Shown piece after piece: positions 1 to 64,000 of a DNA stretch of 64,000 bases. Positions within the stretch are counted from its first letter, which is position 1. Each line of letters opens with the position of its first letter. The stretch lies in contig CASFFX010000006.1 of assembly GCA_949294085.1 (NCBI GenBank), positions 40,256-104,255 on the forward strand. Reading direction: 5' to 3'. A model generated the notes under the pieces. That model was not told where the DNA came from. It did not search any database and worked only from the letters and a program-made list of their open reading frames with translations. A program made the translations under genes and the position numbers. The stretch is from an uncultured bacterium. GTDB lineage: Bacteria > Elusimicrobiota > Elusimicrobia > Elusimicrobiales > Elusimicrobiaceae.

Positions 1-179
1 AAGAAATTGAACTTTTTGGCAAAAGCCACGCCGAAGAAATGGGAAAAGAGTTTCACATTTCGCCGGTGATGCGTGTGCCACTGAACCCGGCCGTGGCCCG
101 TGCGGCCGACGAGGGACGCATCGCCTTCGTGCGCGAAGAAGCCGTCGCCCCGCTGGCGGACAAATTGGCCGCTATGTAA
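1..179 (+). CDS. Partial CDS (3' end), Mrp/NBP35 (ApbC) family Fe-S carrier ATPase
   Basis: Frame from nt 3 reads EIELFGKSHAEEMGKEFHISPVMRVPLNPAVARAADEG...LAAM*, resembling the Mrp C-terminal FGxGG...IPLDP...DxG pattern; TAA at 177-179. Confidence 0.6.
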   Translation, partial: EIELFGKSHAEEMGKEFHISPVMRVPLNPAVARAADEGRIAFVREEAVAPLADKLAAM

Positions 180-299
180 AAAAGGCCCTTCCAGGCCGGC
201 AGCGCGTTTGTGGGGCCGCGAAGGGAACCGTAAAAACGGGACTTTTTATTTGCCCCGTTGGGCTTCATTAAATGTTAGAATATGCGCAGAGGAAAAAAT

Positions 300-1508
300 A
301 TGTCCATTTCTTTAAGTAAACTGGCAGGAACTATCGGCGATTCGCCAACCTTAAAAATCAATGCCAAGGCGCGCGCGCTCAAAGCGGCGGGGGAACCCGT
401 CATTCATTTGGGCGGGGGGGAACCCACCTATCCCGCGCCGCAGGCCGCGGTGGACGCGATTATCCAAAAAGCCAAAAGCCGCAAAATTAAATACACGCCT
501 TCGTCCGGTACGCCGGAATTGAAAGCCGCCGTGCTGGATTACACGCAGCAGCATTATGGCCGCCGCTACGAGCCGGCCCACGTGATTATTTCCGCCGGGG
601 CCAAGCAGGCGCTGTTCAACTTTTTGCTGGCCGCGGTGGACCCGGGGGACGAAGTGGTATTCCCGGCGCCGTATTGGGTCAGCTATCCCGAAATGGTGCG
701 TATGGCGGGGGGAAAGCCCGTCATCGTGCGGGGCCGCCAAGGGCTGCAGGTGCAGGCCGAAGAATTGCTGCGCGCCGTAACCCCCAAAACCAAAGTTATT
801 TTGCTTAACAGCCCGTGCAATCCGTCCGGCCGGATTTACGGAGAAGATTTTATTAAAACGATGGTGGAATTTGCCGAACGGGAAAACATTTTCCTGGTGA
901 TGGACGACATTTACCACCAATTGGTGTTTGACGGCAAAAAAACACCCAACCCCTGCGCCTATGCCCAAGAAGCCAAAAACCTGGTGATTATTAACGGGGT
1001 GTCCAAATTGTATGGACTGACGGGGCTGCGCATTGGATGGGCCGTCTGCGCCAATAAAGAACTGATTGCCGCCATGGGCCGCATGCAGGCGCAAAGCACG
1101 TCGTGCAACTGCGACTTGTCCGAAGCGGCCGCCGCCGCGGCCCTGAAAGGGGACCAAAGCTGCGTGCAGGATTTGTGCCGTGTCTTGCAGGAAAACCGCG
1201 ATGTACTGCTGCAGGAAGCGGCCAAAATTCCGTACGTAAAGGTGGAAAAGCCGGAAGGTACGTTCTATTCGTTTATGGATTTTAGCCACTATAATACCGA
1301 TTCCAATGCGCTAGCGCAGTATTTGTTGGAAAAGGCCTTGGTGGCCCTGGTGCCCGGTGTGTCCTTTGGGGCGGAAGGGTACTTGCGCATCAGCTATTGT
1401 GCGGATCAGGCTTCCATTGTGGAAGGGCTGCGCCGTATTCGCTGGGCGCTTGATAAAAACGCTCCGAAAGAGATGAAAATCGGGGATAAATTACTTACGA
1501 GGGATTAA
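300..1508 (+). CDS. aspC: PLP-dependent class I/II aminotransferase (aspartate aminotransferase)
   Basis: GGGEP, KYTPSSG, NSPCNPSG, DDIY and PLP-lysine motif GVSKLYGLTGLRIG; ATG at 300 after GAGGA RBS (ORF track starts at 282). Confidence 0.88.
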   Translation: MSISLSKLAGTIGDSPTLKINAKARALKAAGEPVIHLGGGEPTYPAPQAAVDAIIQKAKSRKIKYTPSSGTPELKAAVLDYTQQHYGRRYEPAHVIISAGAKQALFNFLLAAVDPGDEVVFPAPYWVSYPEMVRMAGGKPVIVRGRQGLQVQAEELLRAVTPKTKVILLNSPCNPSGRIYGEDFIKTMVEFAERENIFLVMDDIYHQLVFDGKKTPNPCAYAQEAKNLVIINGVSKLYGLTGLRIGWAVCANKELIAAMGRMQAQSTSCNCDLSEAAAAAALKGDQSCVQDLCRVLQENRDVLLQEAAKIPYVKVEKPEGTFYSFMDFSHYNTDSNALAQYLLEKALVALVPGVSFGAEGYLRISYCADQASIVEGLRRIRWALDKNAPKEMKIGDKLLTRD

Positions 1509-1509
1509 C

Positions 1510-3126
1510 ATGAAAACACTCAATGCAAAACCGGATTTTTTTAAGCCGGATTACGGACTTGAACACGCCGGAATCAGCACCGGCAAGACCGTTTACTGGA
1601 ACTATTCCACTCCGGCCCTGTACCAGGAATCGCTCGCCCGCGAAGAGTCCAACGTCGTGTACGGCGGCCCCCTGTGCGTGAGCACCGGCAAACACACCGG
1701 CCGCAGCCCCAACGACCGCTATTTCGTGGAAACGAAAGACATTGAAGGCAAGCTTTTCTACAACAAAAGCAACAAAGGCATTAAGCCCGAATACTTTGAC
1801 AAAATTTTTGCCAAAGTGCAAGAATACGTAAAAGACAAAGACCTCTTTGTGCGCGATGCCTATGTGGGCTCCAGCGAAGCTTCCCGCCTCAAAGTGCGCG
1901 CCATTACCGAGTGCGCCTGGACCAACCTGTTTGTGAAAAATATGTTCATTGAACCCAAACAGGAAGAACTCAAATCGTTCGTGCCGGAATTTACCTTAAT
2001 CTGCCTGCCGCGCATGAAAGTGGATCCCGCCACCGACGGCACGTTAAGCGAAACCGCCATTTTGATTAACTTTGAGAAAAAGATGATCCTCGTTATCGGT
2101 TCCGAATACGGCGGCGAAAACAAAAAAGCCCTCTTTACGGTTATGAACTTCCTCCTGCCGCAAAAAGGCATTATGACCATGCACTGCTCCGCCAACGTGG
2201 GCGACAAGCAGGACAGCGCCATCTTCTTCGGTTTGTCCGGTACGGGCAAAACCACCCTGTCGGCCGACATTACCCGCGGCCTCATCGGCGACGATGAACA
2301 CGGCTGGGACGAAGACGGCGTATTCAACTTTGAAGGCGGCTGCTATGCCAAGGTGATTAAACTGAGCCAAGAAGCCGAACCGCAAATCTATTCCACCACG
2401 CACCGCTTCGGCACCGTGTTGGAAAATGTCGTGTTTGACCCGCAAACCGGCAAGCTGGATTTGGACGACGATTCTTTGACCGAAAACACCCGCGCCTGCT
2501 ACCCGCTGAACTTTATTGAAAACGCGGTGGAATCCAAACGCGCCACGCACCCCAAGAACATCATCTTCTTAACGTGCGACGCTTTTGGTGTCATGCCGCC
2601 TATCTCTAAATTGACGCCCGACCAGGCCTTGTACCACTTCATCAGCGGCTACACCGCCAAAGTGGCCGGTACGGAAAAAGGCGTAAAAGAACCCACCAGC
2701 ACCTTCTCTACCTGCTTTGGCGGGCCGTTTATGCCTTTGCACCCGTCCGTGTATGCGGAACTCTTGAAAAAGAAAATTAAAGCCCACAACGTGGACTGCT
2801 GGCTGGTAAACACCGGCTGGATTGGCGGTCCCTACGGCGTAGGCCACCGCATCAGCATCAAATACACCCGCGCGCTGCTCAACGCGGCCCTGGACGGAAA
2901 ACTGGCCAAAGTGCACTTTATCACGGACCCGGTTTTCGGTTTCCAGATTCCGACGGAATGCGAAGGCGTGCCTTCCGAAATTTTGAACCCGATGAACGCG
3001 TGGGAAAACAAGGAAGAATATATGGTAAAATATGAGTCCTTGGCCAAATCGTTCATTGAGAACTTCAAAAAGTACGAAGACGGTTGTTCCAAGGAAGTGC
3101 TGGCGGCTGCGCCGAAAGTGAAATAG
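1510..3126 (+). CDS. pckA: Phosphoenolpyruvate carboxykinase (ATP)
   Basis: TGRSPNDR, MHCSAN, P-loop GLSGTGKTT, LIGDDEHGW, NFEGGCYAK, ENTRACYP. Confidence 0.97.
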   Translation: MKTLNAKPDFFKPDYGLEHAGISTGKTVYWNYSTPALYQESLAREESNVVYGGPLCVSTGKHTGRSPNDRYFVETKDIEGKLFYNKSNKGIKPEYFDKIFAKVQEYVKDKDLFVRDAYVGSSEASRLKVRAITECAWTNLFVKNMFIEPKQEELKSFVPEFTLICLPRMKVDPATDGTLSETAILINFEKKMILVIGSEYGGENKKALFTVMNFLLPQKGIMTMHCSANVGDKQDSAIFFGLSGTGKTTLSADITRGLIGDDEHGWDEDGVFNFEGGCYAKVIKLSQEAEPQIYSTTHRFGTVLENVVFDPQTGKLDLDDDSLTENTRACYPLNFIENAVESKRATHPKNIIFLTCDAFGVMPPISKLTPDQALYHFISGYTAKVAGTEKGVKEPTSTFSTCFGGPFMPLHPSVYAELLKKKIKAHNVDCWLVNTGWIGGPYGVGHRISIKYTRALLNAALDGKLAKVHFITDPVFGFQIPTECEGVPSEILNPMNAWENKEEYMVKYESLAKSFIENFKKYEDGCSKEVLAAAPKVK

Positions 3127-3249
3127 GGCAGGCACCGGTAAAATTTAAGAACGGAGCCCCGCGTAAGAAACTCTTATCAACGGGCTCCAAATATAATAAA
3201 ATCTAAGAAACGATATCTTTCGTATCAGTACAACAGGAGAATTAGTAAT

Positions 3250-3507
3250 ATGGCAAAAGCAAATGCAAAATTTATGGCCCCTTTGACCCCCAGCGCCGAA
3301 TTGGCTGTGATCGTTGGTTCTGCGGCTCTTCCGCGCACCGAAGTCGTTAAAAAGATGTGGGACTACATCAAGAAGAACGGCTTGCAGGACGCCAAAAACA
3401 AACGCATGATCAACGCCGATGAAAAATTGGCGGCCATCTTTGAAGGCAAAAAACAGATCAGCATGTTTGATATGAGCAAATATCTTTCCAAACACTTGTC
3501 CAAATAA
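3250..3507 (+). CDS. Stand-alone SWIB/MDM2-domain protein
   Basis: PSAELAVIVG..LPRTEVVKKMWDYIKKNGLQDAKNKRMINADEKL...ISMFDM is the canonical SWIB pattern; AGGAG RBS upstream. Confidence 0.9.
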   Translation: MAKANAKFMAPLTPSAELAVIVGSAALPRTEVVKKMWDYIKKNGLQDAKNKRMINADEKLAAIFEGKKQISMFDMSKYLSKHLSK

Positions 3508-3526
3508 GGTTTGCTGAAAGTTTTGT

Positions 3527-3557
3527 AAAACCCCGCTCTTGGAGCGGGGTTTTTTTT
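3527..3557 (+). terminator. Rho-independent terminator after the SWIB gene
   Basis: AAAACCCCGCTC-TTG-GAGCGGGGTTTT followed by a T run. Confidence 0.85.
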
Positions 3558-3660
3558 GGAAGTTTACCCGCGGTGCGGCTGGGCACTGCAAGAAAGCCTG
3601 GACCCTCGGTTTGGACACGGGAATCTACCGCAGCCTTGCACAAACTGCTACAATAAAAGT

Positions 3661-4275
3661 ATGAGCCAAACCACGTATCCCAATGACGGCCTGCGCCAAC
3701 TGATAGAAGGCTACCGTCATTTTTTTAAGGGCAATCCGCCCCGCAAAGGGTTTTGTGCCCTGCATGCGGAACAAATTGCGCATACGCAAAACCCGCACTC
3801 TATGGTCATCAGCTGTTTTGACAGCCGCGTCTGCCCGGAGGCGATTTTCGCCACGAACGACGGGCATATCTGCGTGCACCGCAATATGCTCAACCAGGTG
3901 GACCCGAAAGACGCTTCCATGATGGCTTCCCTGCGCTTTGCGGCCGAAAGTTTGAAAGTGCAAAACATTGTGGTATTGGGGCACAGCAACTGCAATGCGG
4001 TGGCCAAACTGAAAGATTTGGCGTGCCTGCCGGCCGAAATAGCGGGTTGGCTGGGCGGCGCCGGGGCCCGCTACGAAGGGGATAGTTACGAGCAGGCAAT
4101 CAAAAACAACGTGTTGGCTCAGCTGTCGCGCCTGCGGGAGATTGATTTTGTGGCCCGCCAGGTGCAGGAACGCAACTTGCATTTGGAAGGGATGTTGTTT
4201 CATATTCATTCCGGGCGGTTGGAACGGTTTGACGACGTCCAGCAACGCTGGAATTTTGTGAATACGGAGGAGTAA
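3661..4275 (+). CDS. Beta-class carbonic anhydrase
   Basis: Zn-ligand motifs CFDSR (CxDxR) and GHSNC (HxxC); probable start is ATG 3661 rather than GTG 3556. Confidence 0.88.
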   Translation: MSQTTYPNDGLRQLIEGYRHFFKGNPPRKGFCALHAEQIAHTQNPHSMVISCFDSRVCPEAIFATNDGHICVHRNMLNQVDPKDASMMASLRFAAESLKVQNIVVLGHSNCNAVAKLKDLACLPAEIAGWLGGAGARYEGDSYEQAIKNNVLAQLSRLREIDFVARQVQERNLHLEGMLFHIHSGRLERFDDVQQRWNFVNTEE

Positions 4276-5690
4276 TGCCGGCTGATTTGAAACGGATGTA
4301 TGAAGGAATTTTGGCGGCGTGCGGCGGGGTGGACAATATTGCCACGCTGGGTTGCTGCATGACGCGCCTGCGTTTTACCGTCAAGGACGAAGCGCTCGTT
4401 CACCCGGACGCTTTGCGCCAGGTAAAAGATGTGGCGGGATATTTTTATTCCGGCTCTCAGCATCAGCTGATTGTGGGGCCTTCCACCGCCGGAAAATTGG
4501 CGGCGTATTTTAACGAACGCCATGCGTTTGCCCCCCTTAGCGCTACGGGCGCGGAACCGTTTATCGTACCCGCACCGGAGCAAAAGCCGACGGAACCCGC
4601 CGTGGGCGACGTGAAAGAAAACAAGACCGCCGTGCGCAAAAAGTATTCCAGCCGCTTAAGCCGGGCTTGTGCCGTCATCGGCAATATTTTTCTGCCGCTG
4701 ATTCCGGCCTATATCGGCTGCGGGCTTTTGCTGGGAATTAACAATATTTTGTCCAAAACGCTCCTGGCCGGGGACCCCAATACCACGGCGCTGTTGGGCG
4801 TGTTTGGTAATGGGATTTTTTTCTACTTAAGCGCTATTGTGGGCTACAATGCCAATAAAGAATTTGGCGGTACGCCGGCGCTGGGAGCGGCCTTTGCGGG
4901 CATTTTGAATATGCCGGCGTTGGCCAACGTAACGCTGTTCGGCGCGCCGTTGGTGCCGGGAAAAGGCGGCGTAATTGCGGTACTGCTGGTGTGCTGGGCA
5001 GGCAGCTGGCTGGAAAAACGCCTGCGTGCGCACATCAAAGGCAGCGCGGAAATGTTCCTTACGCCTACGCTGACGATTTTGGTGGTGGGGTTGGTGTCTT
5101 TGGCGCTGATTCAGCCGCTGGCGGGGTGGCTGTCGGACGTATTGGCCGTGCTGACGCAAAACGCCTTAAAACACGGCGGGTTGCTGGCGGGTGCCTTGCT
5201 GGGCGGCACGTTCCTGCCGCTGGTGATGATGGGAATTCACCAAAGCTTGGTGCCCATCCACCAACAGCTGGTGGACGCGCTGGGCGCCAATCCGCTGTTC
5301 CCCATTTTGTGCATGGCCGGGGCCGGACAGGTGGGGGCCAGCTTGGCCGTATTGTTCAAAACCCGCAACGAAAAACTTAAAACGATTGTCAAAAATGCGC
5401 TGCCTGTGGGGTTGCTGGGTATTGGCGAACCGCTGATTTACGGCGTAACGCTGCCTTTATTCAAACCGTTTATCGGGGCGTGCTTGGGGGCGGCCGTGGG
5501 CGGAGCCGTAGTGGCGGCCTTCCACGTAACGTCCGCGATTCCGTTTGGCGTGTCGGGCGTGGTGTTGTTTTTGGCCTTGTCCAATTTGCACAGCGTCATT
5601 TTTTACGGGGTGGGATTCCTGGCGGCCATGGCGGCCGGGTTTGCGTTTACCTGGCAGCTGGGGTTTGACGACCCGCAGGACAACGCCTAA
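4275..5690 (+). CDS. PTS EIIBC component, sucrose/MurNAc (MurP-like) family
   Basis: EIIB phospho-Cys motif GCCMTRLRF, Q..VGP, hydrophobic EIIC with GIGEPLIYGV; 1-nt overlap with the CA stop (TAATG). Confidence 0.88.
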   Translation: MPADLKRMYEGILAACGGVDNIATLGCCMTRLRFTVKDEALVHPDALRQVKDVAGYFYSGSQHQLIVGPSTAGKLAAYFNERHAFAPLSATGAEPFIVPAPEQKPTEPAVGDVKENKTAVRKKYSSRLSRACAVIGNIFLPLIPAYIGCGLLLGINNILSKTLLAGDPNTTALLGVFGNGIFFYLSAIVGYNANKEFGGTPALGAAFAGILNMPALANVTLFGAPLVPGKGGVIAVLLVCWAGSWLEKRLRAHIKGSAEMFLTPTLTILVVGLVSLALIQPLAGWLSDVLAVLTQNALKHGGLLAGALLGGTFLPLVMMGIHQSLVPIHQQLVDALGANPLFPILCMAGAGQVGASLAVLFKTRNEKLKTIVKNALPVGLLGIGEPLIYGVTLPLFKPFIGACLGAAVGGAVVAAFHVTSAIPFGVSGVVLFLALSNLHSVIFYGVGFLAAMAAGFAFTWQLGFDDPQDNA

Positions 5691-5705
5691 CCTCCGCACC
5701 GTTCT

Positions 5706-5735
5706 AAAAAACCCCGCTTGCTGGCGGGGTTTTTT
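5706..5735. terminator. Bidirectional terminator between the convergent PTS and radical SAM genes
   Basis: AAAAAACCCCGC-TTGCTG-GCGGGGTTTTTT. Confidence 0.85.
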
Positions 5736-5744
5736 GTGGGCGAA

Positions 5745-6560
5745 TTAGCCTTTCTTTTGGGAAGAACCGAAATAAAGGTCGGCGGGGATGTTTCTTCCTT
5801 GGCAGTAGGCGGAAATTTCCGCCCGCAGGCGGTCCCAAAACTCCGTTTTCCCTTCCAAAAAAATTTCTTGATACAGCGGCAAAAGCGAAGCGTAATGCTG
5901 GGCGATAAAATTCATAATTTTGCGCTGATAGGCCGGGCGCATATTCAAGCTGTCAAAACTGTAGCGGTCGGTGTAAGAACGGGTAAGTTCCATAATGGCT
6001 TTCCAATCGCTGATTCCCGGAAACAGCGGGGCCAGCATGACGGCGGTTTTGAGGCCGGCCTGGTGCAGGGTTTGCAAGGCGTGCACTTTTTCTTGCACGG
6101 CGGGGGCGCAGGGCTCGGCTAGCTGGCGGAACGCGTCATCCGCCGACGAGAAGGAAAAGGCCACCTCGCAGTCGGGAAATTGCCGCAGCAGGTCCATATC
6201 CCGCAGTACCAAGGGAGATTTGGTCAGAATATGCACGCGCGCCTGGCAGAAAAGCAGCTGTTTAAGCAGTTTGCGGGTGAGTTCGTACTGTTTTTCATAC
6301 GGATTGTACGGGTCGGTTACCGAGCTGAGCATGACGCGGGTGCGGAATAATTGGGCGGGGCGGAGGGGAACTTCACAGGTTTTTACGTCTAAAAAATCAC
6401 CCCATGCTTCGGCGTGGCAGGTGAATTTGCGCATGTATTCGGCGTAGCAATACACGCATTTGTGCGGGCAGCCAATGTAGGGGTTGATGACGTAATCAAA
6501 TCCCGGAATTTTGGATTTGGAAAGGTAGGTTTTGACGGGTGCAGTAGCGACGGTGATCAT
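5745..6560 (-). CDS. Radical SAM protein, SplB/spore-photoproduct-lyase-like family
   Basis: INPYIGCPHKCVYCYA (CxxxCxxC), SSVTDPY, ILTKS; ATG 6560 after GGAG (ORF track extends to 6602). Confidence 0.85.
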   Translation of the reverse strand: MITVATAPVKTYLSKSKIPGFDYVINPYIGCPHKCVYCYAEYMRKFTCHAEAWGDFLDVKTCEVPLRPAQLFRTRVMLSSVTDPYNPYEKQYELTRKLLKQLLFCQARVHILTKSPLVLRDMDLLRQFPDCEVAFSFSSADDAFRQLAEPCAPAVQEKVHALQTLHQAGLKTAVMLAPLFPGISDWKAIMELTRSYTDRYSFDSLNMRPAYQRKIMNFIAQHYASLLPLYQEIFLEGKTEFWDRLRAEISAYCQGRNIPADLYFGSSQKKG

Positions 6561-6625
6561 AAGCGGTGTCTCCCTAGCGAAATTTATGTATATAGTGTAC
6601 AATATCTAAAAAGGAGAGCAAAAGT

Positions 6626-7048
6626 ATGTCGTCGCAAGGGGCTGGCCTGCTGGAGCGCGTGAAACATTTTTTTGATTTGGAAGCCCGCCGCCGCGAAAAA
6701 TACCAACGCTGGGACCGCTTGGCGGAAAACGGGGACGAAGAAGCACGCTACCGGCTGTTAATGCTGTACCGGGAAGAAGGCGAAGAATTTTGGCCGTTGG
6801 CTTTTAAGTGGACGGTGGCGGTGGCCAATGTGGGCGAGGACTGCGGTGTAACGCTGCAGGCGGCCGAAATGTACGCCGCCGGGCACGGATGCCCCCAAAA
6901 CGAAGAAAAGGCTCTCTTGTGGTTTGAACGCACCCTCAGCCTGCATATTATGCAGGGGCCCCACTCTCCCCTGACGCTGGACGCCGCCAATTACGTCCAG
7001 GAACAAATCCAGGAACTGCGCCGCAAACTGGGCCGGGATAACGCCTGA
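6626..7048 (+). CDS. Sel1-like repeat protein
   Basis: AENGDEEARYRL and AAEMYAAGHGCPQNEEKALLWF Sel1 patterns; AGGAG RBS upstream. Confidence 0.75.
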   Translation: MSSQGAGLLERVKHFFDLEARRREKYQRWDRLAENGDEEARYRLLMLYREEGEEFWPLAFKWTVAVANVGEDCGVTLQAAEMYAAGHGCPQNEEKALLWFERTLSLHIMQGPHSPLTLDAANYVQEQIQELRRKLGRDNA

Positions 7049-7171
7049 TTGGTTCCGTCCGCTTCTACTAACCCTTTTCTCTTCATGACGAACTGCGCCG
7101 CTTAAGGTACAATACCCTAAATTCTTTTGAGGCCGCAAGGTGCGGCCATATCTGCATACAAGGAGGCAGCC

Positions 7172-7960
7172 ATGGAACAAAAATGTGAAGTGCGGTCCGT
7201 TTGGTGGGAGCTCTCTTCCGGCGGGCCGTGTGTGCTGTCCAAGCGGTTGATAGACCGTCATAACGAAGCTTCGTTTGACCCCTTTTCTTATCTGACGGTT
7301 TGTTATTGCAGCCCGGAGTTTGACCGCTCCGACATCATCCCGCCGCATATTCGGCAGGACCGGGAAACCCTCAACTATTTAGTAACGGGTCTGGTGGACC
7401 CGCCCGATTTGCAGGACGAACAGGCCGACGGGCGCGGGGTAAGCCGCTGGATTAATACCGTGGGCGGGCTGAAACAGGCCTCCCCCAGCCAAAGCGTGTA
7501 CGTGCTGAATATGGAGTTGTGGATGAAGGTGGCCCCCGGGGCGGACGGCGGCGGAAAACGCTGGGAATTTGAAAGCGAATTTGTGCCGCTGGTGCGCACG
7601 TCGGGCGCGCAGGTGCGCGTGCTGTGCGGGCGTTACCAGCACCGCGAGGGGCAAATGGCCCAGCATCCGCTGGGCACGGTGTTGTTGGACGTTACTTTGT
7701 GCCCGGGCGGCGCGTTTGAATATACGTTCCCGTTGGAAAACACAAACTTGCTGTATGTGTTTGGCGGGAAAGTGTTTTTCGGCCCGGAGGCCGAAGAAAA
7801 CTACGGCAAAGATTCCTTGCTACGGGTGTGCGGGGGCAAGCTGTTTGCTTCTTCGTTTGAAACGGGCGGCCGGTTTTTGCTGTTTTCGGCGCGGGCGGTA
7901 TCCGGGCAGTTCCCGGCGGTATGCCCGGCCGGTGCGCTGGTGTGCAAAATTGCCAAATAA
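7172..7960 (+). CDS. Pirin-like bicupin protein with degenerate metal site
   Basis: FDPFSYL..PPHIRQDRETLNYLVTG, LWM and C-terminal GRFLLFSARA match the pirin layout; AGGAGG RBS before ATG 7172. Confidence 0.65.
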   Translation: MEQKCEVRSVWWELSSGGPCVLSKRLIDRHNEASFDPFSYLTVCYCSPEFDRSDIIPPHIRQDRETLNYLVTGLVDPPDLQDEQADGRGVSRWINTVGGLKQASPSQSVYVLNMELWMKVAPGADGGGKRWEFESEFVPLVRTSGAQVRVLCGRYQHREGQMAQHPLGTVLLDVTLCPGGAFEYTFPLENTNLLYVFGGKVFFGPEAEENYGKDSLLRVCGGKLFASSFETGGRFLLFSARAVSGQFPAVCPAGALVCKIAK

Positions 7961-8035
7961 CTGCGCCGGCAGACTTGAATTTTAACGCAAAGACTCGTAA
8001 ATTAACTATAACCCAACGCAGGAAAAGGAGCATCT

Positions 8036-8785
8036 ATGCGAAAATTGACCTTAGGGGCGGTGCTGGTGCTGTGTGCATGGCCGCTTTCGGCGCAAATCCA
8101 GCGGACGTATCATTATGGGGTTGTGCCGACGGAAAACATTACCACCTTTGAAGTGAACCCGTCGTTTAATGTTTTGGACGACAGCGGCGGTATTTCCAAC
8201 AACCAAGTTACGTTCAAAACCTACCGCGTGATTAACGAGCGTTTTAACTGGGGGGTGGAAGTGCCGTTGTCCCGCTACGAATCTCCCACCAAATCCGTAA
8301 ACGGTTTGGGCGATATTTTGGCCAACGTTACCTGGACGCTCCCTGCCGAAAAGTTATTTGGCTTCGGCGCCAAAATGGAATTTTTCCTGCCGACGGCCAC
8401 CGATGATTTGCTGGGAACGGGCAAATTGCAGGCCAGTCCTTCGGCCTTTGTGCTGCTAGCGTTCCCCGGCGGTTTTTACGGAGCGGTGGGATACAAGCAT
8501 TACGTGTCCGTGCTAGGCGAGAGCGACCGGGCGGACATCAATATGGGCCGCCTGCGCGCCAATATTGGCTACACGTCGCCCAATCAATGGTGGGTGCTGA
8601 CGAACTTGTATTATTATATGGATTACGAGCACCGGGGTATGGCGGAGTTTATTCCGGAGCTGGAAGTGGGTACCTTGGTAAACGACGGAACGGCTTTTTA
8701 TGCCAACGCCAGCACGCATGCCGCCGGAAATTGGAAAACGAAAGATTGGAGTTTTGGGGTTGGATTCAAACTGCTTTATTTGTAA
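8036..8785 (+). CDS. Outer-membrane beta-barrel (transporter, phenol-MetA/SphA-like)
   Basis: Signal peptide, GLGDI...EFFLPTAT..LGTGK motif, amphipathic strands, aromatic C-terminus GFKLLYL. Confidence 0.6.
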   Translation: MRKLTLGAVLVLCAWPLSAQIQRTYHYGVVPTENITTFEVNPSFNVLDDSGGISNNQVTFKTYRVINERFNWGVEVPLSRYESPTKSVNGLGDILANVTWTLPAEKLFGFGAKMEFFLPTATDDLLGTGKLQASPSAFVLLAFPGGFYGAVGYKHYVSVLGESDRADINMGRLRANIGYTSPNQWWVLTNLYYYMDYEHRGMAEFIPELEVGTLVNDGTAFYANASTHAAGNWKTKDWSFGVGFKLLYL

Positions 8786-8798
8786 GGAAGAACAAAAC

Positions 8799-8828
8799 AT
8801 CCCCGGTCTTAAACGACCGGGGATTTTT
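8799..8828. terminator. Terminator between the convergent OMP gene and tRNA
   Basis: ATCCCCGGTC-TTAAAC-GACCGGGGAT followed by TTTT; A run on the other side. Confidence 0.85.
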
Positions 8829-8833
8829 GTAAA

Positions 8834-8908
8834 TGGTGCGCTCGGCGGGAGTCGAACCCACATTTCCAGCTTCGGAGGCTGACGCTCTATCCATTGAACT
8901 ACGAGCGC
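8834..8908 (-). tRNA. tRNA-Arg (anticodon CCG)
   Basis: Minus strand GCGCTCGTAGTTCAATGGATAGAGCGTCAGCCTCCGAAGCTGGAAATGTGGGTTCGACTCCCGCCGAGCGCACCA: 7-bp acceptor stem, CT-CCG-AA loop, GTTCGA T-loop, encoded CCA. Confidence 0.95.
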
Positions 8909-8951
8909 GCAAAAGGGCTTCTTTTATTTTATCAAAATTCGGCGCGTTCGA

Positions 8952-10271
8952 CTACGCTTGTGTGGCCGGCGTATTTTGGGACGAGTTGCGAAAGCGCGGA
9001 AAACCCAGCCAAATGGCTAGCAGCGCACCCACCCCCAGCAAATACGGATAATACAAATATTTCATAATGCTCACCGGCGACACGCCCGACAAGCTGGCCG
9101 CCATCAACAGCTGCGCGCCGTACGGAATAATGCCCTGTACAAAACACGAAAAAATGTCCAACAAACTGGCCGACCGATTGGGCGCCACGCCAAAGCGCTG
9201 GGCAATTTCTTTGGCAATCGGGCCCGCCATAATCAGGGCAATGGTGTTGTTGGCCGTGCACAAATTGGCAAAGCTTACCACGCCGGCAATGCTCAGTTCG
9301 GCCCCGCGGCGGGAATTGATTTTGGCCGTCATTTTTTGAATAATCCACGCTAGGCCGCCGTTGTAGCGAATCATTTCCAGCATGCCGCCTGCCAAAATCG
9401 TTACGATGATGAGTTCGCCCATCCCGTTAATGCCCGCGCCCATGGAGGTCGTCCAGCCCCATACGTCAAAGGCGCCCGTCAGTAATCCAATCAGCCCGCA
9501 CAGCACCGTTCCTCCCAGCAGTACCGTCATCACGTTCACGCCCATGACGGCCGCCGCCAGCACGATGAAATACGGCAGCACTTTAACCCATGAAATATCC
9601 CCCGCGGCAAACGACGTTTTGGCCCCGCTTCCAAATAGGATGTACAAAATGGTGGTCAGCACGGCAAACGGCATAACGATATGAAAATTGGTCTTAAATT
9701 TATCCGCCATTTTGCACCCCTGCGTGCGGGTGGCCACGATGGTAGTGTCGGAAATGAAGGAAAGATTGTCGCCAAACATGGCCCCGCTGACGACCACCGC
9801 ACTCATCAGCGCGGGGGAAATGCCCGTCTGGGCCGAAAGCCCTGCGGCCACCGGCGTCAGCGCTACGATGGTGCCCACGGACGTGCCCACCGAAACCGAT
9901 ATCACGCACGCCGCCAAAAATACGCCCGCCGCCAATACGTTGCCCGGCAGCAGCGCCAACGTGAGGTTTACCGTGGCGTCCACCGCGCCCATGGCTTTGG
10001 CCGTTTGGGCGAAGGCACCCGCCAGAATAAAAATCATTACCATCAGCATAATGTTGGAATTGGCCGCCCCTTTGCAAAACAGCTCAATGCGGTTGTGCAA
10101 GGTGCCGCCCTTGCTCATGGCTACGGCGACTACCGACGACAAAACAAAAGCAACGGTAATGGGCATTTTGTAAAAATCGCCCGCCGCCAGCGAAACGGCC
10201 AAGTACGAAATTAAAAAGACGGCCAGCGGAACGAGTGCCAGCGGATTGGGAGAAATTTTTTCCGGTTTCAT
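8952..10271 (-). CDS. NhaC-family Na+/H+ antiporter or amino-acid transporter (MetT-like)
   Basis: Polytopic protein with GTSVGT, GAMFGDNLSFISDTT, NNTIA, LLDIFSC; ATG 10271 with AGGAG RBS. Confidence 0.85.
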   Translation of the reverse strand: MKPEKISPNPLALVPLAVFLISYLAVSLAAGDFYKMPITVAFVLSSVVAVAMSKGGTLHNRIELFCKGAANSNIMLMVMIFILAGAFAQTAKAMGAVDATVNLTLALLPGNVLAAGVFLAACVISVSVGTSVGTIVALTPVAAGLSAQTGISPALMSAVVVSGAMFGDNLSFISDTTIVATRTQGCKMADKFKTNFHIVMPFAVLTTILYILFGSGAKTSFAAGDISWVKVLPYFIVLAAAVMGVNVMTVLLGGTVLCGLIGLLTGAFDVWGWTTSMGAGINGMGELIIVTILAGGMLEMIRYNGGLAWIIQKMTAKINSRRGAELSIAGVVSFANLCTANNTIALIMAGPIAKEIAQRFGVAPNRSASLLDIFSCFVQGIIPYGAQLLMAASLSGVSPVSIMKYLYYPYLLGVGALLAIWLGFPRFRNSSQNTPATQA

Positions 10272-10286
10272 AAAACTCCTGGGCAT

Positions 10287-10320
10287 AAAAAATCCGCCGG
10301 ATCCAGACGCGTCCGGCGGA
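10287..10320 (-). terminator. Terminator hairpin between the Fe-ADH gene and nhaC
   Basis: Perfect 9-bp inverted repeat TCCGCCGGA-N10-TCCGGCGGA followed by T6 on the minus strand. Confidence 0.7.
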
Positions 10321-10349
10321 CGGTTGAAATAACACAATCTATATATTCA

Positions 10350-11570
10350 TTATATAATTTTTGGGCTTTTTCCGCTGGACGGGGCCGGCTGGTTGGCGGC
10401 GGTGTAGATGAGCAGCAGGTCCTCTTTGGCCAGCGGTTTTAATTTGCTGACGGTCCGCGTGCCGCCGCGGCTGCAGCGTTCGGCCAGGTCGTGCAGTTCG
10501 CTTTCGCTCAGCGGACGGCCCAGCAGTTCCGGCAGGTTGGTGGGCATGCCCAGCCGGGCAAAAAAGCGGACGGTGGCGTCTATCCCTTGGCGGGCGGCAC
10601 TGTCCGTATCGGTTACGGTGTCAATGCGCCACACGTTGCAGGCGTAGCGGGCAAAGCGGGCCGGGTCCTGCTTGTACACGTACATCGCCCACGCTTTCCA
10701 TACGGCGGAAAGGCTTTCCCCGTGGGGCACGCCATACACGCCGCTTAATTCGTGCCCCAGCTGGTGCACGGCAAATTCTTTTTCCGCGCCTAAACCGGTC
10801 AGGTTGTTGTGCGACAGGCTGCCCGCCCACATTAGTTCGCTTTGGGCTTGGTAATTGGTGGGGCATTCTACGGCGCGCGGCCCGTAGTGGATGACGGTGC
10901 GCATCAGCGCTTCGGCCAGCGCGTCGGTCAGTTCGTTGCCCTGCATGGGCGTAAAATAGCGGTCCAGCGTGTGCATCAAAATATCGGTTACGCCGCAGGC
11001 AATTTGCCGCGGGGACAGCGTAAACGTCAGCTCCGGGTTCATCAGCGCAAACCGCGGGCGGTTGAAAGGCGTGTTGATGCCGCGCTTGTCGTGGTGGGCG
11101 TCGTCCGTCAGAACGGCCGAATCGCTGGATTCGCTGCCGGAGGCGGAAATCGTCAGCACACAGCCTACGGGGAGGGCTTTTTGTACGGGGGCTTTGCCTT
11201 GCCAGTACGTCCAAATATCGGTGGAAGGTTCGGCCGCGCCGATGGCAACGGCTTTGGCGGTGTCTATCACGCTTCCGCCGCCGATGGCCAAAATAAAATC
11301 CGCCTGAAAGGCCAGGGCCGTCAGTACGCCTTTGCGGGCAAACGAAAGGGTGGGGTTGGGCTGTACGCCGCCCAAGGTTTTAACCGCCAGGTGGGCGGAT
11401 TTCAACGCGTTTTCCACTCGTTCCAACAGCCCGCTCTTGACGGCGCTTTGGCCGCCGTAAATAATCAGTACGCGCGAACCGCCATACCGGGCCACGGCTT
11501 GGCCGGCGCGTTCTTCGGCCCGGCGGCCGAAAATAATTTCCGTCGGGGCATAAAAAGTAAAATCTCGCAT
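10350..11570 (-). CDS. Iron-containing alcohol dehydrogenase (NADH-dependent butanol dehydrogenase-like)
   Basis: GGVQPNP, AIGGGSVIDTAK, TISASGSE, DILMH, HQLGHELS, HGESL; ATG 11570 after GGAG. Confidence 0.9.
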   Translation of the reverse strand: MRDFTFYAPTEIIFGRRAEERAGQAVARYGGSRVLIIYGGQSAVKSGLLERVENALKSAHLAVKTLGGVQPNPTLSFARKGVLTALAFQADFILAIGGGSVIDTAKAVAIGAAEPSTDIWTYWQGKAPVQKALPVGCVLTISASGSESSDSAVLTDDAHHDKRGINTPFNRPRFALMNPELTFTLSPRQIACGVTDILMHTLDRYFTPMQGNELTDALAEALMRTVIHYGPRAVECPTNYQAQSELMWAGSLSHNNLTGLGAEKEFAVHQLGHELSGVYGVPHGESLSAVWKAWAMYVYKQDPARFARYACNVWRIDTVTDTDSAARQGIDATVRFFARLGMPTNLPELLGRPLSESELHDLAERCSRGGTRTVSKLKPLAKEDLLLIYTAANQPAPSSGKSPKII

Positions 11571-11696
11571 AGGGTTCTCCTTAGTACTGCCTTTATTATA
11601 TAACACTTTCCGCCGGGCGTTTGTTAAAAGTGATACAATATCCGTACCTCTTAGCCGAAGTTCCGCCAGGCCCGGGCCCGTGCGGACGGAGTGAAT

Positions 11697-12929
11697 ATGA
11701 AAGCGGTTATTATTACCATTGGAGACGAAATTTTACTGGGACAGATTTTAGACACCAACTCCCGCTTTATGGCGCGGAAATTGGCGGCGTTGGGGGCGGA
11801 AACGGTGCAAATGCGCTCCGTGGCCGACCAAAAGGACGCCATTTGGCACGCGCTGGACGATGCCTTTGCCGTGGCGGATGCGGTGTTTGTAACCGGCGGG
11901 CTGGGCCCGACCAAGGACGATTTGACCAAAAACGTACTGGCCGAATATTTCGGCACGGAGCTGGCGTTTAATCCGCAGGCGTATGCCTGGCTGGAGGAAA
12001 TGTTTGCGGCCAACCCGAAACGGATGAACGCGTATAACCAATCGCAGGCCTTGCTGCCCCGGGCGTGTACGCCGCTGCACAACCTCAAGGGAACGGCCAG
12101 CGGCATGTGGTTTGAAAAAGAGGGGAAGGTGTTGGTTTCGCTGCCGGGCGTGCCGTTTGAAACGGAAAGCCTTTTTCCGCGCGAAGTAGTGCCGCGGCTG
12201 AAAGAAAAATTTCACGATTTGCTGCTGCGCTACCAAATGGTAACGGTGTATGACATTGCCGAGTCGGACCTGGCAATGAAACTGGCGGATTTTGAAGCCC
12301 AGCTTCCCGCCGGGGTGGGGCTGGCCTATTTGCCTTCGGCGGGGTTTGTCCGCCTGCGGCTTACGGCCAAAGGCCGCGCCGTGGACCAGCTGGACGGGCA
12401 GTTTCAAAAATTGCTGCAGGCGTTAAAGGGGCTTTCTTTTGAACAGGCTTCCCGCGAAACTACGCCGGAATTGCTGGCCCGCCGTTTGCGGGAAAGCGGT
12501 GTGAGTGTCGCGTGTGCCGAAAGCTGCACCGGGGGCAATATCGCCCATCTGATTACTTCGGTTCCCGGCGCCTCGGCCTATTTTAAGGGCGGGGTAGTGG
12601 CCTATGCCAACGAAGTAAAGGAAAATGTGCTGGGCGTACGCCGCGAAGATTTGGAAAAATACGGCGCCGTCAGCGAGGCGGTGGCCCTGCAAATGGCGCA
12701 GGGCGTGCGGCACATTACGGGCGCGCAATGGGGCGTATCCACTACCGGAGTGGCCGGGCCGGACGGCGGAACGCCCGAAAAACCGGTGGGAACGGTGTGG
12801 ATCGGCGTGGCTGGACCCAACGGCGCGGAGGCGCGGAAATTTGTTTTTTCCCATACGCGCGAGCGCAACATCGGGCGGGCGTCGCTCAAAGCCCTCCAGC
12901 TGTTGCTGGACGCCATTGCCCGGCGTTAA
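11697..12929 (+). CDS. cinA: CinA family protein (MoCF-biosynthesis-like domain + PncC NMN deamidase)
   Basis: IGDEILLG, TGGLGPTKDDLT, LPGVP, CAESCTGG, GAVSEAVA, TTGVAGPDGG. Confidence 0.93.
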   Translation: MKAVIITIGDEILLGQILDTNSRFMARKLAALGAETVQMRSVADQKDAIWHALDDAFAVADAVFVTGGLGPTKDDLTKNVLAEYFGTELAFNPQAYAWLEEMFAANPKRMNAYNQSQALLPRACTPLHNLKGTASGMWFEKEGKVLVSLPGVPFETESLFPREVVPRLKEKFHDLLLRYQMVTVYDIAESDLAMKLADFEAQLPAGVGLAYLPSAGFVRLRLTAKGRAVDQLDGQFQKLLQALKGLSFEQASRETTPELLARRLRESGVSVACAESCTGGNIAHLITSVPGASAYFKGGVVAYANEVKENVLGVRREDLEKYGAVSEAVALQMAQGVRHITGAQWGVSTTGVAGPDGGTPEKPVGTVWIGVAGPNGAEARKFVFSHTRERNIGRASLKALQLLLDAIARR

Positions 12930-12945
12930 AACCGATTGAACTTGC

Positions 12946-12977
12946 ACCGCCTTTTCCAAAGGAAGAGGCGGTTTTTT
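12946..12977 (+). terminator. Terminator after cinA
   Basis: ACCGCCTTTTCC-AAA-GGAAGAGGCGGT followed by TTTTT. Confidence 0.8.
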
Positions 12978-12992
12978 AATGCAAAAGAGCGG

Positions 12993-13021
12993 TTGACAAT
13001 ATTTTTACACAGCTGTATAAT
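12993..13021 (+). promoter_or_regulatory. Consensus sigma70 promoter of the TetR/efflux operon
   Basis: TTGACA (12993-12998), 17-bp spacer, TATAAT (13016-13021). Confidence 0.9.
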
Positions 13022-13039
13022 AATTATACATACGTGTAA
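13005..13039. promoter_or_regulatory. Putative TetR operator (inverted repeat over the -10 box)
   Basis: TTACAC-AGC-TGTATAAT-A-ATTATACA-TAC-GTGTAA dyad directly upstream of tetR. Confidence 0.65.
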
Positions 13040-13052
13040 GAAAGAGGTGCCT

Positions 13053-13685
13053 ATGGGCAGAACATCTTCCGGCAACGACGTCAAACTGATTCACACGGGA
13101 ATTCGGCTGGCCCGGGCCAAAGGGCTGGGCGGGTTTACCGTGCGGGAAGTGTGCGCGCAAAGCCGGGTGAATTTGGGCATGTTCCATTATTATTTTACGA
13201 ATAAGGACAATTTTGACCGCGCCCTGCTGAGCACACTGTATGAAACGCTGATGAAAAATATTCGGGTGGAAGTGGCGGCCGCGCAGTCCGCGCGCGCCAA
13301 CGTGCTGAATATTTTGCTGGCGGTACAGCGCTTTGTGCGGGAGAACCGTCGGTTGCTTTCGTCGCTGGCGGGGGACGTGTTTAGCGGGAACGCGAAAATT
13401 ATTGATTTTATCGGACGGAATTTTACGCACCACATTTCGCTTCTTTTGGCCCAGTTGGAACGGGCCGAAAAAGAAGGCATGCTTGCTTTGCACGACGCCG
13501 CCAACGCGGCGCTGGTGCTGGCGATGCCGGTGGTGTTTCCGCAGTTGGTGGCCGGGCTGGACGAACGGGTGCCGCTGCCGTGGAAAGGACGGGTGAGGCC
13601 GTCCGTGGCGGCGCTGTTTTCGGACAAAGGCGCCGAGGAACGGATTAAAGTGTTGGTTAATGCCGTTTTTAAGGGGGAAAAATGA
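13053..13685 (+). CDS. TetR/AcrR family transcriptional regulator (CecR/YbiH-like)
   Basis: N-terminal HTH GFTVREVCAQSRVNLGMFHYYFTNK; GAGG RBS before ATG 13053. Confidence 0.88.
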   Translation: MGRTSSGNDVKLIHTGIRLARAKGLGGFTVREVCAQSRVNLGMFHYYFTNKDNFDRALLSTLYETLMKNIRVEVAAAQSARANVLNILLAVQRFVRENRRLLSSLAGDVFSGNAKIIDFIGRNFTHHISLLLAQLERAEKEGMLALHDAANAALVLAMPVVFPQLVAGLDERVPLPWKGRVRPSVAALFSDKGAEERIKVLVNAVFKGEK

Positions 13686-15013
13686 AAAAATTGGGTATAG
13701 CCTTGGCGTGCCTGTGCACGGCGGCGGGGCTGTGTGCGGCGGAAATCCAAAACCTGCCGTTGGAAATGTGTGAAAAATCCGCGTTGGAATTTTCGCCTGC
13801 GGTCAAGGCGGCCCAGGCCCAAATGCAGGCGGCGCAGGCGGCTTACCGGAGCCAGCGGGGCAATTTGTACCCCAGCTTGTATGTGGACGCCGCCGGGAGT
13901 TGGACCTCGGAAGTGCCGCAGATGCAAGTGGGGCCGCAGACCTTTGAATTTGGCAGCGAGTGGGGCTATTCCGCCGGGCCGACGTTGGAATACGTGCTGT
14001 TTGACAACGGGGCCCGTTCGGCCGCGGCGCGCAGCGCGCTTTCCCAGTACGAAAGCCGGCTGATGGAATATGCCTTGGCGCGCAAACAGGCGCTTTTGCA
14101 GGTGCGCCAGGCGTATTTTTCCGTCCAGAGCGATTTGGAAAACATTTATTTGCTTTCGGAACAAATCAAGGTGTCCCGCAAGCAGCTGCAGGACGTCCGC
14201 TCCGCTTACCGTGCCGGCGCCAAAAGCCGCCGCGATGTGCTGCTGGCGGAAAAGCAGGCGCTTCGCTCGTCGGTGGATGCCAGCGCCGCGCGGGCGCAGT
14301 TGGCCAGCGACCTGCGCAGCTTGTTCCAGTTGACCGGTACCGATTACGGCATTGACCCGCACTACGCCTTGGATTGGCGCGTGCGCGAAAAATTGGAGGG
14401 GGACGTTTCCGCCGTCATCCGCGCGGACGACCCGGCCCAAACGGTGGCCCGGTTTGAACCGTTTGCCCAGCTGCAGTTTGACCCGGACACGCCGCGCCTG
14501 GCCGCGTATGACGGGGTCATCCAGGCGTACGAATTTGCCGCCCGCGGTTATGCGGCGGCCGTTTGGCCGCGGGTAGGCCTGAGTGCGGGAGCCTATTTTC
14601 AATACCCCAACGGGCCGATCCAGGAACACGTTTTTTTAGGCAAGGCGGGGCTTTCGCTGCGGGTGCCGTTGTTTGAAGGCGGCAAAAACCGCGACAAAGC
14701 CCAGCAGCAGCGTTTGTCCGCCCAGGCCGCGCGGGCTCAAAAGGAAGAAGTGTCGGAAGCGATGGAAGCCTTGTTCTTATCCGCCCGGGATTCGCTGGGT
14801 GCGCTGGACGTAGAAATGAAACTGGCTTCCCGCCTGGCCGACAAGGCCGCCCAGGCCGCTTCGCTGACGTATGAAGCCTATAATGCGGGGGCGGTAACTT
14901 TCTTGGAAGTGGACGATGCCAACCTCTCTGCCCTGCAGAGCAAGATGATGTTGAGCGAATTGAATATCCGCCGGCTGAACGGGCTGGCCGTATTGGACAG
15001 TTTGGGGAAATAG
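13682..15013 (+). CDS. TolC-family outer membrane efflux protein
   Basis: Signal peptide, two OEP-like repeats (LYPSL..., WPRVGLSAG..GLSLRVPLFEGG), AYNAGAVTFLEV. Confidence 0.85.
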   Translation: MKKLGIALACLCTAAGLCAAEIQNLPLEMCEKSALEFSPAVKAAQAQMQAAQAAYRSQRGNLYPSLYVDAAGSWTSEVPQMQVGPQTFEFGSEWGYSAGPTLEYVLFDNGARSAAARSALSQYESRLMEYALARKQALLQVRQAYFSVQSDLENIYLLSEQIKVSRKQLQDVRSAYRAGAKSRRDVLLAEKQALRSSVDASAARAQLASDLRSLFQLTGTDYGIDPHYALDWRVREKLEGDVSAVIRADDPAQTVARFEPFAQLQFDPDTPRLAAYDGVIQAYEFAARGYAAAVWPRVGLSAGAYFQYPNGPIQEHVFLGKAGLSLRVPLFEGGKNRDKAQQQRLSAQAARAQKEEVSEAMEALFLSARDSLGALDVEMKLASRLADKAAQAASLTYEAYNAGAVTFLEVDDANLSALQSKMMLSELNIRRLNGLAVLDSLGK

Positions 15014-15020
15014 GAGATTT

Positions 15021-15752
15021 ATGAAAAAGACGATTGCGATTGTGGTGGTTGTGTTGTTGCTGCTGGTGGCGGCGGGACTGTTGTTTTTCCGGCATACGCC
15101 GTTTGCTTACAGCGGGGTGGTGGAAGCGGTGGAAGTGGACGTGCCGAGCCGCTTGTCCGACACGCTGACCGAAATTAACGTGCAGGAAGGAAGCCCCGTG
15201 CAAAAAGGCGAAGTCTTGGCTCGCTTGGATTGCCGCGATACGCGCCTGAAAGCCGCCATTGCACAAAAAGAATTCAAACGGGCCGAAACGCTGTTGAAAA
15301 CGACGGCCGGCTCGCGGGAAAATTACGATTTGAAAAAACATCAAAACGACCAGGCCGCTTTGTATGAAAGCTGGTGCGATATTACCAGCCCCATCAGCGG
15401 GAAAGTGCTTTATAAGTATTACGAGCCGGGGGAATTTATTGCCGCCGGGCGCAAATTGCTGACCGTGGCCGATTTAAGCGAAGTGGACGTGTGGGTGTAT
15501 GTGGAGCACGACTTGCTGGCCCGCTTGGCGGTGGGGGGCAAAGTGAAAGGCTTTTTGCCCGAAACGGACCAAACCTTTGACGGCGAAATTTTAAGCATTA
15601 ACGAAGAGGCCGAGTTTACCCCCAAAAATGTACAAACCCGCCGGGAACGCGAACGGCTGGTGTACGGCGTAAAAACCCGCTTTCACAACGACGCCGCCCG
15701 GACGCTGAAATCCGGCATGACGATAGAAGTAACGTTTGAGGGGGTAAAATAA
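15021..15752 (+). CDS. Periplasmic adaptor (HlyD/YbhG-like), short hairpin
   Basis: N-terminal TM, lipoyl motif VQEGSPVQKGEVLARLD, ITSPISG, AEFTPKNVQT..ER..LVY typical of YbhG. Confidence 0.85.
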   Translation: MKKTIAIVVVVLLLLVAAGLLFFRHTPFAYSGVVEAVEVDVPSRLSDTLTEINVQEGSPVQKGEVLARLDCRDTRLKAAIAQKEFKRAETLLKTTAGSRENYDLKKHQNDQAALYESWCDITSPISGKVLYKYYEPGEFIAAGRKLLTVADLSEVDVWVYVEHDLLARLAVGGKVKGFLPETDQTFDGEILSINEEAEFTPKNVQTRRERERLVYGVKTRFHNDAARTLKSGMTIEVTFEGVK

Positions 15753-15753
15753 A

Positions 15754-16479
15754 ATGCCCGCTTTGCGCGCGCAAGTGCGTGGCGTAAGCAAGAAAATGGG
15801 CCGCGCCCAAGCCCTCAGACAGGTGGATGCGCTGTTTGACGCGGGGAAAGTGCATGGCATTATCGGCCCGAACGGAGCGGGAAAAACGACCCTCATCCGC
15901 CTGTTGGCCGGGTTGCTCCATCCCGATACGGGCAGCGTGTCGTACTCGGAAGGCGGACAGAAATTTTCTTCGGCACAGGCCAAACGGGTAACGGGGTATT
16001 TCCCGCAGGAGCCCAGCCTGTATCCGGATTTAACGTGTGAGGAACATTTGGAATTTTTCCGTGATCTCTACGCCCTGCCGCAGGAAGAATTTGAGCCGCG
16101 CGCCCGCGAACTGCTGCAGGCAACGGGGATGGAACCGTTTAAGGACCGGGCGGCGGGAAAGCTGTCCGGCGGGATGTACAAAAAACTGGGGCTGATGTGT
16201 GTGCTGTTAAACCGGCCCAAGCTTTTGTTGCTGGACGAACCGACCGTGGGGGTGGACCCCGTCAGCCGGCAGGAATTGTGGGATTTGGTGTATGGCTTTG
16301 CCGGAGAAAATATGACGGTGGTGGTAAGTACGTCGTATATGGACGAAGCCGGCCGCTGCGCCCAGGTGCATGTGCTTAGCGACGGGCAGATGTTGGCTTC
16401 CGGCGCCCCACAGGCGGTAATGCGGCAGTTTGGCGTGAACGATTTTGCGGAGATTTTTTTGAATCATGAACGAAAATGA
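15754..16479 (+). CDS. ABC transporter ATP-binding protein (YbhF N-half-like)
   Basis: GPNGAGKTT, LSGGM, LLLLDEPTVGVDP, STSYMDEA. Confidence 0.88.
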   Translation: MPALRAQVRGVSKKMGRAQALRQVDALFDAGKVHGIIGPNGAGKTTLIRLLAGLLHPDTGSVSYSEGGQKFSSAQAKRVTGYFPQEPSLYPDLTCEEHLEFFRDLYALPQEEFEPRARELLQATGMEPFKDRAAGKLSGGMYKKLGLMCVLLNRPKLLLLDEPTVGVDPVSRQELWDLVYGFAGENMTVVVSTSYMDEAGRCAQVHVLSDGQMLASGAPQAVMRQFGVNDFAEIFLNHERK

Positions 16480-17392
16480 AACGGTAATCCGCGTGAAAGA
16501 TTTGGTGGTGGCGTTTGGCTCGTTCCATGCGGTGGACGGCGTGTCGTTTGACGTGCACCGGGGCGAAATTTTTGGCTTTTTAGGGGCCAACGGCGCCGGG
16601 AAAACCACCACCATACGCACGATTTGCGGGCTGTTGAATCCGTCGGCGGGGACGGTGGAGGTAAACGGGCACGATGTGTCGTCCTCTACGGCGGTGCTCA
16701 AGCCGCTGATCGGCTATATGTCCCAAAAATTTACGCTCTACCCCGATTTAACCGTGCGCGAAAATATGAACTTTGCCGGGAGCCTCTACGGCATGAGCCC
16801 CCGGCAAATTGCCGCCCGTGCGCACAAGCTGATGGAATTTATCGGATTGCCGGAAAATATACCGGATCCGGTCAGTCATCTGTCGGGCGGGGTCAAGCAG
16901 ATGGCGGCGTTGGCCTCGGCCCTGCTGCACGACCCGGAACTGGTGTTTTTGGACGAACCTACCGCCGGCACTTCGCCGCAGACGCGTGTGGCTTTTTGGG
17001 CGCTGATTCGCCGCCTGGCCCAGTTGGGCAAAACGGTGTTTGTTACCACCCATTATATGGACGAAGCCGAATACTGCGGAAGAATTGCCCTGATGGAACG
17101 CGGAAAAATTGTGGCGATGGGAACGCCGGAAGAACTGAAGAAAGAATTCTTCCCCGTAAAACCGCTGGAACTGACTTTTTTGCACCCGGTGCAAAATGCC
17201 TTGCGTGCCGCGTTGGCGCAGGCGGGCATTGCGTCGGCCGTGTTTGGCAACAACCTGCGGGTGCGCGCGCCGGACCGGGCCGCCTTTGAACGGGCCACCG
17301 CCCCGTTTCGGAACGATTTTACCGTCTGCGAGACGAACCCGACGCTGGAGGACGTATTTCTGCAAGCCGTAAGCGGGAGGAAAAAAGCATGA
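16466..17392 (+). CDS. ABC transporter ATP-binding protein (YbhF C-half-like)
   Basis: GANGAGKTT, YMSQKFTLY, LSGG, FLDEPTAG, TTHYMDEAEYC, C-terminal PTLEDVF. Confidence 0.9.
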   Translation: MNENETVIRVKDLVVAFGSFHAVDGVSFDVHRGEIFGFLGANGAGKTTTIRTICGLLNPSAGTVEVNGHDVSSSTAVLKPLIGYMSQKFTLYPDLTVRENMNFAGSLYGMSPRQIAARAHKLMEFIGLPENIPDPVSHLSGGVKQMAALASALLHDPELVFLDEPTAGTSPQTRVAFWALIRRLAQLGKTVFVTTHYMDEAEYCGRIALMERGKIVAMGTPEELKKEFFPVKPLELTFLHPVQNALRAALAQAGIASAVFGNNLRVRAPDRAAFERATAPFRNDFTVCETNPTLEDVFLQAVSGRKKA

Positions 17393-18534
17393 TGTTTTCC
17401 TGGCGCCGCGCGCGCAGCGTGGCTTACAAAGAATACAAACACATCTTGCGGGACCCGTTTACCCTGATTGTTACGCTGGTGCTGCCGCTGGTGTTTGTGG
17501 GCATGTTTGGCTTTGTGATTGATTTGGACTACAAACACATGCGCGTGTACGTGCGCGATAACGACCAAACGAGTGTTTCGCGGCGGTTTTTGCAAGAGGT
17601 GGCTTCTTCGGGTTATTTTAATTTAACGCCCGTGCACGGCCAGTTTCAGCTGGACCAAGCCCTCCAACGCAACGACAGCCCCGCCCTGATGGTCATTCGC
17701 AGCGGCTTTGGCCGCCGGGTGCGGGCCGCCAACCCCGGCGAACCCGGCCAAATCCAGCTGTTGGCGGACGGAACCGACAACGTGCAAGCCAGCATTATGG
17801 GCACGTATCTGCAGGGGGCCGTGCAGAAAGCCAATGCCGTTTTCGCGCGCGATAACCCCGAACTGGCGGACGCAGCCGCCCAAGCGGGCGAACAGGTGCG
17901 CAGCCGATTTTTGTTCAATCCGGAGCTGAACAGCCGCTGGTTTATCGTGCCGGCGTTGAGTACCATCATCATTGGGTTTTTGGCCATCGTGCTGACCGCG
18001 CTGACCGTGGCCAAAGAGTGGGAAAACGGCTCTATGGAGCTGTTGCTTTCCACCCCGGTTCGCCCGGCGGAAATTGTGCTGGGGAAACTGGTGCCGTATT
18101 TTTTGCTGACCTTTTTTGACGTACTGGTGGTGTTTGTGCTGGCGGTGTATGTGTTTCGTATCCCGTTTTTGGGGAGTTTTATTTTCTATATGGCGGCGTG
18201 CTGGGTGTACATCACCGGGGCGCTGGCGCTGGGGCTGGTGATTTCGGTGGTAACGCGCCAGCAGCAGGCGGCAATCCAATTTGCTTTTGCGGTGGGGCTG
18301 CTGCCTTCCTTCATTTTTTCCGGGTTCATTTTCCCGATAGAAAACATGCCGCTGTTTTTCCGTTATTTTACGGCGCTGTTTCCGCAGCGGTGGTTTTTGT
18401 TGATTAGCCGCACAGTCTTTTTGAGCGATGCCGCCCCCGCTACGCTGGCGACGGCTTTTGGCGCGATTGTGCTGTTTGCGGCCGCGATGATTGTGCTGGC
18501 CGTACAAAAATTCAAAACGGACGTGGAACCATGA
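17389..18534 (+). CDS. ABC-2 type permease (YbhS-like)
   Basis: KEYKHILRDP, FLFNPELNSRWFIVP, ALTVAKEWENGSMELLLSTP. Confidence 0.9.
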   Translation: MMFSWRRARSVAYKEYKHILRDPFTLIVTLVLPLVFVGMFGFVIDLDYKHMRVYVRDNDQTSVSRRFLQEVASSGYFNLTPVHGQFQLDQALQRNDSPALMVIRSGFGRRVRAANPGEPGQIQLLADGTDNVQASIMGTYLQGAVQKANAVFARDNPELADAAAQAGEQVRSRFLFNPELNSRWFIVPALSTIIIGFLAIVLTALTVAKEWENGSMELLLSTPVRPAEIVLGKLVPYFLLTFFDVLVVFVLAVYVFRIPFLGSFIFYMAACWVYITGALALGLVISVVTRQQQAAIQFAFAVGLLPSFIFSGFIFPIENMPLFFRYFTALFPQRWFLLISRTVFLSDAAPATLATAFGAIVLFAAAMIVLAVQKFKTDVEP

Positions 18535-19646
18535 AATTGCGTGCGCGAACTTTGAAAGGTTTTTTTGTAAAAGAAATTATCCAAATTATGCGGGATCCCA
18601 AAATGATTTTGGCTATTTTCTTTATTCCCATTGTGCAGACGGTGATGTTCGGCCTGGCGCTGACCAGCGAAGTAAAAAACATCAAATTTGTGGTGGCTTC
18701 CAAGCCGGGCAAAATTGCCCAAGAGCTGGAAAGCCGGGCGTTGGCCTCGGGCTGGTTTTCCCGGGTGGAGGGCATCAACGGCGCCCAGGTGGAAGACCCC
18801 GAAGCGCTGGTGGCCTCGCACCGGGCCGAAGCGGTGCTGGTGGCCCCGCCTGAAGGATTTGAAAAAGCGCTGGAGCGCGGCAACGAGCCCATCCAGCTGC
18901 TGCTTAACGCCACCAACGCCCAGCGCGCCCAGCAAGTGAACGGATACGTCCAGCAAATTGTGGCCGAAGTCGCCCGGGATAATGGCTACGACGTCAACGG
19001 CGGCCTGATTGAGTTGGATATGCGCGTGCTTTTTAACCACTACATGGACACGACGTCTTTTATGATTCCGGCGCTGTTGGTTATGTCCACCTTTATCGTG
19101 TTGTTGGTGGTGGGCGGGATGGCCATTGCCAAGGAAAAGGAAACCGGCACGCTGGAAAAGCTGATTGTGTCCCCCTGCAGCGTGGAAGAAATTATGCTGG
19201 GCAAAACATTGCCGTATTTCGTCATCGGGCTGTGCATTGTGGGGCTGATTTTGTTTATTGGCGTAGCGGGATTTGGCATCCCGTTTAGGGGCAGTTTGTG
19301 GCAGGTGGGCGTGAACTCGGTGCTGTTTGCCGTGTCCGCCTTGGCGTGTGCGCTGTTAATCAGTACCGTGGTGCATACCCAGCAACAGGCGATGATGGCC
19401 AGCGTGCTGTATTTGATGCCGGCTATCTTGCTTTCGGGCGTATTTTTCCCGGTGCCCAATATTCCGCCGCTGTTTCGGTGGATGTGCTATTTGAACCCGA
19501 TGATGTATTCCGTCCTCAATTTCCGCGCCATTATTCTGAAAGGGGGCGATGCGTCCTTCTTTTGGCAGAATTGCTTGTGCCTGGCGGCCATGTCCGTCGT
19601 GCTGTGCGCGGCCGCGTACAAAAATTTCAAATCCAAACTCAACTAA
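18531..19646 (+). CDS. ABC-2 type permease (YbhR-like)
   Basis: KEIIQIMRDP, IAKEKETGTLEKLIVSP, LLSGVFFPV. Confidence 0.9.
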   Translation: MKLRARTLKGFFVKEIIQIMRDPKMILAIFFIPIVQTVMFGLALTSEVKNIKFVVASKPGKIAQELESRALASGWFSRVEGINGAQVEDPEALVASHRAEAVLVAPPEGFEKALERGNEPIQLLLNATNAQRAQQVNGYVQQIVAEVARDNGYDVNGGLIELDMRVLFNHYMDTTSFMIPALLVMSTFIVLLVVGGMAIAKEKETGTLEKLIVSPCSVEEIMLGKTLPYFVIGLCIVGLILFIGVAGFGIPFRGSLWQVGVNSVLFAVSALACALLISTVVHTQQQAMMASVLYLMPAILLSGVFFPVPNIPPLFRWMCYLNPMMYSVLNFRAIILKGGDASFFWQNCLCLAAMSVVLCAAAYKNFKSKLN

Positions 19647-19718
19647 CTGCCCCGTATAGCGGAAAACCCCTTTCCGCCCGCGTGCAGGAACCCGGATAAA
19701 TTAGTAAAATGAAAGGGT

Positions 19719-20354
19719 ATGGAAGTTATCGTATATATACCCATTTTGTTTTTCTCCATTGTGCTGCACGAATTTGCACACGGGATGGCGGCGTTTCGCT
19801 TGGGCGACGATACGGCCTATTTAAGCGGCCGCCTAACGCTGAACCCGCTGCACCACGTGGACCTGGTGGGAACCCTGCTGGTGCCGGCGCTGTGCTGGGT
19901 GATGGGGCTGCCGCTTTTCGGGTGGGCCAAACCGGTGCCGATTAATCCGCTGCGCATGCCGTCCCCGCGCCGGGACATGGGCAAGGTGGCGTTTGCGGGG
20001 CCGGCCGTCAACTTGCTGCTGGCGGTGGTGTGCGTGCTGATTATGAAAATTTTTATTGTAGCGCAGGCTTCTTTTTCGCCCGAGGTATTGCAGCAGCTGT
20101 TCTTGTTTTTGCAGTACGGGATGTTTATCAACGTGTTTTTGGCGGTGTTTAATTTAATCCCTATTCCGCCTTTGGACGGAGGGCGCATTGTAACGGCGCT
20201 GCTGCCCGTGCGGGCGGCCCTGCGGTATGAAGGATTTTTTGGCCGGTACGGTATGTTTGTGGTATTGGCGCTTATTTTGACGGGCGGCGTGAAATACATT
20301 TTGTTGCCGCCTACCCTGCTTTTGGTGGGGTTATTTTCCAAATTTTTAATGTAG
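19719..20354 (+). CDS. Site-2 protease, peptidase M50 family
   Basis: HEFAH zinc motif, GRLTLNPL, GWAKPVP, NLIPIPPLDGG. Confidence 0.93.
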   Translation: MEVIVYIPILFFSIVLHEFAHGMAAFRLGDDTAYLSGRLTLNPLHHVDLVGTLLVPALCWVMGLPLFGWAKPVPINPLRMPSPRRDMGKVAFAGPAVNLLLAVVCVLIMKIFIVAQASFSPEVLQQLFLFLQYGMFINVFLAVFNLIPIPPLDGGRIVTALLPVRAALRYEGFFGRYGMFVVLALILTGGVKYILLPPTLLLVGLFSKFLM

Positions 20355-20374
20355 TATATTCACAAGAGGTATTT

Positions 20375-21430
20375 ATGCAAACTGACAAAATTGTACTTTC
20401 CGGCATGCGCCCTACGGGCAAATTGCATTTAGGCAACTTTCACGGAGCCCTGAAAAATTGGGTAACGCTGCAAGACAAGTACAACTGCTATTTTTTCGTG
20501 GCGGATTTACATTCGCTTACCACGGCGTATGAACACACCGAAAATTTGGCTGAAAACAGCCGCAGCATGCTGGTGGATTGGCTGACGGCGGGGCTGGACC
20601 CCAAAAAATGCACGATTTTTGTCCAGTCGGACGTGCCCGAAGTAAGCGAATTGAACACGCTGCTGGGGATGATTACGCCCTTGGGCTGGCTGCTTAGAAA
20701 CCCGACGTATAAGGAACAAATCCAGGAACTGCTAAAGCAAAAATACGCCGGACAGATGGACGAAAAATCCCTGGGCGAAAAAATTAATTCCATCGCTGGG
20801 GACGAGGATATTTCTTCCTTTGGCTTTTTGGGCTACCCGGTGCTGATGGCTACGGATATTTTAATCCAGCAGGCGGCGTATGTTCCGGTGGGAAAGGACC
20901 AAACCGCCCACTTGGAAATTACCCGCGCCATTGCGCGCCGCTTTGCCGAAATTTACGGCGAACAAGTATTCACCGAGCCGGCCCCGTTGTTTACCACGGT
21001 GGCCCGCGTGCCGGGGCTGGACGGAAGAAAAATGTCCAAATCGTACCACAACGCCATTTCGTTGGGCGAAGAGGTGGATTCCGTACGCAAAAAAGTGATG
21101 ACGATGTTCACCGATCCCAATAAGAAAAAAGCCAACGACCCCGCCAACCCCGAAGGCTGTGTGGTGTATGCGTTCCACAAGATTTACAACCCCAACGCCG
21201 CCAAACGCTGCGAAGAGTGCAAGGCCGGCGCGCTGGGCTGTGTGGCGTGCAAAAAAGAATTGTTCGCTTTAATGGAACCGGAACTGAAGGCGTTTGTGGA
21301 ACGGCGCAAAACGTTTGACAACGATACCGCCCAGCTGGAAAAAATTGTCAAAGAGGGCAAAGAACGCGCCCGCGCCAACGCCGCCAAAACGCTGGTAGCC
21401 GTGAAGAAAGCGATGAGGGTAACCCGCTGA
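20375..21430 (+). CDS. trpS: Tryptophan--tRNA ligase
   Basis: SGMRPTGKLHLGN (HIGH), YPVLMATDI, VPVGKDQ..H, KMSKS. Confidence 0.96.
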   Translation: MQTDKIVLSGMRPTGKLHLGNFHGALKNWVTLQDKYNCYFFVADLHSLTTAYEHTENLAENSRSMLVDWLTAGLDPKKCTIFVQSDVPEVSELNTLLGMITPLGWLLRNPTYKEQIQELLKQKYAGQMDEKSLGEKINSIAGDEDISSFGFLGYPVLMATDILIQQAAYVPVGKDQTAHLEITRAIARRFAEIYGEQVFTEPAPLFTTVARVPGLDGRKMSKSYHNAISLGEEVDSVRKKVMTMFTDPNKKKANDPANPEGCVVYAFHKIYNPNAAKRCEECKAGALGCVACKKELFALMEPELKAFVERRKTFDNDTAQLEKIVKEGKERARANAAKTLVAVKKAMRVTR

Positions 21431-22191
21431 TGCTTGCGCCCGCGCCGATTAATGTCCATATCAATGTGTTTGAAGGTCCGATGGACCTGCTTTTGCATTT
21501 GATAAAAAAAGACAATTTGGATATTTGCGACATTAACATCGCGGAAATTACCAAGCAGTATTTGGATTATCTAAACGTAATGAAGGAGCTGAACCTGGAG
21601 GTGGCAGGCGAGTTTTTGGTGATGGCCAGCACGCTGATGCAGATCAAGGCCAAAACCCTGCTTCCCTCCCAGGCTCCTACGTCGGAAGATGAAGGGCCGA
21701 ACCCCGTAAAAGAATTGGTGGCCAAGCTGGTGGAATACCAGAAATACAAAGAAGCCAGCAAATTCTTGGAACAGAAATTTGAAGAAAATAAAGACAATTT
21801 CTATCGGTCGGCTCCTATTTTTGACGATGGGGAAAAAGTCATCAATTTGCAAATGTTTGATTTGCTGTCCGCGGTCAAACGGGCATTTGAACGCTTGGAC
21901 GAGCGGAAGCGGATTGAACTGCTGAAGGTGGAAGAATTCCCCATTGAAATGAAAATGGAAAAAGTGGTGAACCTGCTGAAACACCGCGAGTGGATTTTGC
22001 TGGACGATGTGTTTGTGGGGGAAACCAAAAAACGCGGCATTATTACGTGTTTTATGGCGGTGCTGGAATTGATGAAAATCAAAAAACTGCTGGCCCGCCA
22101 AGACGAACAGCTGGGCCGAATCCGGATTTATTTGAACCCGGAAAACAAAGACAAAGATTTTAAGACCTTAATGCACGGACAAGCCAACTGA
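21430..22191 (+). CDS. scpA: Segregation and condensation protein A
   Basis: FEGPMDLLLHLI, AGEFLVMASTLMQIK, FMAVLELMK. Confidence 0.95.
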   Translation: MLAPAPINVHINVFEGPMDLLLHLIKKDNLDICDINIAEITKQYLDYLNVMKELNLEVAGEFLVMASTLMQIKAKTLLPSQAPTSEDEGPNPVKELVAKLVEYQKYKEASKFLEQKFEENKDNFYRSAPIFDDGEKVINLQMFDLLSAVKRAFERLDERKRIELLKVEEFPIEMKMEKVVNLLKHREWILLDDVFVGETKKRGIITCFMAVLELMKIKKLLARQDEQLGRIRIYLNPENKDKDFKTLMHGQAN

Positions 22192-22211
22192 CCGCCCGGA
22201 GGATTTTAGAT

Positions 22212-23288
22212 ATGCAGACCGAAGAAGAAATTCAATCTCAACCCGCTCCTGCGCCGCAGGCTTCCGCGCCGGCCGGCGAAGCCCAGCCCTCTGCTGCGGT
22301 CCCGCCGGAAAAACAGCCAACGTCTGCCGCCCCGGCGGAAGAACCCTTTGAATTGGTTCCCACCAGCGAGTTTAAGCAAATTGTGGAAACCTTGCTGTTT
22401 ATTACCGACCGGCCCCTTAAACCCAGCCGCATTGCCGATGTGATTGACGGGGTGGACGCGCGCCGCGTGCGGGAAATGATTTTGGAAATCCAGTCCGATT
22501 ACATCCGCCGCAACAGCGCCATACAGGTGGTGGAGCTGGGGGGCGGGTTTCAAATGTCCACCAAGCCCGAATACGGCCGTTGGGTGCGCCGCTTGTATAA
22601 CGAGAAAATGACCACCAAGCTTTCCAACGCCGCGTTGGAAACGCTGGCCATTGTGGCCTATAAACAGCCCATTACCCGGGCGGAAATGGAAGCCATCCGC
22701 GGGGTGGACGTGGCCGGCCCGCTGGAGCGGTTGTTGGAACGCTCGCTGGTGCGGGTGGTGGGAAAGAAGGATACGGTCGGCCGCCCGATGGTGTATGGCA
22801 CGACGGACGAATTTTTGCGGATGTTTGGATTGAATAAAATTTCCGATTTGCCCGACTTGCAGGTATTTGCCGCCAAGTCGCTGCGGGAAAAACAGGAAGA
22901 TTTGCCGTTTGGCGAGCCCTTGCCGCCTTTGGCCGAACCGGCGATTATCCCGCTGGAAGAATTGGACGGCGAAGAACGCCTGGAAGCGTTGGATTCTTCG
23001 GCCGACCCCTTCTTTACGCGCAACAGCTACAACAAAGGCGATTTCTTTGGTCAGCAACCCACGCCCGACGCTTCGGCCCCACAGGCGGAAAAGCCGGCCG
23101 ACGAAGCACAGCCCGCTGAATCGCAGCCTTCGGCCCCACAGCAAGCGGCCGCTGAAGCACAGCCTTTGGAGCCGCAGATTGAAAATCCGGCTGATTTGAC
23201 TCAGCCCGACGAATCACAGCCTTCGGCCTCGCAGCAACCGGCCGACGAAGCACAGCCGTCTCATACCGAACCCCAGGAGGAAAAATAA
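22212..23288 (+). CDS. scpB: Segregation and condensation protein B with low-complexity termini
   Basis: LETLAIVAYKQPITRAEMEAIRGV, GRPMVYGTTDEFLRMFGL. Confidence 0.95.
   Translation: MQTEEEIQSQPAPAPQASAPAGEAQPSAAVPPEKQPTSAAPAEEPFELVPTSEFKQIVETLLFITDRPLKPSRIADVIDGVDARRVREMILEIQSDYIRRNSAIQVVELGGGFQMSTKPEYGRWVRRLYNEKMTTKLSNAALETLAIVAYKQPITRAEMEAIRGVDVAGPLERLLERSLVRVVGKKDTVGRPMVYGTTDEFLRMFGLNKISDLPDLQVFAAKSLREKQEDLPFGEPLPPLAEPAIIPLEELDGEERLEALDSSADPFFTRNSYNKGDFFGQQPTPDASAPQAEKPADEAQPAESQPSAPQQAAAEAQPLEPQIENPADLTQPDESQPSASQQPADEAQPSHTEPQEEK
23071..23270 (+). repeat. Imperfect tandem repeats in the scpB 3' tail
   Basis: Three copies of CTTCGGCC(C/T)C(A/G)CAG...GGCCG(A/C)(C/T)GAAGCACAGCC encoding SA(P/S)Q..(P/A)A(D/A)EAQP. 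Confidence 0.6.
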
Positions 23289-23289
23289 T

Positions 23290-24738
23290 ATGAATATCGT
23301 TTTAGCCGCCAGCGAGGCGTTCCCTTTTTGTAAAACCGGCGGTCTGGCCGACGTGGTAGGCGCGCTGTGCCAGCAATTTGCCATGCGCAAGGGAAACAAA
23401 GTGCTGTTGTTCTTGCCGCATTACCGCAACATTGTGCGGGTTTCTTCCTTAAAGGTCGTGCCGGGCGTGTATTTGATTCCGATTGGGGACCGGATTGAAC
23501 AAGTATCGCTTTCGTATATCAATTGGGGCAATGTGCTGGTGTTTTTTGTCGGGAACCGCAAATATTTTGACCGCCCCGACCTCTACCGCACCAAGGCGGG
23601 CGAATATCCCGATAACGACGAACGTTTTATTCTCTTTAGTCGGGCGGTGTTGGAAGGGTGCAAGTTTATCGGTTTCCGCCCGGACATTATTCACTGCCAC
23701 GACTGGCAAACCGGTTTAATTCCCGCGTACTTAAAAACCGTCTATAAACTGGACGCTTTTTACACCCGCACCCGCAGCCTCTACACCATCCACAACATTG
23801 CCTACCAAGGGCACTATCCGTATTCCACCTTCAAAAAAGCGGGTTTCCACCCGGTGGATTACACGTCCGATAAATTTGAATATTACGGCGGTATCAGCTT
23901 TCTGAAAAGCGGTATCGTGTTTGCCGACAACATCAACACCGTCAGCCCCAACTATGCCCGCGAGGTCCAGACGGACCCCGCCATGGGCTTTGGGCTGGAA
24001 GGCCTGCTGCGCTACCGCAGCAAAAATTTCTGCGGTATCGTAAACGGTATTGATACCGAAGTGTGGGACCCCGAAATAGACCCCGTACTGCCCATCGGGT
24101 ATGACGCGGCGGAAGTGGTCAAAGGCAAATTGGCCGCCAAGCTGGCGCTCCAGCAGCAGTGCAAGCTGTCGCAAGACCCCGATAAACCGTTGATTGGCAT
24201 TGTGTCGCGCCTGGATTACCAAAAAGGGCTGGACGTGGTGGTCAATTTGATTGAACGAATGAAAGACCGGGCGCAGTTCGTCGTGCTGGGCATGGGGGAC
24301 CCCATGCTGGAAAAAGCCTACCAAAGCTTGGCGCGCAACAATCCGGCGTCCGTCAGTTATAACGGCCGTTTGGATGAAGATTTGGCCCACCGCATTTATG
24401 CGGGGGCGGATATCTTTTTAATGCCGTCTCGGTTTGAGCCGTGCGGGCTTTCGCAGCTGATTGCCATGAAGTACGGCGCGTTGCCGGTTGTGTCTAAGGT
24501 AGGCGGACTAGTGGATACGGTTAAAGGCTACTATCCCGGGAACGAAGACACCGCCACCGGATTTTTTATTGATACATTTACCGAAAACGGCATTTGCGCC
24601 GCGGTGGAGAAAGCGCTGGAAGTGTTTAACGACCGCCAGCTGTGGACGCGCCTGGTGCGCAATGCCATGCGGCAGGATTTGTCGTGGGACAAGTCGGCCC
24701 AAGCCTATTTGGACCTGTATAAGAAAACCGTGATTTAG
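23290..24738 (+). CDS. glgA: Glycogen synthase (GT5)
   Basis: KTGGLADV, HCHDWQT, TIHNIAYQG, SRLDYQKG, MPSRFEPCGLSQL. Confidence 0.95.
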   Translation: MNIVLAASEAFPFCKTGGLADVVGALCQQFAMRKGNKVLLFLPHYRNIVRVSSLKVVPGVYLIPIGDRIEQVSLSYINWGNVLVFFVGNRKYFDRPDLYRTKAGEYPDNDERFILFSRAVLEGCKFIGFRPDIIHCHDWQTGLIPAYLKTVYKLDAFYTRTRSLYTIHNIAYQGHYPYSTFKKAGFHPVDYTSDKFEYYGGISFLKSGIVFADNINTVSPNYAREVQTDPAMGFGLEGLLRYRSKNFCGIVNGIDTEVWDPEIDPVLPIGYDAAEVVKGKLAAKLALQQQCKLSQDPDKPLIGIVSRLDYQKGLDVVVNLIERMKDRAQFVVLGMGDPMLEKAYQSLARNNPASVSYNGRLDEDLAHRIYAGADIFLMPSRFEPCGLSQLIAMKYGALPVVSKVGGLVDTVKGYYPGNEDTATGFFIDTFTENGICAAVEKALEVFNDRQLWTRLVRNAMRQDLSWDKSAQAYLDLYKKTVI

Positions 24739-24749
24739 GAGCAAAATTT

Positions 24750-26126
24750 ATGAATAAGTGGCGTCGTGTATTTTTGGCGGTGGGGGCGTGTTTGGCGGCG
24801 TGTGCGCTGCAGGCGGCCGAAGCCAAAAATTTAATTTGGGTGATTGGCGACGGCATGGGCCCGGAAGCCATGGGATTTTTTATGCAAGGGGTACGTTATG
24901 GCGGGCTGAAGGAATACCCGAAGGGCGTGTCCAACCTGGAAAAATTGATGAACGGCGCCGAGTGGGGCTTGTTTTTTAACAACACGTATGACACGGTGGT
25001 AACCGATTCGGCCGCTTCGGCCACGCAGATGGCGTCTGGCAAGCTGTCCCGCCCGGAAGTGGTGGGGCTGGATTACAACAACCGCCCGGTGGAAAACATT
25101 TTGGAATTGGCCCGCAAAAAAGGCAAAGCGGTGGGCATCATCAGCGATACGTACGTAACGGACGCTACCCCCGCCGGCTTTACGGCCCACGTGCAAAACC
25201 GCAACCAAAAAATGGAAATTGCCCGCCAGTTGGTGGCGTTTGGACCCGAAGTCGTGTTGGGCGGCGGGTTGAAATATTTTACCACGGGGGACAATCAAAG
25301 CCTGCTTCCCCAAGCACAAAAGAAAGGCTACCAAATTGCGCAAAGCAAACAGGAGCTCAGCGCGGTAAAATCGGGCAAAGTGCTGGGGTTGTTTACGTCG
25401 GGCTCGATGCCGATGTCTTTGGAAATGGAAAAATATCCCACCCTCCCGTCGCTTACGGAACAAACCCAAAAAGCGGTGGAATTATTAAGCCAAAATAAAG
25501 ACGGATTCGTGCTGGTGGTGGAAGCCGGCAAAATTGATTGGGCCGGCCACGCACACGACGCAGGGGCCTGGTTCCACGAAATGAAAGCGCTGGATGATTT
25601 GCTGGGCTATTTGATGACGTATGTCCAGCAAAACGGCGATACGCTGCTGTATTTGAACGCGGACCACGATACCGGGCTGGGGGCGTTTACGTACCGCTAC
25701 GTAAATGCGGAAGAAGCCAAACATAAAGCGGCCCAGGGCGAAGCGCTGTACGCGGGCAATGCGGATTATGCGTCGTTTGCCACGTTCCGCCAGTTTGCCA
25801 AGCAAAAGGAAAGCCTGTACAATTTGGAATTGGAATTAAAAGCCATGCCGGCCAAAAAACGCACGCCGGAATATTTGCAAAAACGCTTGTCGCAGGCGTT
25901 GGGGTACGAGGTGGACATCCACCGCTTTACCAATTTGTCCGATGTAAGCGGTATTTTCAAACAGCTCAATGAATCGCGCGGATTGGTGTGGGCCACCGTC
26001 AATCACTCTTCCCTGCCGGTGCTGAGCGCAGCCTACGGGCCCGACGCGGATGAGCTGGCCGGCGTCTATCATAATACCGATATTTTGCCCCGCCTGAAAA
26101 AGGCCTTGGGGTGGAGTGCCCAATGA
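24750..26126 (+). CDS. Alkaline phosphatase
   Basis: Signal peptide, IGDGMG, TDSAASAT (catalytic Ser), DATPAGFTAH, VEAGKIDWAGH, ADHDTG. Confidence 0.92.
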   Translation: MNKWRRVFLAVGACLAACALQAAEAKNLIWVIGDGMGPEAMGFFMQGVRYGGLKEYPKGVSNLEKLMNGAEWGLFFNNTYDTVVTDSAASATQMASGKLSRPEVVGLDYNNRPVENILELARKKGKAVGIISDTYVTDATPAGFTAHVQNRNQKMEIARQLVAFGPEVVLGGGLKYFTTGDNQSLLPQAQKKGYQIAQSKQELSAVKSGKVLGLFTSGSMPMSLEMEKYPTLPSLTEQTQKAVELLSQNKDGFVLVVEAGKIDWAGHAHDAGAWFHEMKALDDLLGYLMTYVQQNGDTLLYLNADHDTGLGAFTYRYVNAEEAKHKAAQGEALYAGNADYASFATFRQFAKQKESLYNLELELKAMPAKKRTPEYLQKRLSQALGYEVDIHRFTNLSDVSGIFKQLNESRGLVWATVNHSSLPVLSAAYGPDADELAGVYHNTDILPRLKKALGWSAQ

Positions 26127-26926
26127 AAGAACAAGAATTAAACGAATTATTTGAAGGCAAAAAACGCGCTCCCAAGGCACCCAAACAGGTGTTTCGGCTG
26201 CATCGGCGGCTGTTTTTGCTGGTGTTTGCCGTGGCGGTGCTGCTGCAGAGCGTGGTGTTTGTGAACATGCGCCTGGGCAATTATTACCAGGAATTGAACG
26301 ACAATTTTAAGGTATTGCTGACGGTGGACGGAGAAACCTCCAACGAAGAATTGACCCAAATGGGGGAATCGCTGAACCAAAAGGAGGACATCTTGGCGGT
26401 GCGGCTTTATTCGCCGCAGGACGCGCTGGAAGTGGTGCGGCGCCAAAACCCGCAGCTGACGGAAGCCCTTTTGCTGATGGGCAAGAACAAAATGCCGGCG
26501 TATTTTGAATTGCAATTAAACTATAAGGCCATCAATAACATCCGCCCGTTTGTGGACAACCTGGCGGCGGAATATCCGACGTTGGTGCCGCATTACAATT
26601 TGCAGCATGCGCGGCTGTTGTTCTATACCGGTCTGTGCTCCAAATTGCTGAATTTGGCGGTTATTTTTGCTTTGCTGTTATTTTTGGCGTTTATGTTTTT
26701 GGTGGAGGCCTACCCTTCGGGGCAGGCCCGCGCGCATTATTTAGGGGGCGCGGTGTCGGGCGTGTTGGCGGGGGTAGCGTCGTGCGCGTTTTTCGCGGTA
26801 TTGGTGTACCCCACCGGGTTTTTGGTGCAGGCCGTCAGCCAGTTCACTACGCCCGGGCGCCAGCTGCTGATGTTGGCTTTTTGCGGACTCTTTGGGTGGA
26901 CCTTGTCAAAATGGCAAAAATTTTAA
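26123..26926 (+). CDS. ftsX: FtsX-like permease
   Basis: TM1, periplasmic domain with YSPQDALE and NKMPAYFEL, then three TMs; lies upstream of envC-ctpA; ATGA overlap with the phosphatase stop. Confidence 0.6.
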   Translation: MKEQELNELFEGKKRAPKAPKQVFRLHRRLFLLVFAVAVLLQSVVFVNMRLGNYYQELNDNFKVLLTVDGETSNEELTQMGESLNQKEDILAVRLYSPQDALEVVRRQNPQLTEALLLMGKNKMPAYFELQLNYKAINNIRPFVDNLAAEYPTLVPHYNLQHARLLFYTGLCSKLLNLAVIFALLLFLAFMFLVEAYPSGQARAHYLGGAVSGVLAGVASCAFFAVLVYPTGFLVQAVSQFTTPGRQLLMLAFCGLFGWTLSKWQKF

Positions 26927-28080
26927 GCGTTTTATTGGCCATGCTGTTTTGCACTTCGCCGCTTTTCTGCGACGAAGCGGCCGACCGTAAACGCGAAATT
27001 GAAAAACTGAAAAATGAAGCGGCTCAAAAAGAGCGGGAATTGAAAAAATACCGCGAACAGGAACAAAAAATTTCCAAAGAAATTTCGGCCTTGGCCGACC
27101 AAAAGGCGCGGGCCGAACGGATGAAAAATAAGGTGGAATCGGATATCTCGTACGTGGAACAAAACCTGCTTTCCATAGAAGACAAACGCGCCGCGCTGGA
27201 ACGCAGCATGCCCATGTGGCAGGGCGTGGTGGAAGAAGAACTGAAAAACTATTATTTTACGCCTTCCTGCCCTTATTGCACGCAGGACGGATACAGCCTG
27301 GAGCAGGAAATTTTTGTAAACCGTATGCTGACCCACAAGGCGGCGTTTGCGGCCGCATTAAAAAAGGAAAATACCGAAGCCAAAAAGCGGATTCAATCCT
27401 TTGAGGAGCGCAACAAAAAATTGCTGGCGCAAAGCTCGCAGATTAAAAAGGAACAGGCGGTTATTTCGCAGTCGTTTAACAAAAAGAAACAAGATTTGGA
27501 CGTTACCAAACGCAAAGTGGCGGCGGTGCGAAAAGAAATTAACGAATTAAATAAATCCGCCGAAGAACTGAACAAGCTGTTGGCGTCGTTTGAGCGCAAA
27601 CGCAAGGCGGCCGACGCGAAAAAATCGTCCGCTTCCAAAACGGCAGCCAAGAAAACTTCCGGTCCGAAAATTGACGTACCCAAAAAATCCCTGCCGTGGC
27701 CGGCAATAGGCAAAGTAATTAGCAAATTCGGCAAGGAGTACCGCTCCGATTTGAATACGTGGATTTTCCGCGACGGAATCAAAATTTCCGCCTCGGCCGG
27801 CGCCCCGGTGCGCACGGTGGAGGAAGGAAGCGTGATTTATGCGGGGCCGTTCCGCTCGTACGGCAACGTGGTCATTATGGACCACGGAAAAGGGTTCTTT
27901 ACCATTTATGGATTTTTACAGCAAATCAGCGTAAGCGTGGGAGACAAACTGCCGCAGCAAGGCGTGTTGGGCTCCGCGGGGAAGGACACGCAGGCCTCTT
28001 CCGGCACGGGGCGGACGGCGGTGTATTTTGAAATCCGCCAAGGCACGACGGCGGTGGACCCGTTGATTTGGCTGAAATAA
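26911..28080 (+). CDS. envC: Murein hydrolase activator EnvC-like (coiled coil + degenerate M23)
   Basis: Signal peptide from ATG 26911, long coiled coil, LPWP..G.V..KFG, YGNVVIMDHG; Zn ligands lost (RDGIKI, VYFEIR). Confidence 0.82.
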   Translation: MAKILSVLLAMLFCTSPLFCDEAADRKREIEKLKNEAAQKERELKKYREQEQKISKEISALADQKARAERMKNKVESDISYVEQNLLSIEDKRAALERSMPMWQGVVEEELKNYYFTPSCPYCTQDGYSLEQEIFVNRMLTHKAAFAAALKKENTEAKKRIQSFEERNKKLLAQSSQIKKEQAVISQSFNKKKQDLDVTKRKVAAVRKEINELNKSAEELNKLLASFERKRKAADAKKSSASKTAAKKTSGPKIDVPKKSLPWPAIGKVISKFGKEYRSDLNTWIFRDGIKISASAGAPVRTVEEGSVIYAGPFRSYGNVVIMDHGKGFFTIYGFLQQISVSVGDKLPQQGVLGSAGKDTQASSGTGRTAVYFEIRQGTTAVDPLIWLK

Positions 28081-28096
28081 AATTTAAGAGGACATT

Positions 28097-29506
28097 ATGA
28101 AATCAAAAAAACTGAGTCGTTACGCCATTTTGGCGGCCGTGTTATTTTTCCTGGGGACGCTGTTCCCCTATGCGTATGCGGCGGCGGACAACAGCTTAAA
28201 GCAGCTGCGCACGTTTGTGGACGTATTGGAATTTGTCAAAGAAAATTACGTGGAAAATACCGATACGGACCAGTTAATCACCGGGGCCATCAAGGGCGTG
28301 GTGAACGAACTGGACGATTTTTCCCAATATTTGGATCCGACCGATTACAAAAATTTGAAGAACGATACCCGCGGCGATTTTGGCGGTGTGGGAATGCGGC
28401 TGCAAATGGTGGATGGGTTTGTAACCGTGATGAGCCCCATGCCGGGCACGCCTGCCTTTAAGGCCGGGATGATGCCGGGGGACCGCGTGCTGTTCGTGGA
28501 CGATAAAGACATTTCCGGTATGCCCTTGGAGGACGCGGTGGAACTGATGCGTGGTTCGGCCGGGAGCAAGGTAAAAATTACCGTCAGCCGCAAGGATGAA
28601 AAAGGCGAATATACGGTTACAAAAGATTTTAACTTAAAGCGCGAAAAAATCGTGCCGGAAGTGGTCTATTACCGCATGCTGCCGGACCAGGTGGGCTATT
28701 TGTACTTGGTGGACTTTTCCGGCCACAGCACCGAAGCCGTCAAAAAAGCCTTGGCCGATTTGCAGCGGCAGGGGATGAAGTCGCTGGTATTGGATTTGCG
28801 CTTTAACCCCGGCGGCTTGCTGACGGGCGCGGTGGACATTGCCAAATTGTTTTTACAGCCGGACGAAATGCTCGTCTATACCAAAGGCCGCAAGCCCGAA
28901 TATTACCAGGAATTCAAAACTTCTTCCAAACCCGATTACCCGGACTTGCCGATTGCTTTGCTGGTCAACCAAGGTTCCGCCAGCGCCAGTGAAATCGTTT
29001 CCGGTGCGCTGCAGGATAACGGCCGGGCCTTTGTGGTGGGCCAGCGCACGTTTGGCAAAGCCAGCGTGCAGCAGGTGCTTCCGCTGTCTGGCGGGGCCGG
29101 CCTGCGGCTGACTATTGCCAAATATTACACGCCTTCCGGGCGTTTGATCCAGCGCGATTACCGCGATAAAACCAAGGCCGACGAAGGCGGCATTTTGCCG
29201 GATGTGGAGCTGATTGTTCCGGCGGCGGACGAAGCCAAAGTGTTCATGCAGTATAATGACATCGTCTATACGCCCGGCAAAGCCACGCCCCACGTGGAAT
29301 TTACCGCCAAGGACCCGGTGTTGGATAAAGCGGTGGAAATCCTGACGGGGAAAATCTCGCTGGAGGACGCCAAAGCTCAATCCAAAAAAGAAGCCGAAAA
29401 GCGCAAAGCCGAAAAAGAAAAATCCGCCACAAAGCCGGCTTCCGATAAAAAAGAAGCCGCGGCCTCTTCGGACCAATCGGAGGCATCTCCAAAAGCGGAG
29501 AAATAG
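28097..29506 (+). CDS. ctpA: Carboxyl-terminal processing protease S41A
   Basis: PDZ domain GGVGM, LDLRFNPGGLL, SASASEI (Ser), TFGKASVQ (Lys), TIAKYYTPSG. Confidence 0.93.
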   Translation: MKSKKLSRYAILAAVLFFLGTLFPYAYAAADNSLKQLRTFVDVLEFVKENYVENTDTDQLITGAIKGVVNELDDFSQYLDPTDYKNLKNDTRGDFGGVGMRLQMVDGFVTVMSPMPGTPAFKAGMMPGDRVLFVDDKDISGMPLEDAVELMRGSAGSKVKITVSRKDEKGEYTVTKDFNLKREKIVPEVVYYRMLPDQVGYLYLVDFSGHSTEAVKKALADLQRQGMKSLVLDLRFNPGGLLTGAVDIAKLFLQPDEMLVYTKGRKPEYYQEFKTSSKPDYPDLPIALLVNQGSASASEIVSGALQDNGRAFVVGQRTFGKASVQQVLPLSGGAGLRLTIAKYYTPSGRLIQRDYRDKTKADEGGILPDVELIVPAADEAKVFMQYNDIVYTPGKATPHVEFTAKDPVLDKAVEILTGKISLEDAKAQSKKEAEKRKAEKEKSATKPASDKKEAAASSDQSEASPKAEK

Positions 29507-29509
29507 TAT

Positions 29510-30529
29510 ATGAAAAAAGATTTTGCCATTTTGGGCATTGAATCTACGTGCGACGAAACTTCCGCCGCCTTGCTCAAAGGCGGCCGGGAAATTGTAACGA
29601 ACGTCATCTATTCCCAAATAGACGAACACAAAAAATACCACGGGGTCGTGCCCGAGCTGGCTAGCCGCGCCCATGCGGCCAAAATTGCCACCGTCATTGC
29701 CGAAGCCTTGCAGGACCACCCGATAGACTGTGTCGCTTTCGCCAGCGGCCCCGGGCTGCCCGGCGGGCTGATGGTGGGGCGCGTGGCGGCGGAAACCCTT
29801 GCAAATTTCAAAAAAGTCCCTATAATAGGAGTGAACCACTTGGAGGGACACATCTTCGCGTGCGATTTTGAAGGCAGCGAAGCGAAAAACCGTTTGCAAT
29901 TCCCGCTGGTGGCGTTGGTCGTTTCGGGGGGACATACCGAGCTGTGGTACGTGAAAGGATATGGGGAATACAAAGTCCTGGGCAAAACGCGCGACGATGC
30001 CGCCGGCGAAGCCTTTGACAAAGTGGCCAAATTGCTGGGGCTTTCCTATCCGGGCGGGCCGCAAGTGTCCAAGCAGGCGCTGTCGGGCCGCCGCGATGCA
30101 ATTCATTTCCCGCGTCCGCTGATGCCGGGCACCTGGGAATTTTCGTTCAGCGGCATTAAAACCGCCGTCAGCTACTACCTGCGCGACCATAAAAATTTTA
30201 GTATTCCGGACGTGTGCGCCAGCTTTGAAGAAGCCATGGTGGAAACCTTGGTTACCAAAACGCTGCTGGCGGCCAAAAAGTACAAAGTGCGCCATATTGC
30301 CATTGGCGGCGGCGTAGCGGCCAATACGCTCTTGCGCGAACGCATGCAGCAGCAGGCGGCCCAGGCCGGGATAACGGCCCATTTTGTGGAGCGGAAGCTC
30401 TCTTCCGACAATGCCGCCATGATTGCGCTGGCCGCTTATAAACGATTGGAATACGCAGAAAAAACCGGCCGTCCGGTGAAAAAGAACATAGATATTAATC
30501 CCAATATGAAAGTACGCAGTTGGGAGTAA
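29510..30529 (+). CDS. tsaD: tRNA N6-adenosine threonylcarbamoyltransferase
   Basis: LGIESTCDETSAA, GGVVPELASR-like HGVVPELASRAH, NHLEGH, VSGGHT, DDAAGEAFDK, DNAAMIA. Confidence 0.96.
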   Translation: MKKDFAILGIESTCDETSAALLKGGREIVTNVIYSQIDEHKKYHGVVPELASRAHAAKIATVIAEALQDHPIDCVAFASGPGLPGGLMVGRVAAETLANFKKVPIIGVNHLEGHIFACDFEGSEAKNRLQFPLVALVVSGGHTELWYVKGYGEYKVLGKTRDDAAGEAFDKVAKLLGLSYPGGPQVSKQALSGRRDAIHFPRPLMPGTWEFSFSGIKTAVSYYLRDHKNFSIPDVCASFEEAMVETLVTKTLLAAKKYKVRHIAIGGGVAANTLLRERMQQQAAQAGITAHFVERKLSSDNAAMIALAAYKRLEYAEKTGRPVKKNIDINPNMKVRSWE

Positions 30530-30539
30530 AGGAGTTTAG

Positions 30540-31745
30540 ATGCTTTTGTGGGCCATGCCCGATGCGGGCGATAAAACCAAAGAGGATTATGCCTCGTTTG
30601 TAGCGCTCTTTAAGAAAGAAAATCCTTCCATAGACGTTACCGTGCGCGTGTTTACGCGCAACGTGCTGTGGCGGCGGATGTTTACCATTAAATACCCTAC
30701 GCACGAAGAAGAAGTGCCGGATTTGATTCAAATCCCGCATTATTGGACGGCGCTTTTGGTGCGGGAAGGCGTGGCGGAAAATTTGTCGCAGCTGGATCCG
30801 GGGCTTTCGCTGGCCAACTGCCTGGTGCCGCTTAAGCCGCATTGCTACCAGCCCGGCACCAAAGACATTTATTCCTACCCTTGGTGGTTTGATTTAAGCG
30901 CCCTGCATTACCGCGCCGACCACTTGAAACTGGTAACCGCTAAGCCCGAGCACGATTTGGCCACGTGGGACGGCCTGATGAACGTGTGCCAGGCCCTGCG
31001 CGAAAAATTCAAAGACACGCCCGGCTATTATCCTATGCAAAACAGCGATTGGCGCGGTTCGCTTTCCGTGCGCAACGCCTTGCCCTGCATTTGGGGCCGC
31101 GGCGGCGATTTGCTGACGCCCGACTTAAGCGGCACGCTGGTAAGCAGCAAAGCCTTTAAGGAAGGCATCCGCGATTACGTCAACTTAGCGCTCAAAAACT
31201 ATATGCCGATTTTGCGCGAGCGCGGCTCGCTGGGGACGATTGTTTCCGGCAAGGCCAGCATGATGATTTCCCGCAAGCAGGGCGTAAGCACCTTTAACGC
31301 GCGGCGCGGGATTCGCGTCCGCACGCTGCCCGTGCCCACCACGGGAACGACGTATTATTCGTATTTGTCGGGCATGAACTTGTTTATCAACAAGCTTTCG
31401 CAGGAAAAGAAAAACGCCCTTAAATTTATTAAATTCTGCGCCCGGCCCGACAATCAGCTCCGCTACGCCGCGATGATTGACGCCTTCCCCGCGTTTGAGG
31501 ACGCTTTTGAACAGTTCATTTTCTCTTCTACGCAGCGGCTGCAAACGTACAGCAACATTTTGGCCTCGGCCCGTACGCTGCCCAATATCACGGTAACCGG
31601 TACGATTATGGAAATTCTCAAACGGGTGCTGGCCGTGTGCGCCACGCAAATTGTGGAAGGGCGCTTTACACAGGCGTCGCTGGACCGCGAACTGGACCTG
31701 GCCGCCAAAGAGATAGAATATTTGCTGTCCATTTACCAGGGGTAG
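30540..31745 (+). CDS. Sugar-type solute-binding-fold protein without a signal peptide
   Basis: W.MP...F..ENPSIDV.V, PDLIQI, YSYPWWFD..ALHY, TWD.L, G..LFI pattern of SBP family 1; AAGGAG RBS before ATG 30540. Confidence 0.7.
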   Translation: MLLWAMPDAGDKTKEDYASFVALFKKENPSIDVTVRVFTRNVLWRRMFTIKYPTHEEEVPDLIQIPHYWTALLVREGVAENLSQLDPGLSLANCLVPLKPHCYQPGTKDIYSYPWWFDLSALHYRADHLKLVTAKPEHDLATWDGLMNVCQALREKFKDTPGYYPMQNSDWRGSLSVRNALPCIWGRGGDLLTPDLSGTLVSSKAFKEGIRDYVNLALKNYMPILRERGSLGTIVSGKASMMISRKQGVSTFNARRGIRVRTLPVPTTGTTYYSYLSGMNLFINKLSQEKKNALKFIKFCARPDNQLRYAAMIDAFPAFEDAFEQFIFSSTQRLQTYSNILASARTLPNITVTGTIMEILKRVLAVCATQIVEGRFTQASLDRELDLAAKEIEYLLSIYQG

Positions 31746-31748
31746 CCT

Positions 31749-33248
31749 ATGTTTGACAAAAAATCCTATACGCTTTACAAATTTCACAAACAGCTCAACC
31801 AATCCTTCCAGGATAAGCGCGAACTGCTGGAGTGCGCGCTGCCGGCGCTGCGCAATATGTTTAAGCTGGACCGTGTGTACTTTTTTGACTGGCAGCAGGA
31901 CCGGGCCTTGCTATCGCTGAAAATGATGTGCAAAAAAGAGTACTGCATGGACATGCAGGAAGACATTTCCGTACTGAACGAGCCGGCCTTCCTTAAACAG
32001 CTGCTGCAAAACGGCATTACCGAAAGCACCGATTTAAGCTATCCGGCGCTGTATGTGTTGGTAAAATGGGAACGCCCCAGCGTGGAATTAAAATCGGGCG
32101 AAGTACACAACTTTATGCAGGAAAAAGTGGGCGTATTGCGCCTGGAACGTTTCCGCAAGAACCGCGTGTTTACCAGCGAAGAAAAAGAATTAATTAAAGC
32201 CCTGGGGCAGGAAATTTCCCACAATTTGCGCAATACGGAAATTGACCAGGCCAAAAATCAGCGGCTTAATGTGTCCACCGCGCTGAACGATTTGTCCACC
32301 ATATTTGCTTCTTCCCTGCGCTTGAACGACGGATTGGAATTGATTTTGAAAGGCGTGCAGCATTATTTTCGCTTTGACCGCGTGCGCCTGTATTTGACCG
32401 ATTCGGAAGGGAGCAAAATCAAGTCCGTCTTGGGGGTGGACATTTCGGGCACGGTAACCCAGCAGGACGGCAAAAATGTGGTGGAAAACGAACAGAGCCT
32501 GCTAAAGGAAGTGTTTGATTCTACCGCCATTTACCGCGCCACCCGCAGCGTCATCTATATCCCGCTGAAAGTGCAGCGCAACAAAGTGGGTTTTTTGGCG
32601 TTTGACAATATTTTGTCCCGCCGCCGCATTGGGTATTTGGATTTCATTTCCCTGCAGCAGTTTGCGTCGCAGATGGCGCTGTCTATTGACAATGCCCGCC
32701 TGTTTGAACGCGTGCAGGAACTTTCCAACTACGACGAACTGACCAAACTGCCGGTTCGCCGCTATTTCAACGAAAAATTCGCCGAAGAAATTTACCGCTC
32801 CAAACGTTTTGATTTGACCCTGTCGCTTATCATCATGGATATTGACTGGTTCAAACAAATTAACGACGGGTACGGCCACCAGATTGGCGATTGGGCTTTG
32901 AAGGAAGTCAGCCGCGTGATTCGCACCAGCCTCCGCCAGACCGATGTGCCTTGCCGCTTTGGCGGGGACGAAATGGTCATTATGCTGCCGCGCACCAACG
33001 GCGAAGAAGCCAAAATTATTGCCAAACGCCTGCAGGAACGCATTGGCGCCATTACGTTGCCGGATCGTTACACGGAAGGCAAAAAAGTTCACCTGAGCAT
33101 CAGCCAGGGAATTTCTTCGTTCCCGTTTGACGGCAAAACGCCGGACGTGTTGTTGGAAAAGGCGGATAAGGCGCTTTACGTCGTCAAGCAAAACGGCCGC
33201 GGAAGTTTTGCCGTGTACCGCGAAGTGGCCGATCAAACCGCCGCATAA
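31749..33248 (+). CDS. GAF-domain diguanylate cyclase
   Basis: DELTKL..RRYF, DIDWFKQIND.YGH..GD, I-site RQTD, RFGGDEM, ADKALY..K..GR; GAF-like region upstream. Confidence 0.9.
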   Translation: MFDKKSYTLYKFHKQLNQSFQDKRELLECALPALRNMFKLDRVYFFDWQQDRALLSLKMMCKKEYCMDMQEDISVLNEPAFLKQLLQNGITESTDLSYPALYVLVKWERPSVELKSGEVHNFMQEKVGVLRLERFRKNRVFTSEEKELIKALGQEISHNLRNTEIDQAKNQRLNVSTALNDLSTIFASSLRLNDGLELILKGVQHYFRFDRVRLYLTDSEGSKIKSVLGVDISGTVTQQDGKNVVENEQSLLKEVFDSTAIYRATRSVIYIPLKVQRNKVGFLAFDNILSRRRIGYLDFISLQQFASQMALSIDNARLFERVQELSNYDELTKLPVRRYFNEKFAEEIYRSKRFDLTLSLIIMDIDWFKQINDGYGHQIGDWALKEVSRVIRTSLRQTDVPCRFGGDEMVIMLPRTNGEEAKIIAKRLQERIGAITLPDRYTEGKKVHLSISQGISSFPFDGKTPDVLLEKADKALYVVKQNGRGSFAVYREVADQTAA

Positions 33249-33466
33249 ACGCGGAACCCATTTTGCGGTGCGGTGTTTTACCGAACGGTAAGACGGCAGG
33301 AAAAGCAAAAAACAGTTGACAAGAGCCCCAAAAGTTGCAAAAATTTAAGAGTATTATGTCGGCGTCTGTTTAGGCAGCTAATCAGTCGCCTACTTGCGCA
33401 CCTTTTTTGGGGTGCGGAAAAAGATTTGTAACAACTTAAATTTTAAGAAGGGAAATTGGTCCCAAA

Positions 33467-36400
33467 ATGGATACTTGCACAATGAAAAAAATAAACAGTT
33501 TACTCCGGTTGATCCTGGGTAAAGCGGCGCTTTGCGCCGTTTTAACCGCATTATGCTGCGCGGCGGCTGCGCCGCTTTTTGCCCAAACGGCAGAAGTTCG
33601 CTATGCGGGTGTTTTTTACAAAGACGCGCCGGCTAACAACCAGGAAATGTATTGTGATTACACCCAGGAAAATGTGGGCTCTTCTGGCAGTACGACTAAC
33701 GCCAATTTTTTAACCAATTCCAATTTGTCCCCTACCACAGCGGCCGGGACGATGGTAAACGACGGCGAATTGAACTTGACTTTCTTGGGTATTTCCACCA
33801 CCAAGCCGTCTTCGGGAGAACGCACCCCCAATACGAATTACAATGTGGGGACCTCTTTCTATATTCCGCAGACAATTTCCACAACCACCTATTATTATCC
33901 CTTTGTGGTAAACAGCTATAACGTTTCTGAAGGACTGGGAATTGATGTGTCCGCTTCTACGGCGGCCAATGCCAACGCGAATAACAAAAGTTTCGTGTTT
34001 GATTATAACAATGATCCCTGGGTAGGTTCCGCCTTGTTGGAATATGACCAGCCTTATCCTTCCACTACTCCTGGTGAAAATAAATATCCTAACCATTGCT
34101 TGGCTTTGTGCATGAATGTTTATTGCACCAACAAACCCATGTCTCAGAGCACCTATTCTATTGCGTTTCCGTTGCAGCAGGTTAAGTTCGACATTGTGAA
34201 ATACTATAACGGGAAAAATGTGGAAAACCCGGAAGAAACCCCGGCAGTACGCACGATTGATTTGTATCCGAATTTGGAACAGGCCAAGTGCGGTTCCTAT
34301 GTTTGCCCGGGCGGCCCGAATGGCGAATACACTTGTTCGGCCCCGAAGTATGAATTGGTGGGCGATACCTGCTATAGCTTGGAAACCGGCGAGGCTGTTT
34401 CTGGCCAGTGCCAGTCGTCTCTGAGCACCAGTACGGGCGGAAACTGCGAAAATTATAACTGCAACTATATTATTTTTAATAACGATGGGGTTCGCACCAA
34501 TCAGCCGATTTCTTTCTGCGCCGCGTGGGACGGTTCGTACGAAATTGGCGGCGAATTCGGCAAGTCCAACGGGGACTTTGCCTTCCGCGCCACCGTATCT
34601 ACCGATGCCCCCGGTGATAATATCATTACCGATAAAATTGAATTTACCTCCACCATTGCTTACCCGGGCATGAACCAAATCCCGATACAGGTGGATGTGT
34701 CCAACGTGCACACCGTGCGCAGCACGCCGACCGTGGTGGGAAATATTACGGCCGTGTCCGCCCAGCCTTACACCTTGGCGTATCGGCTGAGCAAAGACTC
34801 GGACGTACGTGTCGCTTTGTATGATGCGTCCAACGGCGATAATATTAATTACGGCGAAAATAATACTGGAAACATTGCAATTCCGAATGCCTTGGTGCGC
34901 ACGCTGGTGGATTGGCAGCCGCGCTTGGGCGAAGGGATGAAAGGAACGGAAAACGATACCCAGTTGACGGAATTTGACTCGTGGGACGGCCGCAACGATG
35001 ACGGCTTGTTGCTGCCGGCGGGGAACTATATCGCTTCTATCCAGGCGAAGGCGCAAGATGAGTGGCCGGGGGTGGATTTCTCCCGCGCCGTTACGCGCCA
35101 AATTTCGCTGGATCCCTTGAAACTGACGGATATCGTGGTTACCGGGCTGAATAAAAAATCTACCGCTTACGCTTCTATTAATTATGTGCCTACGGAAGCG
35201 TCTAAAGTGTATTGGGAAATTTACACCCCCGGCACGACCTTTAGCGGTTCTGAAGCGACGAACAATTTGGTAACGGATTCTTCCACGCCTACCGGCACCG
35301 GCCCCACTCCTGTGGGAGGCACGCTGGTGTATCGCTCCGAAGAAGACAGAACCGCCCGCATGAACTTTACCTCTAAATGGGACGGCCTGTGCGGTATAGA
35401 AGAGGGCTGCACCCGCACGTATGCGTATAAAGAAACAATGTCTGACGGTACCACCTGCACGGTCGCAGGTGGGTGTCAACAAACCTTTGCCTATGGCGCC
35501 CCGATGCCGGACGGCAACTACGTGTATGTGCTGTGGGCGGAAATTCCGTACAACGGCAAATACTTAAATGCCGTAGGAGGAAACGGTACTCCGAGCTTTG
35601 CTTCTAATCAGACGTGTTCCCGTACCAATTTGGAAATCAACGGCCAGTGCTTTACGGGCGTAAAGACTCAGAACTATTCCATTGGACAAGTGTCCGTTGA
35701 ACGCGGCTTAGTGGATATTACCATTCAGCCTGTCAGCTATTCTACGGTGGGTTCCAGCCCGACGGCTTACGGCTTGGATCCGTTCATTTTCAAATATTCT
35801 ATCGTGCGCGACGCGACGGTAATGGCGCGGGTGGAAAACTCGGCCGGCGTACCGGTAAAGCATTTGACGCCGGAAGAAGGCGTTACCCAAGTGGCCCAGC
35901 AGCTCAACACGCTGTCTTGGGACGGGCGCGACGATCAAGGCCGTATGGTAACCCCCGGTACGTATATGTTTACGGTGGAAACGAAGGACGCCATGTTCCC
36001 GTCTGTTACCAACAAAGCGTCGGCCGTGTTCCCGGTGGACATGTACCGCGTAGTGGACGTAGCCACCACGGACGTGTATGGCGACAGCGAAGCCAAAGCC
36101 ACTATTTCTTATATGCTTTCCAAAGCGATGAACGTCCAAATTAACATCTATAATAAGGACGTTGTCATCCCGGCGTATAACTCTACCACGGGGGATTACA
36201 ATGATTACACGGTCATCTCTTCGCAGATGGCCACGGGTTACACCAACGATTTGGCGTCCGTAAACGTGTACGAACAAGGCCAAACCAACATTTTTGCCAC
36301 GTTATCCGATGTTGCGTTGGGTACGGTTGTTCGATTGCAACCGGGCACCACCAACCCGTACACGCGCGACACCATTACGACGGCCGAAAACCCGAACTAT

Positions 36401-38383
36401 GTGGAAGGCTCGGCCGTAGCGGGTGAAGAACAATACTTTGTTACGTTGAAGCGCGAAAGCGTGAACGTTACTACCAATACCACGACCACATGGCCGCCCC
36501 GCATTTGCGACAAAACGACGGACGCGGCCATCTTTACCGCTGCTGGGTATGTGGACCCGGCCAAAGTAACCTCGGCTAATGCGTGTATTTACGTAAACGA
36601 TACGACGTTTACCAACTACCCGGAGACGGCGGCCAAAGCGGCTTCCGGCGTGTTGGACGTGCGCTTACAGCCGATCAAAACGTTTGACCGCTCCGCTACG
36701 AAGGAGGGCGACGGCCTGTTGATTACCGAAGAGTGGGATGCGTTGTATTTCTACAACCCGACTCCCTCTACCGAACGCCATACGCAGGAAGAAATTACCG
36801 CCTGCAAAAACGCGACGGACCTGAAACAGTGCCCGTATGAAATGGTGCCGGACGGACAGTATCCGTTCTTCATCTCTGCGCGTTCCAACGAACCGTTCAA
36901 CCGTTATTATGCTAACGGCGGAGAAACAATTGCGGGCAGCAATCCGCAGGCAACCTATCTGCCGGGAGCTCCGTTCAAAACGGCGGCGGAAGTGGTGCAG
37001 CAGGATTACCTGTACGCGACGGAAAAACCGGTCAGCAAAATCAACGTAACCCGCGGTCCCGTGTATTTCTTGGACGGCTCGGTGGTGGTGTATCCCAATG
37101 CGCCGCAGTTGTTCAATGCGTCCTCGGGCCCGGTGTTTATCCCGCCGTATGAAATCAATTTTGCGGTGTCTCGTGCGTCCACCGTGGAAGTAGCCGTTGT
37201 GGCCTTGAAGCCCAATATGTGCTATGGCACTACGGGCACGCTCACGCAGCGCAATACCACGGCGGGCGAGGTGTGCAAATACCTCTCCACGATGACGATT
37301 GTGAACACCAGCGATTTTGACCCGAACATTACGCGCAAAATTTACTGGGACGGGACGGACAATAACGGTATCTACGTCAAACCGGGTATCTATGAAATCC
37401 GCTTGACGGCCAAGAACTACCCGGATCCGGGCCTGTACCAGGAAACGGTCAAGAGCGTAACCGTAAACGCCGACCTGCTGAAAGTGTTCGACTTGCTGGA
37501 AGCGGACGGGTATTCCCTCTCCCAGCGCAATACGGATATGAAGATCGGCTACCAGATTTCCGTTCCGATGAAAGTGGCCATCCAAATCTTCAAACCCGGA
37601 ACGACGATTTACGATTACCAAAAAGGAACCCTGCGCAACCCGACCACGGGTACGGAAGTGAAAGACATTCACGAAGTATTGGTACGGGCCATTGTGGGCA
37701 TCCGCCCCGCCACCACGCTGATTGAAGAATTGTGGGACGGCCGCGATTATGCTCAGCAGGAAGTGCCGGACGGAACCTATCCGTTCCGCTTCGTAACGGC
37801 GCTCAACTCCGCCGATATTGACAGCGTAACCGGTGAAATTTTAGGAAGCGACGATTCCAGCACCAACAGCCAGCTGTGGAGCGTGGAAAAAGTGGCCGAT
37901 ACCTATGAATACCAAAACCTGCATAAGGCTACGGTAGCCATTGGGGACGGGCGCTTCGTCTGCGAAGACTGGGAGAAAACGGTGTTCTTCTATCCGAACC
38001 CGCTGCGCGACGCTTCCAAAGGCACGTTGGAAATTACCAAGATGCCGGTGCCGGGTACGGTCTCCATCAAGTTCTTCAACTTGGCGGGCGATCTGGTGCG
38101 CGACAGCAACTACACCTGCGTAGATGCCAACAACTACCAGATTACGATGGGCAGCAGCCTGCAGTTTAACCCGGATAATACGCCGACGGGCTCTACCCAA
38201 ATGACGGATGACGACTTGGCTGCTTATCCCAATATCCGCAACGCTGCCTTGCGCTGCCGCTGGGACCGCACCAACCAGCATGGGAAGAAAGTAGCCCGCG
38301 GTGTGTACTTTGGCTTGGTGGACTTCAAAGCCCAAAACGGCCGCGAACATTGTCAGAAAGTAGTCAAAATTTTGGTGCCGTAA
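33467..38383 (+). CDS. Large secreted protein of tandem FlgD-Ig-like modules with a C-terminal T9SS-sorting-like domain
   Basis: Sec signal (MKKINSLL...PLFA), eight WD(G/A/R)...G.Y motifs, C-terminal FYPNP...FFNLAGDLVR...WDRTNQHGKKVARGVY; start may be ATG 33482. Confidence 0.75.
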   Translation: MDTCTMKKINSLLRLILGKAALCAVLTALCCAAAAPLFAQTAEVRYAGVFYKDAPANNQEMYCDYTQENVGSSGSTTNANFLTNSNLSPTTAAGTMVNDGELNLTFLGISTTKPSSGERTPNTNYNVGTSFYIPQTISTTTYYYPFVVNSYNVSEGLGIDVSASTAANANANNKSFVFDYNNDPWVGSALLEYDQPYPSTTPGENKYPNHCLALCMNVYCTNKPMSQSTYSIAFPLQQVKFDIVKYYNGKNVENPEETPAVRTIDLYPNLEQAKCGSYVCPGGPNGEYTCSAPKYELVGDTCYSLETGEAVSGQCQSSLSTSTGGNCENYNCNYIIFNNDGVRTNQPISFCAAWDGSYEIGGEFGKSNGDFAFRATVSTDAPGDNIITDKIEFTSTIAYPGMNQIPIQVDVSNVHTVRSTPTVVGNITAVSAQPYTLAYRLSKDSDVRVALYDASNGDNINYGENNTGNIAIPNALVRTLVDWQPRLGEGMKGTENDTQLTEFDSWDGRNDDGLLLPAGNYIASIQAKAQDEWPGVDFSRAVTRQISLDPLKLTDIVVTGLNKKSTAYASINYVPTEASKVYWEIYTPGTTFSGSEATNNLVTDSSTPTGTGPTPVGGTLVYRSEEDRTARMNFTSKWDGLCGIEEGCTRTYAYKETMSDGTTCTVAGGCQQTFAYGAPMPDGNYVYVLWAEIPYNGKYLNAVGGNGTPSFASNQTCSRTNLEINGQCFTGVKTQNYSIGQVSVERGLVDITIQPVSYSTVGSSPTAYGLDPFIFKYSIVRDATVMARVENSAGVPVKHLTPEEGVTQVAQQLNTLSWDGRDDQGRMVTPGTYMFTVETKDAMFPSVTNKASAVFPVDMYRVVDVATTDVYGDSEAKATISYMLSKAMNVQINIYNKDVVIPAYNSTTGDYNDYTVISSQMATGYTNDLASVNVYEQGQTNIFATLSDVALGTVVRLQPGTTNPYTRDTITTAENPNYVEGSAVAGEEQYFVTLKRESVNVTTNTTTTWPPRICDKTTDAAIFTAAGYVDPAKVTSANACIYVNDTTFTNYPETAAKAASGVLDVRLQPIKTFDRSATKEGDGLLITEEWDALYFYNPTPSTERHTQEEITACKNATDLKQCPYEMVPDGQYPFFISARSNEPFNRYYANGGETIAGSNPQATYLPGAPFKTAAEVVQQDYLYATEKPVSKINVTRGPVYFLDGSVVVYPNAPQLFNASSGPVFIPPYEINFAVSRASTVEVAVVALKPNMCYGTTGTLTQRNTTAGEVCKYLSTMTIVNTSDFDPNITRKIYWDGTDNNGIYVKPGIYEIRLTAKNYPDPGLYQETVKSVTVNADLLKVFDLLEADGYSLSQRNTDMKIGYQISVPMKVAIQIFKPGTTIYDYQKGTLRNPTTGTEVKDIHEVLVRAIVGIRPATTLIEELWDGRDYAQQEVPDGTYPFRFVTALNSADIDSVTGEILGSDDSSTNSQLWSVEKVADTYEYQNLHKATVAIGDGRFVCEDWEKTVFFYPNPLRDASKGTLEITKMPVPGTVSIKFFNLAGDLVRDSNYTCVDANNYQITMGSSLQFNPDNTPTGSTQMTDDDLAAYPNIRNAALRCRWDRTNQHGKKVARGVYFGLVDFKAQNGREHCQKVVKILVP

Positions 38384-38485
38384 AAAATATCCGCACAGGA
38401 GGGGGGCGCAAGCCCCCCGGCGGAACAGAGGCCCGCGGGGCCGCAATAAAACACAGAGGCCGGATGGTCCGGCGGAAACAAATTT

Positions 38486-39460
38486 ATGAATATACGATTA
38501 AAAGTTTTAATGGCTTGTTTAACGGTTGGTCTGATGAGCGCAACGGCGGGGGCGGCTTCCATTGATTCCGATGCCGGTACCAGCGCCAGCGCGTTTTTGA
38601 AGATTGACGCCGGCTCTCCCAGAGCCCAGGCATTGGGAAATGCCTTTGTGTCCATTGCCGACGGCCCGGAAGCGTTGTTCTGGAACCCGGCGGGGGCGGC
38701 TTCGGCCACGACGCGTGAGCTGCAGTTTGCGTATTTGGACTATTTGCAGGGGTACAAAGCCCGCACGCTGGCGTACTTGCAGCCCATCGGCAAGACGATT
38801 ATCGGCGTTACCATTAACTATATGGATATGGACGGATTTGATTTCCGCGGAGACTACGGGGAATTACACCCGGAAGTGGGTACGCCGGTGCAGAACTTTG
38901 TGGGCGGCTTGTCCATTGCGCGCGGATTTTTTGACCAAAGACTTCAAATCGGCGGTACGGCAAAGTATATTAGCGAAAAGCTGGATTCGGACCATTACAA
39001 CAACGTCGGGTTTGACGTGGGCGCCAAATTGCGCCTGGTCAACTGGCTGGGCTTGGGCGGTGCGCTGGTAAACATCGGCGATAAAGAAGAAATGCCGCGC
39101 GGCTTGCGCTTGGGGGCGGACTTGAATACCCGCTATTTCACCATTTCCGGCGAATACATGAAATACCGCGACGACAAAGCTCGCTACGGTGTGGGGTTGG
39201 AAGTGCATATCCCCGAAGATTTGCTGCAGGTGGCCCGCTTTGATTTGCGCGTAGGCTACTATACCCGCGAAAACACCGGTATCAACGAGCAAGATTCGTG
39301 GGTGGGCGATTTGGGCCTGGCGGAAACGTCTAAAGTGTCGTTCGGGTTTGGTATTTACAGCTCGGAATTGTTTGGCTATGGCGCGTCCATTGACTATGCC
39401 GTTACGCCGTTTGGGGCGTTGGGCACGTCGCAGCAGATTGCGCTGGCGATTGAATTTTAG
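38486..39460 (+). CDS. PorV/PorQ-family outer-membrane beta-barrel
   Basis: Signal peptide, AFLKIDAGSPRAQALGNAF..IADGPEALFWNPAG, GGTAKYISEKL..DVG, terminal Phe (LAIEF). Confidence 0.75.
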   Translation: MNIRLKVLMACLTVGLMSATAGAASIDSDAGTSASAFLKIDAGSPRAQALGNAFVSIADGPEALFWNPAGAASATTRELQFAYLDYLQGYKARTLAYLQPIGKTIIGVTINYMDMDGFDFRGDYGELHPEVGTPVQNFVGGLSIARGFFDQRLQIGGTAKYISEKLDSDHYNNVGFDVGAKLRLVNWLGLGGALVNIGDKEEMPRGLRLGADLNTRYFTISGEYMKYRDDKARYGVGLEVHIPEDLLQVARFDLRVGYYTRENTGINEQDSWVGDLGLAETSKVSFGFGIYSSELFGYGASIDYAVTPFGALGTSQQIALAIEF

Positions 39461-39467
39461 GTAGGAT

Positions 39468-39647
39468 ATGAGAGCGGAGAAAAGAAAAATCTGGAACAAA
39501 AAAGGTCAAACCGCGGTAGAATATATGATAACGGCGGCGGGGCTTTTTGCGGCGATTATTTCTTTTTACGTGCTTTATTCGCATTTGGTTCCGCAGCAGT
39601 TTGAACAAGGGGCTAAAGTGATTCTGTCGGATTACAATGCAAACTGA
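39468..39647 (+). CDS. flp: Flp-type pilin (59 aa, absent from ORF track)
   Basis: MRAEKRKIWNKKG|QTAVEYMITAAGLFAAIISFYVLY...: class III leader with E+5/Y+6 and hydrophobic helix; AGGA RBS. Confidence 0.75.
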   Translation: MRAEKRKIWNKKGQTAVEYMITAAGLFAAIISFYVLYSHLVPQQFEQGAKVILSDYNAN

Positions 39648-39677
39648 AAGTTTCAAAAAAATTAGGAGGATGCTCTT

Positions 39678-39899
39678 ATGAAGTTTATCGTAGCTTTGCA
39701 AAACAAAATGGAAGCCTTGAAAGCGCAAGCTTTGGGCTGCCTGAAGAAAAAAGAAGGCCAGAACACGATCGAATACGTGTTGATGTTGGTTGTGGTCGTG
39801 GGTGTGGCCGGCTTGGCGGGTGTATTGATTAAAAAGTTTATGCCGGACTTGTTTGAACAAGTAAAAGCCAAAATCACCGGCAATATGGAAAGCATGTAA
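39678..39899 (+). CDS. flp: Flp/Fap major pilin
   Basis: LKKKEG|QNTIEYVLMLVVVVGV; AGGAGG RBS. Confidence 0.9.
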   Translation: MKFIVALQNKMEALKAQALGCLKKKEGQNTIEYVLMLVVVVGVAGLAGVLIKKFMPDLFEQVKAKITGNMESM

Positions 39900-39910
39900 T
39901 TTGAGGACGT

Positions 39911-40399
39911 ATGTTCAAATTTCGTAGGAAGTGTGGCGGGCAGGTTACTGCGGAGCTGATGTTTATTTTGCCGGTATTCATGTTGATGGTGTTTTTCGTC
40001 CTTGAATACGGCAACATCGCCTACCACACGATTATTGCAAACCACGCTTCCTATGAGTTTGCCCGTATCGGCTCGCTGGTGGCCGTCAAAAAGCCCAGCG
40101 GCCGCTCGGACAGAACGGTTATTACGCAAAAGATTAATCAGGCCAAACAGAAGGTATTTGGCTCTAAGGCGGGCGGTATTGGGGTCAATATTAAAGTGGA
40201 AACGACCGGTACCGACCCGATGTACAGACAACACCGCCACGAGGATTTGATTGTTACGGTTACTTATCCCGTGCATTTGTTGTTCCCGGGGACCAGCTAC
40301 GTGCTGGCCAGCGAACCGCGCCGCGAAGGAATTCGCCGCATTAAGGCTTCGGCCCGGATGCCGATTGAAAAGGCGTATTTGAGTTCAGACGCGAAATAG
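39911..40399 (+). CDS. tadE: TadE/TadF-like pseudopilin
   Basis: RRKCGG|QVTAELMFILPVFMLMVFFVLEYG...ASYEFARIG, DLIVTVTYP. Confidence 0.85.
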   Translation: MFKFRRKCGGQVTAELMFILPVFMLMVFFVLEYGNIAYHTIIANHASYEFARIGSLVAVKKPSGRSDRTVITQKINQAKQKVFGSKAGGIGVNIKVETTGTDPMYRQHRHEDLIVTVTYPVHLLFPGTSYVLASEPRREGIRRIKASARMPIEKAYLSSDAK

Positions 40400-40441
40400 A
40401 TTTGAAATTTTAACTTAACAGCCGTTATTTAAGGAGACGAA

Positions 40442-41194
40442 ATGAAAAAAGGAATCTTGCTTCCGGTGGTGGTAGCTATTTTGGCAGCCTTCGTGTATGC
40501 GATGATTGTCAGTAGCGCGGAAAAGAAGCTGAACGCTTCCAAAAACATCAAACAGGTGTTTGTGCCCGTGCGGGATATCAAAGAGCGCGAAGTGATTAAG
40601 CGCGACTATATCAAACCGGTGCCGGTGCCGGCGGCGTACCTGCAGAAGGACGCTTTTACCTATACGACGGACGCGGATTTCAAAGCCATTGAAAACGCCG
40701 TGGCGCGTATTCAAATTCCCAAAGGCAACCAGATTTCTAAATATGCCGTAACCTCGCTGTCTCCCGAGGCCGGCTTATCAAGCAAAATCCCGGTGCAGAT
40801 GAGAGGTTTCATTATCAATGTGCCGATGTCCACGGCTACCATGATTAAGCCCGATGACAACATTGACGTGTTGGTAACGCTGGAAGCCGTCATGAAGAGC
40901 GGGGCCCGCCAGCGGGTTACGTTTACGCTGTTGCAAAACGTGAAAGTGCTGGGGGTAGGCTCCAACTTAGGGCAGGGGCTGGACGCTAAATCGGCAGACG
41001 CTATGCAGAATAAAGAAGAAGACGCGGCCGCGTATTCGGACAGCTCGGCCTTGTCGTTAGCGCTTTCTCCGCGCGATGCGCAGTACTTGGCGCTGGCGCA
41101 GGCGGAAGGGGATATTTCCGTCATCTTGCGTTCGCATGGCGACGTAACCAACTACTTAATGGAAGTTGCAACTTTTGATAAATTATTTCAATAG
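40442..41194 (+). CDS. cpaB: Flp pilus assembly protein CpaB/RcpC
   Basis: N-terminal TM, SAF domain (VFVPVRDIKEREVI), MIKPDDNIDVLVT, TLLQNVKVLGV, LALAQAEGDISVILRS. Confidence 0.9.
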   Translation: MKKGILLPVVVAILAAFVYAMIVSSAEKKLNASKNIKQVFVPVRDIKEREVIKRDYIKPVPVPAAYLQKDAFTYTTDADFKAIENAVARIQIPKGNQISKYAVTSLSPEAGLSSKIPVQMRGFIINVPMSTATMIKPDDNIDVLVTLEAVMKSGARQRVTFTLLQNVKVLGVGSNLGQGLDAKSADAMQNKEEDAAAYSDSSALSLALSPRDAQYLALAQAEGDISVILRSHGDVTNYLMEVATFDKLFQ

Positions 41195-41208
41195 CAAACA
41201 GGATTCAT

Positions 41209-41952
41209 ATGAATAAAAAGTTTATAGCGAAAATATCGTTAGCGGTGTTACTTCTGAGCGTACTGCTGCCGGCCAGCGCCTTTGCCAAAAAGACGCGCCT
41301 GGTGGCCGTCAGCGCCGATGTGGTGGAAATCAGCGGAACCATGCAAAGCGTCAAAGGGTTTTCGTGGAACCAGCTGTTTGATTTTGAAGAAGCCACGATT
41401 CCCGGCATTTTGTCTTTGGGCGAATTTGAACGCAAAACGGCCGTTACGACGCGTCTTCGTTTGATGGAGACGGAAGGCCGCGCCCAGGTGCTTTCCAACC
41501 CGAAAATTGTTACCTCTTCCGGCAACAGCGCCAAAATTACCGTGGGCGGCAAGGTGCCGATACCGATTGTAAACAACCAGGGGGTTGGCTCGCAGCTGGA
41601 AGAATACGGTATTTTGCTCAACGTATTGCCTACGATTATTCCTGAACGGAACAACATTATTGACCTGCAGGTGCAGCTGTCCGTTTCCACGGTGGACTAC
41701 TCCAGAACCGTGGTAATCGGTACGGCGACGGCGCCTTCGTTCACCAACCGCGACGTGGAAACCCATGTGGAGCTCAACAGCGGGGAAACGCTGGTCATTG
41801 GCGGGCTGAAAAGCAGTTCGCGCAACGTGTCCGAGGACCGCGTGCCGTTTTTGGGCCGCATCCCGCTGATTGGTTTGTTGTTCAAAAACAAAGACGTAAC
41901 GGAAGAACAACGCTCGTTGTTCCTGTTCATTACGGTTGAAATTGTGGAATAG
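41209..41952 (+). CDS. Secretin (RcpA/CpaC-type), core domain only
   Basis: G.AQVLSNPKIVT.SG..A.I.VGG.VP, YGILL.V.P, VELNSGETLVIGGL, VPFLGRIPLIG.LFK. Confidence 0.88.
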   Translation: MNKKFIAKISLAVLLLSVLLPASAFAKKTRLVAVSADVVEISGTMQSVKGFSWNQLFDFEEATIPGILSLGEFERKTAVTTRLRLMETEGRAQVLSNPKIVTSSGNSAKITVGGKVPIPIVNNQGVGSQLEEYGILLNVLPTIIPERNNIIDLQVQLSVSTVDYSRTVVIGTATAPSFTNRDVETHVELNSGETLVIGGLKSSSRNVSEDRVPFLGRIPLIGLLFKNKDVTEEQRSLFLFITVEIVE

Positions 41953-41957
41953 TTTTT

Positions 41958-44261
41958 ATGGCAGAAGAAAAAGAACCCCAAAAATCCGAAGCAAAAATCA
42001 TCGCTTTTGCGGGCCCGAAGGAAGGCGCCGGCAAGACGACGCTGGTGCTGAACCTGGCCTTGGGCTGGGCGGGCATACAAAAGCGCCCGGTGCTGATTGT
42101 GCCGCTGGATCCATTGGCCCGGCAGGAGCATAGCTTTTATCTGGACATTAAAAAGCCGGTCAGCGTGTCGGATATTTTACAAACGCTGGGCAACACCTCT
42201 ATTGCCGTGGTGGGGGGGCTTTTGCGCGGAAAGATTTCCATGTCTCAATGGGGGGTGGGCGTATTGCCGTTGGGCAATACCCGGGCGCAGGTGGCGGCCA
42301 TCAGCCCCAAAATTCTGATTCCTATTTTGTCGCGTTTATCCCAAACGTTTGACATCTTTTTGGACGTAGATTCCAGCTTCCCGATGCAGGCGTTTTCGTT
42401 TGACATCGCCGATAAAATCTTTTGGGTGTGCCAAGCTACGCGCACGCACTTAAACTCTACCGTACAGCTTTTTAACGATTATAAAGAACAACGCTATCCG
42501 ATGGACCGCGTCAGCGTGATTTGCAACGCGTACGATACGCCCGGCTCTATTCCGTATGAAGAAGTGGAACGCTTCTTTTCTTCGCTGGGGCGCGAGATAG
42601 ACGTGTTTTTGCCCTGGGACGAGGACGTGATGGCTACGTCCAACCGCAAAGAGGTGGAAATTATTACCAACCCGCAGTCCGAGTGGGTTAAAGGCCTGCG
42701 CCTGGTGTTGGCCAAAATCCGCGATTTGCAAACGGCGCCGAAGGATTGGGTGGCGTCGGTTTCGGACGAAGAATTTACCCAAGCCGCCAAAGAAATTTGG
42801 ACGCCGGTCCTGTTTGACGACGGCAAAACGACCGTGGCGGAAAGCCACGTGGCCGAGGAAGAAGAAGGCGGCAAAACCAAGCTGTCTTTTTGGGACGATT
42901 TGAAACAGAAAATCCACAAAGAAGTGGTGCATACGCTGGAAATTGAACACATTGTGGTAAGCGATGAAAGCTCCGCCAGCGCGCAAACGCGCAAGCGGGT
43001 GGCGGCCATCGTGGACGATATCCTGCAAAAACAGCCGAATTTGCAGTTCTCGCGGGAACAGCGCACGCGTTTCTCGTCTGAATTGTTGGACGAAATTTTG
43101 GGCTTGGGGCCGCTGGAAGTATTGATGCGCGACCCGGCCGTTACCGAAATCATGGTCAACGCCTTTGACAAAATTTTTATTGAACAAAAAGGTAAGTTGA
43201 CGTTAACCAAATACAAATTCCGCAATAACGACCAAGTGGTGCAGGTCATTAAACGCATCGTAGCGCCGCTGGGCCGCCGTATTGACGAATCCGTCCCGCT
43301 GGTGGACGCCCGCTTGAAAGACGGGTCCCGTGTAAACGCCATTATCGCGCCGCTGGCCGTATCCGGCCCGACGCTGACGATCCGCCGTTTCTCGCAAAAA
43401 CCGTTCGGCCCGGAAGATTACTACCGCTTCGGTACCATCAGCCCGGAATGTATGGCTTTTATTGAAAAATGCGTCCGTATCCGCAAGAACATCATCGTCT
43501 GCGGTGGTACGGGTACCGGTAAAACGACTTTTTTGAACGCGATTTCCGGCTATATTTCCCACGATGAACGTATCATTACCGTGGAAGACACCGCGGAATT
43601 GCGCTTGCAGCAGCCGCACTGGGTGTCGCTGGAAAGCCGTCCGCCAAACGTGGAAGGCAAAGGCGCGGTAACGATTCAGGACTTGGTAAAGAACTGCTTG
43701 CGCATGCGTCCCGACCGCATTGTGGTAGGGGAGTGCCGCGGCGGCGAAGCGCTGGACATGTTGCAGGCTATGAACACCGGGCACGAAGGTTCGCTGACCA
43801 CGATTCACGCCAACACGCCGCGCGACGGGCTGTCCCGCTTGGAAGCGATGTGCATGCAAACTGGGGTGGATTTGCCGGTGTATGTAATTCGCGAAATGAT
43901 TTCTTCCGCCGTGAACTTGATTGTGCAGCTGTCCCGTTTTTCGGACGGGTCCAGAAAGGTAACGTATATTACCGAAATGCACGGACAAAAAGACGGCGAA
44001 ATTCAATCCACGGATTTGTTCCGCTATGTGCAAACGGGCGTGGACGAAAACGGCAAAGTGCAGGGCGTTTTTGCGCCGACGGGCGAACTGCCCACGTTCT
44101 TTGACGAATTCCAGTCCAAAGGGCAGCCGGTGGATAAAAATATTTTCTTTCACAATGCCGTCCCGCTGGACGCAAACGGCGAACCGGATAAACAGGCCGT
44201 ACAGCGCTTGCTGCACGCGCAGGAAAAACCGCTCCCGCCTGCTCCGCCGGCGGCCCATTAA
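41958..44261 (+). CDS. tadA: Fused TadZ/CpaE (MinD/ParA-like) and TadA/CpaF ATPase
   Basis: N-half deviant P-loop [10 protein letters not shown]; C-half [59 protein letters not shown]. Confidence 0.9.
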
Positions 44262-44284
44262 CCGGTTACGAAAGGGAAAAGAAT

Positions 44285-45910
44285 ATGACGAAACGAATTT
44301 ACGTGTTGCTTTTGGGTATCTTGCTGTTGGCGGTGGGCGTTGTGCCGGCGCCGCTGCATGCCCGTGCGTTGGGCAAGCAGGATTTGCAAAAAATCCAGTG
44401 TGCCCAGGAAAAAATGCGTATTATGGCGGAATTTTTTGACGTCAAAATGCCGGCCGATCAAAAGGTATATACGCTGCCGGACGTGTGCGGCGCTTCCGCC
44501 GGCAAACAGGTCAAAATGCCGCAATGGTTCGCCGCGGAATTGGAACGGATGGACGCCAACAAGGTCGTTTATGTGCCCAATGAAGGAACGTACAGCGAAG
44601 CGGATTTGTGGCGGCAGGCTTTTTCCAACGTATATTTGTTTTTGGACCGGGCGGCCAAGTCCATGGATCCCAGCCAGCCGGTGGTGTTGGAGCAGCTCTC
44701 CCGCGGGTTTGTGGGCAACCGCATTAACCTGATGGCCACGCTGGACCGTTTGAATAAAGACTTGCTGCGCGGCCAGCAGCTGCTGATTATGAAGGACAGC
44801 ATGGAAGGCCGGGCCCGGGCGATGTTGTCCACGTTTGAATTAATTAACAACGAATTTTTCAGTACCATTGAATCCTTTTCCAGCCCCATTTCCCAGCGGG
44901 AAAACAAATATCGCCAGTCTGTGATGGCGGTGGTGGTGCTTTCCAACCATTTGCTGTCGCAGTTTTTGGGCACGCCGATTCCCACCTATCCTCCGGATCC
45001 CAAAATTTACCGGACGACGGCTGCCGAGCGGTTTTTTAATTTGATTTTGTTGATGTTGGGGTCCGCTTTGGCCGGATTGGCGGTGTATTTGCTGTTAGAA
45101 AATAAACGCGACAACATCTTGCGCCTGCTGGAAGAATACAAACAAAAAAGTTTGGTGTGGGCGGAAGATTTCAACCGCCAGTTTGTAACGATTGACGTCA
45201 AATACATTGTGCTGGGCACCATTGGGCTGTTTGCGTTGTTTGGCTTGTTCTTTGGGCTGATGGTAGGCGGATTTACCGGGGTATTTTTCTTCCTGCTGAT
45301 TGTATTTTTGGGCGGGGTCATCAGTATCCGCGTGCCGGGGGCCGTGTTGGACGCGCTGAAAAAGAGCCGCGGCAAACGCGTGAACAAACAGCTGATGGAC
45401 GCACTGATTTTGCTTTCCAACTCGCTCCGTTCGGGTATGGACATTGTGCAGGGGTTTGAGCTCGTGTCCAAAGACATGCTGCCGCCGATTGCGGATGAAT
45501 TTGGGCTGGTGGTCAAAAACTATCAGCTGGGCACGCCGTTTGAACAGGCGCTGGACGGCCTGTCCGACCGGGTGGAAAGTAGGATGCTTTCGTATATTAT
45601 TAAGGCCATTATTATCCAACGCCAGGTGGGCGGTAACTTAACGGTCATTTTCGCGCGCTTGGTGGAAAACATCCGCGAAGAAAGCAAACTGGAAGAAAAA
45701 CTGCAGGCGATGACGGCCCAGCAAAAAATCCAGTCTATCGTGGTAAGCATCATGCCGTTTGTGATGATGTTGGTCATGTTTATCTTCAACCCGGTGCAGA
45801 TGATTTCGTTCTACACGAGCCCGGTGGGGTTGTTCGTGTTTGTATTCTGCGTCATCTGGATTGGAATCGGTATGAAAGTGCTTAAGAAAATGGGAGAAGT
45901 GCGGGTATAA
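44285..45910 (+). CDS. tadB: TadB inner-membrane platform protein with N-terminal periplasmic extension
   Basis: C-terminal T2SSF domain QLMDALILLSNSLRSG, P.A.EF, RQVGGNL..I...L...IRE; about 250 extra N-terminal residues. Confidence 0.85.
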   Translation: MTKRIYVLLLGILLLAVGVVPAPLHARALGKQDLQKIQCAQEKMRIMAEFFDVKMPADQKVYTLPDVCGASAGKQVKMPQWFAAELERMDANKVVYVPNEGTYSEADLWRQAFSNVYLFLDRAAKSMDPSQPVVLEQLSRGFVGNRINLMATLDRLNKDLLRGQQLLIMKDSMEGRARAMLSTFELINNEFFSTIESFSSPISQRENKYRQSVMAVVVLSNHLLSQFLGTPIPTYPPDPKIYRTTAAERFFNLILLMLGSALAGLAVYLLLENKRDNILRLLEEYKQKSLVWAEDFNRQFVTIDVKYIVLGTIGLFALFGLFFGLMVGGFTGVFFFLLIVFLGGVISIRVPGAVLDALKKSRGKRVNKQLMDALILLSNSLRSGMDIVQGFELVSKDMLPPIADEFGLVVKNYQLGTPFEQALDGLSDRVESRMLSYIIKAIIIQRQVGGNLTVIFARLVENIREESKLEEKLQAMTAQQKIQSIVVSIMPFVMMLVMFIFNPVQMISFYTSPVGLFVFVFCVIWIGIGMKVLKKMGEVRV

Positions 45911-45912
45911 TT

Positions 45913-46803
45913 ATGAACAGCTTAGCCTTTACGTTGGGACTGAACTTGTTGCTTGCGGTGGGGATGTTTGCCGTATTCCTGACCGTGTTTGGTCTGTTGG
46001 CCCCGAAACCCAAAAAAGAGGAAATTGTGGACGTGGCCGTGCGGCGGTTCAAATCCACTTCCAGTTTTGCCCGCTTAAAACCGGAAGAAAAAATGATGGA
46101 CCGACTGGCGGTTTTCTGCCTGCACAACTTTCATTTGGAAAAAAGCCTGGAAGAAATGCATATGCAGCTGGGCAGCCCGGATACGCCGCAGCCGGTGGAT
46201 ATTTTATATACTAAAATCATCGCGGCCCTGGCTATTCCCGCGGCGATTATGCTGCTGTTTCAAGCGGTGTGGCCGGTAATTTTGGTGCCGGTTTGTTTTA
46301 TGGTGCCGGACGTGTTGATTAAAAGCAAAATTCAACAGCGTCAGGCGGAAATTTTAGGGAACTTTTCCACTACGGTAGATTTGGCGGCTTTGATTATTGA
46401 ATCCGGTTTGGACTATTTGACCGCCTTTGAAAGAATTATCAAAATTGCCAAAGTAAAAACCGTGCTGGAAGAAGAGCTGGAAAAAACGATTAACGAAATC
46501 AAGCTGGGGTATTCCCGCCGTGAAGCGCTGGAGCGGTTTTCGGCGCGCACGGGGGTAGCGGAAGTGCGTTCGCTGGTCAGCTTGATTATTCAGTCGGACG
46601 AATTGGGTACCAGCTTGGTGGATTTGCTGCGCAACTTCTCGTCGGATTTGCGCTCCCGCCGCTTAAGCCGTGCCGAAAAATTGGCGGCGCAGGCGTCCAC
46701 CAAAATGCTGTTCCCGTTGTTTATGTTTATTTTCCCGACGATTTTTATTTTAATTTTAGCCCCGATGATAAGCGGCCTTGTCAGCGGCGGTATGGGATTT
46801 TAG
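45913..46803 (+). CDS. tadC: TadC inner-membrane platform protein
   Basis: ESGLD...A, QSDELGTSL..LLR, R..RAEKLAAQASTKMLFPL..FIFPT.FILIL.P. Confidence 0.92.
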   Translation: MNSLAFTLGLNLLLAVGMFAVFLTVFGLLAPKPKKEEIVDVAVRRFKSTSSFARLKPEEKMMDRLAVFCLHNFHLEKSLEEMHMQLGSPDTPQPVDILYTKIIAALAIPAAIMLLFQAVWPVILVPVCFMVPDVLIKSKIQQRQAEILGNFSTTVDLAALIIESGLDYLTAFERIIKIAKVKTVLEEELEKTINEIKLGYSRREALERFSARTGVAEVRSLVSLIIQSDELGTSLVDLLRNFSSDLRSRRLSRAEKLAAQASTKMLFPLFMFIFPTIFILILAPMISGLVSGGMGF

Positions 46804-46814
46804 AGGATAAACGT

Positions 46815-48218
46815 ATGAAAAAATATTTCACCTTAGCCTTACTTTTTGTGATGAGCGCGGCGTGTGCCCAAGCGGCCACTTTCCGCAAAGAAATTCCCGT
46901 CCGCCAACACGGCAAAGAAGCGGGCATGCTGCTGGATTTGAGCAAAATTTCCATGGGGACGTTAAACGATGTGGAAGAAAAGAAACAGTATCTTTCCACC
47001 GTCCAGCTGGAAAAACAGCGTATTCAAAACTACACCCTGCGCATGGTGTACGAAAACGCGTACCTGCTTTATAAACAGGGCGATTATCAGCGCGCACAGG
47101 AAATGGCGCAAACCATTTTGAGCATTGACCCCAACTTCAAACAAGCCCAAACCTTGGCCCAGCAGGCCAGCAATATGGGCACCTATGGCACCATTTCCGA
47201 GGCGCAGGTGATTGAAGCCAAATTCCAGGAAACCATCCGCCTCTACGACAGCGGCCGCCTGGTGGAAGCCAACGACAAGTTAAACGAAATTTTAACGATT
47301 CAGCCCGGCAACTCCAAGGCGCAGTCCTGGAAGCGCAAAATTGATTATGAAATTGCCAAAGAATACACCCGCCGCGGCGATGTGGCCTACGAAGAGGGGG
47401 ACTACCAGCGCGCACTGGACGCGTGGTACAATGCCCTGCTGATGCGCAAGGACGACCCCAAACTGCTGGCCAAAATTTCCGATACGGAAAACAAACTGCG
47501 CAAACAGCAAGTGTCTGATTCTATGAAACAGGCCTTGGAATTTTACAACAAAGGCCAGTTTGTGGAATCGTATGCCGTGTTTGAACGGATTACCAAAATC
47601 CAGCCCGGGGATCCGCGCGTGCAAAAATACATGTCGCAGCTGAAGAACGAAATTGCCGCCGGCTATTACAATGCGGGGAATAAATCGTATAACTCCAACC
47701 GTTTTGACCAGGCCATTTCTTATTGGACCAATGCCAAAAAGTGGGGGGCGGATCCTTCCACCATGGACGGATTGATTAAACGCGCCCGCAACGCCAAAGA
47801 AAATCATTTGCGCGTAAAACAACAGCAAGCCAAACAGGCCGAAGCAGCCACCCAACAGGCGAAAGAAGAAGCCCAAAAGGCGCAAGAAGAAGCTTTGGAA
47901 GAACCGATTGAAACCGTGTCCGTAGAAGGCAACGTGCCCAGCGGCGGGTCGGTCATCCCGGGTTCTACGGGAACGATAGGCTCCTCGGTGGGTGCCGTGG
48001 GCACCAACGAAACGCTGCCCACGTTGGGCGGAACCGTCAACCGGGTGTCGGCGGAGGCCAGTGCCGCTTCCCGCGCCAAATACATTGAAGGGCTGGACGC
48101 GTTCAACCAAGACGATTATGAACGGGCCCGCCAGGCCTGGATTGTGGCCAAACAGCTGGACCCCGGCAACAGCGACGCCGATTTGGGCTTGCGCAAAGTA
48201 GAAGAGTTGCTGAAATAG
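46815..48218 (+). CDS. Secreted TPR protein (TadD/pilotin-like)
   Basis: Signal peptide; multiple TPRs (GDYQRAQEMAQTILSIDPN, GDYQRALDAW, DDYERARQAWIVAKQLDPGN); follows tadC. Confidence 0.75.
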   Translation: MKKYFTLALLFVMSAACAQAATFRKEIPVRQHGKEAGMLLDLSKISMGTLNDVEEKKQYLSTVQLEKQRIQNYTLRMVYENAYLLYKQGDYQRAQEMAQTILSIDPNFKQAQTLAQQASNMGTYGTISEAQVIEAKFQETIRLYDSGRLVEANDKLNEILTIQPGNSKAQSWKRKIDYEIAKEYTRRGDVAYEEGDYQRALDAWYNALLMRKDDPKLLAKISDTENKLRKQQVSDSMKQALEFYNKGQFVESYAVFERITKIQPGDPRVQKYMSQLKNEIAAGYYNAGNKSYNSNRFDQAISYWTNAKKWGADPSTMDGLIKRARNAKENHLRVKQQQAKQAEAATQQAKEEAQKAQEEALEEPIETVSVEGNVPSGGSVIPGSTGTIGSSVGAVGTNETLPTLGGTVNRVSAEASAASRAKYIEGLDAFNQDDYERARQAWIVAKQLDPGNSDADLGLRKVEELLK

Positions 48219-48230
48219 GAGAACAACCGT

Positions 48231-49340
48231 ATGAAACTGACTTCCAAATGGGTTTTGTGGTTCGTGCTGATAACGGTGTATGCGTCCGTTATCGGCGGGC
48301 TCTTCTATTACAATTTATTCAAGTTCGTATTTGACAAAAAACTGCAAAACGAAATGGTGGAAATGGTCCGCTTCCGTGCGCCGACCTTGGTGCAATGGCT
48401 GGCGTCCCGCCCGAAAGGGGAAGCCACCTTCCGCGAAGCCGAAATTATGAAAGGCTTGCAGCGCAACGACGACCGCATTAAAAGTTTGGTGTATTTGAAC
48501 TACGACGGCTCTATCCGCTGGCACGAAAACACCAAATTTTTGGGGATGTCGTATGCGGATTACAACAATACCGTGGGGTTTGATTCCAATGCGGTGGTGC
48601 AGGCTATTCGGGACCGGCTGCCCCGCGCCATTTTGACCGGCGGAGGGGACTATTACGACATGGCCATCCCGCTGTTGGCCAAAGGAAGCACCGTGGCGGG
48701 GGTGGTAAACGTAACCGTATCGCGCGAAAGCGCCCGGAAGCTGATTCATTCTTCTATGATTCGCTACGCTTGCGGGGCGTTTATTATGATTTTGCTGATT
48801 GGCGGCGTGCTGTATTTGTTTATGCTGCTTAAAATTTTACGGCCGCTTAATGCCCTAAAAGACAGCGTGGAAGCGGTGTCCTTGAATAATTTGACGCTCT
48901 CTTTCCCGCCTCGGAAGGATGAAATCGGGGATGTGGCGGCGGCCATAGGGGCGTTGTTGGTAAAGATACGCGAGGACATCAAGAGCCTGGAAAATGTGGA
49001 AATTATGTCGCTGGAAAAAGAACAGCGCTGGTGGAAAACCATCCTGGCGGTAACGGTGCCGAAAGGTTCCCGTGCGCTGGTGATTGACGAGAATAACAAC
49101 ATCTTGTACACCAACTTTGAGCTGCATGTACCGGGCAAAGAACGCGTGCATTTGCTGGATATTTTTGACGGCAGACAGCAGGAAATTATCCAGGTGGTGG
49201 GGGAAGCCCTGGAAAACCCGACCAAAGTTTTGCGCGGCACGGTCATCAATAAAAATGTAAAATGTTTGGTAAAGGCCGTGCAGCTGCCGGACGATGCCGG
49301 CAAGAACCGCATTGTGCTGGTGCTGGAACCCGAAAAATAA
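48231..49340 (+). CDS. Membrane sensor-like protein (TM-periplasmic-TM-HAMP-PAS-like), no output domain
   Basis: HAMP ILRPLNALK.....RKDEIGDVA; PAS-like ALVIDENNNILYTN; no H-box, GGDEF or HATPase. Confidence 0.65.
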   Translation: MKLTSKWVLWFVLITVYASVIGGLFYYNLFKFVFDKKLQNEMVEMVRFRAPTLVQWLASRPKGEATFREAEIMKGLQRNDDRIKSLVYLNYDGSIRWHENTKFLGMSYADYNNTVGFDSNAVVQAIRDRLPRAILTGGGDYYDMAIPLLAKGSTVAGVVNVTVSRESARKLIHSSMIRYACGAFIMILLIGGVLYLFMLLKILRPLNALKDSVEAVSLNNLTLSFPPRKDEIGDVAAAIGALLVKIREDIKSLENVEIMSLEKEQRWWKTILAVTVPKGSRALVIDENNNILYTNFELHVPGKERVHLLDIFDGRQQEIIQVVGEALENPTKVLRGTVINKNVKCLVKAVQLPDDAGKNRIVLVLEPEK

Positions 49341-49364
49341 AGGGATTTTGTGTTAGGAGAAACT

Positions 49365-49634
49365 ATGAAAGTAGAAATCAAAAAAATAGGCATTTCAACG
49401 GTGTTGTTTTCCGTTTTCCCGCTGGCCGTATTCGTGGTGATGCTGCTTAGCGCGTTTATGGAAGTGTTTAACCCGGACGCCGCCATCACCGCCGCTTACG
49501 TGATGAGTTTGATTATTCGGGCCATTCAGGGCACGTTGCTCTTTTTGGTTTCCACGGTGTTCTTTTTGCTGGCCTACAATTTGTTGTGCGCCGTCGGCAT
49601 CCGCGGCGTGCGTGTAGAGTTGGAAGATAAATAA
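49365..49634 (+). CDS. Small membrane protein, DUF3566-like
   Basis: MKVEIKKIG...two TMs...YNLLCAVGIRGVRVELE; AGGAG RBS before ATG 49365. Confidence 0.55.
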   Translation: MKVEIKKIGISTVLFSVFPLAVFVVMLLSAFMEVFNPDAAITAAYVMSLIIRAIQGTLLFLVSTVFFLLAYNLLCAVGIRGVRVELEDK

Positions 49635-49648
49635 GGAGAGTAGGGGTA

Positions 49649-50596
49649 ATGAAAAAATTACTGACATTATTGCTCGCTTGTGCGGTAGCCGGCTTGGCCT
49701 TTGCGGCTCCTGCTAAAAAAGCGGCTCAAAAAGCCAAAACTCCCGCTAAAATCAAAGCGGAATTCATCGTTGTTGAATCGGACGAATATGACGCGGGAAA
49801 AGAGGACCCGCAATTGACGGCCGGCATTGCCCAATTCTTAAACGCCGACCCCAAAGTAACCAAGGTTTCTTACAAAGACGCCGCGGCCGACCCGAAGCTG
49901 GCCGAGCTGGACTACAGCTTCCTGCCGCTGTATTTGATTAAGAAAACGGACGACATCCGCACCAAACTGGAAAAACACATCCAGTACGGCTATGCCTTGG
50001 AAAATGACGAATTTATTATTCTCCCCCGTCAAACCCGCCAGGGCGTCTATACCGCCAAAAGCGGCACGCCGGGCGTGATGGAAATTTTTGTTATGTCCCA
50101 ATGCCCCTATGGCGCCATGGCCGAAAACCTGGTCATCCAAGCGCAAAAAGACGGCAAACTGCCCAAGGATAAAGAAATTAAACTGCGCTATGTGGTCAGC
50201 TACGACGAGAAAAACGGTTTCTCCAGCCTGCACGGTTCCGCCGAGTGGGAAGAGGATATCCGCCAACTGCTGATTGCCAAATACTATCCGGAAAAATTAT
50301 GGAAATACCTGGAAATCCGCAACAAGGATTATCGCTCCAGCCGCTGGGACAAAGCGATGGAAGAAGCCGGTATCAACAGCAAAAAAATCATGAAAAAGTT
50401 TGACGAAGAAGGCGTAGAGCTGTTGAAGGAAGAAGCCAAATACGGCAAAGAATACGGCGTCAATGCGTCGCCCACGTTCCTGTATGAAGGCAAAGTGCAG
50501 CTGGACTTCGGGTCTGCTTCCAAGATTGACGGGTTCTCCTTCTTGAATCCCAATGCGGCCCAATCCGGTGCCGCCGCTCCGGCCGGAAGCTGCTAA
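49649..50596 (+). CDS. Secreted thioredoxin-fold (DsbA/GILT-like) protein, monothiol CPYG
   Basis: Signal peptide, EIFVMSQCPYG, SLHGSAEWEEDIRQ, cis-Pro-type loop GVNASPTF, C-terminal GSC. Confidence 0.65.
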   Translation: MKKLLTLLLACAVAGLAFAAPAKKAAQKAKTPAKIKAEFIVVESDEYDAGKEDPQLTAGIAQFLNADPKVTKVSYKDAAADPKLAELDYSFLPLYLIKKTDDIRTKLEKHIQYGYALENDEFIILPRQTRQGVYTAKSGTPGVMEIFVMSQCPYGAMAENLVIQAQKDGKLPKDKEIKLRYVVSYDEKNGFSSLHGSAEWEEDIRQLLIAKYYPEKLWKYLEIRNKDYRSSRWDKAMEEAGINSKKIMKKFDEEGVELLKEEAKYGKEYGVNASPTFLYEGKVQLDFGSASKIDGFSFLNPNAAQSGAAAPAGSC

Positions 50597-50619
50597 ATCG
50601 GGCGGATTGATTTGAAACA

Positions 50620-50655
50620 AAAACGGGGGTTGGGACGTGTCCCGGCCCCCGTTTT
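50620..50655. terminator. Terminator-like hairpin after the thioredoxin-fold gene
   Basis: AAAACGGGGG-TTGGGA-CGTG-TCCCGG-CCCCCGTTTT. Confidence 0.7.
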
Positions 50656-50793
50656 CAAAAGCGTCCGGGTGAGGGGCTGTGGCGAAGCGGCTGATCCGGT
50701 TGTTTTAGAAGAGCGAGGCGAGCCGGTGGAAACAGGCGGCGCCCAGAAGGAACCAGCAGGGAGCGTGCACCCTGCGTGAGAGGAAAATTGTTC

Positions 50794-52689
50794 ATGAAGC
50801 GATTGCGCGGATTATTTAGCAAAGCGGTTTTTGTGTTGATTTTAATTTCCATCGTGCCGGTGGTAATTATTGCGTACCACGTGATGGGCGTGGACAGCCG
50901 CATTTTGAAAAATGAAATTTTGCAAAAACAGCAAACGGTAGCCAGCCGCTTGGCCTCGGTGGCGCGGGCACATATCAACCGCAAAGCGCAGCTTTTTTCC
51001 ATATTTGTAGATTTGCATACCGACTTTGGCGGACACGAATTTATCAACGAGAAAGATTTGCGCTATTTGCTGGCGCGCAATCCGTCCATCGTGTCGCTTT
51101 CGGTGTTAAATCCGCGCGGGGTGCGGATTTTGTCCGCTGGCAAACCGGTGATGGCGGGTACGGCGGCTTATGCCAAAATTCTGCCGGAAATTGTGCGGAC
51201 CTGCGTACAGCAGCGGGACGAATTTATCAGCGACGTTTATCCCGCCGATGAAAATTTGTTTGCTTTAATGGCATTTCCCATGCGCCAGCATTTGGGCGAT
51301 CGGCAAGTGTCGGGAATTTTGGTGGCGGAAATGAATTTGAAAGAGATGGGAGAATCGCTTTCGCAATCCTATCCGCTGGATATGAACGCCATTATTGCCA
51401 CAGCCCGCGGGGAAATTATTTCGTATAACGGCGCACCGGACGGCCTGGCGGAAGGCACTCAGCCGGAAATGGAAGCCAAGGTGCGTGCCATCAACGAACA
51501 GTTGGGCAGCAATCGCAGCGGTGAGGTTGTTTTGCCCAATGGGGACAAAGTGCTGGTGGCCGTTTCTAACTTAAATGTGCCGCGCTGGCGCGTGTATGTG
51601 GATCAGCCGGCCAATGTGGCGGCGCAGCTGTTTGTGGAGAGCACGTTCAATTCCATGTGGGACGTGCTGGTGCTGGTGTTGGCGATGTTGGCGTTTGTAG
51701 TGGTGGTAAGTTATTGGGTAATTAAACCGATTACACGCCCGCTGGAACGCTTGCGCGAGGCGGCCGTAAAACAGCGGGAAAATGACGATTTTGTCGTAAG
51801 AAAAGAAGACGTAGAAATTCCCAATAATGAAATTGGGGAGCTGGCGGCGGCGTTTGTGGATATGTCGGCCGCGCTGCATACGCGCCGGCAGGAATTAATT
51901 CGGGCGCAAACGGAATTGGCGCAGGTCAATCAGGCGTTGGAAAAACGCGTGGAAGAACGCACCCGCGAATTAAAAACCGCCAGCAAAGAATTGGTCAAGG
52001 CGGAGCGCCTGGCCGCCATCGGGCAGATGGCGTCCATTATCAGCCACGAAATCCGCAACCCGCTGGCGGTCATCAGCAATGCAACGCGGCTGATTAAAAT
52101 GCTGGTGCGCTCGCCGGACCCGAAGCTGATTAAACAGTTCGGCATTATTGATGCCGAAATTAAACAGGCCAACAGCATCATCAGCGAGGTGCTGGGGTAC
52201 GCCCGCACGCGGGATTTGATTTTAACCACAGTGGATTTGAACAGCTATTTGCGGGAACTTTTGCTGGCGTATCCGTTTATCCCGGGCATTAAGCTCAAGG
52301 AAGAGCTGGACCCGGAAAGCGTGCGCATTAAAGTAGATGCGGAAGAAATCAAACAGGCTATCCGCAACATTGTTTCCAACGCCATAGAAGCCATGCCCAC
52401 GGGCGGAACCCTGACGGTGGGAACCAAAGTAGGCCGCCGCGTGGTGTGCATTTATATTGCCGACCAAGGCACCGGCATTACGGACGATGTGCGCAAAAAA
52501 ATGTTTGCCCCGTTCTTTACCACCAAGGCCCGCGGAACGGGCTTGGGCCTGGCGGTGGTGGGCAAAGCCATCAGCCGCCACAAAGGCAAACTGTTTATTA
52601 ACAGTGTGCCGGGCAAAGGCTCGTGCTTTCAGATTTATCTAAAAATTTACAGAAAACCCGGAGACACCAATTATGGAGAAGCAAGTTAA
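50794..52689 (+). CDS. Membrane sensor histidine kinase (Cache-like, HAMP, HisKA, HATPase)
   Basis: Two TMs, HAMP ITRPLERL..NEIGELA, H-box SHEIRNPL, NAIEAM, DQGTGI, FTTKARGTGLGL; ATG 50794 after GAGAGGA. Confidence 0.92.
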   Translation: MKRLRGLFSKAVFVLILISIVPVVIIAYHVMGVDSRILKNEILQKQQTVASRLASVARAHINRKAQLFSIFVDLHTDFGGHEFINEKDLRYLLARNPSIVSLSVLNPRGVRILSAGKPVMAGTAAYAKILPEIVRTCVQQRDEFISDVYPADENLFALMAFPMRQHLGDRQVSGILVAEMNLKEMGESLSQSYPLDMNAIIATARGEIISYNGAPDGLAEGTQPEMEAKVRAINEQLGSNRSGEVVLPNGDKVLVAVSNLNVPRWRVYVDQPANVAAQLFVESTFNSMWDVLVLVLAMLAFVVVVSYWVIKPITRPLERLREAAVKQRENDDFVVRKEDVEIPNNEIGELAAAFVDMSAALHTRRQELIRAQTELAQVNQALEKRVEERTRELKTASKELVKAERLAAIGQMASIISHEIRNPLAVISNATRLIKMLVRSPDPKLIKQFGIIDAEIKQANSIISEVLGYARTRDLILTTVDLNSYLRELLLAYPFIPGIKLKEELDPESVRIKVDAEEIKQAIRNIVSNAIEAMPTGGTLTVGTKVGRRVVCIYIADQGTGITDDVRKKMFAPFFTTKARGTGLGLAVVGKAISRHKGKLFINSVPGKGSCFQIYLKIYRKPGDTNYGEAS

Positions 52690-53794
52690 AATTTTAGTAG
52701 TGGACGACGATAATAACCTGCGCGAAACGCTGGTGGATTTGCTGGAAATTGAAGGCTACAAAGTCTATCAGGCGGGCAACGCCCAGGAGTGCTTGGACAT
52801 TTGCGCCAACGAATTTTTTAACGTGATTTTGATGGACTACAACCTGCCCGGCGAAACGGGGCTGGAGCTGATCCGCAAAATCCGCTCGTTTAACCAAGAT
52901 ACGCAAATTATTATGATTACGGCCTACGCTTCCCTCAACGCCATTATGGAAGCCATGCAGGAATCGGTGTACGATTTCCTGATGAAACCGGTGGATTTTG
53001 ATTACTTAAAACGCACCATTAACCGCGCGCTGGACAAGTATTTCTTGGAACAGAGCAACAAGGAATTGCTGGCCCAGTTAAAAACCCGCAATGCGGATTT
53101 GGACCGGCTGAACAATATGAAGTCCAAATTTTTCTCCATTGTGTCGCACGATTTGTCCAACTCGCTGATGACGCTGAAGATGAGTTTTGACATGCTGAAA
53201 AAGAAACTCAACCCCGACGAGGACCAAAAGAAAAAAATGATGTTTATGGACGAATCCATCAGCCAAATTGAACACTTGATTAAAGACCTGGTGGATTGGG
53301 CCGCCATTGAAAAAGGCAAACTGCGCATTGAAAAAACGCGTTTTGAATTGACCGAAAGCCTGAAGAAAACGGTGGAAATTTTCCGTGCCAAAGGCGCCAA
53401 GCGCAACATCCGCGTAACGTTTGAAAGCTGCGGGGCGGTGCCGGTGTTTGCCGATGAAAAACGCATCCGCCAGGTGATTTCCAATATTCTGGAAAATGCC
53501 GTGCGCCACACGCCCGACAACGGCAGCATTGAAATTGTCGTTAGCAAAATAGATGAAAAAAATGCTAAAGTGTCGGTAACGGACTCGGGAGACGGCATTG
53601 ACCCCGAGCAGGCACCCAATTTGTTTACCAGCTTTACCCAGGTGGGCGACAAAAGCCGCGTGGGCCGGCTGGGGTTAGGGTTGTCCATTGCCAAGGACAT
53701 TATTGTCAACCATGGCGGACGGATTTGGGCGCATAGCGATGGATTGGGCAAAGGAGCGTCGTTTAACTTTACGCTGCCGATTGCAAATGCTTAG
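52673..53794 (+). CDS. Cytoplasmic hybrid REC-HisKA-HATPase protein
   Basis: ILVVDDD, ILMDYNLPG (phospho-Asp), FLMKP, H-box SHDLSNSL, NAVRHT, DSGDGI, GLGLSI. Confidence 0.9.
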   Translation: MEKQVKILVVDDDNNLRETLVDLLEIEGYKVYQAGNAQECLDICANEFFNVILMDYNLPGETGLELIRKIRSFNQDTQIIMITAYASLNAIMEAMQESVYDFLMKPVDFDYLKRTINRALDKYFLEQSNKELLAQLKTRNADLDRLNNMKSKFFSIVSHDLSNSLMTLKMSFDMLKKKLNPDEDQKKKMMFMDESISQIEHLIKDLVDWAAIEKGKLRIEKTRFELTESLKKTVEIFRAKGAKRNIRVTFESCGAVPVFADEKRIRQVISNILENAVRHTPDNGSIEIVVSKIDEKNAKVSVTDSGDGIDPEQAPNLFTSFTQVGDKSRVGRLGLGLSIAKDIIVNHGGRIWAHSDGLGKGASFNFTLPIANA

Positions 53795-53817
53795 CTTTTA
53801 ACAACGTTGAGGGAGTT

Positions 53818-54516
53818 ATGCCAATGAATAAGAAGAAAAAAGTAACCGTACTGATAGCCGACGATCAAACGCTGTTTCGCGAAGGGATCAAAGACGTACT
53901 GAACGGAGAAAAATGGATTGAGGTGGTGGGCGAAGCTGCCGACGGATTGGAAGCCGTAGCCAAAGCCAAAAAACTCAAGCCGGACGTGGTGCTGATGGAC
54001 ATCAAACTGCCCAAAATGGACGGCATTAACGCCACGCGCCAAATCCGCCAGACGTGCCCGGAAGTAAATGTGCTGATGCTTTCCAGCTTTGAAGACGAAG
54101 CCCACGTGCTGGACGCGATTCAAGCCGGGGCCAACGGGTATTTGTCCAAAATGTTGCCGGCGGCGGAATTGGTAAATTCCATCAAAACGTTTACCAGCGA
54201 AGGGCTGATGATTCCGCAGCAGCTGATGGGCAAACTGCTGCATGGGCTGCGCAAAATGGGGAACAACGGGATGCCTTCGCAGGCTACGCTGACCAAAACC
54301 GAAATTAAAGTAATGGACTTCTTGGGCAAGGGCCTTAGCAATAAGGAATTGGCCAAGGAACTGAACTGCAGCGTCAAAACGATTAAGAACCATTTGAACA
54401 GCGCTTTTCATAAACTGGGCGTAAGCAGTCGCACCGAAGCGGTGGTAAAAGCGATTGAAAAAGGGCTGATTTCGTCTGAAGGGACAATCGTTCCCGACGA
54501 TCACGACGGAGAATAG
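53818..54516 (+). CDS. NarL/LuxR family response regulator
   Basis: LIADDQTLFREG, VLMDIKLP, GANGYLSK, HTH LTKTE..V...GLSNKELA...SVKTIKNHL. Confidence 0.93.
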   Translation: MPMNKKKKVTVLIADDQTLFREGIKDVLNGEKWIEVVGEAADGLEAVAKAKKLKPDVVLMDIKLPKMDGINATRQIRQTCPEVNVLMLSSFEDEAHVLDAIQAGANGYLSKMLPAAELVNSIKTFTSEGLMIPQQLMGKLLHGLRKMGNNGMPSQATLTKTEIKVMDFLGKGLSNKELAKELNCSVKTIKNHLNSAFHKLGVSSRTEAVVKAIEKGLISSEGTIVPDDHDGE

Positions 54517-54520
54517 TTTT

Positions 54521-54697
54521 ATGCACGCAAAAAGGCCGGCGGCCGGGCGCAATGCTCCCACCGCGGGGCAGGCTACCATTGAATATGTGCTGATGCTTGC
54601 CACGATTGTGGTGGTGCTGTCGGCCTTTTTGACGGCTTTTCACACCGATATTGTGCGCTTTTTCTTCACGTTTATCGGGCAGCTGCTTTCTTCGTAA
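54521..54697 (+). CDS. flp: Flp-type pilin (58 aa, absent from ORF track)
   Basis: MHAKRPAAGRNAPTAG|QATIEYVLMLATIVVVLSAFLTAF...; TAA 54695-54697. Confidence 0.72.
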   Translation: MHAKRPAAGRNAPTAGQATIEYVLMLATIVVVLSAFLTAFHTDIVRFFFTFIGQLLSS

Positions 54698-54700
54698 ACT

Positions 54701-55813
54701 ATGCACAGGATGAGGCCTATTTTCCGAAAATTGCAAGACCGACAGGCGCAAGTGTTGCTGCCTGCGGTTTTGTTGGCGCCTATTTTTGTGCTGGTTATCT
54801 ACCTGTTGTTTGAAACGGCCAAAGTGTCCATGACCAAGGTCCGCCAGCAGTTTGCGCTGGACAATGCAGCCTACTCCCAGTTGTCCTCGACGAGTACGTA
54901 CCTCAACGCGGTGGCCATGGTCAACGGGCCGCTGCCTTACCGCGTGATGCTGTATTACAAGGACCAAAAGTTGAACCCTACCGAGGTGGCCGCGGCTTCC
55001 GGCAAACAGCCCATCAGCATTTTTGAGCTTTTTTATCACGGCGGCGGTGTGCCGTCTATTGGGCCGGATTACGATACGGGGATTAATAATCCTCCGCCGG
55101 CGGCTTCGCAGGACTGGGGTCTGCATTATGACCCGAATAACCAGGAATTTCCACGCGGCGATTGGGAAAAAGAACAGCCGCGCGAGCCGGATTCCGAAAC
55201 GTGGGTGCCGGTGATGAGCAAATCGTTGGTCAACGATTATTATTTCCCGGCGCTTCGCTATGGAACGGTGGTGATTCAAAACTATTTGGAAACGTATGTG
55301 CGCACGGGGTCTATTTATGAATCTCAGACGTATGCTTACCAGGCCACCAGCAAAAACGCCATTATGTTCCGCGAGGCATATTATTTGAATACGAACGATT
55401 GTAAAAAGTCGGACTGCGCGCGGCAAAGCGCTTCGCAACTGCAGCGATATCTTACTTTGTCCACCAAACCGTTTGAACTGGATAAAGTGCGGTTTTATGC
55501 GTCCGATTCCGGCTTAAGCGGCGAACACGGCGGTGCTATTAACTTGGATTTGTCGATGGTGGAAATGATTAAAACCAAGCTTTTCCAATTTGCTTATCTG
55601 GATTCCAGCTCCCGCAACAAATTGCGCACGCTGGGGCGCGGCGTCGTGCTTAAACAGCCGTTCAAACTGCCGCGGAACCATTTTAATATCAGTTTGGAAC
55701 AAAAATATAAACCCTATGTGCGCAATACGGCGGTGCTTTCCTGCCCGCGCGGCAGCAACAACTGCGTGTGGCCGGACCCGCTGCCCAAATACAGCGTAAC
55801 GTTGGACCCGTAA
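54701..55813 (+). CDS. TadG-like large minor pilin / tip protein
   Basis: RKLQDRQA|QVLLPAVLLAPIFVLVIYLLFETAKV...QQFALDNAAYS matches the Tad N-terminal motif; large C-terminal globular domain. Confidence 0.65.
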   Translation: MHRMRPIFRKLQDRQAQVLLPAVLLAPIFVLVIYLLFETAKVSMTKVRQQFALDNAAYSQLSSTSTYLNAVAMVNGPLPYRVMLYYKDQKLNPTEVAAASGKQPISIFELFYHGGGVPSIGPDYDTGINNPPPAASQDWGLHYDPNNQEFPRGDWEKEQPREPDSETWVPVMSKSLVNDYYFPALRYGTVVIQNYLETYVRTGSIYESQTYAYQATSKNAIMFREAYYLNTNDCKKSDCARQSASQLQRYLTLSTKPFELDKVRFYASDSGLSGEHGGAINLDLSMVEMIKTKLFQFAYLDSSSRNKLRTLGRGVVLKQPFKLPRNHFNISLEQKYKPYVRNTAVLSCPRGSNNCVWPDPLPKYSVTLDP

Positions 55814-56358
55814 TGATGAGAAAACTGTTTCCTTTTCACTCCAAGCAAGGCCAAGCCACGACGGAAGTCGTGTTGCTGTTCCCGCTGTTTGTCATTTTTA
55901 TTTTGTTTATTATCAAAATTTTCGGGTTGCTGATTTTAAGCCAAAAAATGGAAATTGCCGGCTATTATGCGGCCCGGCGCTTTCAGCTGCAGTCCCACGT
56001 AACGGATTATTATGCCAACACCTGGGATAGGCGCTTTTTGAAAAAGGACATCCAGGAAAAAGTGGAAAGCTACCTGGGGTTTGATAACCCGGGCATGCGC
56101 AAGTTTTTGAATTTAAGTGAATTAAAGATGGATATTCAAACTTCCGGCACGTGGGTAAAAGTGGTGCTGACGGCCCACACCCGCCCGCCGCGGATTCGTT
56201 TTCTGTGCAATTACAACAAGGACCAGGTGTGCGACCGCGACGATAAATGCCTGAAAGGGTACGCCTTCCTGTGCGAGACGGGCGGCCAGGTGGAAGTCAT
56301 CAAATACGTGGGCCATAATGAACGCCCCTCACCTTACCAGCGGCCGGAAGGCACGTAA
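55813..56358 (+). CDS. tadE: TadE/TadF-like pseudopilin
   Basis: HSKQG|QATTEVVLLFPLFVIFILFII...AGYYAARR; ATG overlaps the upstream TAA. Confidence 0.8.
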   Translation: MMRKLFPFHSKQGQATTEVVLLFPLFVIFILFIIKIFGLLILSQKMEIAGYYAARRFQLQSHVTDYYANTWDRRFLKKDIQEKVESYLGFDNPGMRKFLNLSELKMDIQTSGTWVKVVLTAHTRPPRIRFLCNYNKDQVCDRDDKCLKGYAFLCETGGQVEVIKYVGHNERPSPYQRPEGT

Positions 56359-56372
56359 GGGGGGAACTTCTC

Positions 56373-56401
56373 TTGACAAAGGGGTGTTTTCTACCTATAC
56401 T
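56373..56401 (+). promoter_or_regulatory. sigma70-type promoter of the paralog array
   Basis: TTGACA (56373-56378), 17 bp, TATACT (56396-56401). Confidence 0.8.
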
Positions 56402-56494
56402 AACTAATAGAACGAATAGGGAACTCTGTGTTTGAGCGTGCCCCCGGGCACGGGTCAACAAGAGTAGTTTTTATTATTATGTTGAGGGGTTTTT

Positions 56495-58222
56495 ATGTTT
56501 AAGCTGAAACCGGGAAATGTGTTTCAAAAAATCAATAAAATGGACCGCAAGCAAGCCTATACCTTGGGGGCAATTGTGGTGGTGTGCTTTGTGGCTCTGT
56601 TAACGCTGGCTTCGTTTTTGGGCAATGCGGAAGACTCGTCTTTTGAAGATTTTAATACCCGCGGCTACGATTTGGCGCAAATGCCGTTTGTAAACGACGA
56701 GGCGGAGCAGTATTTGCTGGCGTCTAAATATCCGGATATGCAGGGCAATAATTCCACCATGCTCTATTCCGCGGCCGACAAGCAGGCCCGCCAACAGGAA
56801 GATTCCGCCCAAGCGGCCGAAGAAGCCGCCGAAGAAGCAACCGAGGCGGGCGCAACGGACGATACGTATTACGGCGGCGGATACAGCGGGGGCGGTTATA
56901 CGGGCGGCGGTACGCCGCGCGCGCCCACGCAGGTGGGACAGCTGAGCAGTGCCAGCATGAGCCGTTCCGGCGGAAGCGGCGTAAACACTTCGTGGGGGGC
57001 TCCCCGCGGGGATTTTTCGCCGTATAAAAGCCAGGAAAAGGGCTCCGAAATTCCCACTCAAACGCAACTGCGCAATCAGGACGCGCGCCGTGCCTTGGCG
57101 CAGTTTGCGCAAGCCAGCCGTGCGGCGGCCGGATTGAAAGACGGCAAAGGCGCCAACGCCAAAAGAGCGTTGATGGGCGCCAATGTGCGCGGCAGCGAGG
57201 CGTTTACGGACTCCGGCGTGGATTTGAGCAAAACGGCCGGCCTGACGCTGGACACCAATGCCCCGGTTTCCACGGCGGATTTGGGCAATTTGGACAAGGC
57301 CGTGTCGGACGCGGCGGCCGCTGGAAAATCCAATAAAGACAAAGCGCAGGAAAACTACCGCCAAAGCATGGAAGAACGAATCCGCGAGCAGTTGTTTAGC
57401 GGGATGATTAATATGGGGCTGCAGGCGATGGGCAATTTGTTAAACCAGGGGGTCAGCGCGCTGCAGGGAACCATTGCCGGCAATCAGGCCCTGAATAACA
57501 GCTTGGAAAGTTCCGGCGCGCAATTGGCCGATGCCCAACTGACCAACGCCAATAAAGATTTGTTAGTTGCCCAATATGGGCAGGATAAGGTGGACGCGTG
57601 GATGGCCCAAAACCCGAACGGGCGCGTGTGGCAATGCCAGGCCGATTTGTCCGGCTCGGGCACGACGGGCGGAACCATTAGCCCGGTTCCCACCAAGCCG
57701 GAGATGCCCCAGCAGAGCGCGTTTGTTTCCCAATCGGGCTCCAGCAACGAGGGCGGCGTAGTTACCTTGGGCGCGCAGGATCAGGCCCGCTACGACATGG
57801 CGATGGAGGAATACAACCGTCAAAATGAAGCGTATAATGCGTATCAAAACGCTTCGGACGAAGAAAAACTGCAAATCCGCACCGACCGTATGGAGGCCAA
57901 TATCCAGGCGCAGAAGCAGGCCGTTAAATCGTTTAGCGACCAGTATGTGCGGTATCAAAAAGCGCACAAAACGGGCGCGGCGTGGGAAAGCGCCGTGGCC
58001 GCCAAAAACGTGGCGCGGACGGCCTATACGGGCAAATCGGTGATTGATACAACGAAACTTACGACGAAAAAAAATACGTCCTCTGCTCCAACGGGCGGTG
58101 CCTCAACCACGTACAAAACACCCAATGATTTCCATACGCACACGCAGTATGAGGATTACGTAAAAGGCTTGAATGTGGGTGAAAAGGAAGAAAAAAGTTT
58201 GCTTAACATCCAGAGTTTATAG
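56495..58222 (+). CDS. Membrane-anchored low-complexity hypothetical protein (array member 1)
   Basis: N-terminal TM (AYTLGAIVVVCFVALLTLASFL), Gly/Ser/Ala-rich linker, LSSASMSRSGG motif; GAGGGG RBS. Confidence 0.8.
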   Translation: MFKLKPGNVFQKINKMDRKQAYTLGAIVVVCFVALLTLASFLGNAEDSSFEDFNTRGYDLAQMPFVNDEAEQYLLASKYPDMQGNNSTMLYSAADKQARQQEDSAQAAEEAAEEATEAGATDDTYYGGGYSGGGYTGGGTPRAPTQVGQLSSASMSRSGGSGVNTSWGAPRGDFSPYKSQEKGSEIPTQTQLRNQDARRALAQFAQASRAAAGLKDGKGANAKRALMGANVRGSEAFTDSGVDLSKTAGLTLDTNAPVSTADLGNLDKAVSDAAAAGKSNKDKAQENYRQSMEERIREQLFSGMINMGLQAMGNLLNQGVSALQGTIAGNQALNNSLESSGAQLADAQLTNANKDLLVAQYGQDKVDAWMAQNPNGRVWQCQADLSGSGTTGGTISPVPTKPEMPQQSAFVSQSGSSNEGGVVTLGAQDQARYDMAMEEYNRQNEAYNAYQNASDEEKLQIRTDRMEANIQAQKQAVKSFSDQYVRYQKAHKTGAAWESAVAAKNVARTAYTGKSVIDTTKLTTKKNTSSAPTGGASTTYKTPNDFHTHTQYEDYVKGLNVGEKEEKSLLNIQSL

Positions 58223-58245
58223 ATTTTGGTTTTTAGGAGGAATTT

Positions 58246-59832
58246 ATGAAAATTTTGAAGCGGTGGCTGAACCGAAGCGGCAAAATTGCCCTCTCCGCGG
58301 CGCAAGCGGTGGGGCTTTCGGCCGTAGTCGGGGTGGCGGGCATTGCCGCTTGGCAATATCTGGACACTCCTTCCGATAATACGGCTTTCAACCTGGGTTC
58401 CAACTATGACCGGGGGGAAGTGGTGTACGTAACGGGCGCTTCGGGCGGCTCGTACGGCGCCAACGGGGAAGTGCAATCCGCTTTTATGGCAAAGCCCTCT
58501 AAAGCCATAGAAATGACGGAAAAATTTGCTTTGGCTCAAAAACGGGCGGACGAGTACGACGATTCCGTCGTGATCCCCGCACCGGAGCCTTCCAGCCCGC
58601 AGGCCTATCAAATGGGCGGCACCGAAGGGTTAGGCATGGGCGCCAACCGAGCCAACGAAGAAAAATGGAACCAAAATCCGATGGCGGCGGCCCAGCAGAC
58701 CCTGACGGGTGTTACGGACGCCATTGCCCGCGCCCAGCAACAGGCCCAACAGCAAGCCCAGCAACAAAGGGCGGCCCAGGGCCAGGCGGGAGCGGCAGGC
58801 ACATTGGCCAGCGCCCAGCGCGATTGGAGTTCTTCGGCCGCCACGAAAGGACTTTCCGGCGGCGGCGGAAATGCGTTTAATTCCTCTTTCGTAGTGCAGA
58901 ACAGCCAAAAAGGCGGCAAAGGCGCCGCGACGGGAAATGCTCCGTCCGATCCGGCTGCCGTAATGAAACAATTTCAACAGCAGGTGGCTTCCGCCCAGGA
59001 AGGCGCCCGCTTGCGTGCCCGTGCCACATTTGGGGCGGAAAATGAGCTTTTGGCCAGCCGTTCGTCAGAATTGGGCAACGCTCGCACTTCGCGGGAAGGA
59101 AAAGATTTGGAATTTATCCGCAAACGCTCGGCCGATGCCGCCAAAAACAAAAACCGCTCGGCCAACGAAGGCGCCCGTGCCTTTTTGGCCAGCACGAAGG
59201 TATCGGGCGGTATTACGGTAACGGGGGACAATGTTACCACCGGCCAGGGCCAGGCTTCTAAGGATTTTGAATCGGCCACGCAGTCCCAGTTGCGAGGCAT
59301 ACAGTCGTACGTGCAGGGGGATATGGAGGAAGAAGCCCTCACCCGCAAACGCGACAGAGACGCTATCCGTACTTGGATGTGGGTTGCAATTCCGACGGCT
59401 TTGGCGGCGATGGTCTCTATTCCGATTGCCATTGCTTCGGCGGGCTGGTTCTTTGGCGTGGGATACGCCTTGGCGGCCGCTATTGCGGCGGTGGCGTTAG
59501 TCCCGGTCTTGGGGCTGCTGTCTGTTAGTGTTAAGTACGCCAATAACTACGGGGGATCGTCTCTTTCCACGTGGGGTTCTGTCATTGCCGGTATTTTGAC
59601 CGTTGGGCTGGGGCTTGCCTTTATCCCCGGGGCTGGTTTTACCGCCAAGCTGGCTACGTGGGCCCAATTGTTGGTGGGCGGTGCGGCAGCGGGCTTGGGC
59701 GCTGGGGCCGCGTGGTGGGCTACGTCCGCCACGAAGGACGCTACACTGGATCAAGCCGCTTCCTTGAATATTGACAACGGCACCGATACGCAGGGCAAGG
59801 GTGCGTCCGGCAGTCAGGGACAGACGAAATAG
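58246..59832 (+). CDS. Hypothetical protein with prepilin-like N-terminus and hydrophobic C-terminal domain (array member 2)
   Basis: RWLNRSG|KIALSAAQ leader, GLGMGANR, KRSADAAKNKNRSANEGARAFLAS, 3-4 Gly/Ala-rich hydrophobic helices; AGGAGG RBS. Confidence 0.8.
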   Translation: MKILKRWLNRSGKIALSAAQAVGLSAVVGVAGIAAWQYLDTPSDNTAFNLGSNYDRGEVVYVTGASGGSYGANGEVQSAFMAKPSKAIEMTEKFALAQKRADEYDDSVVIPAPEPSSPQAYQMGGTEGLGMGANRANEEKWNQNPMAAAQQTLTGVTDAIARAQQQAQQQAQQQRAAQGQAGAAGTLASAQRDWSSSAATKGLSGGGGNAFNSSFVVQNSQKGGKGAATGNAPSDPAAVMKQFQQQVASAQEGARLRARATFGAENELLASRSSELGNARTSREGKDLEFIRKRSADAAKNKNRSANEGARAFLASTKVSGGITVTGDNVTTGQGQASKDFESATQSQLRGIQSYVQGDMEEEALTRKRDRDAIRTWMWVAIPTALAAMVSIPIAIASAGWFFGVGYALAAAIAAVALVPVLGLLSVSVKYANNYGGSSLSTWGSVIAGILTVGLGLAFIPGAGFTAKLATWAQLLVGGAAAGLGAGAAWWATSATKDATLDQAASLNIDNGTDTQGKGASGSQGQTK

Positions 59833-59840
59833 GAGCTTTT

Positions 59841-60122
59841 ATGGCAGAACAAAAACAACAAACGGCGGCTCCTGTTCAGGTATCCCGTAAAGTAGTGCTG
59901 ATAGCCCGAACAGTTTTGGCCGTGATTGTGGTCATTTGGATAGCGGGAATATTTTATTTTCACTCCCAAATGAAAGCCACGGAACAGGAAATTTTGAAGC
60001 TGCGCCAAAGACGCCAGCAAGAGGAAGAACTCCAGCGGCGGGAAGCTATTTACCGCCGGGCCGCCATGCAGCAAACGGCGGTGCAAAACGGCGTACAGAA
60101 TGCGGTGGACGCGTTGAAGTAA
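59841..60122 (+). CDS. Small single-TM coiled-coil hypothetical protein
   Basis: TM VLAVIVVIWIAGIFYF followed by a charged helix; AGGAG RBS. Confidence 0.7.
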   Translation: MAEQKQQTAAPVQVSRKVVLIARTVLAVIVVIWIAGIFYFHSQMKATEQEILKLRQRRQQEEELQRREAIYRRAAMQQTAVQNGVQNAVDALK

Positions 60123-60141
60123 AAACGCAGGGAGAAAACGT

Positions 60142-61635
60142 ATGAATTGGGTCAAATTATTAAAGAACATATCGGGTAAACTCGTCATGGGCGTTCCCCA
60201 ATTGTTAACCATCGGCGGCGTGGGTATGCTGGCCATTTACGGCGCATACCGCACCGATGACGCTTTGGCCAGCAAGGAACCGCCTGTGCGCACGCTGTCG
60301 GGCATTTCTGCTTCTTCGGCCTATCAGGGCTTGCAGAAAAAAGACGGCTTGCTTACGTCCATTAACATCAAAGATTCCCTCAACCAAATCGCCACGCCGG
60401 AAGAGCGGGCCGCGTTGGACGGCAATTCCCCGTCGGCCGACAACTTTGGCTTGGATAAAGTGGGCAATATTCAAAATGTTTCGTTTGGTGCGGCGGCGGA
60501 AACGTCTCCCACCGACGGTTTGGGCATGGGTGCCAACCGGACGGACATTACGGAAGGGGGCTCTTCTAGCGTACGCGGTGCCGGCAGTCAGCCGGGCGTA
60601 ACGCTGCCGGGCAATTTGGGGCAGGCGGGTGCCGCCGCTTCCGGCTCAACTGCCACGCTGGCGCCGGCTTCTATGGCGCGGGCGTCCGGCAATGCGTTTA
60701 ATGCCGCGGCCGGGGCCATTGGCGGATCGGCTGCCGGCGGAGCCGGTACCCGTTCGGCCGCCAGCAGTGCAGCCGCGGGCGGATCTGCTGCCAGCGGGGA
60801 AGGCTATCAATTTTCGGGCGCGATGCCCAGCGGAAGCAACATGGTGTCTGCCTTTCAGTCTCGGCGTGCCAATTCCACTTTTGTAGCGGGCGGGCGCGAT
60901 TCTTCTTCGGCCCGGGCCAGACGTTCGTTCCGCGAGAAAAATGAGTTAAAAGACATTTCCAAACGCTCGGCCGACGCCGCGCGGAACCAAAATCGTTCCG
61001 CCAACGAAGGCGCCCGCGCTTTTTTGGCCAGCACCCGCAATTCGGGCGGCTTGCGCGTGGAGGGCGGCGTGGAAACGACCAGCACCGGCTCGGCTGATTT
61101 TGAAAATCCGACCAACCAAAAGCTCAAAGCCGTTGGAAGCTGGGTCCAGCAAGAGGACGAGTTTGCCAAGAAACAAGAAAAAGCGCGCAAACGCTTGATG
61201 TGGATGGCGTTGTCGCTCTTTGCATTGACGATTGGCATGATCCCCGCGGTATATCATTTGGTGTCTAAGGGAAAACAAGCGGGTCTGTTTGGATGGACTT
61301 TTGTTGCGTGGGGTATCATCTTGGCTGGTGTAGTGGGTGCTTATGCCGCTACGGTGTTGGGCTTTGCGGTGGATTACCAAACGAAGTATAACGGCAATTT
61401 CTTGCCGATTATGGGCTACCTCCTTTCTGCAGGCTCGATGGTGGCGATGGCGTGGACGGTCCTGTCTGCCTTGAAGTCGGGCGGAACCTCTTCAGAGGCG
61501 CATAAGTTGTTTATGAAGAAATCGGTTGGTGCCGCGAAGAGTGTGGGTATGATGGGCCTGACGACCGGCGGGAAAGAGGCGGTCAATAAATTAATGGAAA
61601 AAGACGCTTCTGCTTCCCAATCTTCTAAGAAATAA
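60142..61635 (+). CDS. Paralog of 58246-59832 (array member 3)
   Basis: LLKNISG|KLVMGVPQ leader, GLGMGANR, KRSADAARNQNRSANEGARAFLAS, divergent hydrophobic C-terminus. Confidence 0.8.
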   Translation: MNWVKLLKNISGKLVMGVPQLLTIGGVGMLAIYGAYRTDDALASKEPPVRTLSGISASSAYQGLQKKDGLLTSINIKDSLNQIATPEERAALDGNSPSADNFGLDKVGNIQNVSFGAAAETSPTDGLGMGANRTDITEGGSSSVRGAGSQPGVTLPGNLGQAGAAASGSTATLAPASMARASGNAFNAAAGAIGGSAAGGAGTRSAASSAAAGGSAASGEGYQFSGAMPSGSNMVSAFQSRRANSTFVAGGRDSSSARARRSFREKNELKDISKRSADAARNQNRSANEGARAFLASTRNSGGLRVEGGVETTSTGSADFENPTNQKLKAVGSWVQQEDEFAKKQEKARKRLMWMALSLFALTIGMIPAVYHLVSKGKQAGLFGWTFVAWGIILAGVVGAYAATVLGFAVDYQTKYNGNFLPIMGYLLSAGSMVAMAWTVLSALKSGGTSSEAHKLFMKKSVGAAKSVGMMGLTTGGKEAVNKLMEKDASASQSSKK

Positions 61636-61644
61636 TTGAATATG

Positions 61645-61678
61645 CGGAAGGAACGCCTGCGGGCGTTCCTTCCGTTTG
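61645..61678 (+). terminator. Perfect 13-bp hairpin, probable terminator
   Basis: CGGAAGGAACGCC-TGCG-GGCGTTCCTTCCG followed by TTTG. Confidence 0.7.
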
Positions 61679-61686
61679 TGTGAAAA

Positions 61687-63213
61687 ATGAAAGAACCGAA
61701 AGAACAGCCACAGCCGGAAGAGCAAAAACCTTGGGTGTTGCTCTGGCAAGAAATCAAACGTTTGTCCTGCTCCAAAAAAGCGTGGGCGGCGGCGGTGGTG
61801 TGCGTGCTGCTTTTGTTGTTTACGGGCGTGGTGCCGGTGGGAAAAATTCCGCTTTTGCGCCGTTTGGCGTGGGCTATGGGATACACGCCGGACGAAACGC
61901 AACATATTTCCTTCTTAAAAGCCTTGCTTAGCTGGAACGAGCATGCCAAAATTATGCGTGGGGAACTGCCGGACCCCAACGAAACAAGCATATTTGGAAA
62001 CGATGGGGGGCTGATGTCCTCGCAGAAGCGGCTGGAGCGCGAAAAAGATTCCAGCTTGATTAATATGCGGGCCGTCAATGCCGCATTGTACAAGCAAGGC
62101 AAACTGGGCGATTTGCCCACGGGCGCTTATTATACGGTGGATATTGGAGAAGGGAAAAAACCGTCCGACGTACAGGTAACCGGCAATTCCGTAACGACGC
62201 AGGCCGGGGCCGCCAAAACGGGCGAGGTGTATTTCGGGACAGACGCTTCCGTCCAGGCGCGGGACCCGAAAGACGGATTTAATTCTATTGGGGCGCTTAA
62301 AAAAATTGCCAATCCGCACATCGCGGGCACATCCAAAACAGATTGGCTGGACCGTTTGGTGGATAAGGCCACCCGTTCCGATGCCGGCTTGGAAAACATT
62401 GCCAAAGAACTAAAAACCGGCAGTATGCTTTCGCAGTTAAATCCCATTACGGATATCGGCAATCACAAGGCCCAGCGCGATATGTATTATGCGTGGCTGA
62501 CGGGGATGAGTTCCCGCCGTACGCCCAATGTCGTGCTGAAAAAAACCTTGGCGGCGGCCGGTTTTAACGGGGCGGAAATGCCCAAAAAAGTGTTTGATTC
62601 TTCCGGGTTTTCGGGTATTGGCATTAATCAAGATGATGTTGTTTCCGACGTGGAAAATATTCAAATCCGGCTGAAAAATGAAAAAGAGTGCGAACGCGTT
62701 TTGAGTACATCGGGCGAAAATTTGGTCAACCAGCTGCAAGCGGCCAAAGAAGGCATTAATGTGTTGTCGGCTTCGTTTCCCAAAACGTGTGATGACATCA
62801 ACGGAAATTTTACAAACCGCTTGGCGGCTTTGCGGAATCAATGCGAACAAATTAAGCTGGACTATAATGACTTGGGCACTTTTTGCGGCGTTACCGTAAA
62901 AGCCGGGCGGGAAGGCACCTGCACGACCAACAATCTGCAGAGCCGCTACGACCAATATGCCGCCTATTGTACCCAAGAAAGGCAAAAATGCGCCGCTTTA
63001 ACTACACCCGAAGAGCAGCAGGCCTGCCTGGCCGGATTGAAAAAAGCCGCCGATTACGAAGAAGGCGACTGCCGGGAAAAAGGCTGCTCGCAGGAAGGGG
63101 TGGAAAAATTAGTGGGCGGAACCTTTAACGTGGGCGTAAACGGCAAGGACGTGGACCCGTACGCGGGGGACTTCTTTCCGGAAGTGGATTGGGGGGCTAC
63201 CAAGCTCTACTGA
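61687..63213 (+). CDS. Membrane-anchored hypothetical protein with Cys-rich C-terminus (array member 4)
   Basis: TM AWAAAVVCVLLLLFTGVV; 10 Cys in the last ~180 aa. Confidence 0.8.
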   Translation: MKEPKEQPQPEEQKPWVLLWQEIKRLSCSKKAWAAAVVCVLLLLFTGVVPVGKIPLLRRLAWAMGYTPDETQHISFLKALLSWNEHAKIMRGELPDPNETSIFGNDGGLMSSQKRLEREKDSSLINMRAVNAALYKQGKLGDLPTGAYYTVDIGEGKKPSDVQVTGNSVTTQAGAAKTGEVYFGTDASVQARDPKDGFNSIGALKKIANPHIAGTSKTDWLDRLVDKATRSDAGLENIAKELKTGSMLSQLNPITDIGNHKAQRDMYYAWLTGMSSRRTPNVVLKKTLAAAGFNGAEMPKKVFDSSGFSGIGINQDDVVSDVENIQIRLKNEKECERVLSTSGENLVNQLQAAKEGINVLSASFPKTCDDINGNFTNRLAALRNQCEQIKLDYNDLGTFCGVTVKAGREGTCTTNNLQSRYDQYAAYCTQERQKCAALTTPEEQQACLAGLKKAADYEEGDCREKGCSQEGVEKLVGGTFNVGVNGKDVDPYAGDFFPEVDWGATKLY

Positions 63214-63217
63214 CCCC

Positions 63218-63245
63218 TTGAAAAAAGCGCATTTAATTGTATAAT
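63218..63245 (+). promoter_or_regulatory. Putative sigma70 promoter
   Basis: TTGAAA, 16 bp, TATAAT (63240-63245). Confidence 0.6.
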
Positions 63246-63422
63246 AGAAATAAGGACATTTGGATAAGGAAAGTTGTTGCGGAGTGGGAAACCAGCTTCG
63301 AACAACGAATTTCTTTATTATGCAAAAGAGATGTACGGGAAAAGATTTTCAGACGGTGTGAAGGCTTTTCCCCGGGTTTGAAAAAACCCAAAAGGGCAGT
63401 TTTATTTTAATAGGAGGCTCTT

Positions 63423-64000
63423 ATGCCAGAGGAAAAAAAGAAGGACAGTTTTACCTTTAGCGATAAGATTAAAAACAGCAAGCCTGCTGCTTTTAAGTCT
63501 TTTGCTAATCGTATTTCCTCCAAAATCGGGAGCGACGGCAAACCTAGAAAGACTCTCTTTGAGAGAACGAAAAGGGATGCCCCGTTCTTCATTGCCGCTT
63601 TGGTGGCGCTGTTGCTGCTGCCGTTTTTGTATAAATACAGCGGGCAAGTAAATGAAGAACCTATGGTTACCCCCGGAAGCGAGGAATCCATATTCGATCC
63701 CGAACGGTACGGTTTTGATACGGCTACCGGGGATCCGGAAGGCCAAATTGCTCAGCTGGCCGGGCGCGATCCTTTAAGCTTGATTAAAGGGTTGAACTCG
63801 GAGGAAGAAGAGCCGTCGGGCGATTATCCGATGCAGGATTTTGATGATCGCAGCGGCTTGGGCGATGACGCTTCTTATTCCGACAATGTAACGGAAGAAC
63901 ACAACACCAATATCTACAAGCAAAACGCGGCTCCGGCCACGCGCGCGGCGTTCCGCCGGGCGGCTACCAAGATTAATCCGTTGGCTTCGGCCGGGCTTAC
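63423..64000 (+). CDS. Partial CDS (5' end), membrane-anchored hypothetical protein (array member 5)
   Basis: AGGAGG RBS, ATG 63423, open to the window end: MPEEKKKDSFTFSDKIK...APFFIAALVALLLLPFLYKY...TKINPLASAGL. Confidence 0.8.
   Translation, partial: MPEEKKKDSFTFSDKIKNSKPAAFKSFANRISSKIGSDGKPRKTLFERTKRDAPFFIAALVALLLLPFLYKYSGQVNEEPMVTPGSEESIFDPERYGFDTATGDPEGQIAQLAGRDPLSLIKGLNSEEEEPSGDYPMQDFDDRSGLGDDASYSDNVTEEHNTNIYKQNAAPATRAAFRRAATKINPLASAGL

Follow-up and report, generated by a model that had tools for sequence, protein, structure and literature searches.

A T9SS-like cargo and its PorV/PorQ-family barrel heading a Tad pilus operon in gut Elusimicrobiota

What is the role of a cargo protein with a type IX-like C-terminal domain (CTD) and of a PorV-like barrel that are encoded ahead of Tad pilus genes, and by which route could the cargo reach the cell surface? 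The question arises from a 64,000 nt stretch of DNA (the window) of a gut member of the Elusimicrobiota, family Elusimicrobiaceae, approximately ‘Ca. Avelusimicrobium’. Between 33467 and 48218 on the plus strand it carries, in this order, the CTD cargo, a barrel of the PorV/PorQ family and flp-flp-tadE-cpaB-short secretin-tadZ/tadA fusion-tadB-tadC-TPR, with regulators following (Table 1). This layout had been described in the first-pass annotation and was confirmed down to the positions of the individual ORFs. The spacing is indeed tight and on the same strand, the gaps in the Tad block ranging from 2 to 42 nt rather than from 7 to 42 nt as given there. The interpretation offered with it, either a PorV/CTD pair co-opted for a Tad-exported adhesin or one attachment apparatus in a lineage without a classical T9SS, is supported in part.

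Table 1. Features of the locus. Positions are counted from the first nucleotide of the window.
Feature	Position	Strand	Evidence
Sigma-70-like promoter candidate (TTGACA-17-AAAAAT with TG)	33316..33344	+	consensus scan; ~120 nt 5’ of giant gene
Giant secreted surface protein, 1638 aa	33467..38383	+	PF13860 75.5 bits
Type-A-like C-terminal sorting/anchor domain, aa 1501-1638	37967..38380	+	custom HMM, 106.7 bits
Two GC-rich hairpins without T-run, in 102-nt spacer	38401-38418, 38459-38473	+	read from sequence
PorV/PorQ-family outer-membrane barrel, 324 aa, 14 strands (predicted)	38486..39460	+	NF033709 87 bits; PorQ 56 bits
Flp pilin 1, 59 aa, ...KKG/QTAVEY...	39468..39647	+	weak Flp_Fap match; processing motif read from sequence
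Flp pilin 2, 73 aa, ...KEG/QNTIEY...	39678..39899	+	weak Flp1_like match; motif read from sequence
TadE-like pseudopilin	39911..40399	+	PF07811 40.1 bits
CpaB/RcpC	40442..41194	+	TIGR03177 102 bits (cut-off 71, passed); PF16976
Minimal secretin, 247 aa, secretin core only	41209..41952	+	PF00263 144.5 bits, residues 86-247
TadZ (ParA/MinD-like) fused to TadA/CpaF ATPase	41958..44261	+	CbiA 15-232; T2SSE 382-661
TadB-like platform protein, long N-terminal extension	44285..45910	+	T2SSF 62.8 bits
TadC-like platform protein	45913..46803	+	T2SSF 59.5 bits
TPR protein, possible TadD-like accessory	46815..48218	+	TPR families; syntenic in relatives
HAMP-domain membrane protein, end of Tad block, conserved	48231..49340	+	HAMP match; synteny
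orf94 and orf315, secreted, family-conserved	49350..50596	+	no Pfam match; weak thioredoxin-like TIGR00411; synteny L131-L134, L147
Phosphorelay: HAMP histidine kinase, hybrid receiver-kinase, LuxR-type response regulator	50776..54516	+	Pfam matches
orf370 (N-terminal TM segment, no match) and second TadE-like protein (196 aa)	54701..56358	+	

The Tad/Flp core set is complete (Flp, TadE, CpaB/RcpC, secretin, TadA, TadB/TadC). With tad-rcp of Aggregatibacter and cpa of Caulobacter the locus shares Flp with the G/xxxxEY motif, TadE, CpaB/RcpC, a secretin, TadZ, TadA, TadB, TadC and a TPR protein. It differs from both in that CTD cargo and PorV-like barrel come first, that TadZ and TadA are fused, a trait kept phylum-wide, and that the 247 aa secretin has no periplasmic N-domains; in all relatives the secretin is likewise short (245-280 aa). 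Moreover the prepilin peptidase lies elsewhere: no TadV/CpaA was found in the locus, and the single Peptidase_A24 gene of the genome is located at G000:C3:150429-150773. The TadA part scores 209 bits with T2SSE and 329.9 bits with TIGR03819, whose cut-off of 373 is not reached. The second TadE-like protein (55768-56358) matches PF07811 with 21.7 bits. Receiver and kinase genes are also found beside the locus in relatives.

The promoter candidate upstream of the giant gene is rated weak, since similar sites are no commoner here than in shuffled sequence. Cargo and barrel genes are separated by 102 nt, and the two hairpins of this spacer could represent an attenuator or an mRNA-stability element. 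A terminator-like site was not called on the plus strand between 38383 and 39468, and the first flp gene starts 7 nt past the porV stop codon. Cargo, barrel and Tad genes are thus probably co-transcribed.

The giant protein begins with a signal peptide, continues with several FlgD-Ig-like modules that carry WDG..D..G..V.PG.Y motifs and closes with the T9SS-like CTD; its internal repeats give weak matches to the CTD HMM. Within the genus it is the fastest-evolving protein of the operon (53-84% identity, compared to 72-94% for PorV and 84-96% for TadZA), as is expected for an exposed adhesin. Its C-terminus reads ...VFFYPNPLRD...SIKFFNLAGDLVRD...RCRWDRTNQHGKKVARGVYFGLVDF...KILVP, as quoted in the first-pass annotation.

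The custom CTD HMM was built from orthologues of the giant protein. For the 13 orthologous CTDs the PorZ CTD was the best match (2e-15), further matches being the PorU CTD (3e-10), TIGR04183 (2e-7 at best, with 13 of 13 matching at E<=1) and, weakly, CHU_C (8e-8). The alignment shows invariant residues including P22, N23, P24, G124 and K146, with Y126 nearly invariant. The domain agrees with T9SS type-A CTDs in its C-terminal position, in the PNP, GxY and terminal K-x-hydrophobic motifs and in a predicted Ig-like beta-sandwich. The structural model has 7 strands (pLDDT 76), and its top folds in the PDB are PorU (6za2) and PorZ (5m11).

Of the HMMs that had been named for checking both proteins (TIGR04183, PF18962, PF13860 and NF033709), PF13860 matched the giant protein, while CTD and barrel stay below the curated cut-offs. 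The window CTD reaches 15 bits against 23 for TIGR04183 and 17.1 against 27 for PF18962, whereas a paralogous cargo in the relative G071 exceeds the latter with 40.3 bits. A six-frame scan of the genome with TIGR04183 gave no match. This does not mean that the CTD is absent: a Cys-containing insertion of ~50 aa, common to the family members, splits the domain and lowers the score. Judged from these comparisons, the window CTD is a divergent relative of T9SS type-A CTDs outside curated membership. It is the only CTD protein in the genome.

The barrel is a near miss for NF033709 as well (cut-off 90 bits; 87 for the protein, 78.7 in the six-frame scan), and its equivalog scores are far from the respective cut-offs (PorQ 56 versus 220 bits, PorV 17 versus 250 bits). 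A profile search against the PDB returned PorV as the only match (6h3i_F, E 1.4e-5). An AF2 model with 14 strands (pLDDT 76) was compared by Foldseek, which placed PorV first (8gl6_F and 6h3i_F, TM 0.64-0.65), ahead of FadL/TbuX (0.51-0.56). HMM, profile and fold evidence thus bear out the earlier view of a T9SS-CTD-like tail and a barrel that is PorV-like rather than FadL-like. Those orthologues of the barrel that have a name in public records are without exception called ‘hypothetical protein’. The genome encodes one PorV-like barrel only; a second NF033709 match was rejected as another PorV, as it is a true FadL (213 bits). The best reading of the barrel is that of a cognate partner of the upstream CTD, with predicted binding between the two.

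Is this pair specific to the Tad operon? On this point the first reading changes. The fetched loci contain 63 PorV-like barrels, and in 58 of the 60 assessable cases a CTD-bearing ORF lies directly upstream. ‘CTD cargo then PorV-like barrel’ is therefore a phylum-wide two-gene cassette in Elusimicrobiota with a 1:1 rule of cargo and barrel, and most copies (at least 30 examined) are located away from any Tad gene. The pair in the window is one copy of this cassette. Barrel and CTD distances correlate (Mantel r 0.85 for all cassettes and 0.79 for 31 non-orthologous ones; none of 2000 permutations came up to either observed value), a co-variation that is expected by co-inheritance alone. A putative cargo-barrel fusion with an open frame of 1375 aa in G040 (L038) was rejected: out-of-frame residues replace the last CTD strand just before the Met and signal peptide of the barrel, which looks like a frameshift or an assembly error.

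The link of this copy to Tad is conserved. Larger relatives have many cassettes, and in the reduced genus of the window (genomes of 1.1-1.9 Mb) the Tad-linked cassette is the sole one kept; in the genome of the window itself only this copy remains. Gene order is identical in 80 of 80 same-genus loci, in 16 loci of the same order and in 10 further family or class loci. The order cargo-barrel-Tad was consistent in all 49 sampled class genomes with a barrel gene; in 46 of them porV and tadZA are 2.4-3.7 kb apart on one contig, the other three being contig breaks. A supposed rearrangement in G143, with barrel and TadZA on separate contigs, was rejected, the break falling within the secretin gene. 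Genes 5’ of the giant gene show no synteny beyond Elusimicrobium minutum. The two modules are also absent jointly: both are missing from three same-class genomes, and two families of the class, f4 and f10, have neither the barrel orthologue nor TadZA but keep SprA. The linkage, which the proposed synteny check found stable throughout the whole class, goes well past anything that chance would give. The cultured Elusimicrobium minutum Pei191 has the locus too, so that the hypotheses discussed below are directly testable.

Outside the class the association is partial. About 6-9 of 19 Tad loci have a cassette association, where chance would give roughly 10-20% within 10 kb, and a cassette was not seen at 10 of the 19. 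In three distant genomes (G057, G071, G111) the barrel gene adjoins a short secretin and/or TadA gene, an arrangement that would equally suit a direct pairing of barrel and secretin, and G052 encodes a single protein with a PorV-like domain and TPR repeats next to a secretin gene.

How could the cargo cross the outer membrane? The first-pass annotation saw no SprA, PorKLMN or PorU, which holds within the window but, for SprA, not genome-wide. A SprA homologue is encoded at G000:C9:68788-74439; it scores 107 bits with TIGR04189 (cut-off 200), and although a single-sequence phmmer search against the PDB gave no match, a profile of 8 sequences matched SprA exclusively (6h3i_A and 6h3j_A, about 1e-37). 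The homologue is about 1750-1900 aa long and present in 114 of 121 genomes of the phylum; in E. minutum Pei191 it is Emin_0110. Since a putative SprA-family translocon is encoded, the cargo-barrel pair seems not to be orphaned.

The remaining T9SS components were not recovered. In searches of the genome made without a T9SS-positive control genome, GldK/L/M/N (PorK-N), PorU and PorP gave no convincing match. The only PorU match (13.6 bits) lies inside the Ig region of the giant protein, the PorP/SprF model TIGR03519 had no match genome-wide, and the barrel itself is not recognized by PF11751. Across the 121 genomes of the phylum, again without such a control, GldM was found in none and GldL as one weak match. 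The idea of a lineage without a classical T9SS hence stands as far as the core components GldK/L/M/N, PorU and PorP are concerned, but less so for the translocon, given the SprA homologue. In G080, a 98%-complete relative with cassette and Tad locus, SprA was undetected, which could be an assembly gap. A comparison of SprA and secretin routes by secretin absence in family f21, which has no TadZA, does not discriminate because 4 of 5 searched genomes have long secretins.

With somewhat better than even confidence we favor the following explanation: the two proteins would be a cognate cargo and its anchor barrel, using a pared-down export route of the SprA type and expressed along with the pilus. 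The giant protein would leave the cytoplasm via Sec and form a rod-like Ig-repeat surface protein, its CTD being recognized by the dedicated PorV/PorQ-like barrel. By homology with SprA-PorV-CTD of F. johnsoniae, the barrel may dock on the SprA-family translocon, where the cargo would cross the outer membrane. As no PorU sortase was found, the CTD is probably uncleaved; a retained CTD would remain attached to the barrel, and the latter may thereby serve as a non-covalent outer-membrane anchor. In Porphyromonas, PorQ holds PorZ and PorV holds PorU. A barrel acting as anchor would explain why each cargo gene has its own barrel gene, and cognate cargo/shuttle gene pairs are known for type-B CTDs with PorP/SprF-like barrels (PMC9143113, PMC12618676). 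One orthologous cassette seemingly became fixed at the head of the Tad/Flp operon, so that adhesin and pilus would be made together from one promoter and with the downstream phosphorelay. Both may then constitute a single attachment module, the adhesive function being putative.

We find it unlikely that the Tad machine itself works as a T2SS-like exporter, with the Flp (pseudo)pilus pushing the cargo through the minimal secretin and the barrel merely capturing the CTD. Such a role would fit the position of the cargo and barrel genes, which precede the Tad genes in all examined members of the class, the adjacency to short secretin and/or TadA genes in the three distant genomes, the G080 case and the T9SS motor that was not found. 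However, with most cassettes far from Tad a general export route is needed, the SprA homologue is nearly universal in the phylum, the known cases of CTD recognition by PorV all involve SprA (PDB 8gl6, 6h3i) and over half of the Tad-type loci outside the class have no visible cassette. The Tad-exported adhesin suggested at first is unsupported, and one co-regulated attachment module fits better.

Less likely again, the barrel, possibly joined by the giant protein, could be a structural accessory of the Tad outer-membrane complex, acting in insertion, positioning or stability of the secretin or as a pilus base or sheath. A secretin of just 247 aa devoid of periplasmic N-domains might call for such help, and the adjacency of PorV and secretin genes in distant lineages, the PorV-like/TPR protein of G052 and the joint absence in f4 and f10 point in this direction. 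Yet the consistent partner of the barrels is the upstream CTD and not the secretin, secretins of this short type are likewise seen in Tad loci that have no cassette, and the operon already has a TPR protein that is possibly TadD-like.

Lower still in our ranking, and improbable, is an ordinary cassette that came to lie beside the Tad operon by chance and was inherited vertically without any functional link. Larger relatives carry many cassettes of a generic kind, and the partial association outside the class would agree with this. Against it, the order is kept class-wide at 30-40% protein identity though the upstream flank changes, merely 7 nt separate porV and flp, the reduced genus retains this cassette alone, cassette and Tad are missing together in f4 and f10, and independent rearranged versions adjoin secretin/TadA genes. 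That the barrel is a FadL-type channel for hydrophobic substrates and unrelated to the CTD is most improbable: it belongs to the same superfamily, with FadL, TbuX and TodX as next-best folds and a weak UPF0164 match, but PorV ranks first by profile and fold, the PorV/PorQ HMMs match while Toluene_X gives nothing at E<=0.01, the genome encodes a genuine FadL in addition and nearly all barrels are paired with a CTD gene.

The favored pairing of cargo and anchor barrel has several known counterparts. As in PorZ-PorQ and PorU-PorV of P. gingivalis, an Ig-like type-A CTD would be held on a 14-strand barrel of the PorV/PorQ family, here by prediction. In contrast to these, the cargo would be an Ig-repeat rod rather than a sortase or A-LPS carrier, the genes are adjacent, 1:1 and part of a Tad operon in another phylum, and PorU, PorZ, PorK/L/M/N and PorP of the P. 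gingivalis T9SS were not found. Type-B SprB-SprF of F. johnsoniae and PG1035-PorP of P. gingivalis follow the same cassette logic, the cargo gene being linked to its own barrel, and there the cognate barrel is needed for secretion or anchorage of the cargo (PMC9143113, PMC12618676). Unlike PorP/SprF, the barrel described here is of the PorV/PorQ family, and the CTD is type-A-like despite its weak CHU_C match. SprA-PorV of F. johnsoniae (6h3i, 8gl6) is matched here by homologues of SprA and PorV and by a CTD substrate; the SprA homologue is however shorter than the about 2400 aa of F. johnsoniae SprA, neither the GldLM motor nor the GldKN ring was found, and many specialized PorV paralogues take the place of one general PorV shuttle.

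More tentatively, and as a possibility rather than a probability, the Elusimicrobiota may use a type IX-like pathway without motor, ring and sortase, consisting of a short SprA and many cargo-specific shuttle/anchor barrels, of which one cassette joined the Tad attachment apparatus and may contact the N-domain-less secretin.

The T9SS is thought to require the PorLM/PorKN motor and ring. To our knowledge it has been described as confined to the Bacteroidota or the FCB group and not in Elusimicrobiota. TXSScan reported it in no clade other than Bacteroidota/FCB (PMC4793230), and among papers on PorV, T9SS or SprA in connection with Elusimicrobia or Tad we found none describing such a locus. From its gene content the locus looks like a stripped-down relative of the T9SS, apparently without motor and sortase. 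If the motor-free pathway proposed above is real, a SprA-PorV-CTD core is present and functional beyond the FCB superphylum and independently of GldLM. A phylum that combines a near-universal SprA homologue and cognate cassettes with no detectable motor or sortase would reveal which T9SS parts make up its ancestral and self-sufficient core. After the type-B CTDs, for which ‘one cargo, one barrel’ anchoring was shown recently, such a phylum would add a second and independent example, and the cassette fixed at the head of the Tad operon suggests an unrecognized accessory of the Tad pilus.

The genes described in the first-pass annotation are present in the order it gave, as judged by the window ORFs and their HMM matches, and the C-terminal motifs it quoted for the giant protein were found exactly. 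They form a single tight array on the + strand, with intergenic gaps of 2-42 nt in the Tad part. The only longer spacer (102 nt) separates the giant gene from the barrel gene. Two GC hairpins lacking T-runs lie in it, and the + strand has no called terminator-like site there. The two Flp pilins carry the motifs G/QTAVEY and G/QNTIEY. The window's genome (1.51 Mb, 12 contigs, 95% complete) encodes a single PorV-like barrel, and the giant protein is its sole protein with a T9SS-like C-terminal domain (CTD) of this kind.

Coordinates of the gene array in the window and of further features in the window's genome (G000) and in relatives (G, genome; C, contig; L, fetched locus)
Feature	Position	Strand	Remarks
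Entire array	33467-56358	+	
Giant protein (cargo), 1638 aa	33467-38383	+	signal peptide; FlgD-Ig-like repeats, PF13860 75.5 bits
CTD with ~50-aa insertion	window 37967-38380		conserved Cys pair in insertion
Barrel, 324 aa	38486-39460	+	NF033709 PorV/PorQ_fam 87 bits (cut-off 90); PorQ 56 bits
Tad genes after barrel		+	2 Flp pilins, TadE, CpaB, 247-aa secretin, TadZ-TadA fusion (TadZA), TadB, TadC, TPR protein
Genes 3' of Tad genes		+	HAMP protein, 2 small/unknown ORFs, three-gene phosphorelay, second TadE-like gene
GGDEF cyclase	window 31749-33248		directly 5' of giant gene
orf315	window 49649-50596		secreted; weak thioredoxin-like match around CPYG motif
SprA homologue, 1883 aa	G000:C9:68788-74439 (L008:8789-14440)		outer-membrane protein family; outside the window
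Trypsin_2-type peptidase, 483 aa	L008:7225-8676		secreted; directly 5' of SprA homologue
Half-PorV protein (G052)	L185:520-2253		with TPR repeats; directly 5' of short secretin
Tandem CTD-bearing giant genes (G055)	L134:3-1667; 1849-5961		upstream of single barrel gene
Joined cargo-barrel frame, 1375 aa	L038:13001-17125 (G040:C94)		
GGDEF/HAMP protein (G071)	L143:14224-16026		in Tad supercluster

The GGDEF cyclase next to the giant gene also occurs in Elusimicrobium minutum Pei191, of the same family (53% identity), and not in other families. Together with the GGDEF/HAMP gene of G071 it hints at c-di-GMP control. Across the family, orf315 is kept 3' of the Tad genes and, the giant protein being Cys-rich, could speculatively be a dedicated disulfide helper.

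The linkage of cargo and barrel to tad, central to the first-pass annotation, is kept across the class Elusimicrobia. The order giant-barrel-flp-flp-tadE-cpaB-secretin-tadZA-tadB-tadC was found in 80/80 loci of the genus, insofar as contig ends allow. Another 16 loci with this arrangement come from two different families of the order, and 10 more, E. minutum among them, from the family and class. In 46 of the 49 class genomes among the 121 sampled, barrel orthologue and TadZA share a contig at a distance of 2.4-3.7 kb; contig breaks account for the remaining three, of which one was verified. Two families of the class (three genomes) have neither barrel orthologue nor TadZA and keep SprA. Since genes 5' of the giant gene are not conserved beyond E. 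minutum, the conserved block starts at the cargo gene. The operon's fastest-evolving product within the genus is the giant protein, whose identity of 53-84% (barrel 72-94%, TadZA 84-96%) fits an exposed adhesin-like protein.

Outside the class the Tad association is looser, yet recurrent in other arrangements. G057 and G071 show regulators, CTD cargo, barrel, short secretin and TadA in this order, and G111 secretin, cargo, barrel and two TadA genes. In G066, G057 and G140 the cassette of cargo and barrel lies 5-10 kb upstream of Tad genes (secretin or cpaB-tadZA), represented in G140 by the barrel only at a contig start. No cassette was found at 10 of the 19 Tad-type loci outside the class.

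A profile of 17 barrel orthologues (A1) matched PorV (6h3i_F) as the sole PDB entry. The barrel model (14 strands, pLDDT 76) is likewise nearest to the PorV chains 8gl6_F and 6h3i_F (TM 0.64-0.65), with FadL, TbuX and TodX behind. A true FadL is a separate protein of the genome: its other NF033709 match, considered as a second PorV, was rejected as such (Toluene_X, 213 bits). The barrel itself is thus unlikely to be a FadL-type lipid channel, the alternative raised beforehand. Where public names exist, all orthologues are called 'hypothetical protein'. Bins labelled 'uncultured Spirochaetes', 'Muribaculaceae', 'Eggerthellaceae' and 'Duodenibacillus' (L048, L050, L103, L113) carry the Elusimicrobiaceae locus with barrels 76-93% identical, and are probably mislabelled or contaminated. 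Proteins of 520-700 aa in which the PorV-like domain is reduced to its N-terminal half constitute a separate sub-family, seen in G052 and as ~600-aa ORFs in G029, G033, G036 and G040.

In T9SS, the two proteins known to retain their CTDs are PorU, bound by PorV, and PorZ, bound by PorQ. From 13 giant orthologues, the C-terminal ~130-150 aa were aligned (A2) and each member was scanned with HMMs. The PorU CTD model (best E 3e-10), TIGR04183 (2e-7) and CHU_C (8e-8) match all 13 members, the PorZ CTD model 12/13 (2e-15) and FlgD_ig 10/13 (3.4e-8). The window's own copy stays under the curated cut-offs because the ~50-aa insertion splits the CTD, while a paralogous cargo from another class exceeds that of PF18962 (40.3 bits). 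The three best PDB matches of the CTD AF2 model (pLDDT 76) are PorU (6za2) and PorZ (5m11). The insertion lies between CTD strands, is confined to Elusimicrobiaceae (orthologues in L131, L133 and L134) and is modelled with low confidence (pLDDT <50).

Relatives of the same order with genomes of 2-3.4 Mb contain 8-25 barrel paralogues each. We counted all full-length PorV-like barrels in every fetched locus (n=63). A CTD-bearing ORF ends directly upstream on the same strand in 55, and three more are paired outside the gap window, one probably by a frameshift joining both ORFs. Three lie at contig ends and are not assessable, and for two the nearest CTD ORF is ~3 kb off, giving pairs in 58/60 assessable cases. 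Distances between barrels co-vary with those between CTDs (Mantel r 0.85 overall, 0.79 in 31 non-orthologous cassettes; 0/2000 permutations as high). The cassettes are thus passed on and duplicated as units, the co-variation alone being no proof of CTD-barrel binding. The arrangement parallels the cognate type-B CTD/PorP-SprF pairs of Bacteroidota (PMC9143113, PMC12618676), although the Elusimicrobiota barrel belongs to a different family. The tandem genes of G055 represent two cargos with one barrel. The joined frame in G040 was rejected as a fusion: out-of-frame residues replace the last CTD strand before the barrel start codon, probably by frameshift or assembly error.

The CTD/PorV pair is not an orphan, since the genome encodes a translocon homologue. 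This SprA homologue matches TIGR04189 with 107 bits (E 3.5e-31, under the cut-off of 200), and a profile of eight such sequences matched F. johnsoniae SprA alone in the PDB (~1e-37). The E. minutum orthologue Emin_0110 is named 'Cell surface protein SprA' in UniProt and hypothetical at NCBI. A ComF-like phosphoribosyltransferase lies 3' of the gene; LptF/LptG are upstream and divergent, and the gene has no RcpC-domain lipoprotein as a neighbour. Homologues were found in 114/121 sampled genomes of the phylum. GldK, GldL, GldM, GldN, PorU and PorP/SprF gave no HMM match in the window's genome, and across the 121 genomes GldM was found in none and GldL as one weak match; as the control genomes included no T9SS-positive organism, these negatives mean 'not found' rather than proven absence. 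A complete T9SS elsewhere in the genome, which would account for the pair, was accordingly not found.

Our literature search turned up no publication on PorV/CTD pairs, SprA or T9SS-like systems from Elusimicrobia, and none on PorV at Tad loci. TXSScan places T9SS in Bacteroidetes alone (PMC4793230), and PMC6668835 makes mention of novel Tad systems from Elusimicrobia.

Export of the giant protein may proceed either through SprA or through the Tad secretin. The barrel may contact this secretin, which lacks N-domains. G080, of the same family (98% complete, 8 contigs), has the barrel and Tad locus and no SprA homologue detected even by profile, owing to either an assembly gap or true loss. Such a loss, if real, would argue against a SprA-dependent route. 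On the simplest reading, giant protein and barrel are a cognate pair of surface protein and anchor, comparable to PorZ-PorQ. The giant protein would be exported via a minimal SprA-type route and, as no sortase was found, would stay attached non-covalently to its own barrel. The pair and the Flp pilus would be expressed together and make up a single attachment module.

Follow-up and report, generated by a model that had tools for sequence, protein, structure and literature searches.

A conserved block of membrane-anchored envelope protein genes beside a Tad pilus locus in Elusimicrobiaceae

Genes and protein architecture at the locus

We analyzed a 64,000-nucleotide stretch of DNA (the window) from an uncultured bacterium. 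Five large open reading frames (ORFs) and one small one, here called A, B, s, C, D, and E, lie in the same direction on the + strand beside a Tad pilus locus (Table 1). Their number, strand, and starts agreed with the original prediction, as did the position of the Tad locus directly upstream. The short strings that it had quoted were also found: TQVGQLSSASMSRSGG and ARRALAQFAQASRAAA in A; GTLASA...GGGGNAFN in B; TATLAPASMARASGNAFN in C; KRSADAA in both B and C; AQRDMYYAW in D; and TKINPLASAGL in E. These are real genes, since orthologs are intact and in unchanged order in 10 other contigs. The block of about 11 kb, which is 0.7% of the genome, encodes orphan envelope proteins only and has its own conserved leader RNA.

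Table 1. Genes and regulatory features of the block (window coordinates)
Feature	Position	Strand	Description
Promoter-like site of the A-B-s-C-D unit	56373..56401	+	TTGACA-17-TATACT; 11/12 consensus match
A leader	56423..56472	+	Hairpin (56423-56465), then U-run (56468-56472); conserved, between promoter and A start
Gene A, 575 aa	56495..58222	+	TM about 24-42; predicted N-in signal anchor
Gene B, 528 aa	58246..59832	+	N-terminal anchor; periplasmic region of about 340 aa, predicted mostly disordered; C-terminal 3-4-helix membrane bundle
Gene s, 93 aa	59841..60122	+	Single TM, then charged, probably helical tail
Gene C, 497 aa	60142..61635	+	Paralog of B; architecture identical to B's
Gene D, 508 aa	61687..63213	+	N-terminal anchor; not low-complexity
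Promoter-like site of E	63218..63245	+	TTGAAA-16-TATAAT; 11/12 match
E leader hairpin	63273..63306	+	Conserved; then TTTCTTTATTAT, further variable hairpins, and strong AGGAGG ribosome-binding site
Gene E, first 192 of 1284 aa	63423..64000	+	ORF crosses window edge; ends at window-equivalent 67277

Each of the six products begins with a basic N terminus followed by one hydrophobic helix. This arrangement fits uncleaved N-in/C-out signal anchors, with the bulk of each protein predicted to be periplasmic. The expectation of a single N-terminal hydrophobic segment had to be given up for B and C, in which hydropathy and AF2 place three to four additional TM helices at the C terminus. Long Gly/Ser/Ala/Gln-rich linkers, also expected throughout, were found in A, B, and C and not in D, E, or s. 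In A, B, and C, G/S/A/Q-rich windows hold 39-53% of the residues (proteome background, 0.365). Taking low AF2 confidence as a proxy for disorder only, the periplasmic bulk of these three proteins is predicted to be an intrinsically disordered G/S/A/Q-rich tether with a few conserved short motifs. Throughout A-E, conservation is concentrated in the cytoplasmic tails, in and next to the TM segments, and at the short motifs, and the distal regions diverge very rapidly.

The individual proteins elaborate this plan. A has an invariant cytoplasmic N-tail and, after the anchor, a conserved juxtamembrane block, a G/S/A/Q-rich disordered region with conserved short motifs (residues 140-260), and a helical, hypervariable C-terminal half. 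The periplasmic region of B contains a conserved core, KRSADAAxNxNRSANEGARAFLAST..SGG. The AF2 model of B has a mean pLDDT of 57, with half of the residues below 50 and residues about 355-460, the membrane bundle, at 87-97; both B and C are polytopic and return to the membrane through this confidently predicted bundle. D contains 12 cysteines, of which six in the C-terminal third are invariant. Read beyond position 64000 in the genome, E is a protein of 1284 amino acids, followed by genes for a TPR protein and then ksgA. Its N terminus consists of a 52-residue invariant basic cytoplasmic tail (DSFTFSDKIK), a TM segment, and an acidic linker. The motif region of E is conserved up to PWWWDMMK (about residue 330), after which about 950 residues form variable Cys-containing globular domains (mean pLDDT 70.8 for residues 326-1284, and about 90 for the last 370 or so). 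The Cys-containing globular domains of D and E fit an oxidizing extracytoplasmic location.

Relatedness within the block and to known families

The block had been described as a paralogous array and an expanded family, a description that B and C bear out. This pair is aligned by blastp at 4e-25, with 31% identity over 553 columns and conserved blocks, and by hhalign with a probability of 100 and E of 5e-45. Reciprocal hmmsearch against all ORFs of the genome gave E values of 1e-18 to 1e-38. At the level of sequence, B and C are proven to be true paralogs: they are significantly similar, pairwise and by profile, along most of their length and have an architecture in common.

For the rest of the array, only short collinear motifs are common to A-C, A-E, and D-E. 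All-versus-all hhalign gave E of 2.8e-4 for A-C (probability 41) and 1e-3 for A-E (probability 21). Over all runs, these two pairs ranged from 2e-4 to 3e-3 at probabilities of 10-46%, and wider alignments gave no higher probability (10-21%). When trimmed post-TM regions were compared, A-C, A-E, and D-E each scored above 60 of 60 column shuffles. When the 12,344 ORFs of the whole genome were searched with hmmsearch, A-C and A-E had E values of 0.5-2.9. Against a null of 400 real ORFs, the targets ranked third to ninth with unrelated ORFs interspersed, a DUF2207 protein with a poly-Gly tail outscored them, and the motif similarity of A-C, A-E, and D-E did not exceed that of the top 1-2% of unrelated ORFs. 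Profile comparisons of A-B, B-E, and C-E were not significant, and no relationship of D to A, B, C, or E could be demonstrated. As judged from these comparisons, the array is really one duplicated gene with neighbors that appear unrelated or, at most, very distantly related. Expansion is confined to the B/C duplication here and a duplication of A in Ca. Proelusimicrobium.

The proteins contain no known domain, as had been predicted. There was no match in Pfam, NCBIfam, PHROGs, PADLOC, or PDB sequences; A was compared with Pfam, NCBIfam, and PDB and D with Pfam and PDB. AF2 models of B and of E residues 326-1284 had no fold match, the latter in PDB and BFVD. Profile searches with s returned only FliL/GspM-type matches, all sub-threshold. 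Checks for VirB10, TrbL, and TonB, which the original prediction had named as matches that would refute it, were negative.

Several known systems nonetheless resemble the block. Like A-E, the bitopic proteins TolA, TonB, and FtsN are anchored in the inner membrane at the N terminus and continue through a long, flexible periplasmic linker of low complexity to a distal domain, an architecture that can span the periplasm. However, A-E lack TonB_C, TolA, and SPOR domains, their linkers are rich in G/S/A/Q and not in Pro or Ala/Lys, and B and C re-enter the membrane, so that the likeness is one of architecture and not of membership. Neither TonB_C nor TolA was found in Pfam or NCBIfam at E<=1, PDB sequences gave no match, and no ExbBD or TolQR genes lie beside A-E. 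Type IV secretion, with TrbL/VirB6 and VirB10, likewise has an array of genes for membrane proteins, some polytopic and some bitopic, that contain low-complexity regions. TrbL (PF04610) matched one of 41 B/C members (E 0.019) and VirB10 none of the 41; no VirB4 or VirB11 gene is nearby, the sole neighboring ATPase being the TadZ-TadA fusion.

B and C also resemble DUF2207 (PF20990, DUF2207_C) proteins, in which TM helices adjoin Gly-rich low complexity. PF20990 matched the TM region of 14 of the 41 B/C members weakly (best E 2.2e-4). We rejected membership, as this best match is weak and B of the window scored 12.8 bits against a gathering cut-off of 33. The genome also encodes a true DUF2207-like protein on contig C8, which matches the A and E profiles solely via its poly-Gly tail.

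Distribution, promoters, and structured leaders

The families were found only in Elusimicrobiaceae, consistent with the predicted lineage specificity. Members of the B/C family were found in 59 of the 61 genomes sampled from the genus of the window and, at the same sensitivity, in none of 240 other Elusimicrobiota genomes. The 142 homologs of B, from Elusimicrobiaceae/Avelusimicrobium, are all unnamed or labelled hypothetical. In a set of 1.84 billion proteins (1.84e9), the E family accounts for only 146 clusters at 50% identity; full-length ones (about 1000-1640 residues) have the N-terminal region of E, the others are short fragments, and the source names seen were Elusimicrobiaceae in every case. 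According to sample sources, the relatives are gut-associated. Mean identity of A-E is 41-48%, compared to 62-94% for flanking genes in the same genomes.

Gene order is fixed in 10 loci of the genus and recurs with variations in two other lineages (L012 and L013), but as all loci come from one bacterial family, this conservation may reflect common descent and not function. A has orthologs in the 10 loci; L012 carries two copies of A and L013 a single one, and D-like genes occur in L012 (E 4e-6) and L013 (E 4e-4). At the s position, a small TM gene was called in six of seven relatives with gene calls (not in L004); the genes there are longer in L012 and L013 (169-212 residues). In L013, a set of A-like, B-like, s, D-like, and E genes with the same A leader lies behind glycogen-metabolism genes; no tad gene is present in the fetched locus, which includes about 5 kb of sequence ahead of the A-like gene, although the genome may have a tad locus in another place. 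In L011 and L014, E is solitary and adjoins rplM-rpsI. E is followed by the TPR-ksgA pair in the window's genome, in L012 and L013, and in most of the genus loci that extend to this point; in L009 there is no TPR gene behind E.

Both hexamers of the A promoter are invariant in the window and the 10 related loci. L013 has the same TTGACA/TATACT, and L012 a weaker TTGACA/TAGACT. Upstream, a terminator-like hairpin separates the TadE-like gene from A in three relatives (L006, L007, and L010). For the E promoter, the -35 hexamer is invariant across 11 sequences and the -10 hexamer identical in 10 of them (L003 differs).

Both leaders appear to be structured. For the A leader, RNAalifold predicted 17 pairs, seven of them with compensatory changes. 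Among 12 sequences from three genus-level lineages, 95% of cells were paired versus 87.5% when shuffled (0/500) and 37-54% when slid, and eight pairs were changed on both sides. The A leader had no Rfam match and no second copy in the genome. Its hairpin and U-run look like an intrinsic terminator or attenuator, which suggests that the A operon would be controlled by transcription attenuation at this site. The E leader, also without an Rfam match, has an MFE z-score of -5.2 and 14 conserved pairs, two with compensatory changes.

Possible roles of the block

We tentatively favor a reading in which A-E are an autonomous, Elusimicrobiaceae-specific envelope module of inner-membrane-anchored periplasmic proteins, encoded in two transcription units with their own promoters and leaders. 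The units would be A-B-s-C-D and E, the latter possibly with the TPR gene, each having an invariant promoter of the sigma-70 type and a 5′ leader that is structured. The membrane-proximal parts of A-E would assemble into an inner-membrane-anchored complex, from which the disordered tethers and variable distal domains would extend through the periplasm in the direction of the peptidoglycan or outer membrane. Given the architecture and gene order, the membrane-proximal parts may have a further binding partner in the secreted TPR protein whose gene lies downstream; we propose this because TPR folds bind short linear peptides. By analogy, the module could serve as a scaffold or tether in the manner of TolA, TonB, and FtsN, to which it is unrelated. 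If A-E are independent of Tad, they would be a new kind of scaffold for the envelope that relies on disordered tethers. Although common in the gut, the Elusimicrobiaceae, which have small genomes, have received very little study; the block is probably important for their cell surface.

The strongest alternative, which we consider unlikely, is that A-E are accessory proteins of the Tad pilus. As lineage-specific structural parts, they could, for example, connect the TadB/C-TadZA platform with the unusually short secretin as an alignment complex that spans the periplasm. The Tad locus encodes Flp pilins, a TadE-like protein, RcpC, a 247-residue secretin, the TadZ-TadA fusion, TadB, TadC, and a TPR protein. 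It ends with a third Flp gene (at 54521), a TadG-like gene, and a TadE-like gene, and the array directly follows these three in every locus of the two best-sampled genera (L001-L010 and L012), which keeps a Tad role in consideration. In the secretin, the Pfam match covers residues 86-247 with little sequence ahead of it, so a connector could be needed, and the invariant cytoplasmic tails of A and E could dock on a conserved partner such as the TadZ-TadA fusion. TadG, TadE/F, and RcpC also have N-terminal hydrophobic anchors. However, A-E have no Pfam TadE, Tad, or RcpC match, nor a match to any Tad, T4P, or T2SS family. A and E have promoters and leaders of their own, with a terminator before A in some relatives. 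L013 carries the set and its leader without neighboring tad genes, E is solitary in L011 and L014, and synteny inside one bacterial family is weak evidence.

The original prediction of pilus-associated proteins or Tad substrates drew on adjacency, which holds in the two genera and breaks down in L013, L011, and L014. Adjacency to tad is here no evidence of pilus function, which corrects an over-reading, and the tie of A-E to Tad, as seen from gene content, is unproven. Coupling of the module to the neighboring pilus is possible, but our data do not require it. If A-E do serve the pilus, they would show how a minimal-secretin pilus machine bridges the periplasm. A more speculative and quite improbable proposal joins both ideas: A-E, perhaps with the secreted TPR protein, would be an undescribed periplasm-spanning apparatus of Elusimicrobiaceae, consisting largely of disordered tethers with short docking motifs. 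Where it abuts tad, it would supply the connection that the N-domain-poor secretin lacks, as a new class of Tad alignment or connector system with its own attenuator RNA.

Still less probable than such an apparatus is a role as exported cargo or surface adhesins. The proteins, D and E above all, would leave their anchors to be secreted or displayed via the Tad secretin or another route, and their hypervariable distal domains would face the host or phages. The constancy of the anchors beside very fast divergence of the C-terminal parts, the many cysteines of D and E at conserved positions, typical of folded extracytoplasmic domains, and the gut association of the organisms would suit this role. 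The long invariant cytoplasmic N-tails instead argue for anchors that are retained. Moreover, B and C are polytopic. Neither a cleavable signal peptide nor a lipobox or sorting signal was recognized, and searches revealed no domain or fold of an adhesin, Ig, lectin, or toxin type.

Finally, it is highly improbable that B and C are prepilin-like proteins, with class III signal peptides that the Tad prepilin peptidase would cleave behind a conserved Ser-Gly (SG|K), making them pseudopilins or Tad-delivered membrane effectors: although tad genes are nearby and M1, G12, and K13, just before the hydrophobic stretch, are conserved in at least 90% of the 41 B/C members, B and C have Lys at +1 and lack the defining acidic +5 residue (G|xxxxE[YF]), B-like proteins of the sister genus read NRIGAVSK, also without Glu, and there is no TadE, Flp, or N_methyl Pfam match. 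Neither such a site nor a Pfam Flp_Fap or TadE match was found in any of A-E. The genuine Flp and TadE-like genes of the window do carry G|xxxxE-type sites, which read G|QTAVEY, G|QNTIEY, G|QATIEY, and G|QATTE.

Organization and divergence of the gene block

The complete Tad locus of the window is followed by six co-directional ORFs with short gaps between them, which we call A, B, s (a small gene), C, D, and E. E, read beyond the window edge, is followed 3′ by genes for a 580-amino-acid TPR protein and then ksgA. A-E are genuine genes encoding membrane-anchored proteins; the block they form is specific to the family and evolves rapidly. Mean identity of the A-E proteins to the window copies is 41-48% (10 loci); for the flanking genes it is 62% (TadG-like), 75% (TadE-like), 70% (TPR protein), and 85-94% (regulators), all of this comparative evidence coming from one bacterial family, so that the loci are not independent. 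The conserved parts of A-E are the cytoplasmic tails, the transmembrane (TM) and juxtamembrane segments, and short motifs, and the distal halves are essentially unalignable across related loci.

The original prediction of a lineage-specific family was borne out. Of 61 genomes sampled from the window's genus, 59 contain a tandem pair of the B/C type, and B/C-type genes were detected in 0 of 240 other Elusimicrobiota genomes at the sensitivity of that search. The sources of B/C homologs are named Ca. Avelusimicrobium or Elusimicrobiaceae. The conserved N-terminal 360 residues of E matched just 146 clusters (50% identity) among 1.84 billion proteins, among them clusters from Ca. Proelusimicrobium and from a named, cultured species, Parelusimicrobium proximum. 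Full-length E clusters (~1000-1640 amino acids) have the N-terminal region in common; the remainder are short fragments.

Features of the block and the adjoining pilin gene, in window coordinates (window, C6:40256-104255 of the 1.5-Mb, 12-contig source genome G000)
Feature	Position	Strand	Description
Third Flp-type pilin gene	54521-54697		58 aa, AG|QATIEYVLM; between LuxR-type regulator and TadG-like gene
Promoter-like site before A	56373-56401	+	TTGACA-17-TATACT; invariant in 11/11 sequences
Structured leader of A	56423-56472	+	17-bp hairpin then U-run; between promoter and gene A
Gene A	56495-58222	+	575 aa
Gene B	58246-59832	+	528 aa
Gene s	59841-60122	+	93 aa
Gene C	60142-61635	+	497 aa
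Gene D	61687-63213	+	508 aa
Promoter-like site before E	63218-63245	+	TTGAAA-16-TATAAT
E leader	63246-63422	+	177 nt; ends in perfect AGGAGG ribosome-binding site
Gene E	63423 to window-equivalent 67277	+	1284 aa; read beyond window edge

The block is organized as two autonomous operons with predicted promoter activity, and the two best promoter matches of the region lie in its two intergenic gaps. The promoter before E has an invariant -35 box, and 10 of the 11 sequences agree in the -10 box. The hexamers of the A promoter have a match in a bovine gut lineage (locus L013) and a weaker one in Ca. Proelusimicrobium volucris (locus L012). Three loci of the genus (L006, L007, and L010) also carry a terminator-like hairpin after the TadE-like stop codon.

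Each putative operon begins with a leader. In the A leader, eight pairs of the hairpin change on both sides, and 95% of cells are paired, versus 87.5% after shuffling (0/500) and 37-54% when slid. The hairpin and U-run recur in L012 (3560-3630) and L013 (4790-4862), besides the ten loci of the genus (L001-L010), and are conserved in three genus-level lineages. This terminator-like, previously unannotated leader is probably an attenuator, and we regard it as a candidate for transcription attenuation or for a small RNA. The first hairpin of the E leader (63273-63306) is conserved and stable (z-score -5.2); TTTCTTTATTAT and two more variable hairpins come after it. Neither leader matched Rfam, and nhmmer detected no second copy of either in the genome.

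One duplicated pair and its motif-bearing neighbors

The original prediction described the block as a paralogous array. For B and C this is correct, as they match in blastp (4e-25) and hhalign (probability 100) and have in common the core KRSADAAxNxNRSANEGARAFLAST..SGG. Relatedness within the block was tested with 11-sequence family alignments built from related loci. By hhalign, A aligned with C (E-value 2.8e-4, probability 41%) and with gene E (E-value 1e-3, probability 21%), and both alignments coincide exactly with the motif strings quoted originally, all of which we found in the genes stated. With trimmed post-TM regions, the pairs A and C, A and E, and D and E each scored above 60 of 60 column-shuffled controls; the pairs A and B, B and E, and C and E did not beat these controls. 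The collinear alignments yield three short motifs: L-x-SASM-x-R-x-GG, [YF]FG...AR, and AF-x-x-SG...G[LIM]x[LIV].

Outside B and C, the evidence for paralogy did not withstand stricter tests. When the full set of 12,344 genomic ORFs was searched with motif profiles (hmmsearch), only B and C found each other, A and E reaching E-values of 0.5-2.9. Wider alignments that included sister-genus sequences brought no gain in hhalign probabilities. In a null sample of 400 real ORFs, unrelated proteins scored as high as pairs of A-E families, and the targets were outscored by a DUF2207-like protein whose tail is poly-Gly, an example of how low-complexity sequence raises profile-profile scores in this genome. 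This membrane protein (contig C8:16489-18855, - strand), whose C-terminal tail is poly-Gly/Ser/Phe, is also the top false positive of the A and E motif profiles. No additional A-E paralogs were found elsewhere in the genome. Our reading of these comparisons is that the array consists of one duplicated gene plus neighbors with common short motifs; these motif-bearing neighbors may also share an ancestor.

Protein architecture and searches for known relatives

Each of the six proteins opens with a basic N terminus and a single hydrophobic helix, consistent with an N-in signal anchor, and the predicted topology places the bulk of the A-E proteins outside the cytoplasm; topology and disorder, like promoter activity, are predictions throughout. 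The idea that each protein has a single, N-terminal hydrophobic segment proved wrong for B and C. AF2, run on a 41-sequence alignment of the B/C family, predicts a confident helical membrane bundle at residues ~355-460 (pLDDT 87-97). Mean pLDDT is 57, and half of the residues, the G/S/A/Q-rich parts, fall below 50. Low complexity, also ascribed to the whole array, was found by composition analysis in A, B, and C but not in the other proteins. D and E, with 12 and 18 Cys, look globular. For residues 326-1284 of E, mean AF2 pLDDT is 70.8, rising to ~90 in the final domain of ~370 amino acids (residues ~910-1275, window-equivalent ~66150-67250 on contig C6). Invariant positions in this domain are occupied by Asp, Asn, Arg, Tyr, and Lys.

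The statement that the proteins contain no known domain stands. In Pfam, NCBIfam, PHROGs, and PADLOC, neither the six proteins nor the family alignments had a match at or close to threshold, and family profiles of A, B/C, D, and E matched no PDB sequence. F-BAR matches of the A profile among PDB sequences (E-value 0.14) reflect coiled-coil composition and were set aside. The sole recurring signal, DUF2207_C over the TM region in 14 of 41 B/C members, was weak and far below threshold. Foldseek found no match for the E model in PDB or BFVD, or for the mostly low-confidence B model in PDB (best E-values 0.06-0.3, TM-scores ~0.1). Given this lack of a Foldseek match, the C-terminal domain of E may adopt a new fold or represent a highly diverged enzyme-like domain. 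We also considered prepilin-like processing of B and C and rejected it on sequence, since both lack the Glu at +5 that is present in the true Flp and TadE-like genes of the window. We did not find the A-E genes described in the literature.

Association with the Tad locus

The Tad locus contains, in order, genes for two Flp-like pilins, a TadE-like protein, RcpC, a secretin, a TadZ-TadA fusion, TadB, TadC, a TPR protein, sensor kinases, and a LuxR-type regulator, and then the third Flp gene, a TadG-like gene, and a TadE-like gene. Tad genes lie directly upstream of the array in the ten loci of the genus and in L012, where the array consists of two A-like genes (454 and 331 amino acids), one B-like gene, a longer small TM gene, and then D and E. 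Comparison of the L012 array (3659-7733) with its window counterpart (56495-61635, A plus B/C) shows that the module grows by duplication of different members in different genera.

This adjacency, on which the proposed pilus association draws, does not extend to the remaining loci. In L013, A-like, B-like, s-like, and D-like genes, E, the TPR gene, and ksgA sit behind PALP, DUF4912, GH57, and TPR genes, and the 24-kb locus analyzed, in which ~5 kb precede the A-like gene, contained no tad homologs. In the loci L011 and L014, E occurs by itself, flanked by a CNNM transporter gene and rplM-rpsI. A Tad role is argued from adjacency alone, and adjacency is not constant; coupling is possible, but beyond lineage-specific adjacency it is unsupported. 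One possible version has A-E as a connector for the short secretin (41209-41952). At just 247 amino acids, with the Pfam Secretin domain at residues 86-247, this protein has little space for periplasmic N-domains. We infer that the conserved membrane-proximal parts of A-E form a complex anchored in the inner membrane, with disordered tethers and variable distal domains that would span the periplasm. The TPR protein, which follows E in three lineages, could plausibly recognize the short motifs.

Two gene calls in the Tad locus merit mention. The third Flp gene, shorter than the default ORF cut-off and without a Pfam match, is called in five of the seven related loci with gene calls covering the position. 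For the TadE-like gene after the TadG-like gene, the longest ORF starts at a GTG at 55768, so that its first 46 nt (55768-55813) coincide with the TadG-like 3′ end. Since orthologs of this TadE-like gene are 177-201 amino acids long, translation probably begins at the ATG ~14 codons downstream.

Follow-up and report, generated by a model that had tools for sequence, protein, structure and literature searches.

Tad pili are widespread colonisation organelles, and to our knowledge little is known of their lineage-specific customisation beyond the variable tips of minor pilins described recently. Specificity loci whose membrane domains are hypervariable include agrB-D-C, the comQXP pherotypes, Proteus IdsD/IdsE and TraG/TraS or TraG/Eex entry exclusion. 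Polymorphic toxins (CdiA-CT/CdiI, Rhs, pore-forming colicins with membrane immunity proteins) join a conserved N-terminal region to a recombining C-terminal module, whereas permeases of the FtsX/MacB/LolC type run from a first transmembrane (TM) helix through a large periplasmic loop to TM2-TM4, with both termini inside. Among the Tad accessory and minor-pilin tip genes (TadE/TadF/TadG) stand KilL/M/N of Myxococcus, in which contact killing is mediated by Tad-type pili with variable tips (PMC12075869).

The reading that we prefer for the locus analysed here, and to which we give about an even chance, is that D and F, two proteins encoded in the window (the whole 64-kb stretch of DNA that was analysed), are paralogous, lineage-restricted integral inner-membrane proteins. 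They would be strain-variable parts of a self-promoted C-G (+H) module usually located beside Tad, and neither pilins nor classical polymorphic toxins. Gene C (56495..58222, + strand, 575 aa) encodes an N-terminally anchored protein. Its N-terminal half is conserved; its C-terminal domain is hypervariable and, in the four relatives compared, rich in Cys. The protein shares a weak local motif, LxSASM..GG, with D and F (hhalign E 6.9e-5). Gene C is followed by gene D (58246..59832, +, 528 aa), gene E (59841..60122, +, 93 aa) and gene F (60142..61635, +, 497 aa). E is a small bitopic protein with an N-terminal TM segment and a coiled-coil tail ending VQNAVDALK, and its C-terminal part is conserved. 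Of the 34 tabulated loci, 32 have E between D and F, the exceptions being L001, where the ORF filter listed none and the gene call has a 76-aa product, and L039, which ends before F. Gene G (61687..63213, +, 508 aa) encodes an N-terminally anchored protein with a Cys-rich C-terminal part; between some strains its amino acid identity is 78-80%. Gene H (63423..64000, +), also N-terminally anchored, is cut by the window end and measures about 1200-1400 aa in relatives. The intergenic gaps from C to G are 8-51 nt. A sigma-70-like promoter (56373..56401, +; 11/12 match) is located in the 137-nt gap before C, and a promoter-like site (63218-63245; 11/12 match) precedes H.

Upstream of C lies a pilin group (54521..56358, +), in which a Class_IIIsignal match is faint. 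It is formed by an Flp-type pilin (54521-54697, +; TAG↓QATIEY, the arrow marking the cleavage position), the TadG-like A (54701-55813, +) and the TadE-like B (probable start 55813, +; KQG↓QATTEV). The order HK-RRHK-RR-Flp-A-B-C-D-E-F-G-H is kept in 33 of 34 loci. Where D and F share a contig with tadA, nearly every genome has them on the tadA strand, about 15-17 kb downstream of that gene. The C-D-E-F-G unit normally follows the Tad/Flp pilus genes and a dedicated phosphorelay; D and F lie beside a Tad locus, in line with the Tad link of the original prediction. Tad minor-pilin tip genes share this position right behind the Tad core, with Flp, TadG-like and TadE-like genes as neighbours; unlike them, the D/F unit has its own promoter and is separable from Tad. 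The one exception to the order, G050, carries the C-H block 216 kb from Tad and without pilin genes. No Pfam or NCBIfam match of D or F to TadB/C/D/G/Z or RcpA/B/C was obtained. Because homology to Tad parts is lacking, the link to Tad is one of synteny only, and the module can sit elsewhere. The two promoter matches, the relocation in G050 and this lack of homology would all suit a different reading, in which C-H is a general envelope apparatus of the Elusimicrobiaceae (e.g. for tethering or biogenesis), unrelated to Tad function, and its TM anchors vary through weak constraint and through inter-species recombination that imports diverged copies. We judge it rather unlikely, since the module stays right after the Flp, TadG-like and TadE-like genes in all loci but one and since further evidence against it comes from the variable blocks described below.

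Both open reading frames and their motifs lie where the original prediction had placed them: GLGMGANR at 58627-58650 and 60517-60540 (20/24 nt identical), KRSADAA(K/R)N(K/Q)NRSANEGARAFLAS at 59122-59193 and 60961-61032 (61/72 nt identical), and the basic patches RKRDR from D aa 367 and KARKR from F aa 347. Its view of the two as paralogs with a conserved core holds as well: D and F are true paralogs, which BLASTP aligns at E = 7e-26 with 39% identity along 203 aa around the core. Within this genome, identity reaches 55% in the 86-aa core, and the C-terminal modules (D-CT and F-CT) have no similarity detectable by tblastn (E 1.5-3); a conserved core joined to a divergent tail is therefore a true feature of the pair. 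The gene extents agree with orthologs that cover 87-99% of D and 100% of F, the latter backing the 497-aa start. D begins with a basic leader and TM1 (aa 1-36). Next comes a loop of about 340 aa, mostly disordered, in which short motifs are conserved, and the protein closes with a charged helix followed by three TM helices and a tail; F has the same architecture. Strongly conserved in the loop are GLGMGAN, LASAS, GNAFN, KRSADAA..NR.ANEGARAFLAS and GSxDF. Hydrophobic segments span aa 14-32, 378-396, 409-427 and 446-464 in D, and aa 14-32, 352-370, 392-410 and 423-441 in F, the C-terminal ones being Gly/Ala-rich as anticipated.

The D/F family is an orphan family of about 500 aa, found in the Elusimicrobiaceae only among the genomes and proteins searched, and Pfam, NCBIfam and PDB sequence and fold searches revealed no homology to any known Tad component or characterised protein. 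A profile search of 1.84 billion proteins yielded 223 representative clusters; nearly all of the 150 clusters listed are full-length matches of about 430-570 aa, the remainder being shorter. The copy number is exactly two, adjacent, in 40 of 40 searched genomes of the window's own genus ('Ca. Avelusimicrobium', judged from hit names), and one in the sister genus. Some distant members have no C-terminal TM helices at all, which means that the helical bundle is not indispensable to the family.

The N-terminus of both proteins is a short basic leader that ends in Gly before a hydrophobic helix, MKILKRWLNRSG before K in D and MNWVKLLKNISG before K in F (RSG↓K and ISG↓K), and residue 20 is Q in either protein; such an anchor after a basic leader is also found in Tad minor-pilin tip genes. 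No other block of the module is as conserved as the D leader (MKILKRWLNRSGK) with TM1 (58246..58353, +), whose mean pairwise identity is 0.67-0.81. Each family alignment (18-20 sequences) has G12 without exception and K13 at a conservation of at least 90%; in the D-family alignment, in which F is included, K13, S17 and Q20 are all at least 90% conserved, and [AST]GK occurs in 268 of 350 family members. These leader features are conserved far beyond chance.

From this leader the original prediction had drawn a prepilin-like cleavage site, and D and F could be atypical minor pilins, cleaved after G12 by the single prepilin peptidase (Peptidase_A24) of the genome and placed in the tip or base of the Flp filament. 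The invariant terminal Gly before a hydrophobic helix, the strong conservation of the D N-terminus, as in pilins, and the presence of that peptidase all accord with it. Some tip pilins, moreover, lack Glu at +5 (E5). This reading is nevertheless very improbable. The residue at +1 is Lys and Glu at +5 is absent, the residue there being S17 in D and G17 in F, whereas the five genuine Flp/TadE-type proteins of the window all have sites of the form G↓Q.T.E[YLV], and in the sister genus the site becomes ..IGAVSKP.., with Ser at position 12, so that the Gly is not kept. No pilin, TadE, N_methyl or Class_III Pfam match was obtained for D or F (E <= 0.1) or for 36 family members (E <= 0.01), nor any NCBIfam match for D or F, and the AF2 models consist of helices and disorder only, with no pilin-like globular beta domain. 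The pilin fold has a single TM helix; D and F carry three beyond TM1, which would block extraction from the membrane, and in F it is with these extra helices that TM1 co-varies. On the evidence of site, sister genus, HMM and fold, neither the prepilin-like leader nor an assignment of D and F as pilins is supported. As in Tad minor-pilin tip genes, the distal parts vary between paralogous or allelic sets; unlike in those genes, to which D and F have no sequence or fold homology, the variable part is predicted to be embedded in the membrane and is not an exposed globular tip.

Under the preferred reading, an uncleaved N-terminal signal-anchor would fix D and F each in the cytoplasmic membrane and keep the N-terminus inside, the largely disordered stretch would loop into the periplasm with its short conserved motifs, and a bundle of three helices would bring the chain back into the membrane and leave the C-terminus inside. 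The charge bias measured over 246 members fits such a four-TM, N-in/C-in inner-membrane topology: K+R minus D+E amounts to +3.0 at the N-terminal end, -0.85 past TM1, +1.6 in loop 2-3 and +1.5 beyond TM4. In the AF2 models only the helical bundle, aa 360-460, is modelled with confidence (pLDDT 85-95 in D). The RKRDR patch just before TM2 would fall on the periplasmic side, which is unusual and counts against the proposed topology. The predicted arrangement is the one of FtsX/MacB/LolC-type permeases. However, D and F have no FtsX-domain HMM match, their loop is mostly disordered where the permeases have a folded Porter/Sabre domain, and no partner ABC ATPase is encoded in the module.

In D, the conserved part gives way to the hypervariable C-terminal module at an S-x-D-F motif (aa 338-341; 59257..59268, +), in which S338 is invariant and D340 and F341 are at least 90% conserved across the D-family alignment. 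In strain pairs the identity breaks directly after GSxDF in both proteins, in several pairs from 93-100% amino acid identity to about 25%. D-CT (59269..59832, +) consists of the charged helix, TM2-TM4 and the tail; its nucleotide identity is about 50% between strains that are 94-100% identical elsewhere, and its amino acid identity is 44-52% while A, B and RRHK reach 98-100%. F-CT (61102..61635, +) starts after SADF (F aa 317-320) and shows about 50% nucleotide identity in L018/L019. Sharp drops to about 50% were seen in three strain pairs, which had been picked because their D-CT differed. The polymorphic C-termini of the original prediction were thereby found in the comparison across strains, near-identical strains having modules only 25-50% identical. 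The blocks that vary lie at the 3' ends of C, where they encode its periplasmic C-terminal domain, of D and of F, at times together with the 5' end of E or with F TM1. Strains that are nearly identical otherwise exchange such blocks as wholes by recombination, and the blocks re-assort independently. At least 10 independent lineages combine an N-terminal part (NT) identity of at least 85% with a C-terminal (CT) identity below 50%; P0010 and P0003 share 94% of the NT and 44% of the CT, P0010 and P0008 73% and 75%, respectively, and CT types are shared across lineages. All C-terminal variants are homologous and of one architecture: the order helix, TM, TM, [YF]Axx[WYF]GG loop, TM is kept, with the loop motif in 246 of 284 variants.

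These data bear on the general envelope apparatus in both directions. The CT evolves faster than the NT along a continuum, and imported tracts also span conserved parts, at 85-91% identity, as weak constraint and imported copies would have it; yet the replacements cluster on C-CT, D-CT, the N-terminal half of E and F, the neighbouring 8-10 kb being 95-100% identical in the examined pairs, and D TM1 is the most conserved block of all. Co-variation of the membrane segments argues further for specific helix contacts rather than mere anchors. Over identity values from 26-27 related loci, with relatedness controlled only in part, the partial r is 0.69 between F TM1 and F-CT, the intervening middle part of F giving only 0.12 (against TM1) and 0.34, and 0.63 between D-CT and the N-terminal half of E, the equally adjacent pair of E C-terminal part and F TM1 giving 0.05. 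Physical linkage may contribute to the D-CT/E correlation. The co-variation of TM1 and CT in F is as expected of one four-helix bundle in the producer's membrane. In the preferred reading, TM1 of F would pack against its own TM2-4 and the TM segment of E against TM2-4 of D, giving two co-evolving four-helix membrane units, while the conserved leader and TM1 of D would dock on a conserved partner, plausibly the Tad platform.

The original prediction had also recognised the layout of polymorphic toxins and expected pore-forming or translocator C-termini, with delivery by the pilus and killing or fusion as putative roles. Of the toxin layout, the conserved N-terminal region, the sharp switch marked by GSxDF and the recombining CT stand. 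A small membrane-protein gene, E, lies right after D and partly co-varies with it. In contrast to polymorphic toxins, the C-terminal variants are all homologous, they have no toxin or trafficking domain, no extra CT-like sequence or orphan cassette is found in the 64-kb window, no small or immunity-like gene follows F, the copy number is fixed at two in every searched genome of the window's genus, and E does not always switch with D-CT. The pore-forming claim is not supported: no toxin, colicin or translocator domain was found in D or F by sequence, HMM or fold, the Foldseek search of PDB with the models (confident at aa 360-460 only) gave nothing at E <= 0.001, with generic designed helical bundles as best matches, and a profile search against PDB sequences gave zero matches at E <= 1.

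It could still be that D, perhaps also F, is a contact-delivered membrane effector or identity determinant acting in a neighbour's membrane, with E as its cognate protector or partner, on the model of polymorphic toxin-immunity pairs or of self-recognition pairs of the IdsD/IdsE type, and a Tad-type machine providing contact or delivery. The sharply demarcated recombining module, the trans-specific CT types, the co-variation of D-CT with the TM half of E, whose small gene comes right behind D, the joint swap of D-CT and the N-terminal half of E in L022/L023, the synteny with Tad and pilin genes and the Myxococcus precedent of variable-tip Tad-type pili in contact killing (PMC12075869) are consistent with it. 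We find it rather improbable nonetheless, for E stayed 88-98% identical despite the D-CT switch in two of three strain pairs and its conserved C-terminal part suggests a structural role. F has no following small gene, and F-CT and G are hardly correlated (r = 0.10). All CTs share one architecture and the conserved loop motif, toxin and translocator matches are missing, and both the fixed copy number and the absence of orphan cassettes in the window speak against it. In addition, with four strongly hydrophobic helices and a signal-anchor, D and F would be expected to enter the membrane of the producer itself co-translationally, and the TM1-CT coupling of F fits an intramolecular bundle.

The strain-swapped tails point to a strain-specific envelope function, not a proven toxin. 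With the agr, comQXP, Ids and Tra specificity loci the module has in common discrete hypervariable blocks inside conserved genes, placed on TM segments of adjacent genes, co-variation of partners and allelic types common to several lineages; it differs from them in having no kinase, peptide-precursor, T6SS or conjugation gene within C-H and no homology. The variants of C-CT, D-CT (+E), F (TM1+CT) and G might constitute a combinatorial, membrane-embedded system of strain identity or compatibility that works with the Tad-type pilus, which we consider quite unlikely as it stands; one version of it would be contact-dependent recognition or antagonism between Elusimicrobia cells, with the D membrane module as effector or ligand and E as cognate partner. 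According to the preferred reading of D and F as inner-membrane proteins, the variable blocks would be kept diverse by diversifying selection on an envelope interaction, through phage or bacteriocin entry or cell-cell recognition. Against it, hypervariable segments buried in the inner membrane are hard to explain by external selection.

In these uncultured gut Elusimicrobia an orphan six-gene module beside Tad displays cassette-like, independently assorting hypervariability, mainly on TM segments, with partner helices that co-vary. It is unusual for inner-membrane helices to diversify at the level of strains, and this points either to a specific interaction within the membrane on which diversifying selection acts, in phage or bacteriocin entry or in recognition between cells, or to a new kind of effector-partner pair. 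The identity or compatibility reading, if true, would mean a polymorphic membrane-module system unlike known toxin or pilin families. For proteins that are currently unannotated, the analysis predicts that D-CT pairs with E, that TM1 of F pairs with F-CT and that GSxDF is the junction at which the modules are joined.

The main result of the analysis is that the C-termini of D (58246-59832, 528 aa) and F (60142-61635, 497 aa), two paralogous predicted membrane proteins, are polymorphic between strains. Their paralogy has been confirmed by BLASTP (E = 7e-26, 39% identity across 203 aa), and every motif named in the original prediction is present at its position: GLGMGANR at 58627 in D and 60517 in F; the 24-aa KRSADAA...FLAS stretch at 59122-59193 (D) and 60961-61032 (F), identical at 61/72 nt; and RKRDR (D) and KARKR (F) directly ahead of the first hydrophobic helix of the C-terminal part. 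D and F each have one N-terminal and three C-terminal hydrophobic segments. The proposed layout of a conserved core with divergent tails holds: the core is 55% identical between D and F, whereas the C-termini within the same genome have no detectable similarity (tblastn E 1.5-3). The translation start of F is likely at 60142, as orthologs align to the entire 497-aa ORF (100% coverage) and its first 15 residues are conserved; the collection gene call (P0121, 482 aa) begins at Met16, position 60187, instead.

Conservation among orthologs is lowest in the C-terminal region, with a mean identity of 0.32-0.36 compared with 0.46-0.70 elsewhere, the exception being the pre-helix segment of D (0.30). 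The expected polymorphism is borne out by pairs whose first ~340 aa match at 93-100% identity and whose remainder drops to ~25%, the break falling directly after a conserved GSxDF motif. In strain pairs selected on D, the DNA is 94-100% identical operon-wide and ~50% identical in discrete blocks. These comprise the 3' parts of C, D and F and the 5' end of F in the locus pair L018/L019, the 3' parts of C and D in L020/L021, and only the 3' part of D and the 5' part of E in L022/L023. The pattern of a conserved N-part and a divergent C-terminal module recurs in at least 10 independent lineages and in both families. At 50% identity the C-terminal modules form 89 clusters, compared with 40 for the N-parts. 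P0010 is 94% identical to P0003 in its N-part and 44% in its C-terminal module, and 73% and 75% identical, respectively, to P0008; judged by such identities, C-terminal types are incongruent with N-terminal backgrounds.

Among close strains, amino acid identity is 96-100% for the TadG-like A, the TadE-like B and the upstream phosphorelay gene RRHK, and 88-100% for the middle parts of C, D and F and the first transmembrane (TM1) block of D. It ranges over 26-99% for the C-terminus of C, 44-100% for that of D, 41-98% for the N-terminal/TM half of E, 58-100% for F TM1, 40-100% for the C-terminus of F and 78-99% for G, and the variable blocks assort independently of one another. Imported tracts also take in conserved stretches (85-91% identity), so the sharp edges partly mark where slowly evolving segments give way to rapidly evolving ones. 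Gene conversion from silent cassettes was rejected on the absence of extra C-terminal copies within the 64-kb window, and DGR-type mutagenesis because the blocks contain indels and are ~50% identical in nucleotides, rather than differing in adenines only. Recent transfer of identical cassettes across distant backgrounds has been rejected as well, no pair combining a C-terminal identity of at least 80% with an N-part at least 20 points lower.

All C-terminal variants share a constant order of elements; a charged helix, two TM helices, a [YF]Axx[WYF]GG..[LM][SP][TI] loop, a further TM helix and a tail, the loop motif being found in 246/284 of them. This single architecture indicates homologous alleles, not unrelated toxin domains, and bears on the proposal that D and F are toxins or effectors. 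Such a role has some support in the motif that marks the conserved/variable junction and in a small TM gene that follows D and partly co-varies with it, but there is nothing of the kind after F, no toxin fold has been found, and E is unswitched in two of three strain pairs. The copy number is also fixed, with exactly two adjacent copies in 40/40 genomes searched of the window's genus. The best fit to the sequence data would be integral inner-membrane proteins with specific, co-evolving helix contacts.

The original prediction further took the SG-K leader as a prepilin signal, cleaved after the glycine. [AST]GK does precede the first hydrophobic helix in 268/350 members in the window's genus, and G12 is invariant in alignments. 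As a prepilin leader, however, it fails most tests: it is not class III by the usual criteria, with Lys at +1 and Ser (D) or Gly (F) at +5; the window's five true Flp/TadE-type proteins all read G followed by Q.T.E[YLV], unlike D and F; the sister genus reads MK.ILN.IGAVSKP; and neither a pilin HMM match nor a pilin domain in the AF2 models has been obtained. Over 246 members, the N-terminus holds 3.2 K+R vs 0.16 D+E, the region after TM1 is net acidic, and the loop between TM2 and TM3, like the segment following TM4, is net basic. These charges fit an uncleaved signal-anchor protein with four TM helices, a large loop in the periplasm and cytoplasmic N- and C-termini. A lipoprotein was rejected on the absence of a lipobox Cys, and a cleaved Sec signal peptide on the co-variation of F TM1 with the F C-terminus. 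In two AF2 runs (36 and 119 sequences, mean pLDDT 54 and 58) confidence was limited to the C-terminal bundle, leaving the periplasmic region without a predicted fold, and Foldseek against PDB returned generic helical bundles only.

Coupling between blocks was assessed by partial correlations over 26-27 related loci, using A, B and RRHK as controls for relatedness; partial-Mantel tests controlled by RRHK alone left phylogenetic signal everywhere, and the combined controls were used instead. F TM1 correlates with the F C-terminus (r = 0.69), whereas the intervening middle part reaches only 0.12 and 0.34 with them. The D C-terminus correlates with the N-terminal/TM half of E (r = 0.63, and 0.58 with the middle of D and the C-terminus of E also controlled), while the equally adjacent pair of E C-terminus and F TM1 gives r = 0.05. 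D TM1 shows no co-variation with the D C-terminus; at a mean identity of 0.77-0.81 it is better conserved than any other block in the module. With this number of related loci the coupling is suggestive, not proof. On the model of co-evolving contacts, F TM1 would contact F TM2-4, and the TM helix of E would contact D TM2-4.

Scans of D, F and the surrounding genes against Pfam, NCBIfam and PADLOC were uninformative, with D and F matching no family; their profile had zero matches among PDB sequences, and literature searches on these proteins found nothing. Searched with the family profile, 1.84 billion representative proteins yielded no more than 223 clusters. Of the 150 listed, nearly all are ~430-570 aa long and matched over their full length, a few being shorter and matched over part of the profile; no fusion of the conserved N-part to another domain is therefore apparent. 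Apart from one marginal match, no member turned up in the other families of Elusimicrobiota that were sampled. The sister genus has a single diverged copy at the equivalent operon position; in its locus L012 (genome G006, 6970-9569), two C-like genes in tandem (443 and 339 aa) accompany one D/F-like gene, in contrast to one C and two D/F paralogs in the window's genus, and the module has thus expanded differently in each. Some of the most distant members have no C-terminal TM helices, yet keep the F..WG loop motif. Six proteins (P0317, P0331, P0348, P0355, P0364 and P0365) retain the leader, TM1 and core with a soluble, TM-free C-terminus, and their F(R/D)xxWG motif seems to match the TM3-TM4 loop of D/F.

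Variability is also observed in C (56495-58222; L018-L021), whose N-terminal half is conserved and whose last 200-290 aa are hypervariable and differ in length (proteins of 477-575 aa). Near-identical strains can carry different versions of this tail irrespective of their D and F types, and in four related loci compared it ends in a Cys-rich knot, the window's own C being without it. C was not classed as a D/F paralog, since hhalign of the families gave a 24-column local match with a probability of 63%, which is insufficient. All proteins retrieved with H were unannotated, came from Elusimicrobia and had no Pfam domain. Homologs of H (L018:15214-19077) measure ~1200-1350 aa, and as the best local alignment of many covers only ~39% of the query (55-82% identity), H may likewise combine conserved with variable segments in a mosaic; between L018 and L019 it contains a ~150-nt patch at 61% identity.

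By the names of its matches, the window belongs to Elusimicrobiaceae, 'Candidatus Avelusimicrobium', an uncultured gut lineage. Its Tad locus (~39.4-48.2 kb) encodes two Flp pilins, TadE, RcpC, a secretin, a TadZ-TadA fusion, TadB, TadC and a TPR protein, and is followed by a HAMP protein, a DsbA-like protein, a phosphorelay of three genes and a third Flp pilin (54521-54697). The fusion (41958-44261, 767 aa) occurs in 61/61 Elusimicrobiaceae genomes searched, full-length unless cut by a contig end, and on this count is a family-wide feature. After the third pilin come A, B and then C to H; from the phosphorelay to H, the order is kept in 33/34 loci compared. The longest ORF of B (55768-56358) opens at GTG 55768 within A; its TadE-like leader, MMRKLFPFHSKQG followed by QATTEV, and 181-aa orthologs favour ATG 55813, whose overlap with the A stop suggests translational coupling.

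Genes C to G are spaced by 8-51 nt, and the only sizeable intergenic gaps, B to C and G to H, each hold one near-consensus sigma-70-type promoter-like site (11/12 match; 56373-56401 and 63218-63245), which suggests that C-G and H are transcription units separate from the pilin genes. In one species of the genus (genome G050; L017, G050:C4, reverse strand) the C-D-E-F-G-H block is separated from tadA by 216 kb and encoded on the other strand, adjoining KdsA/LptB-like genes and without Flp, TadG-like, TadE-like or phosphorelay genes. D and F would be part of an envelope module that has its own putative promoters and usually occurs together with the Tad pilus; within it, the invariant N-terminal segment of D may serve to dock a conserved partner.
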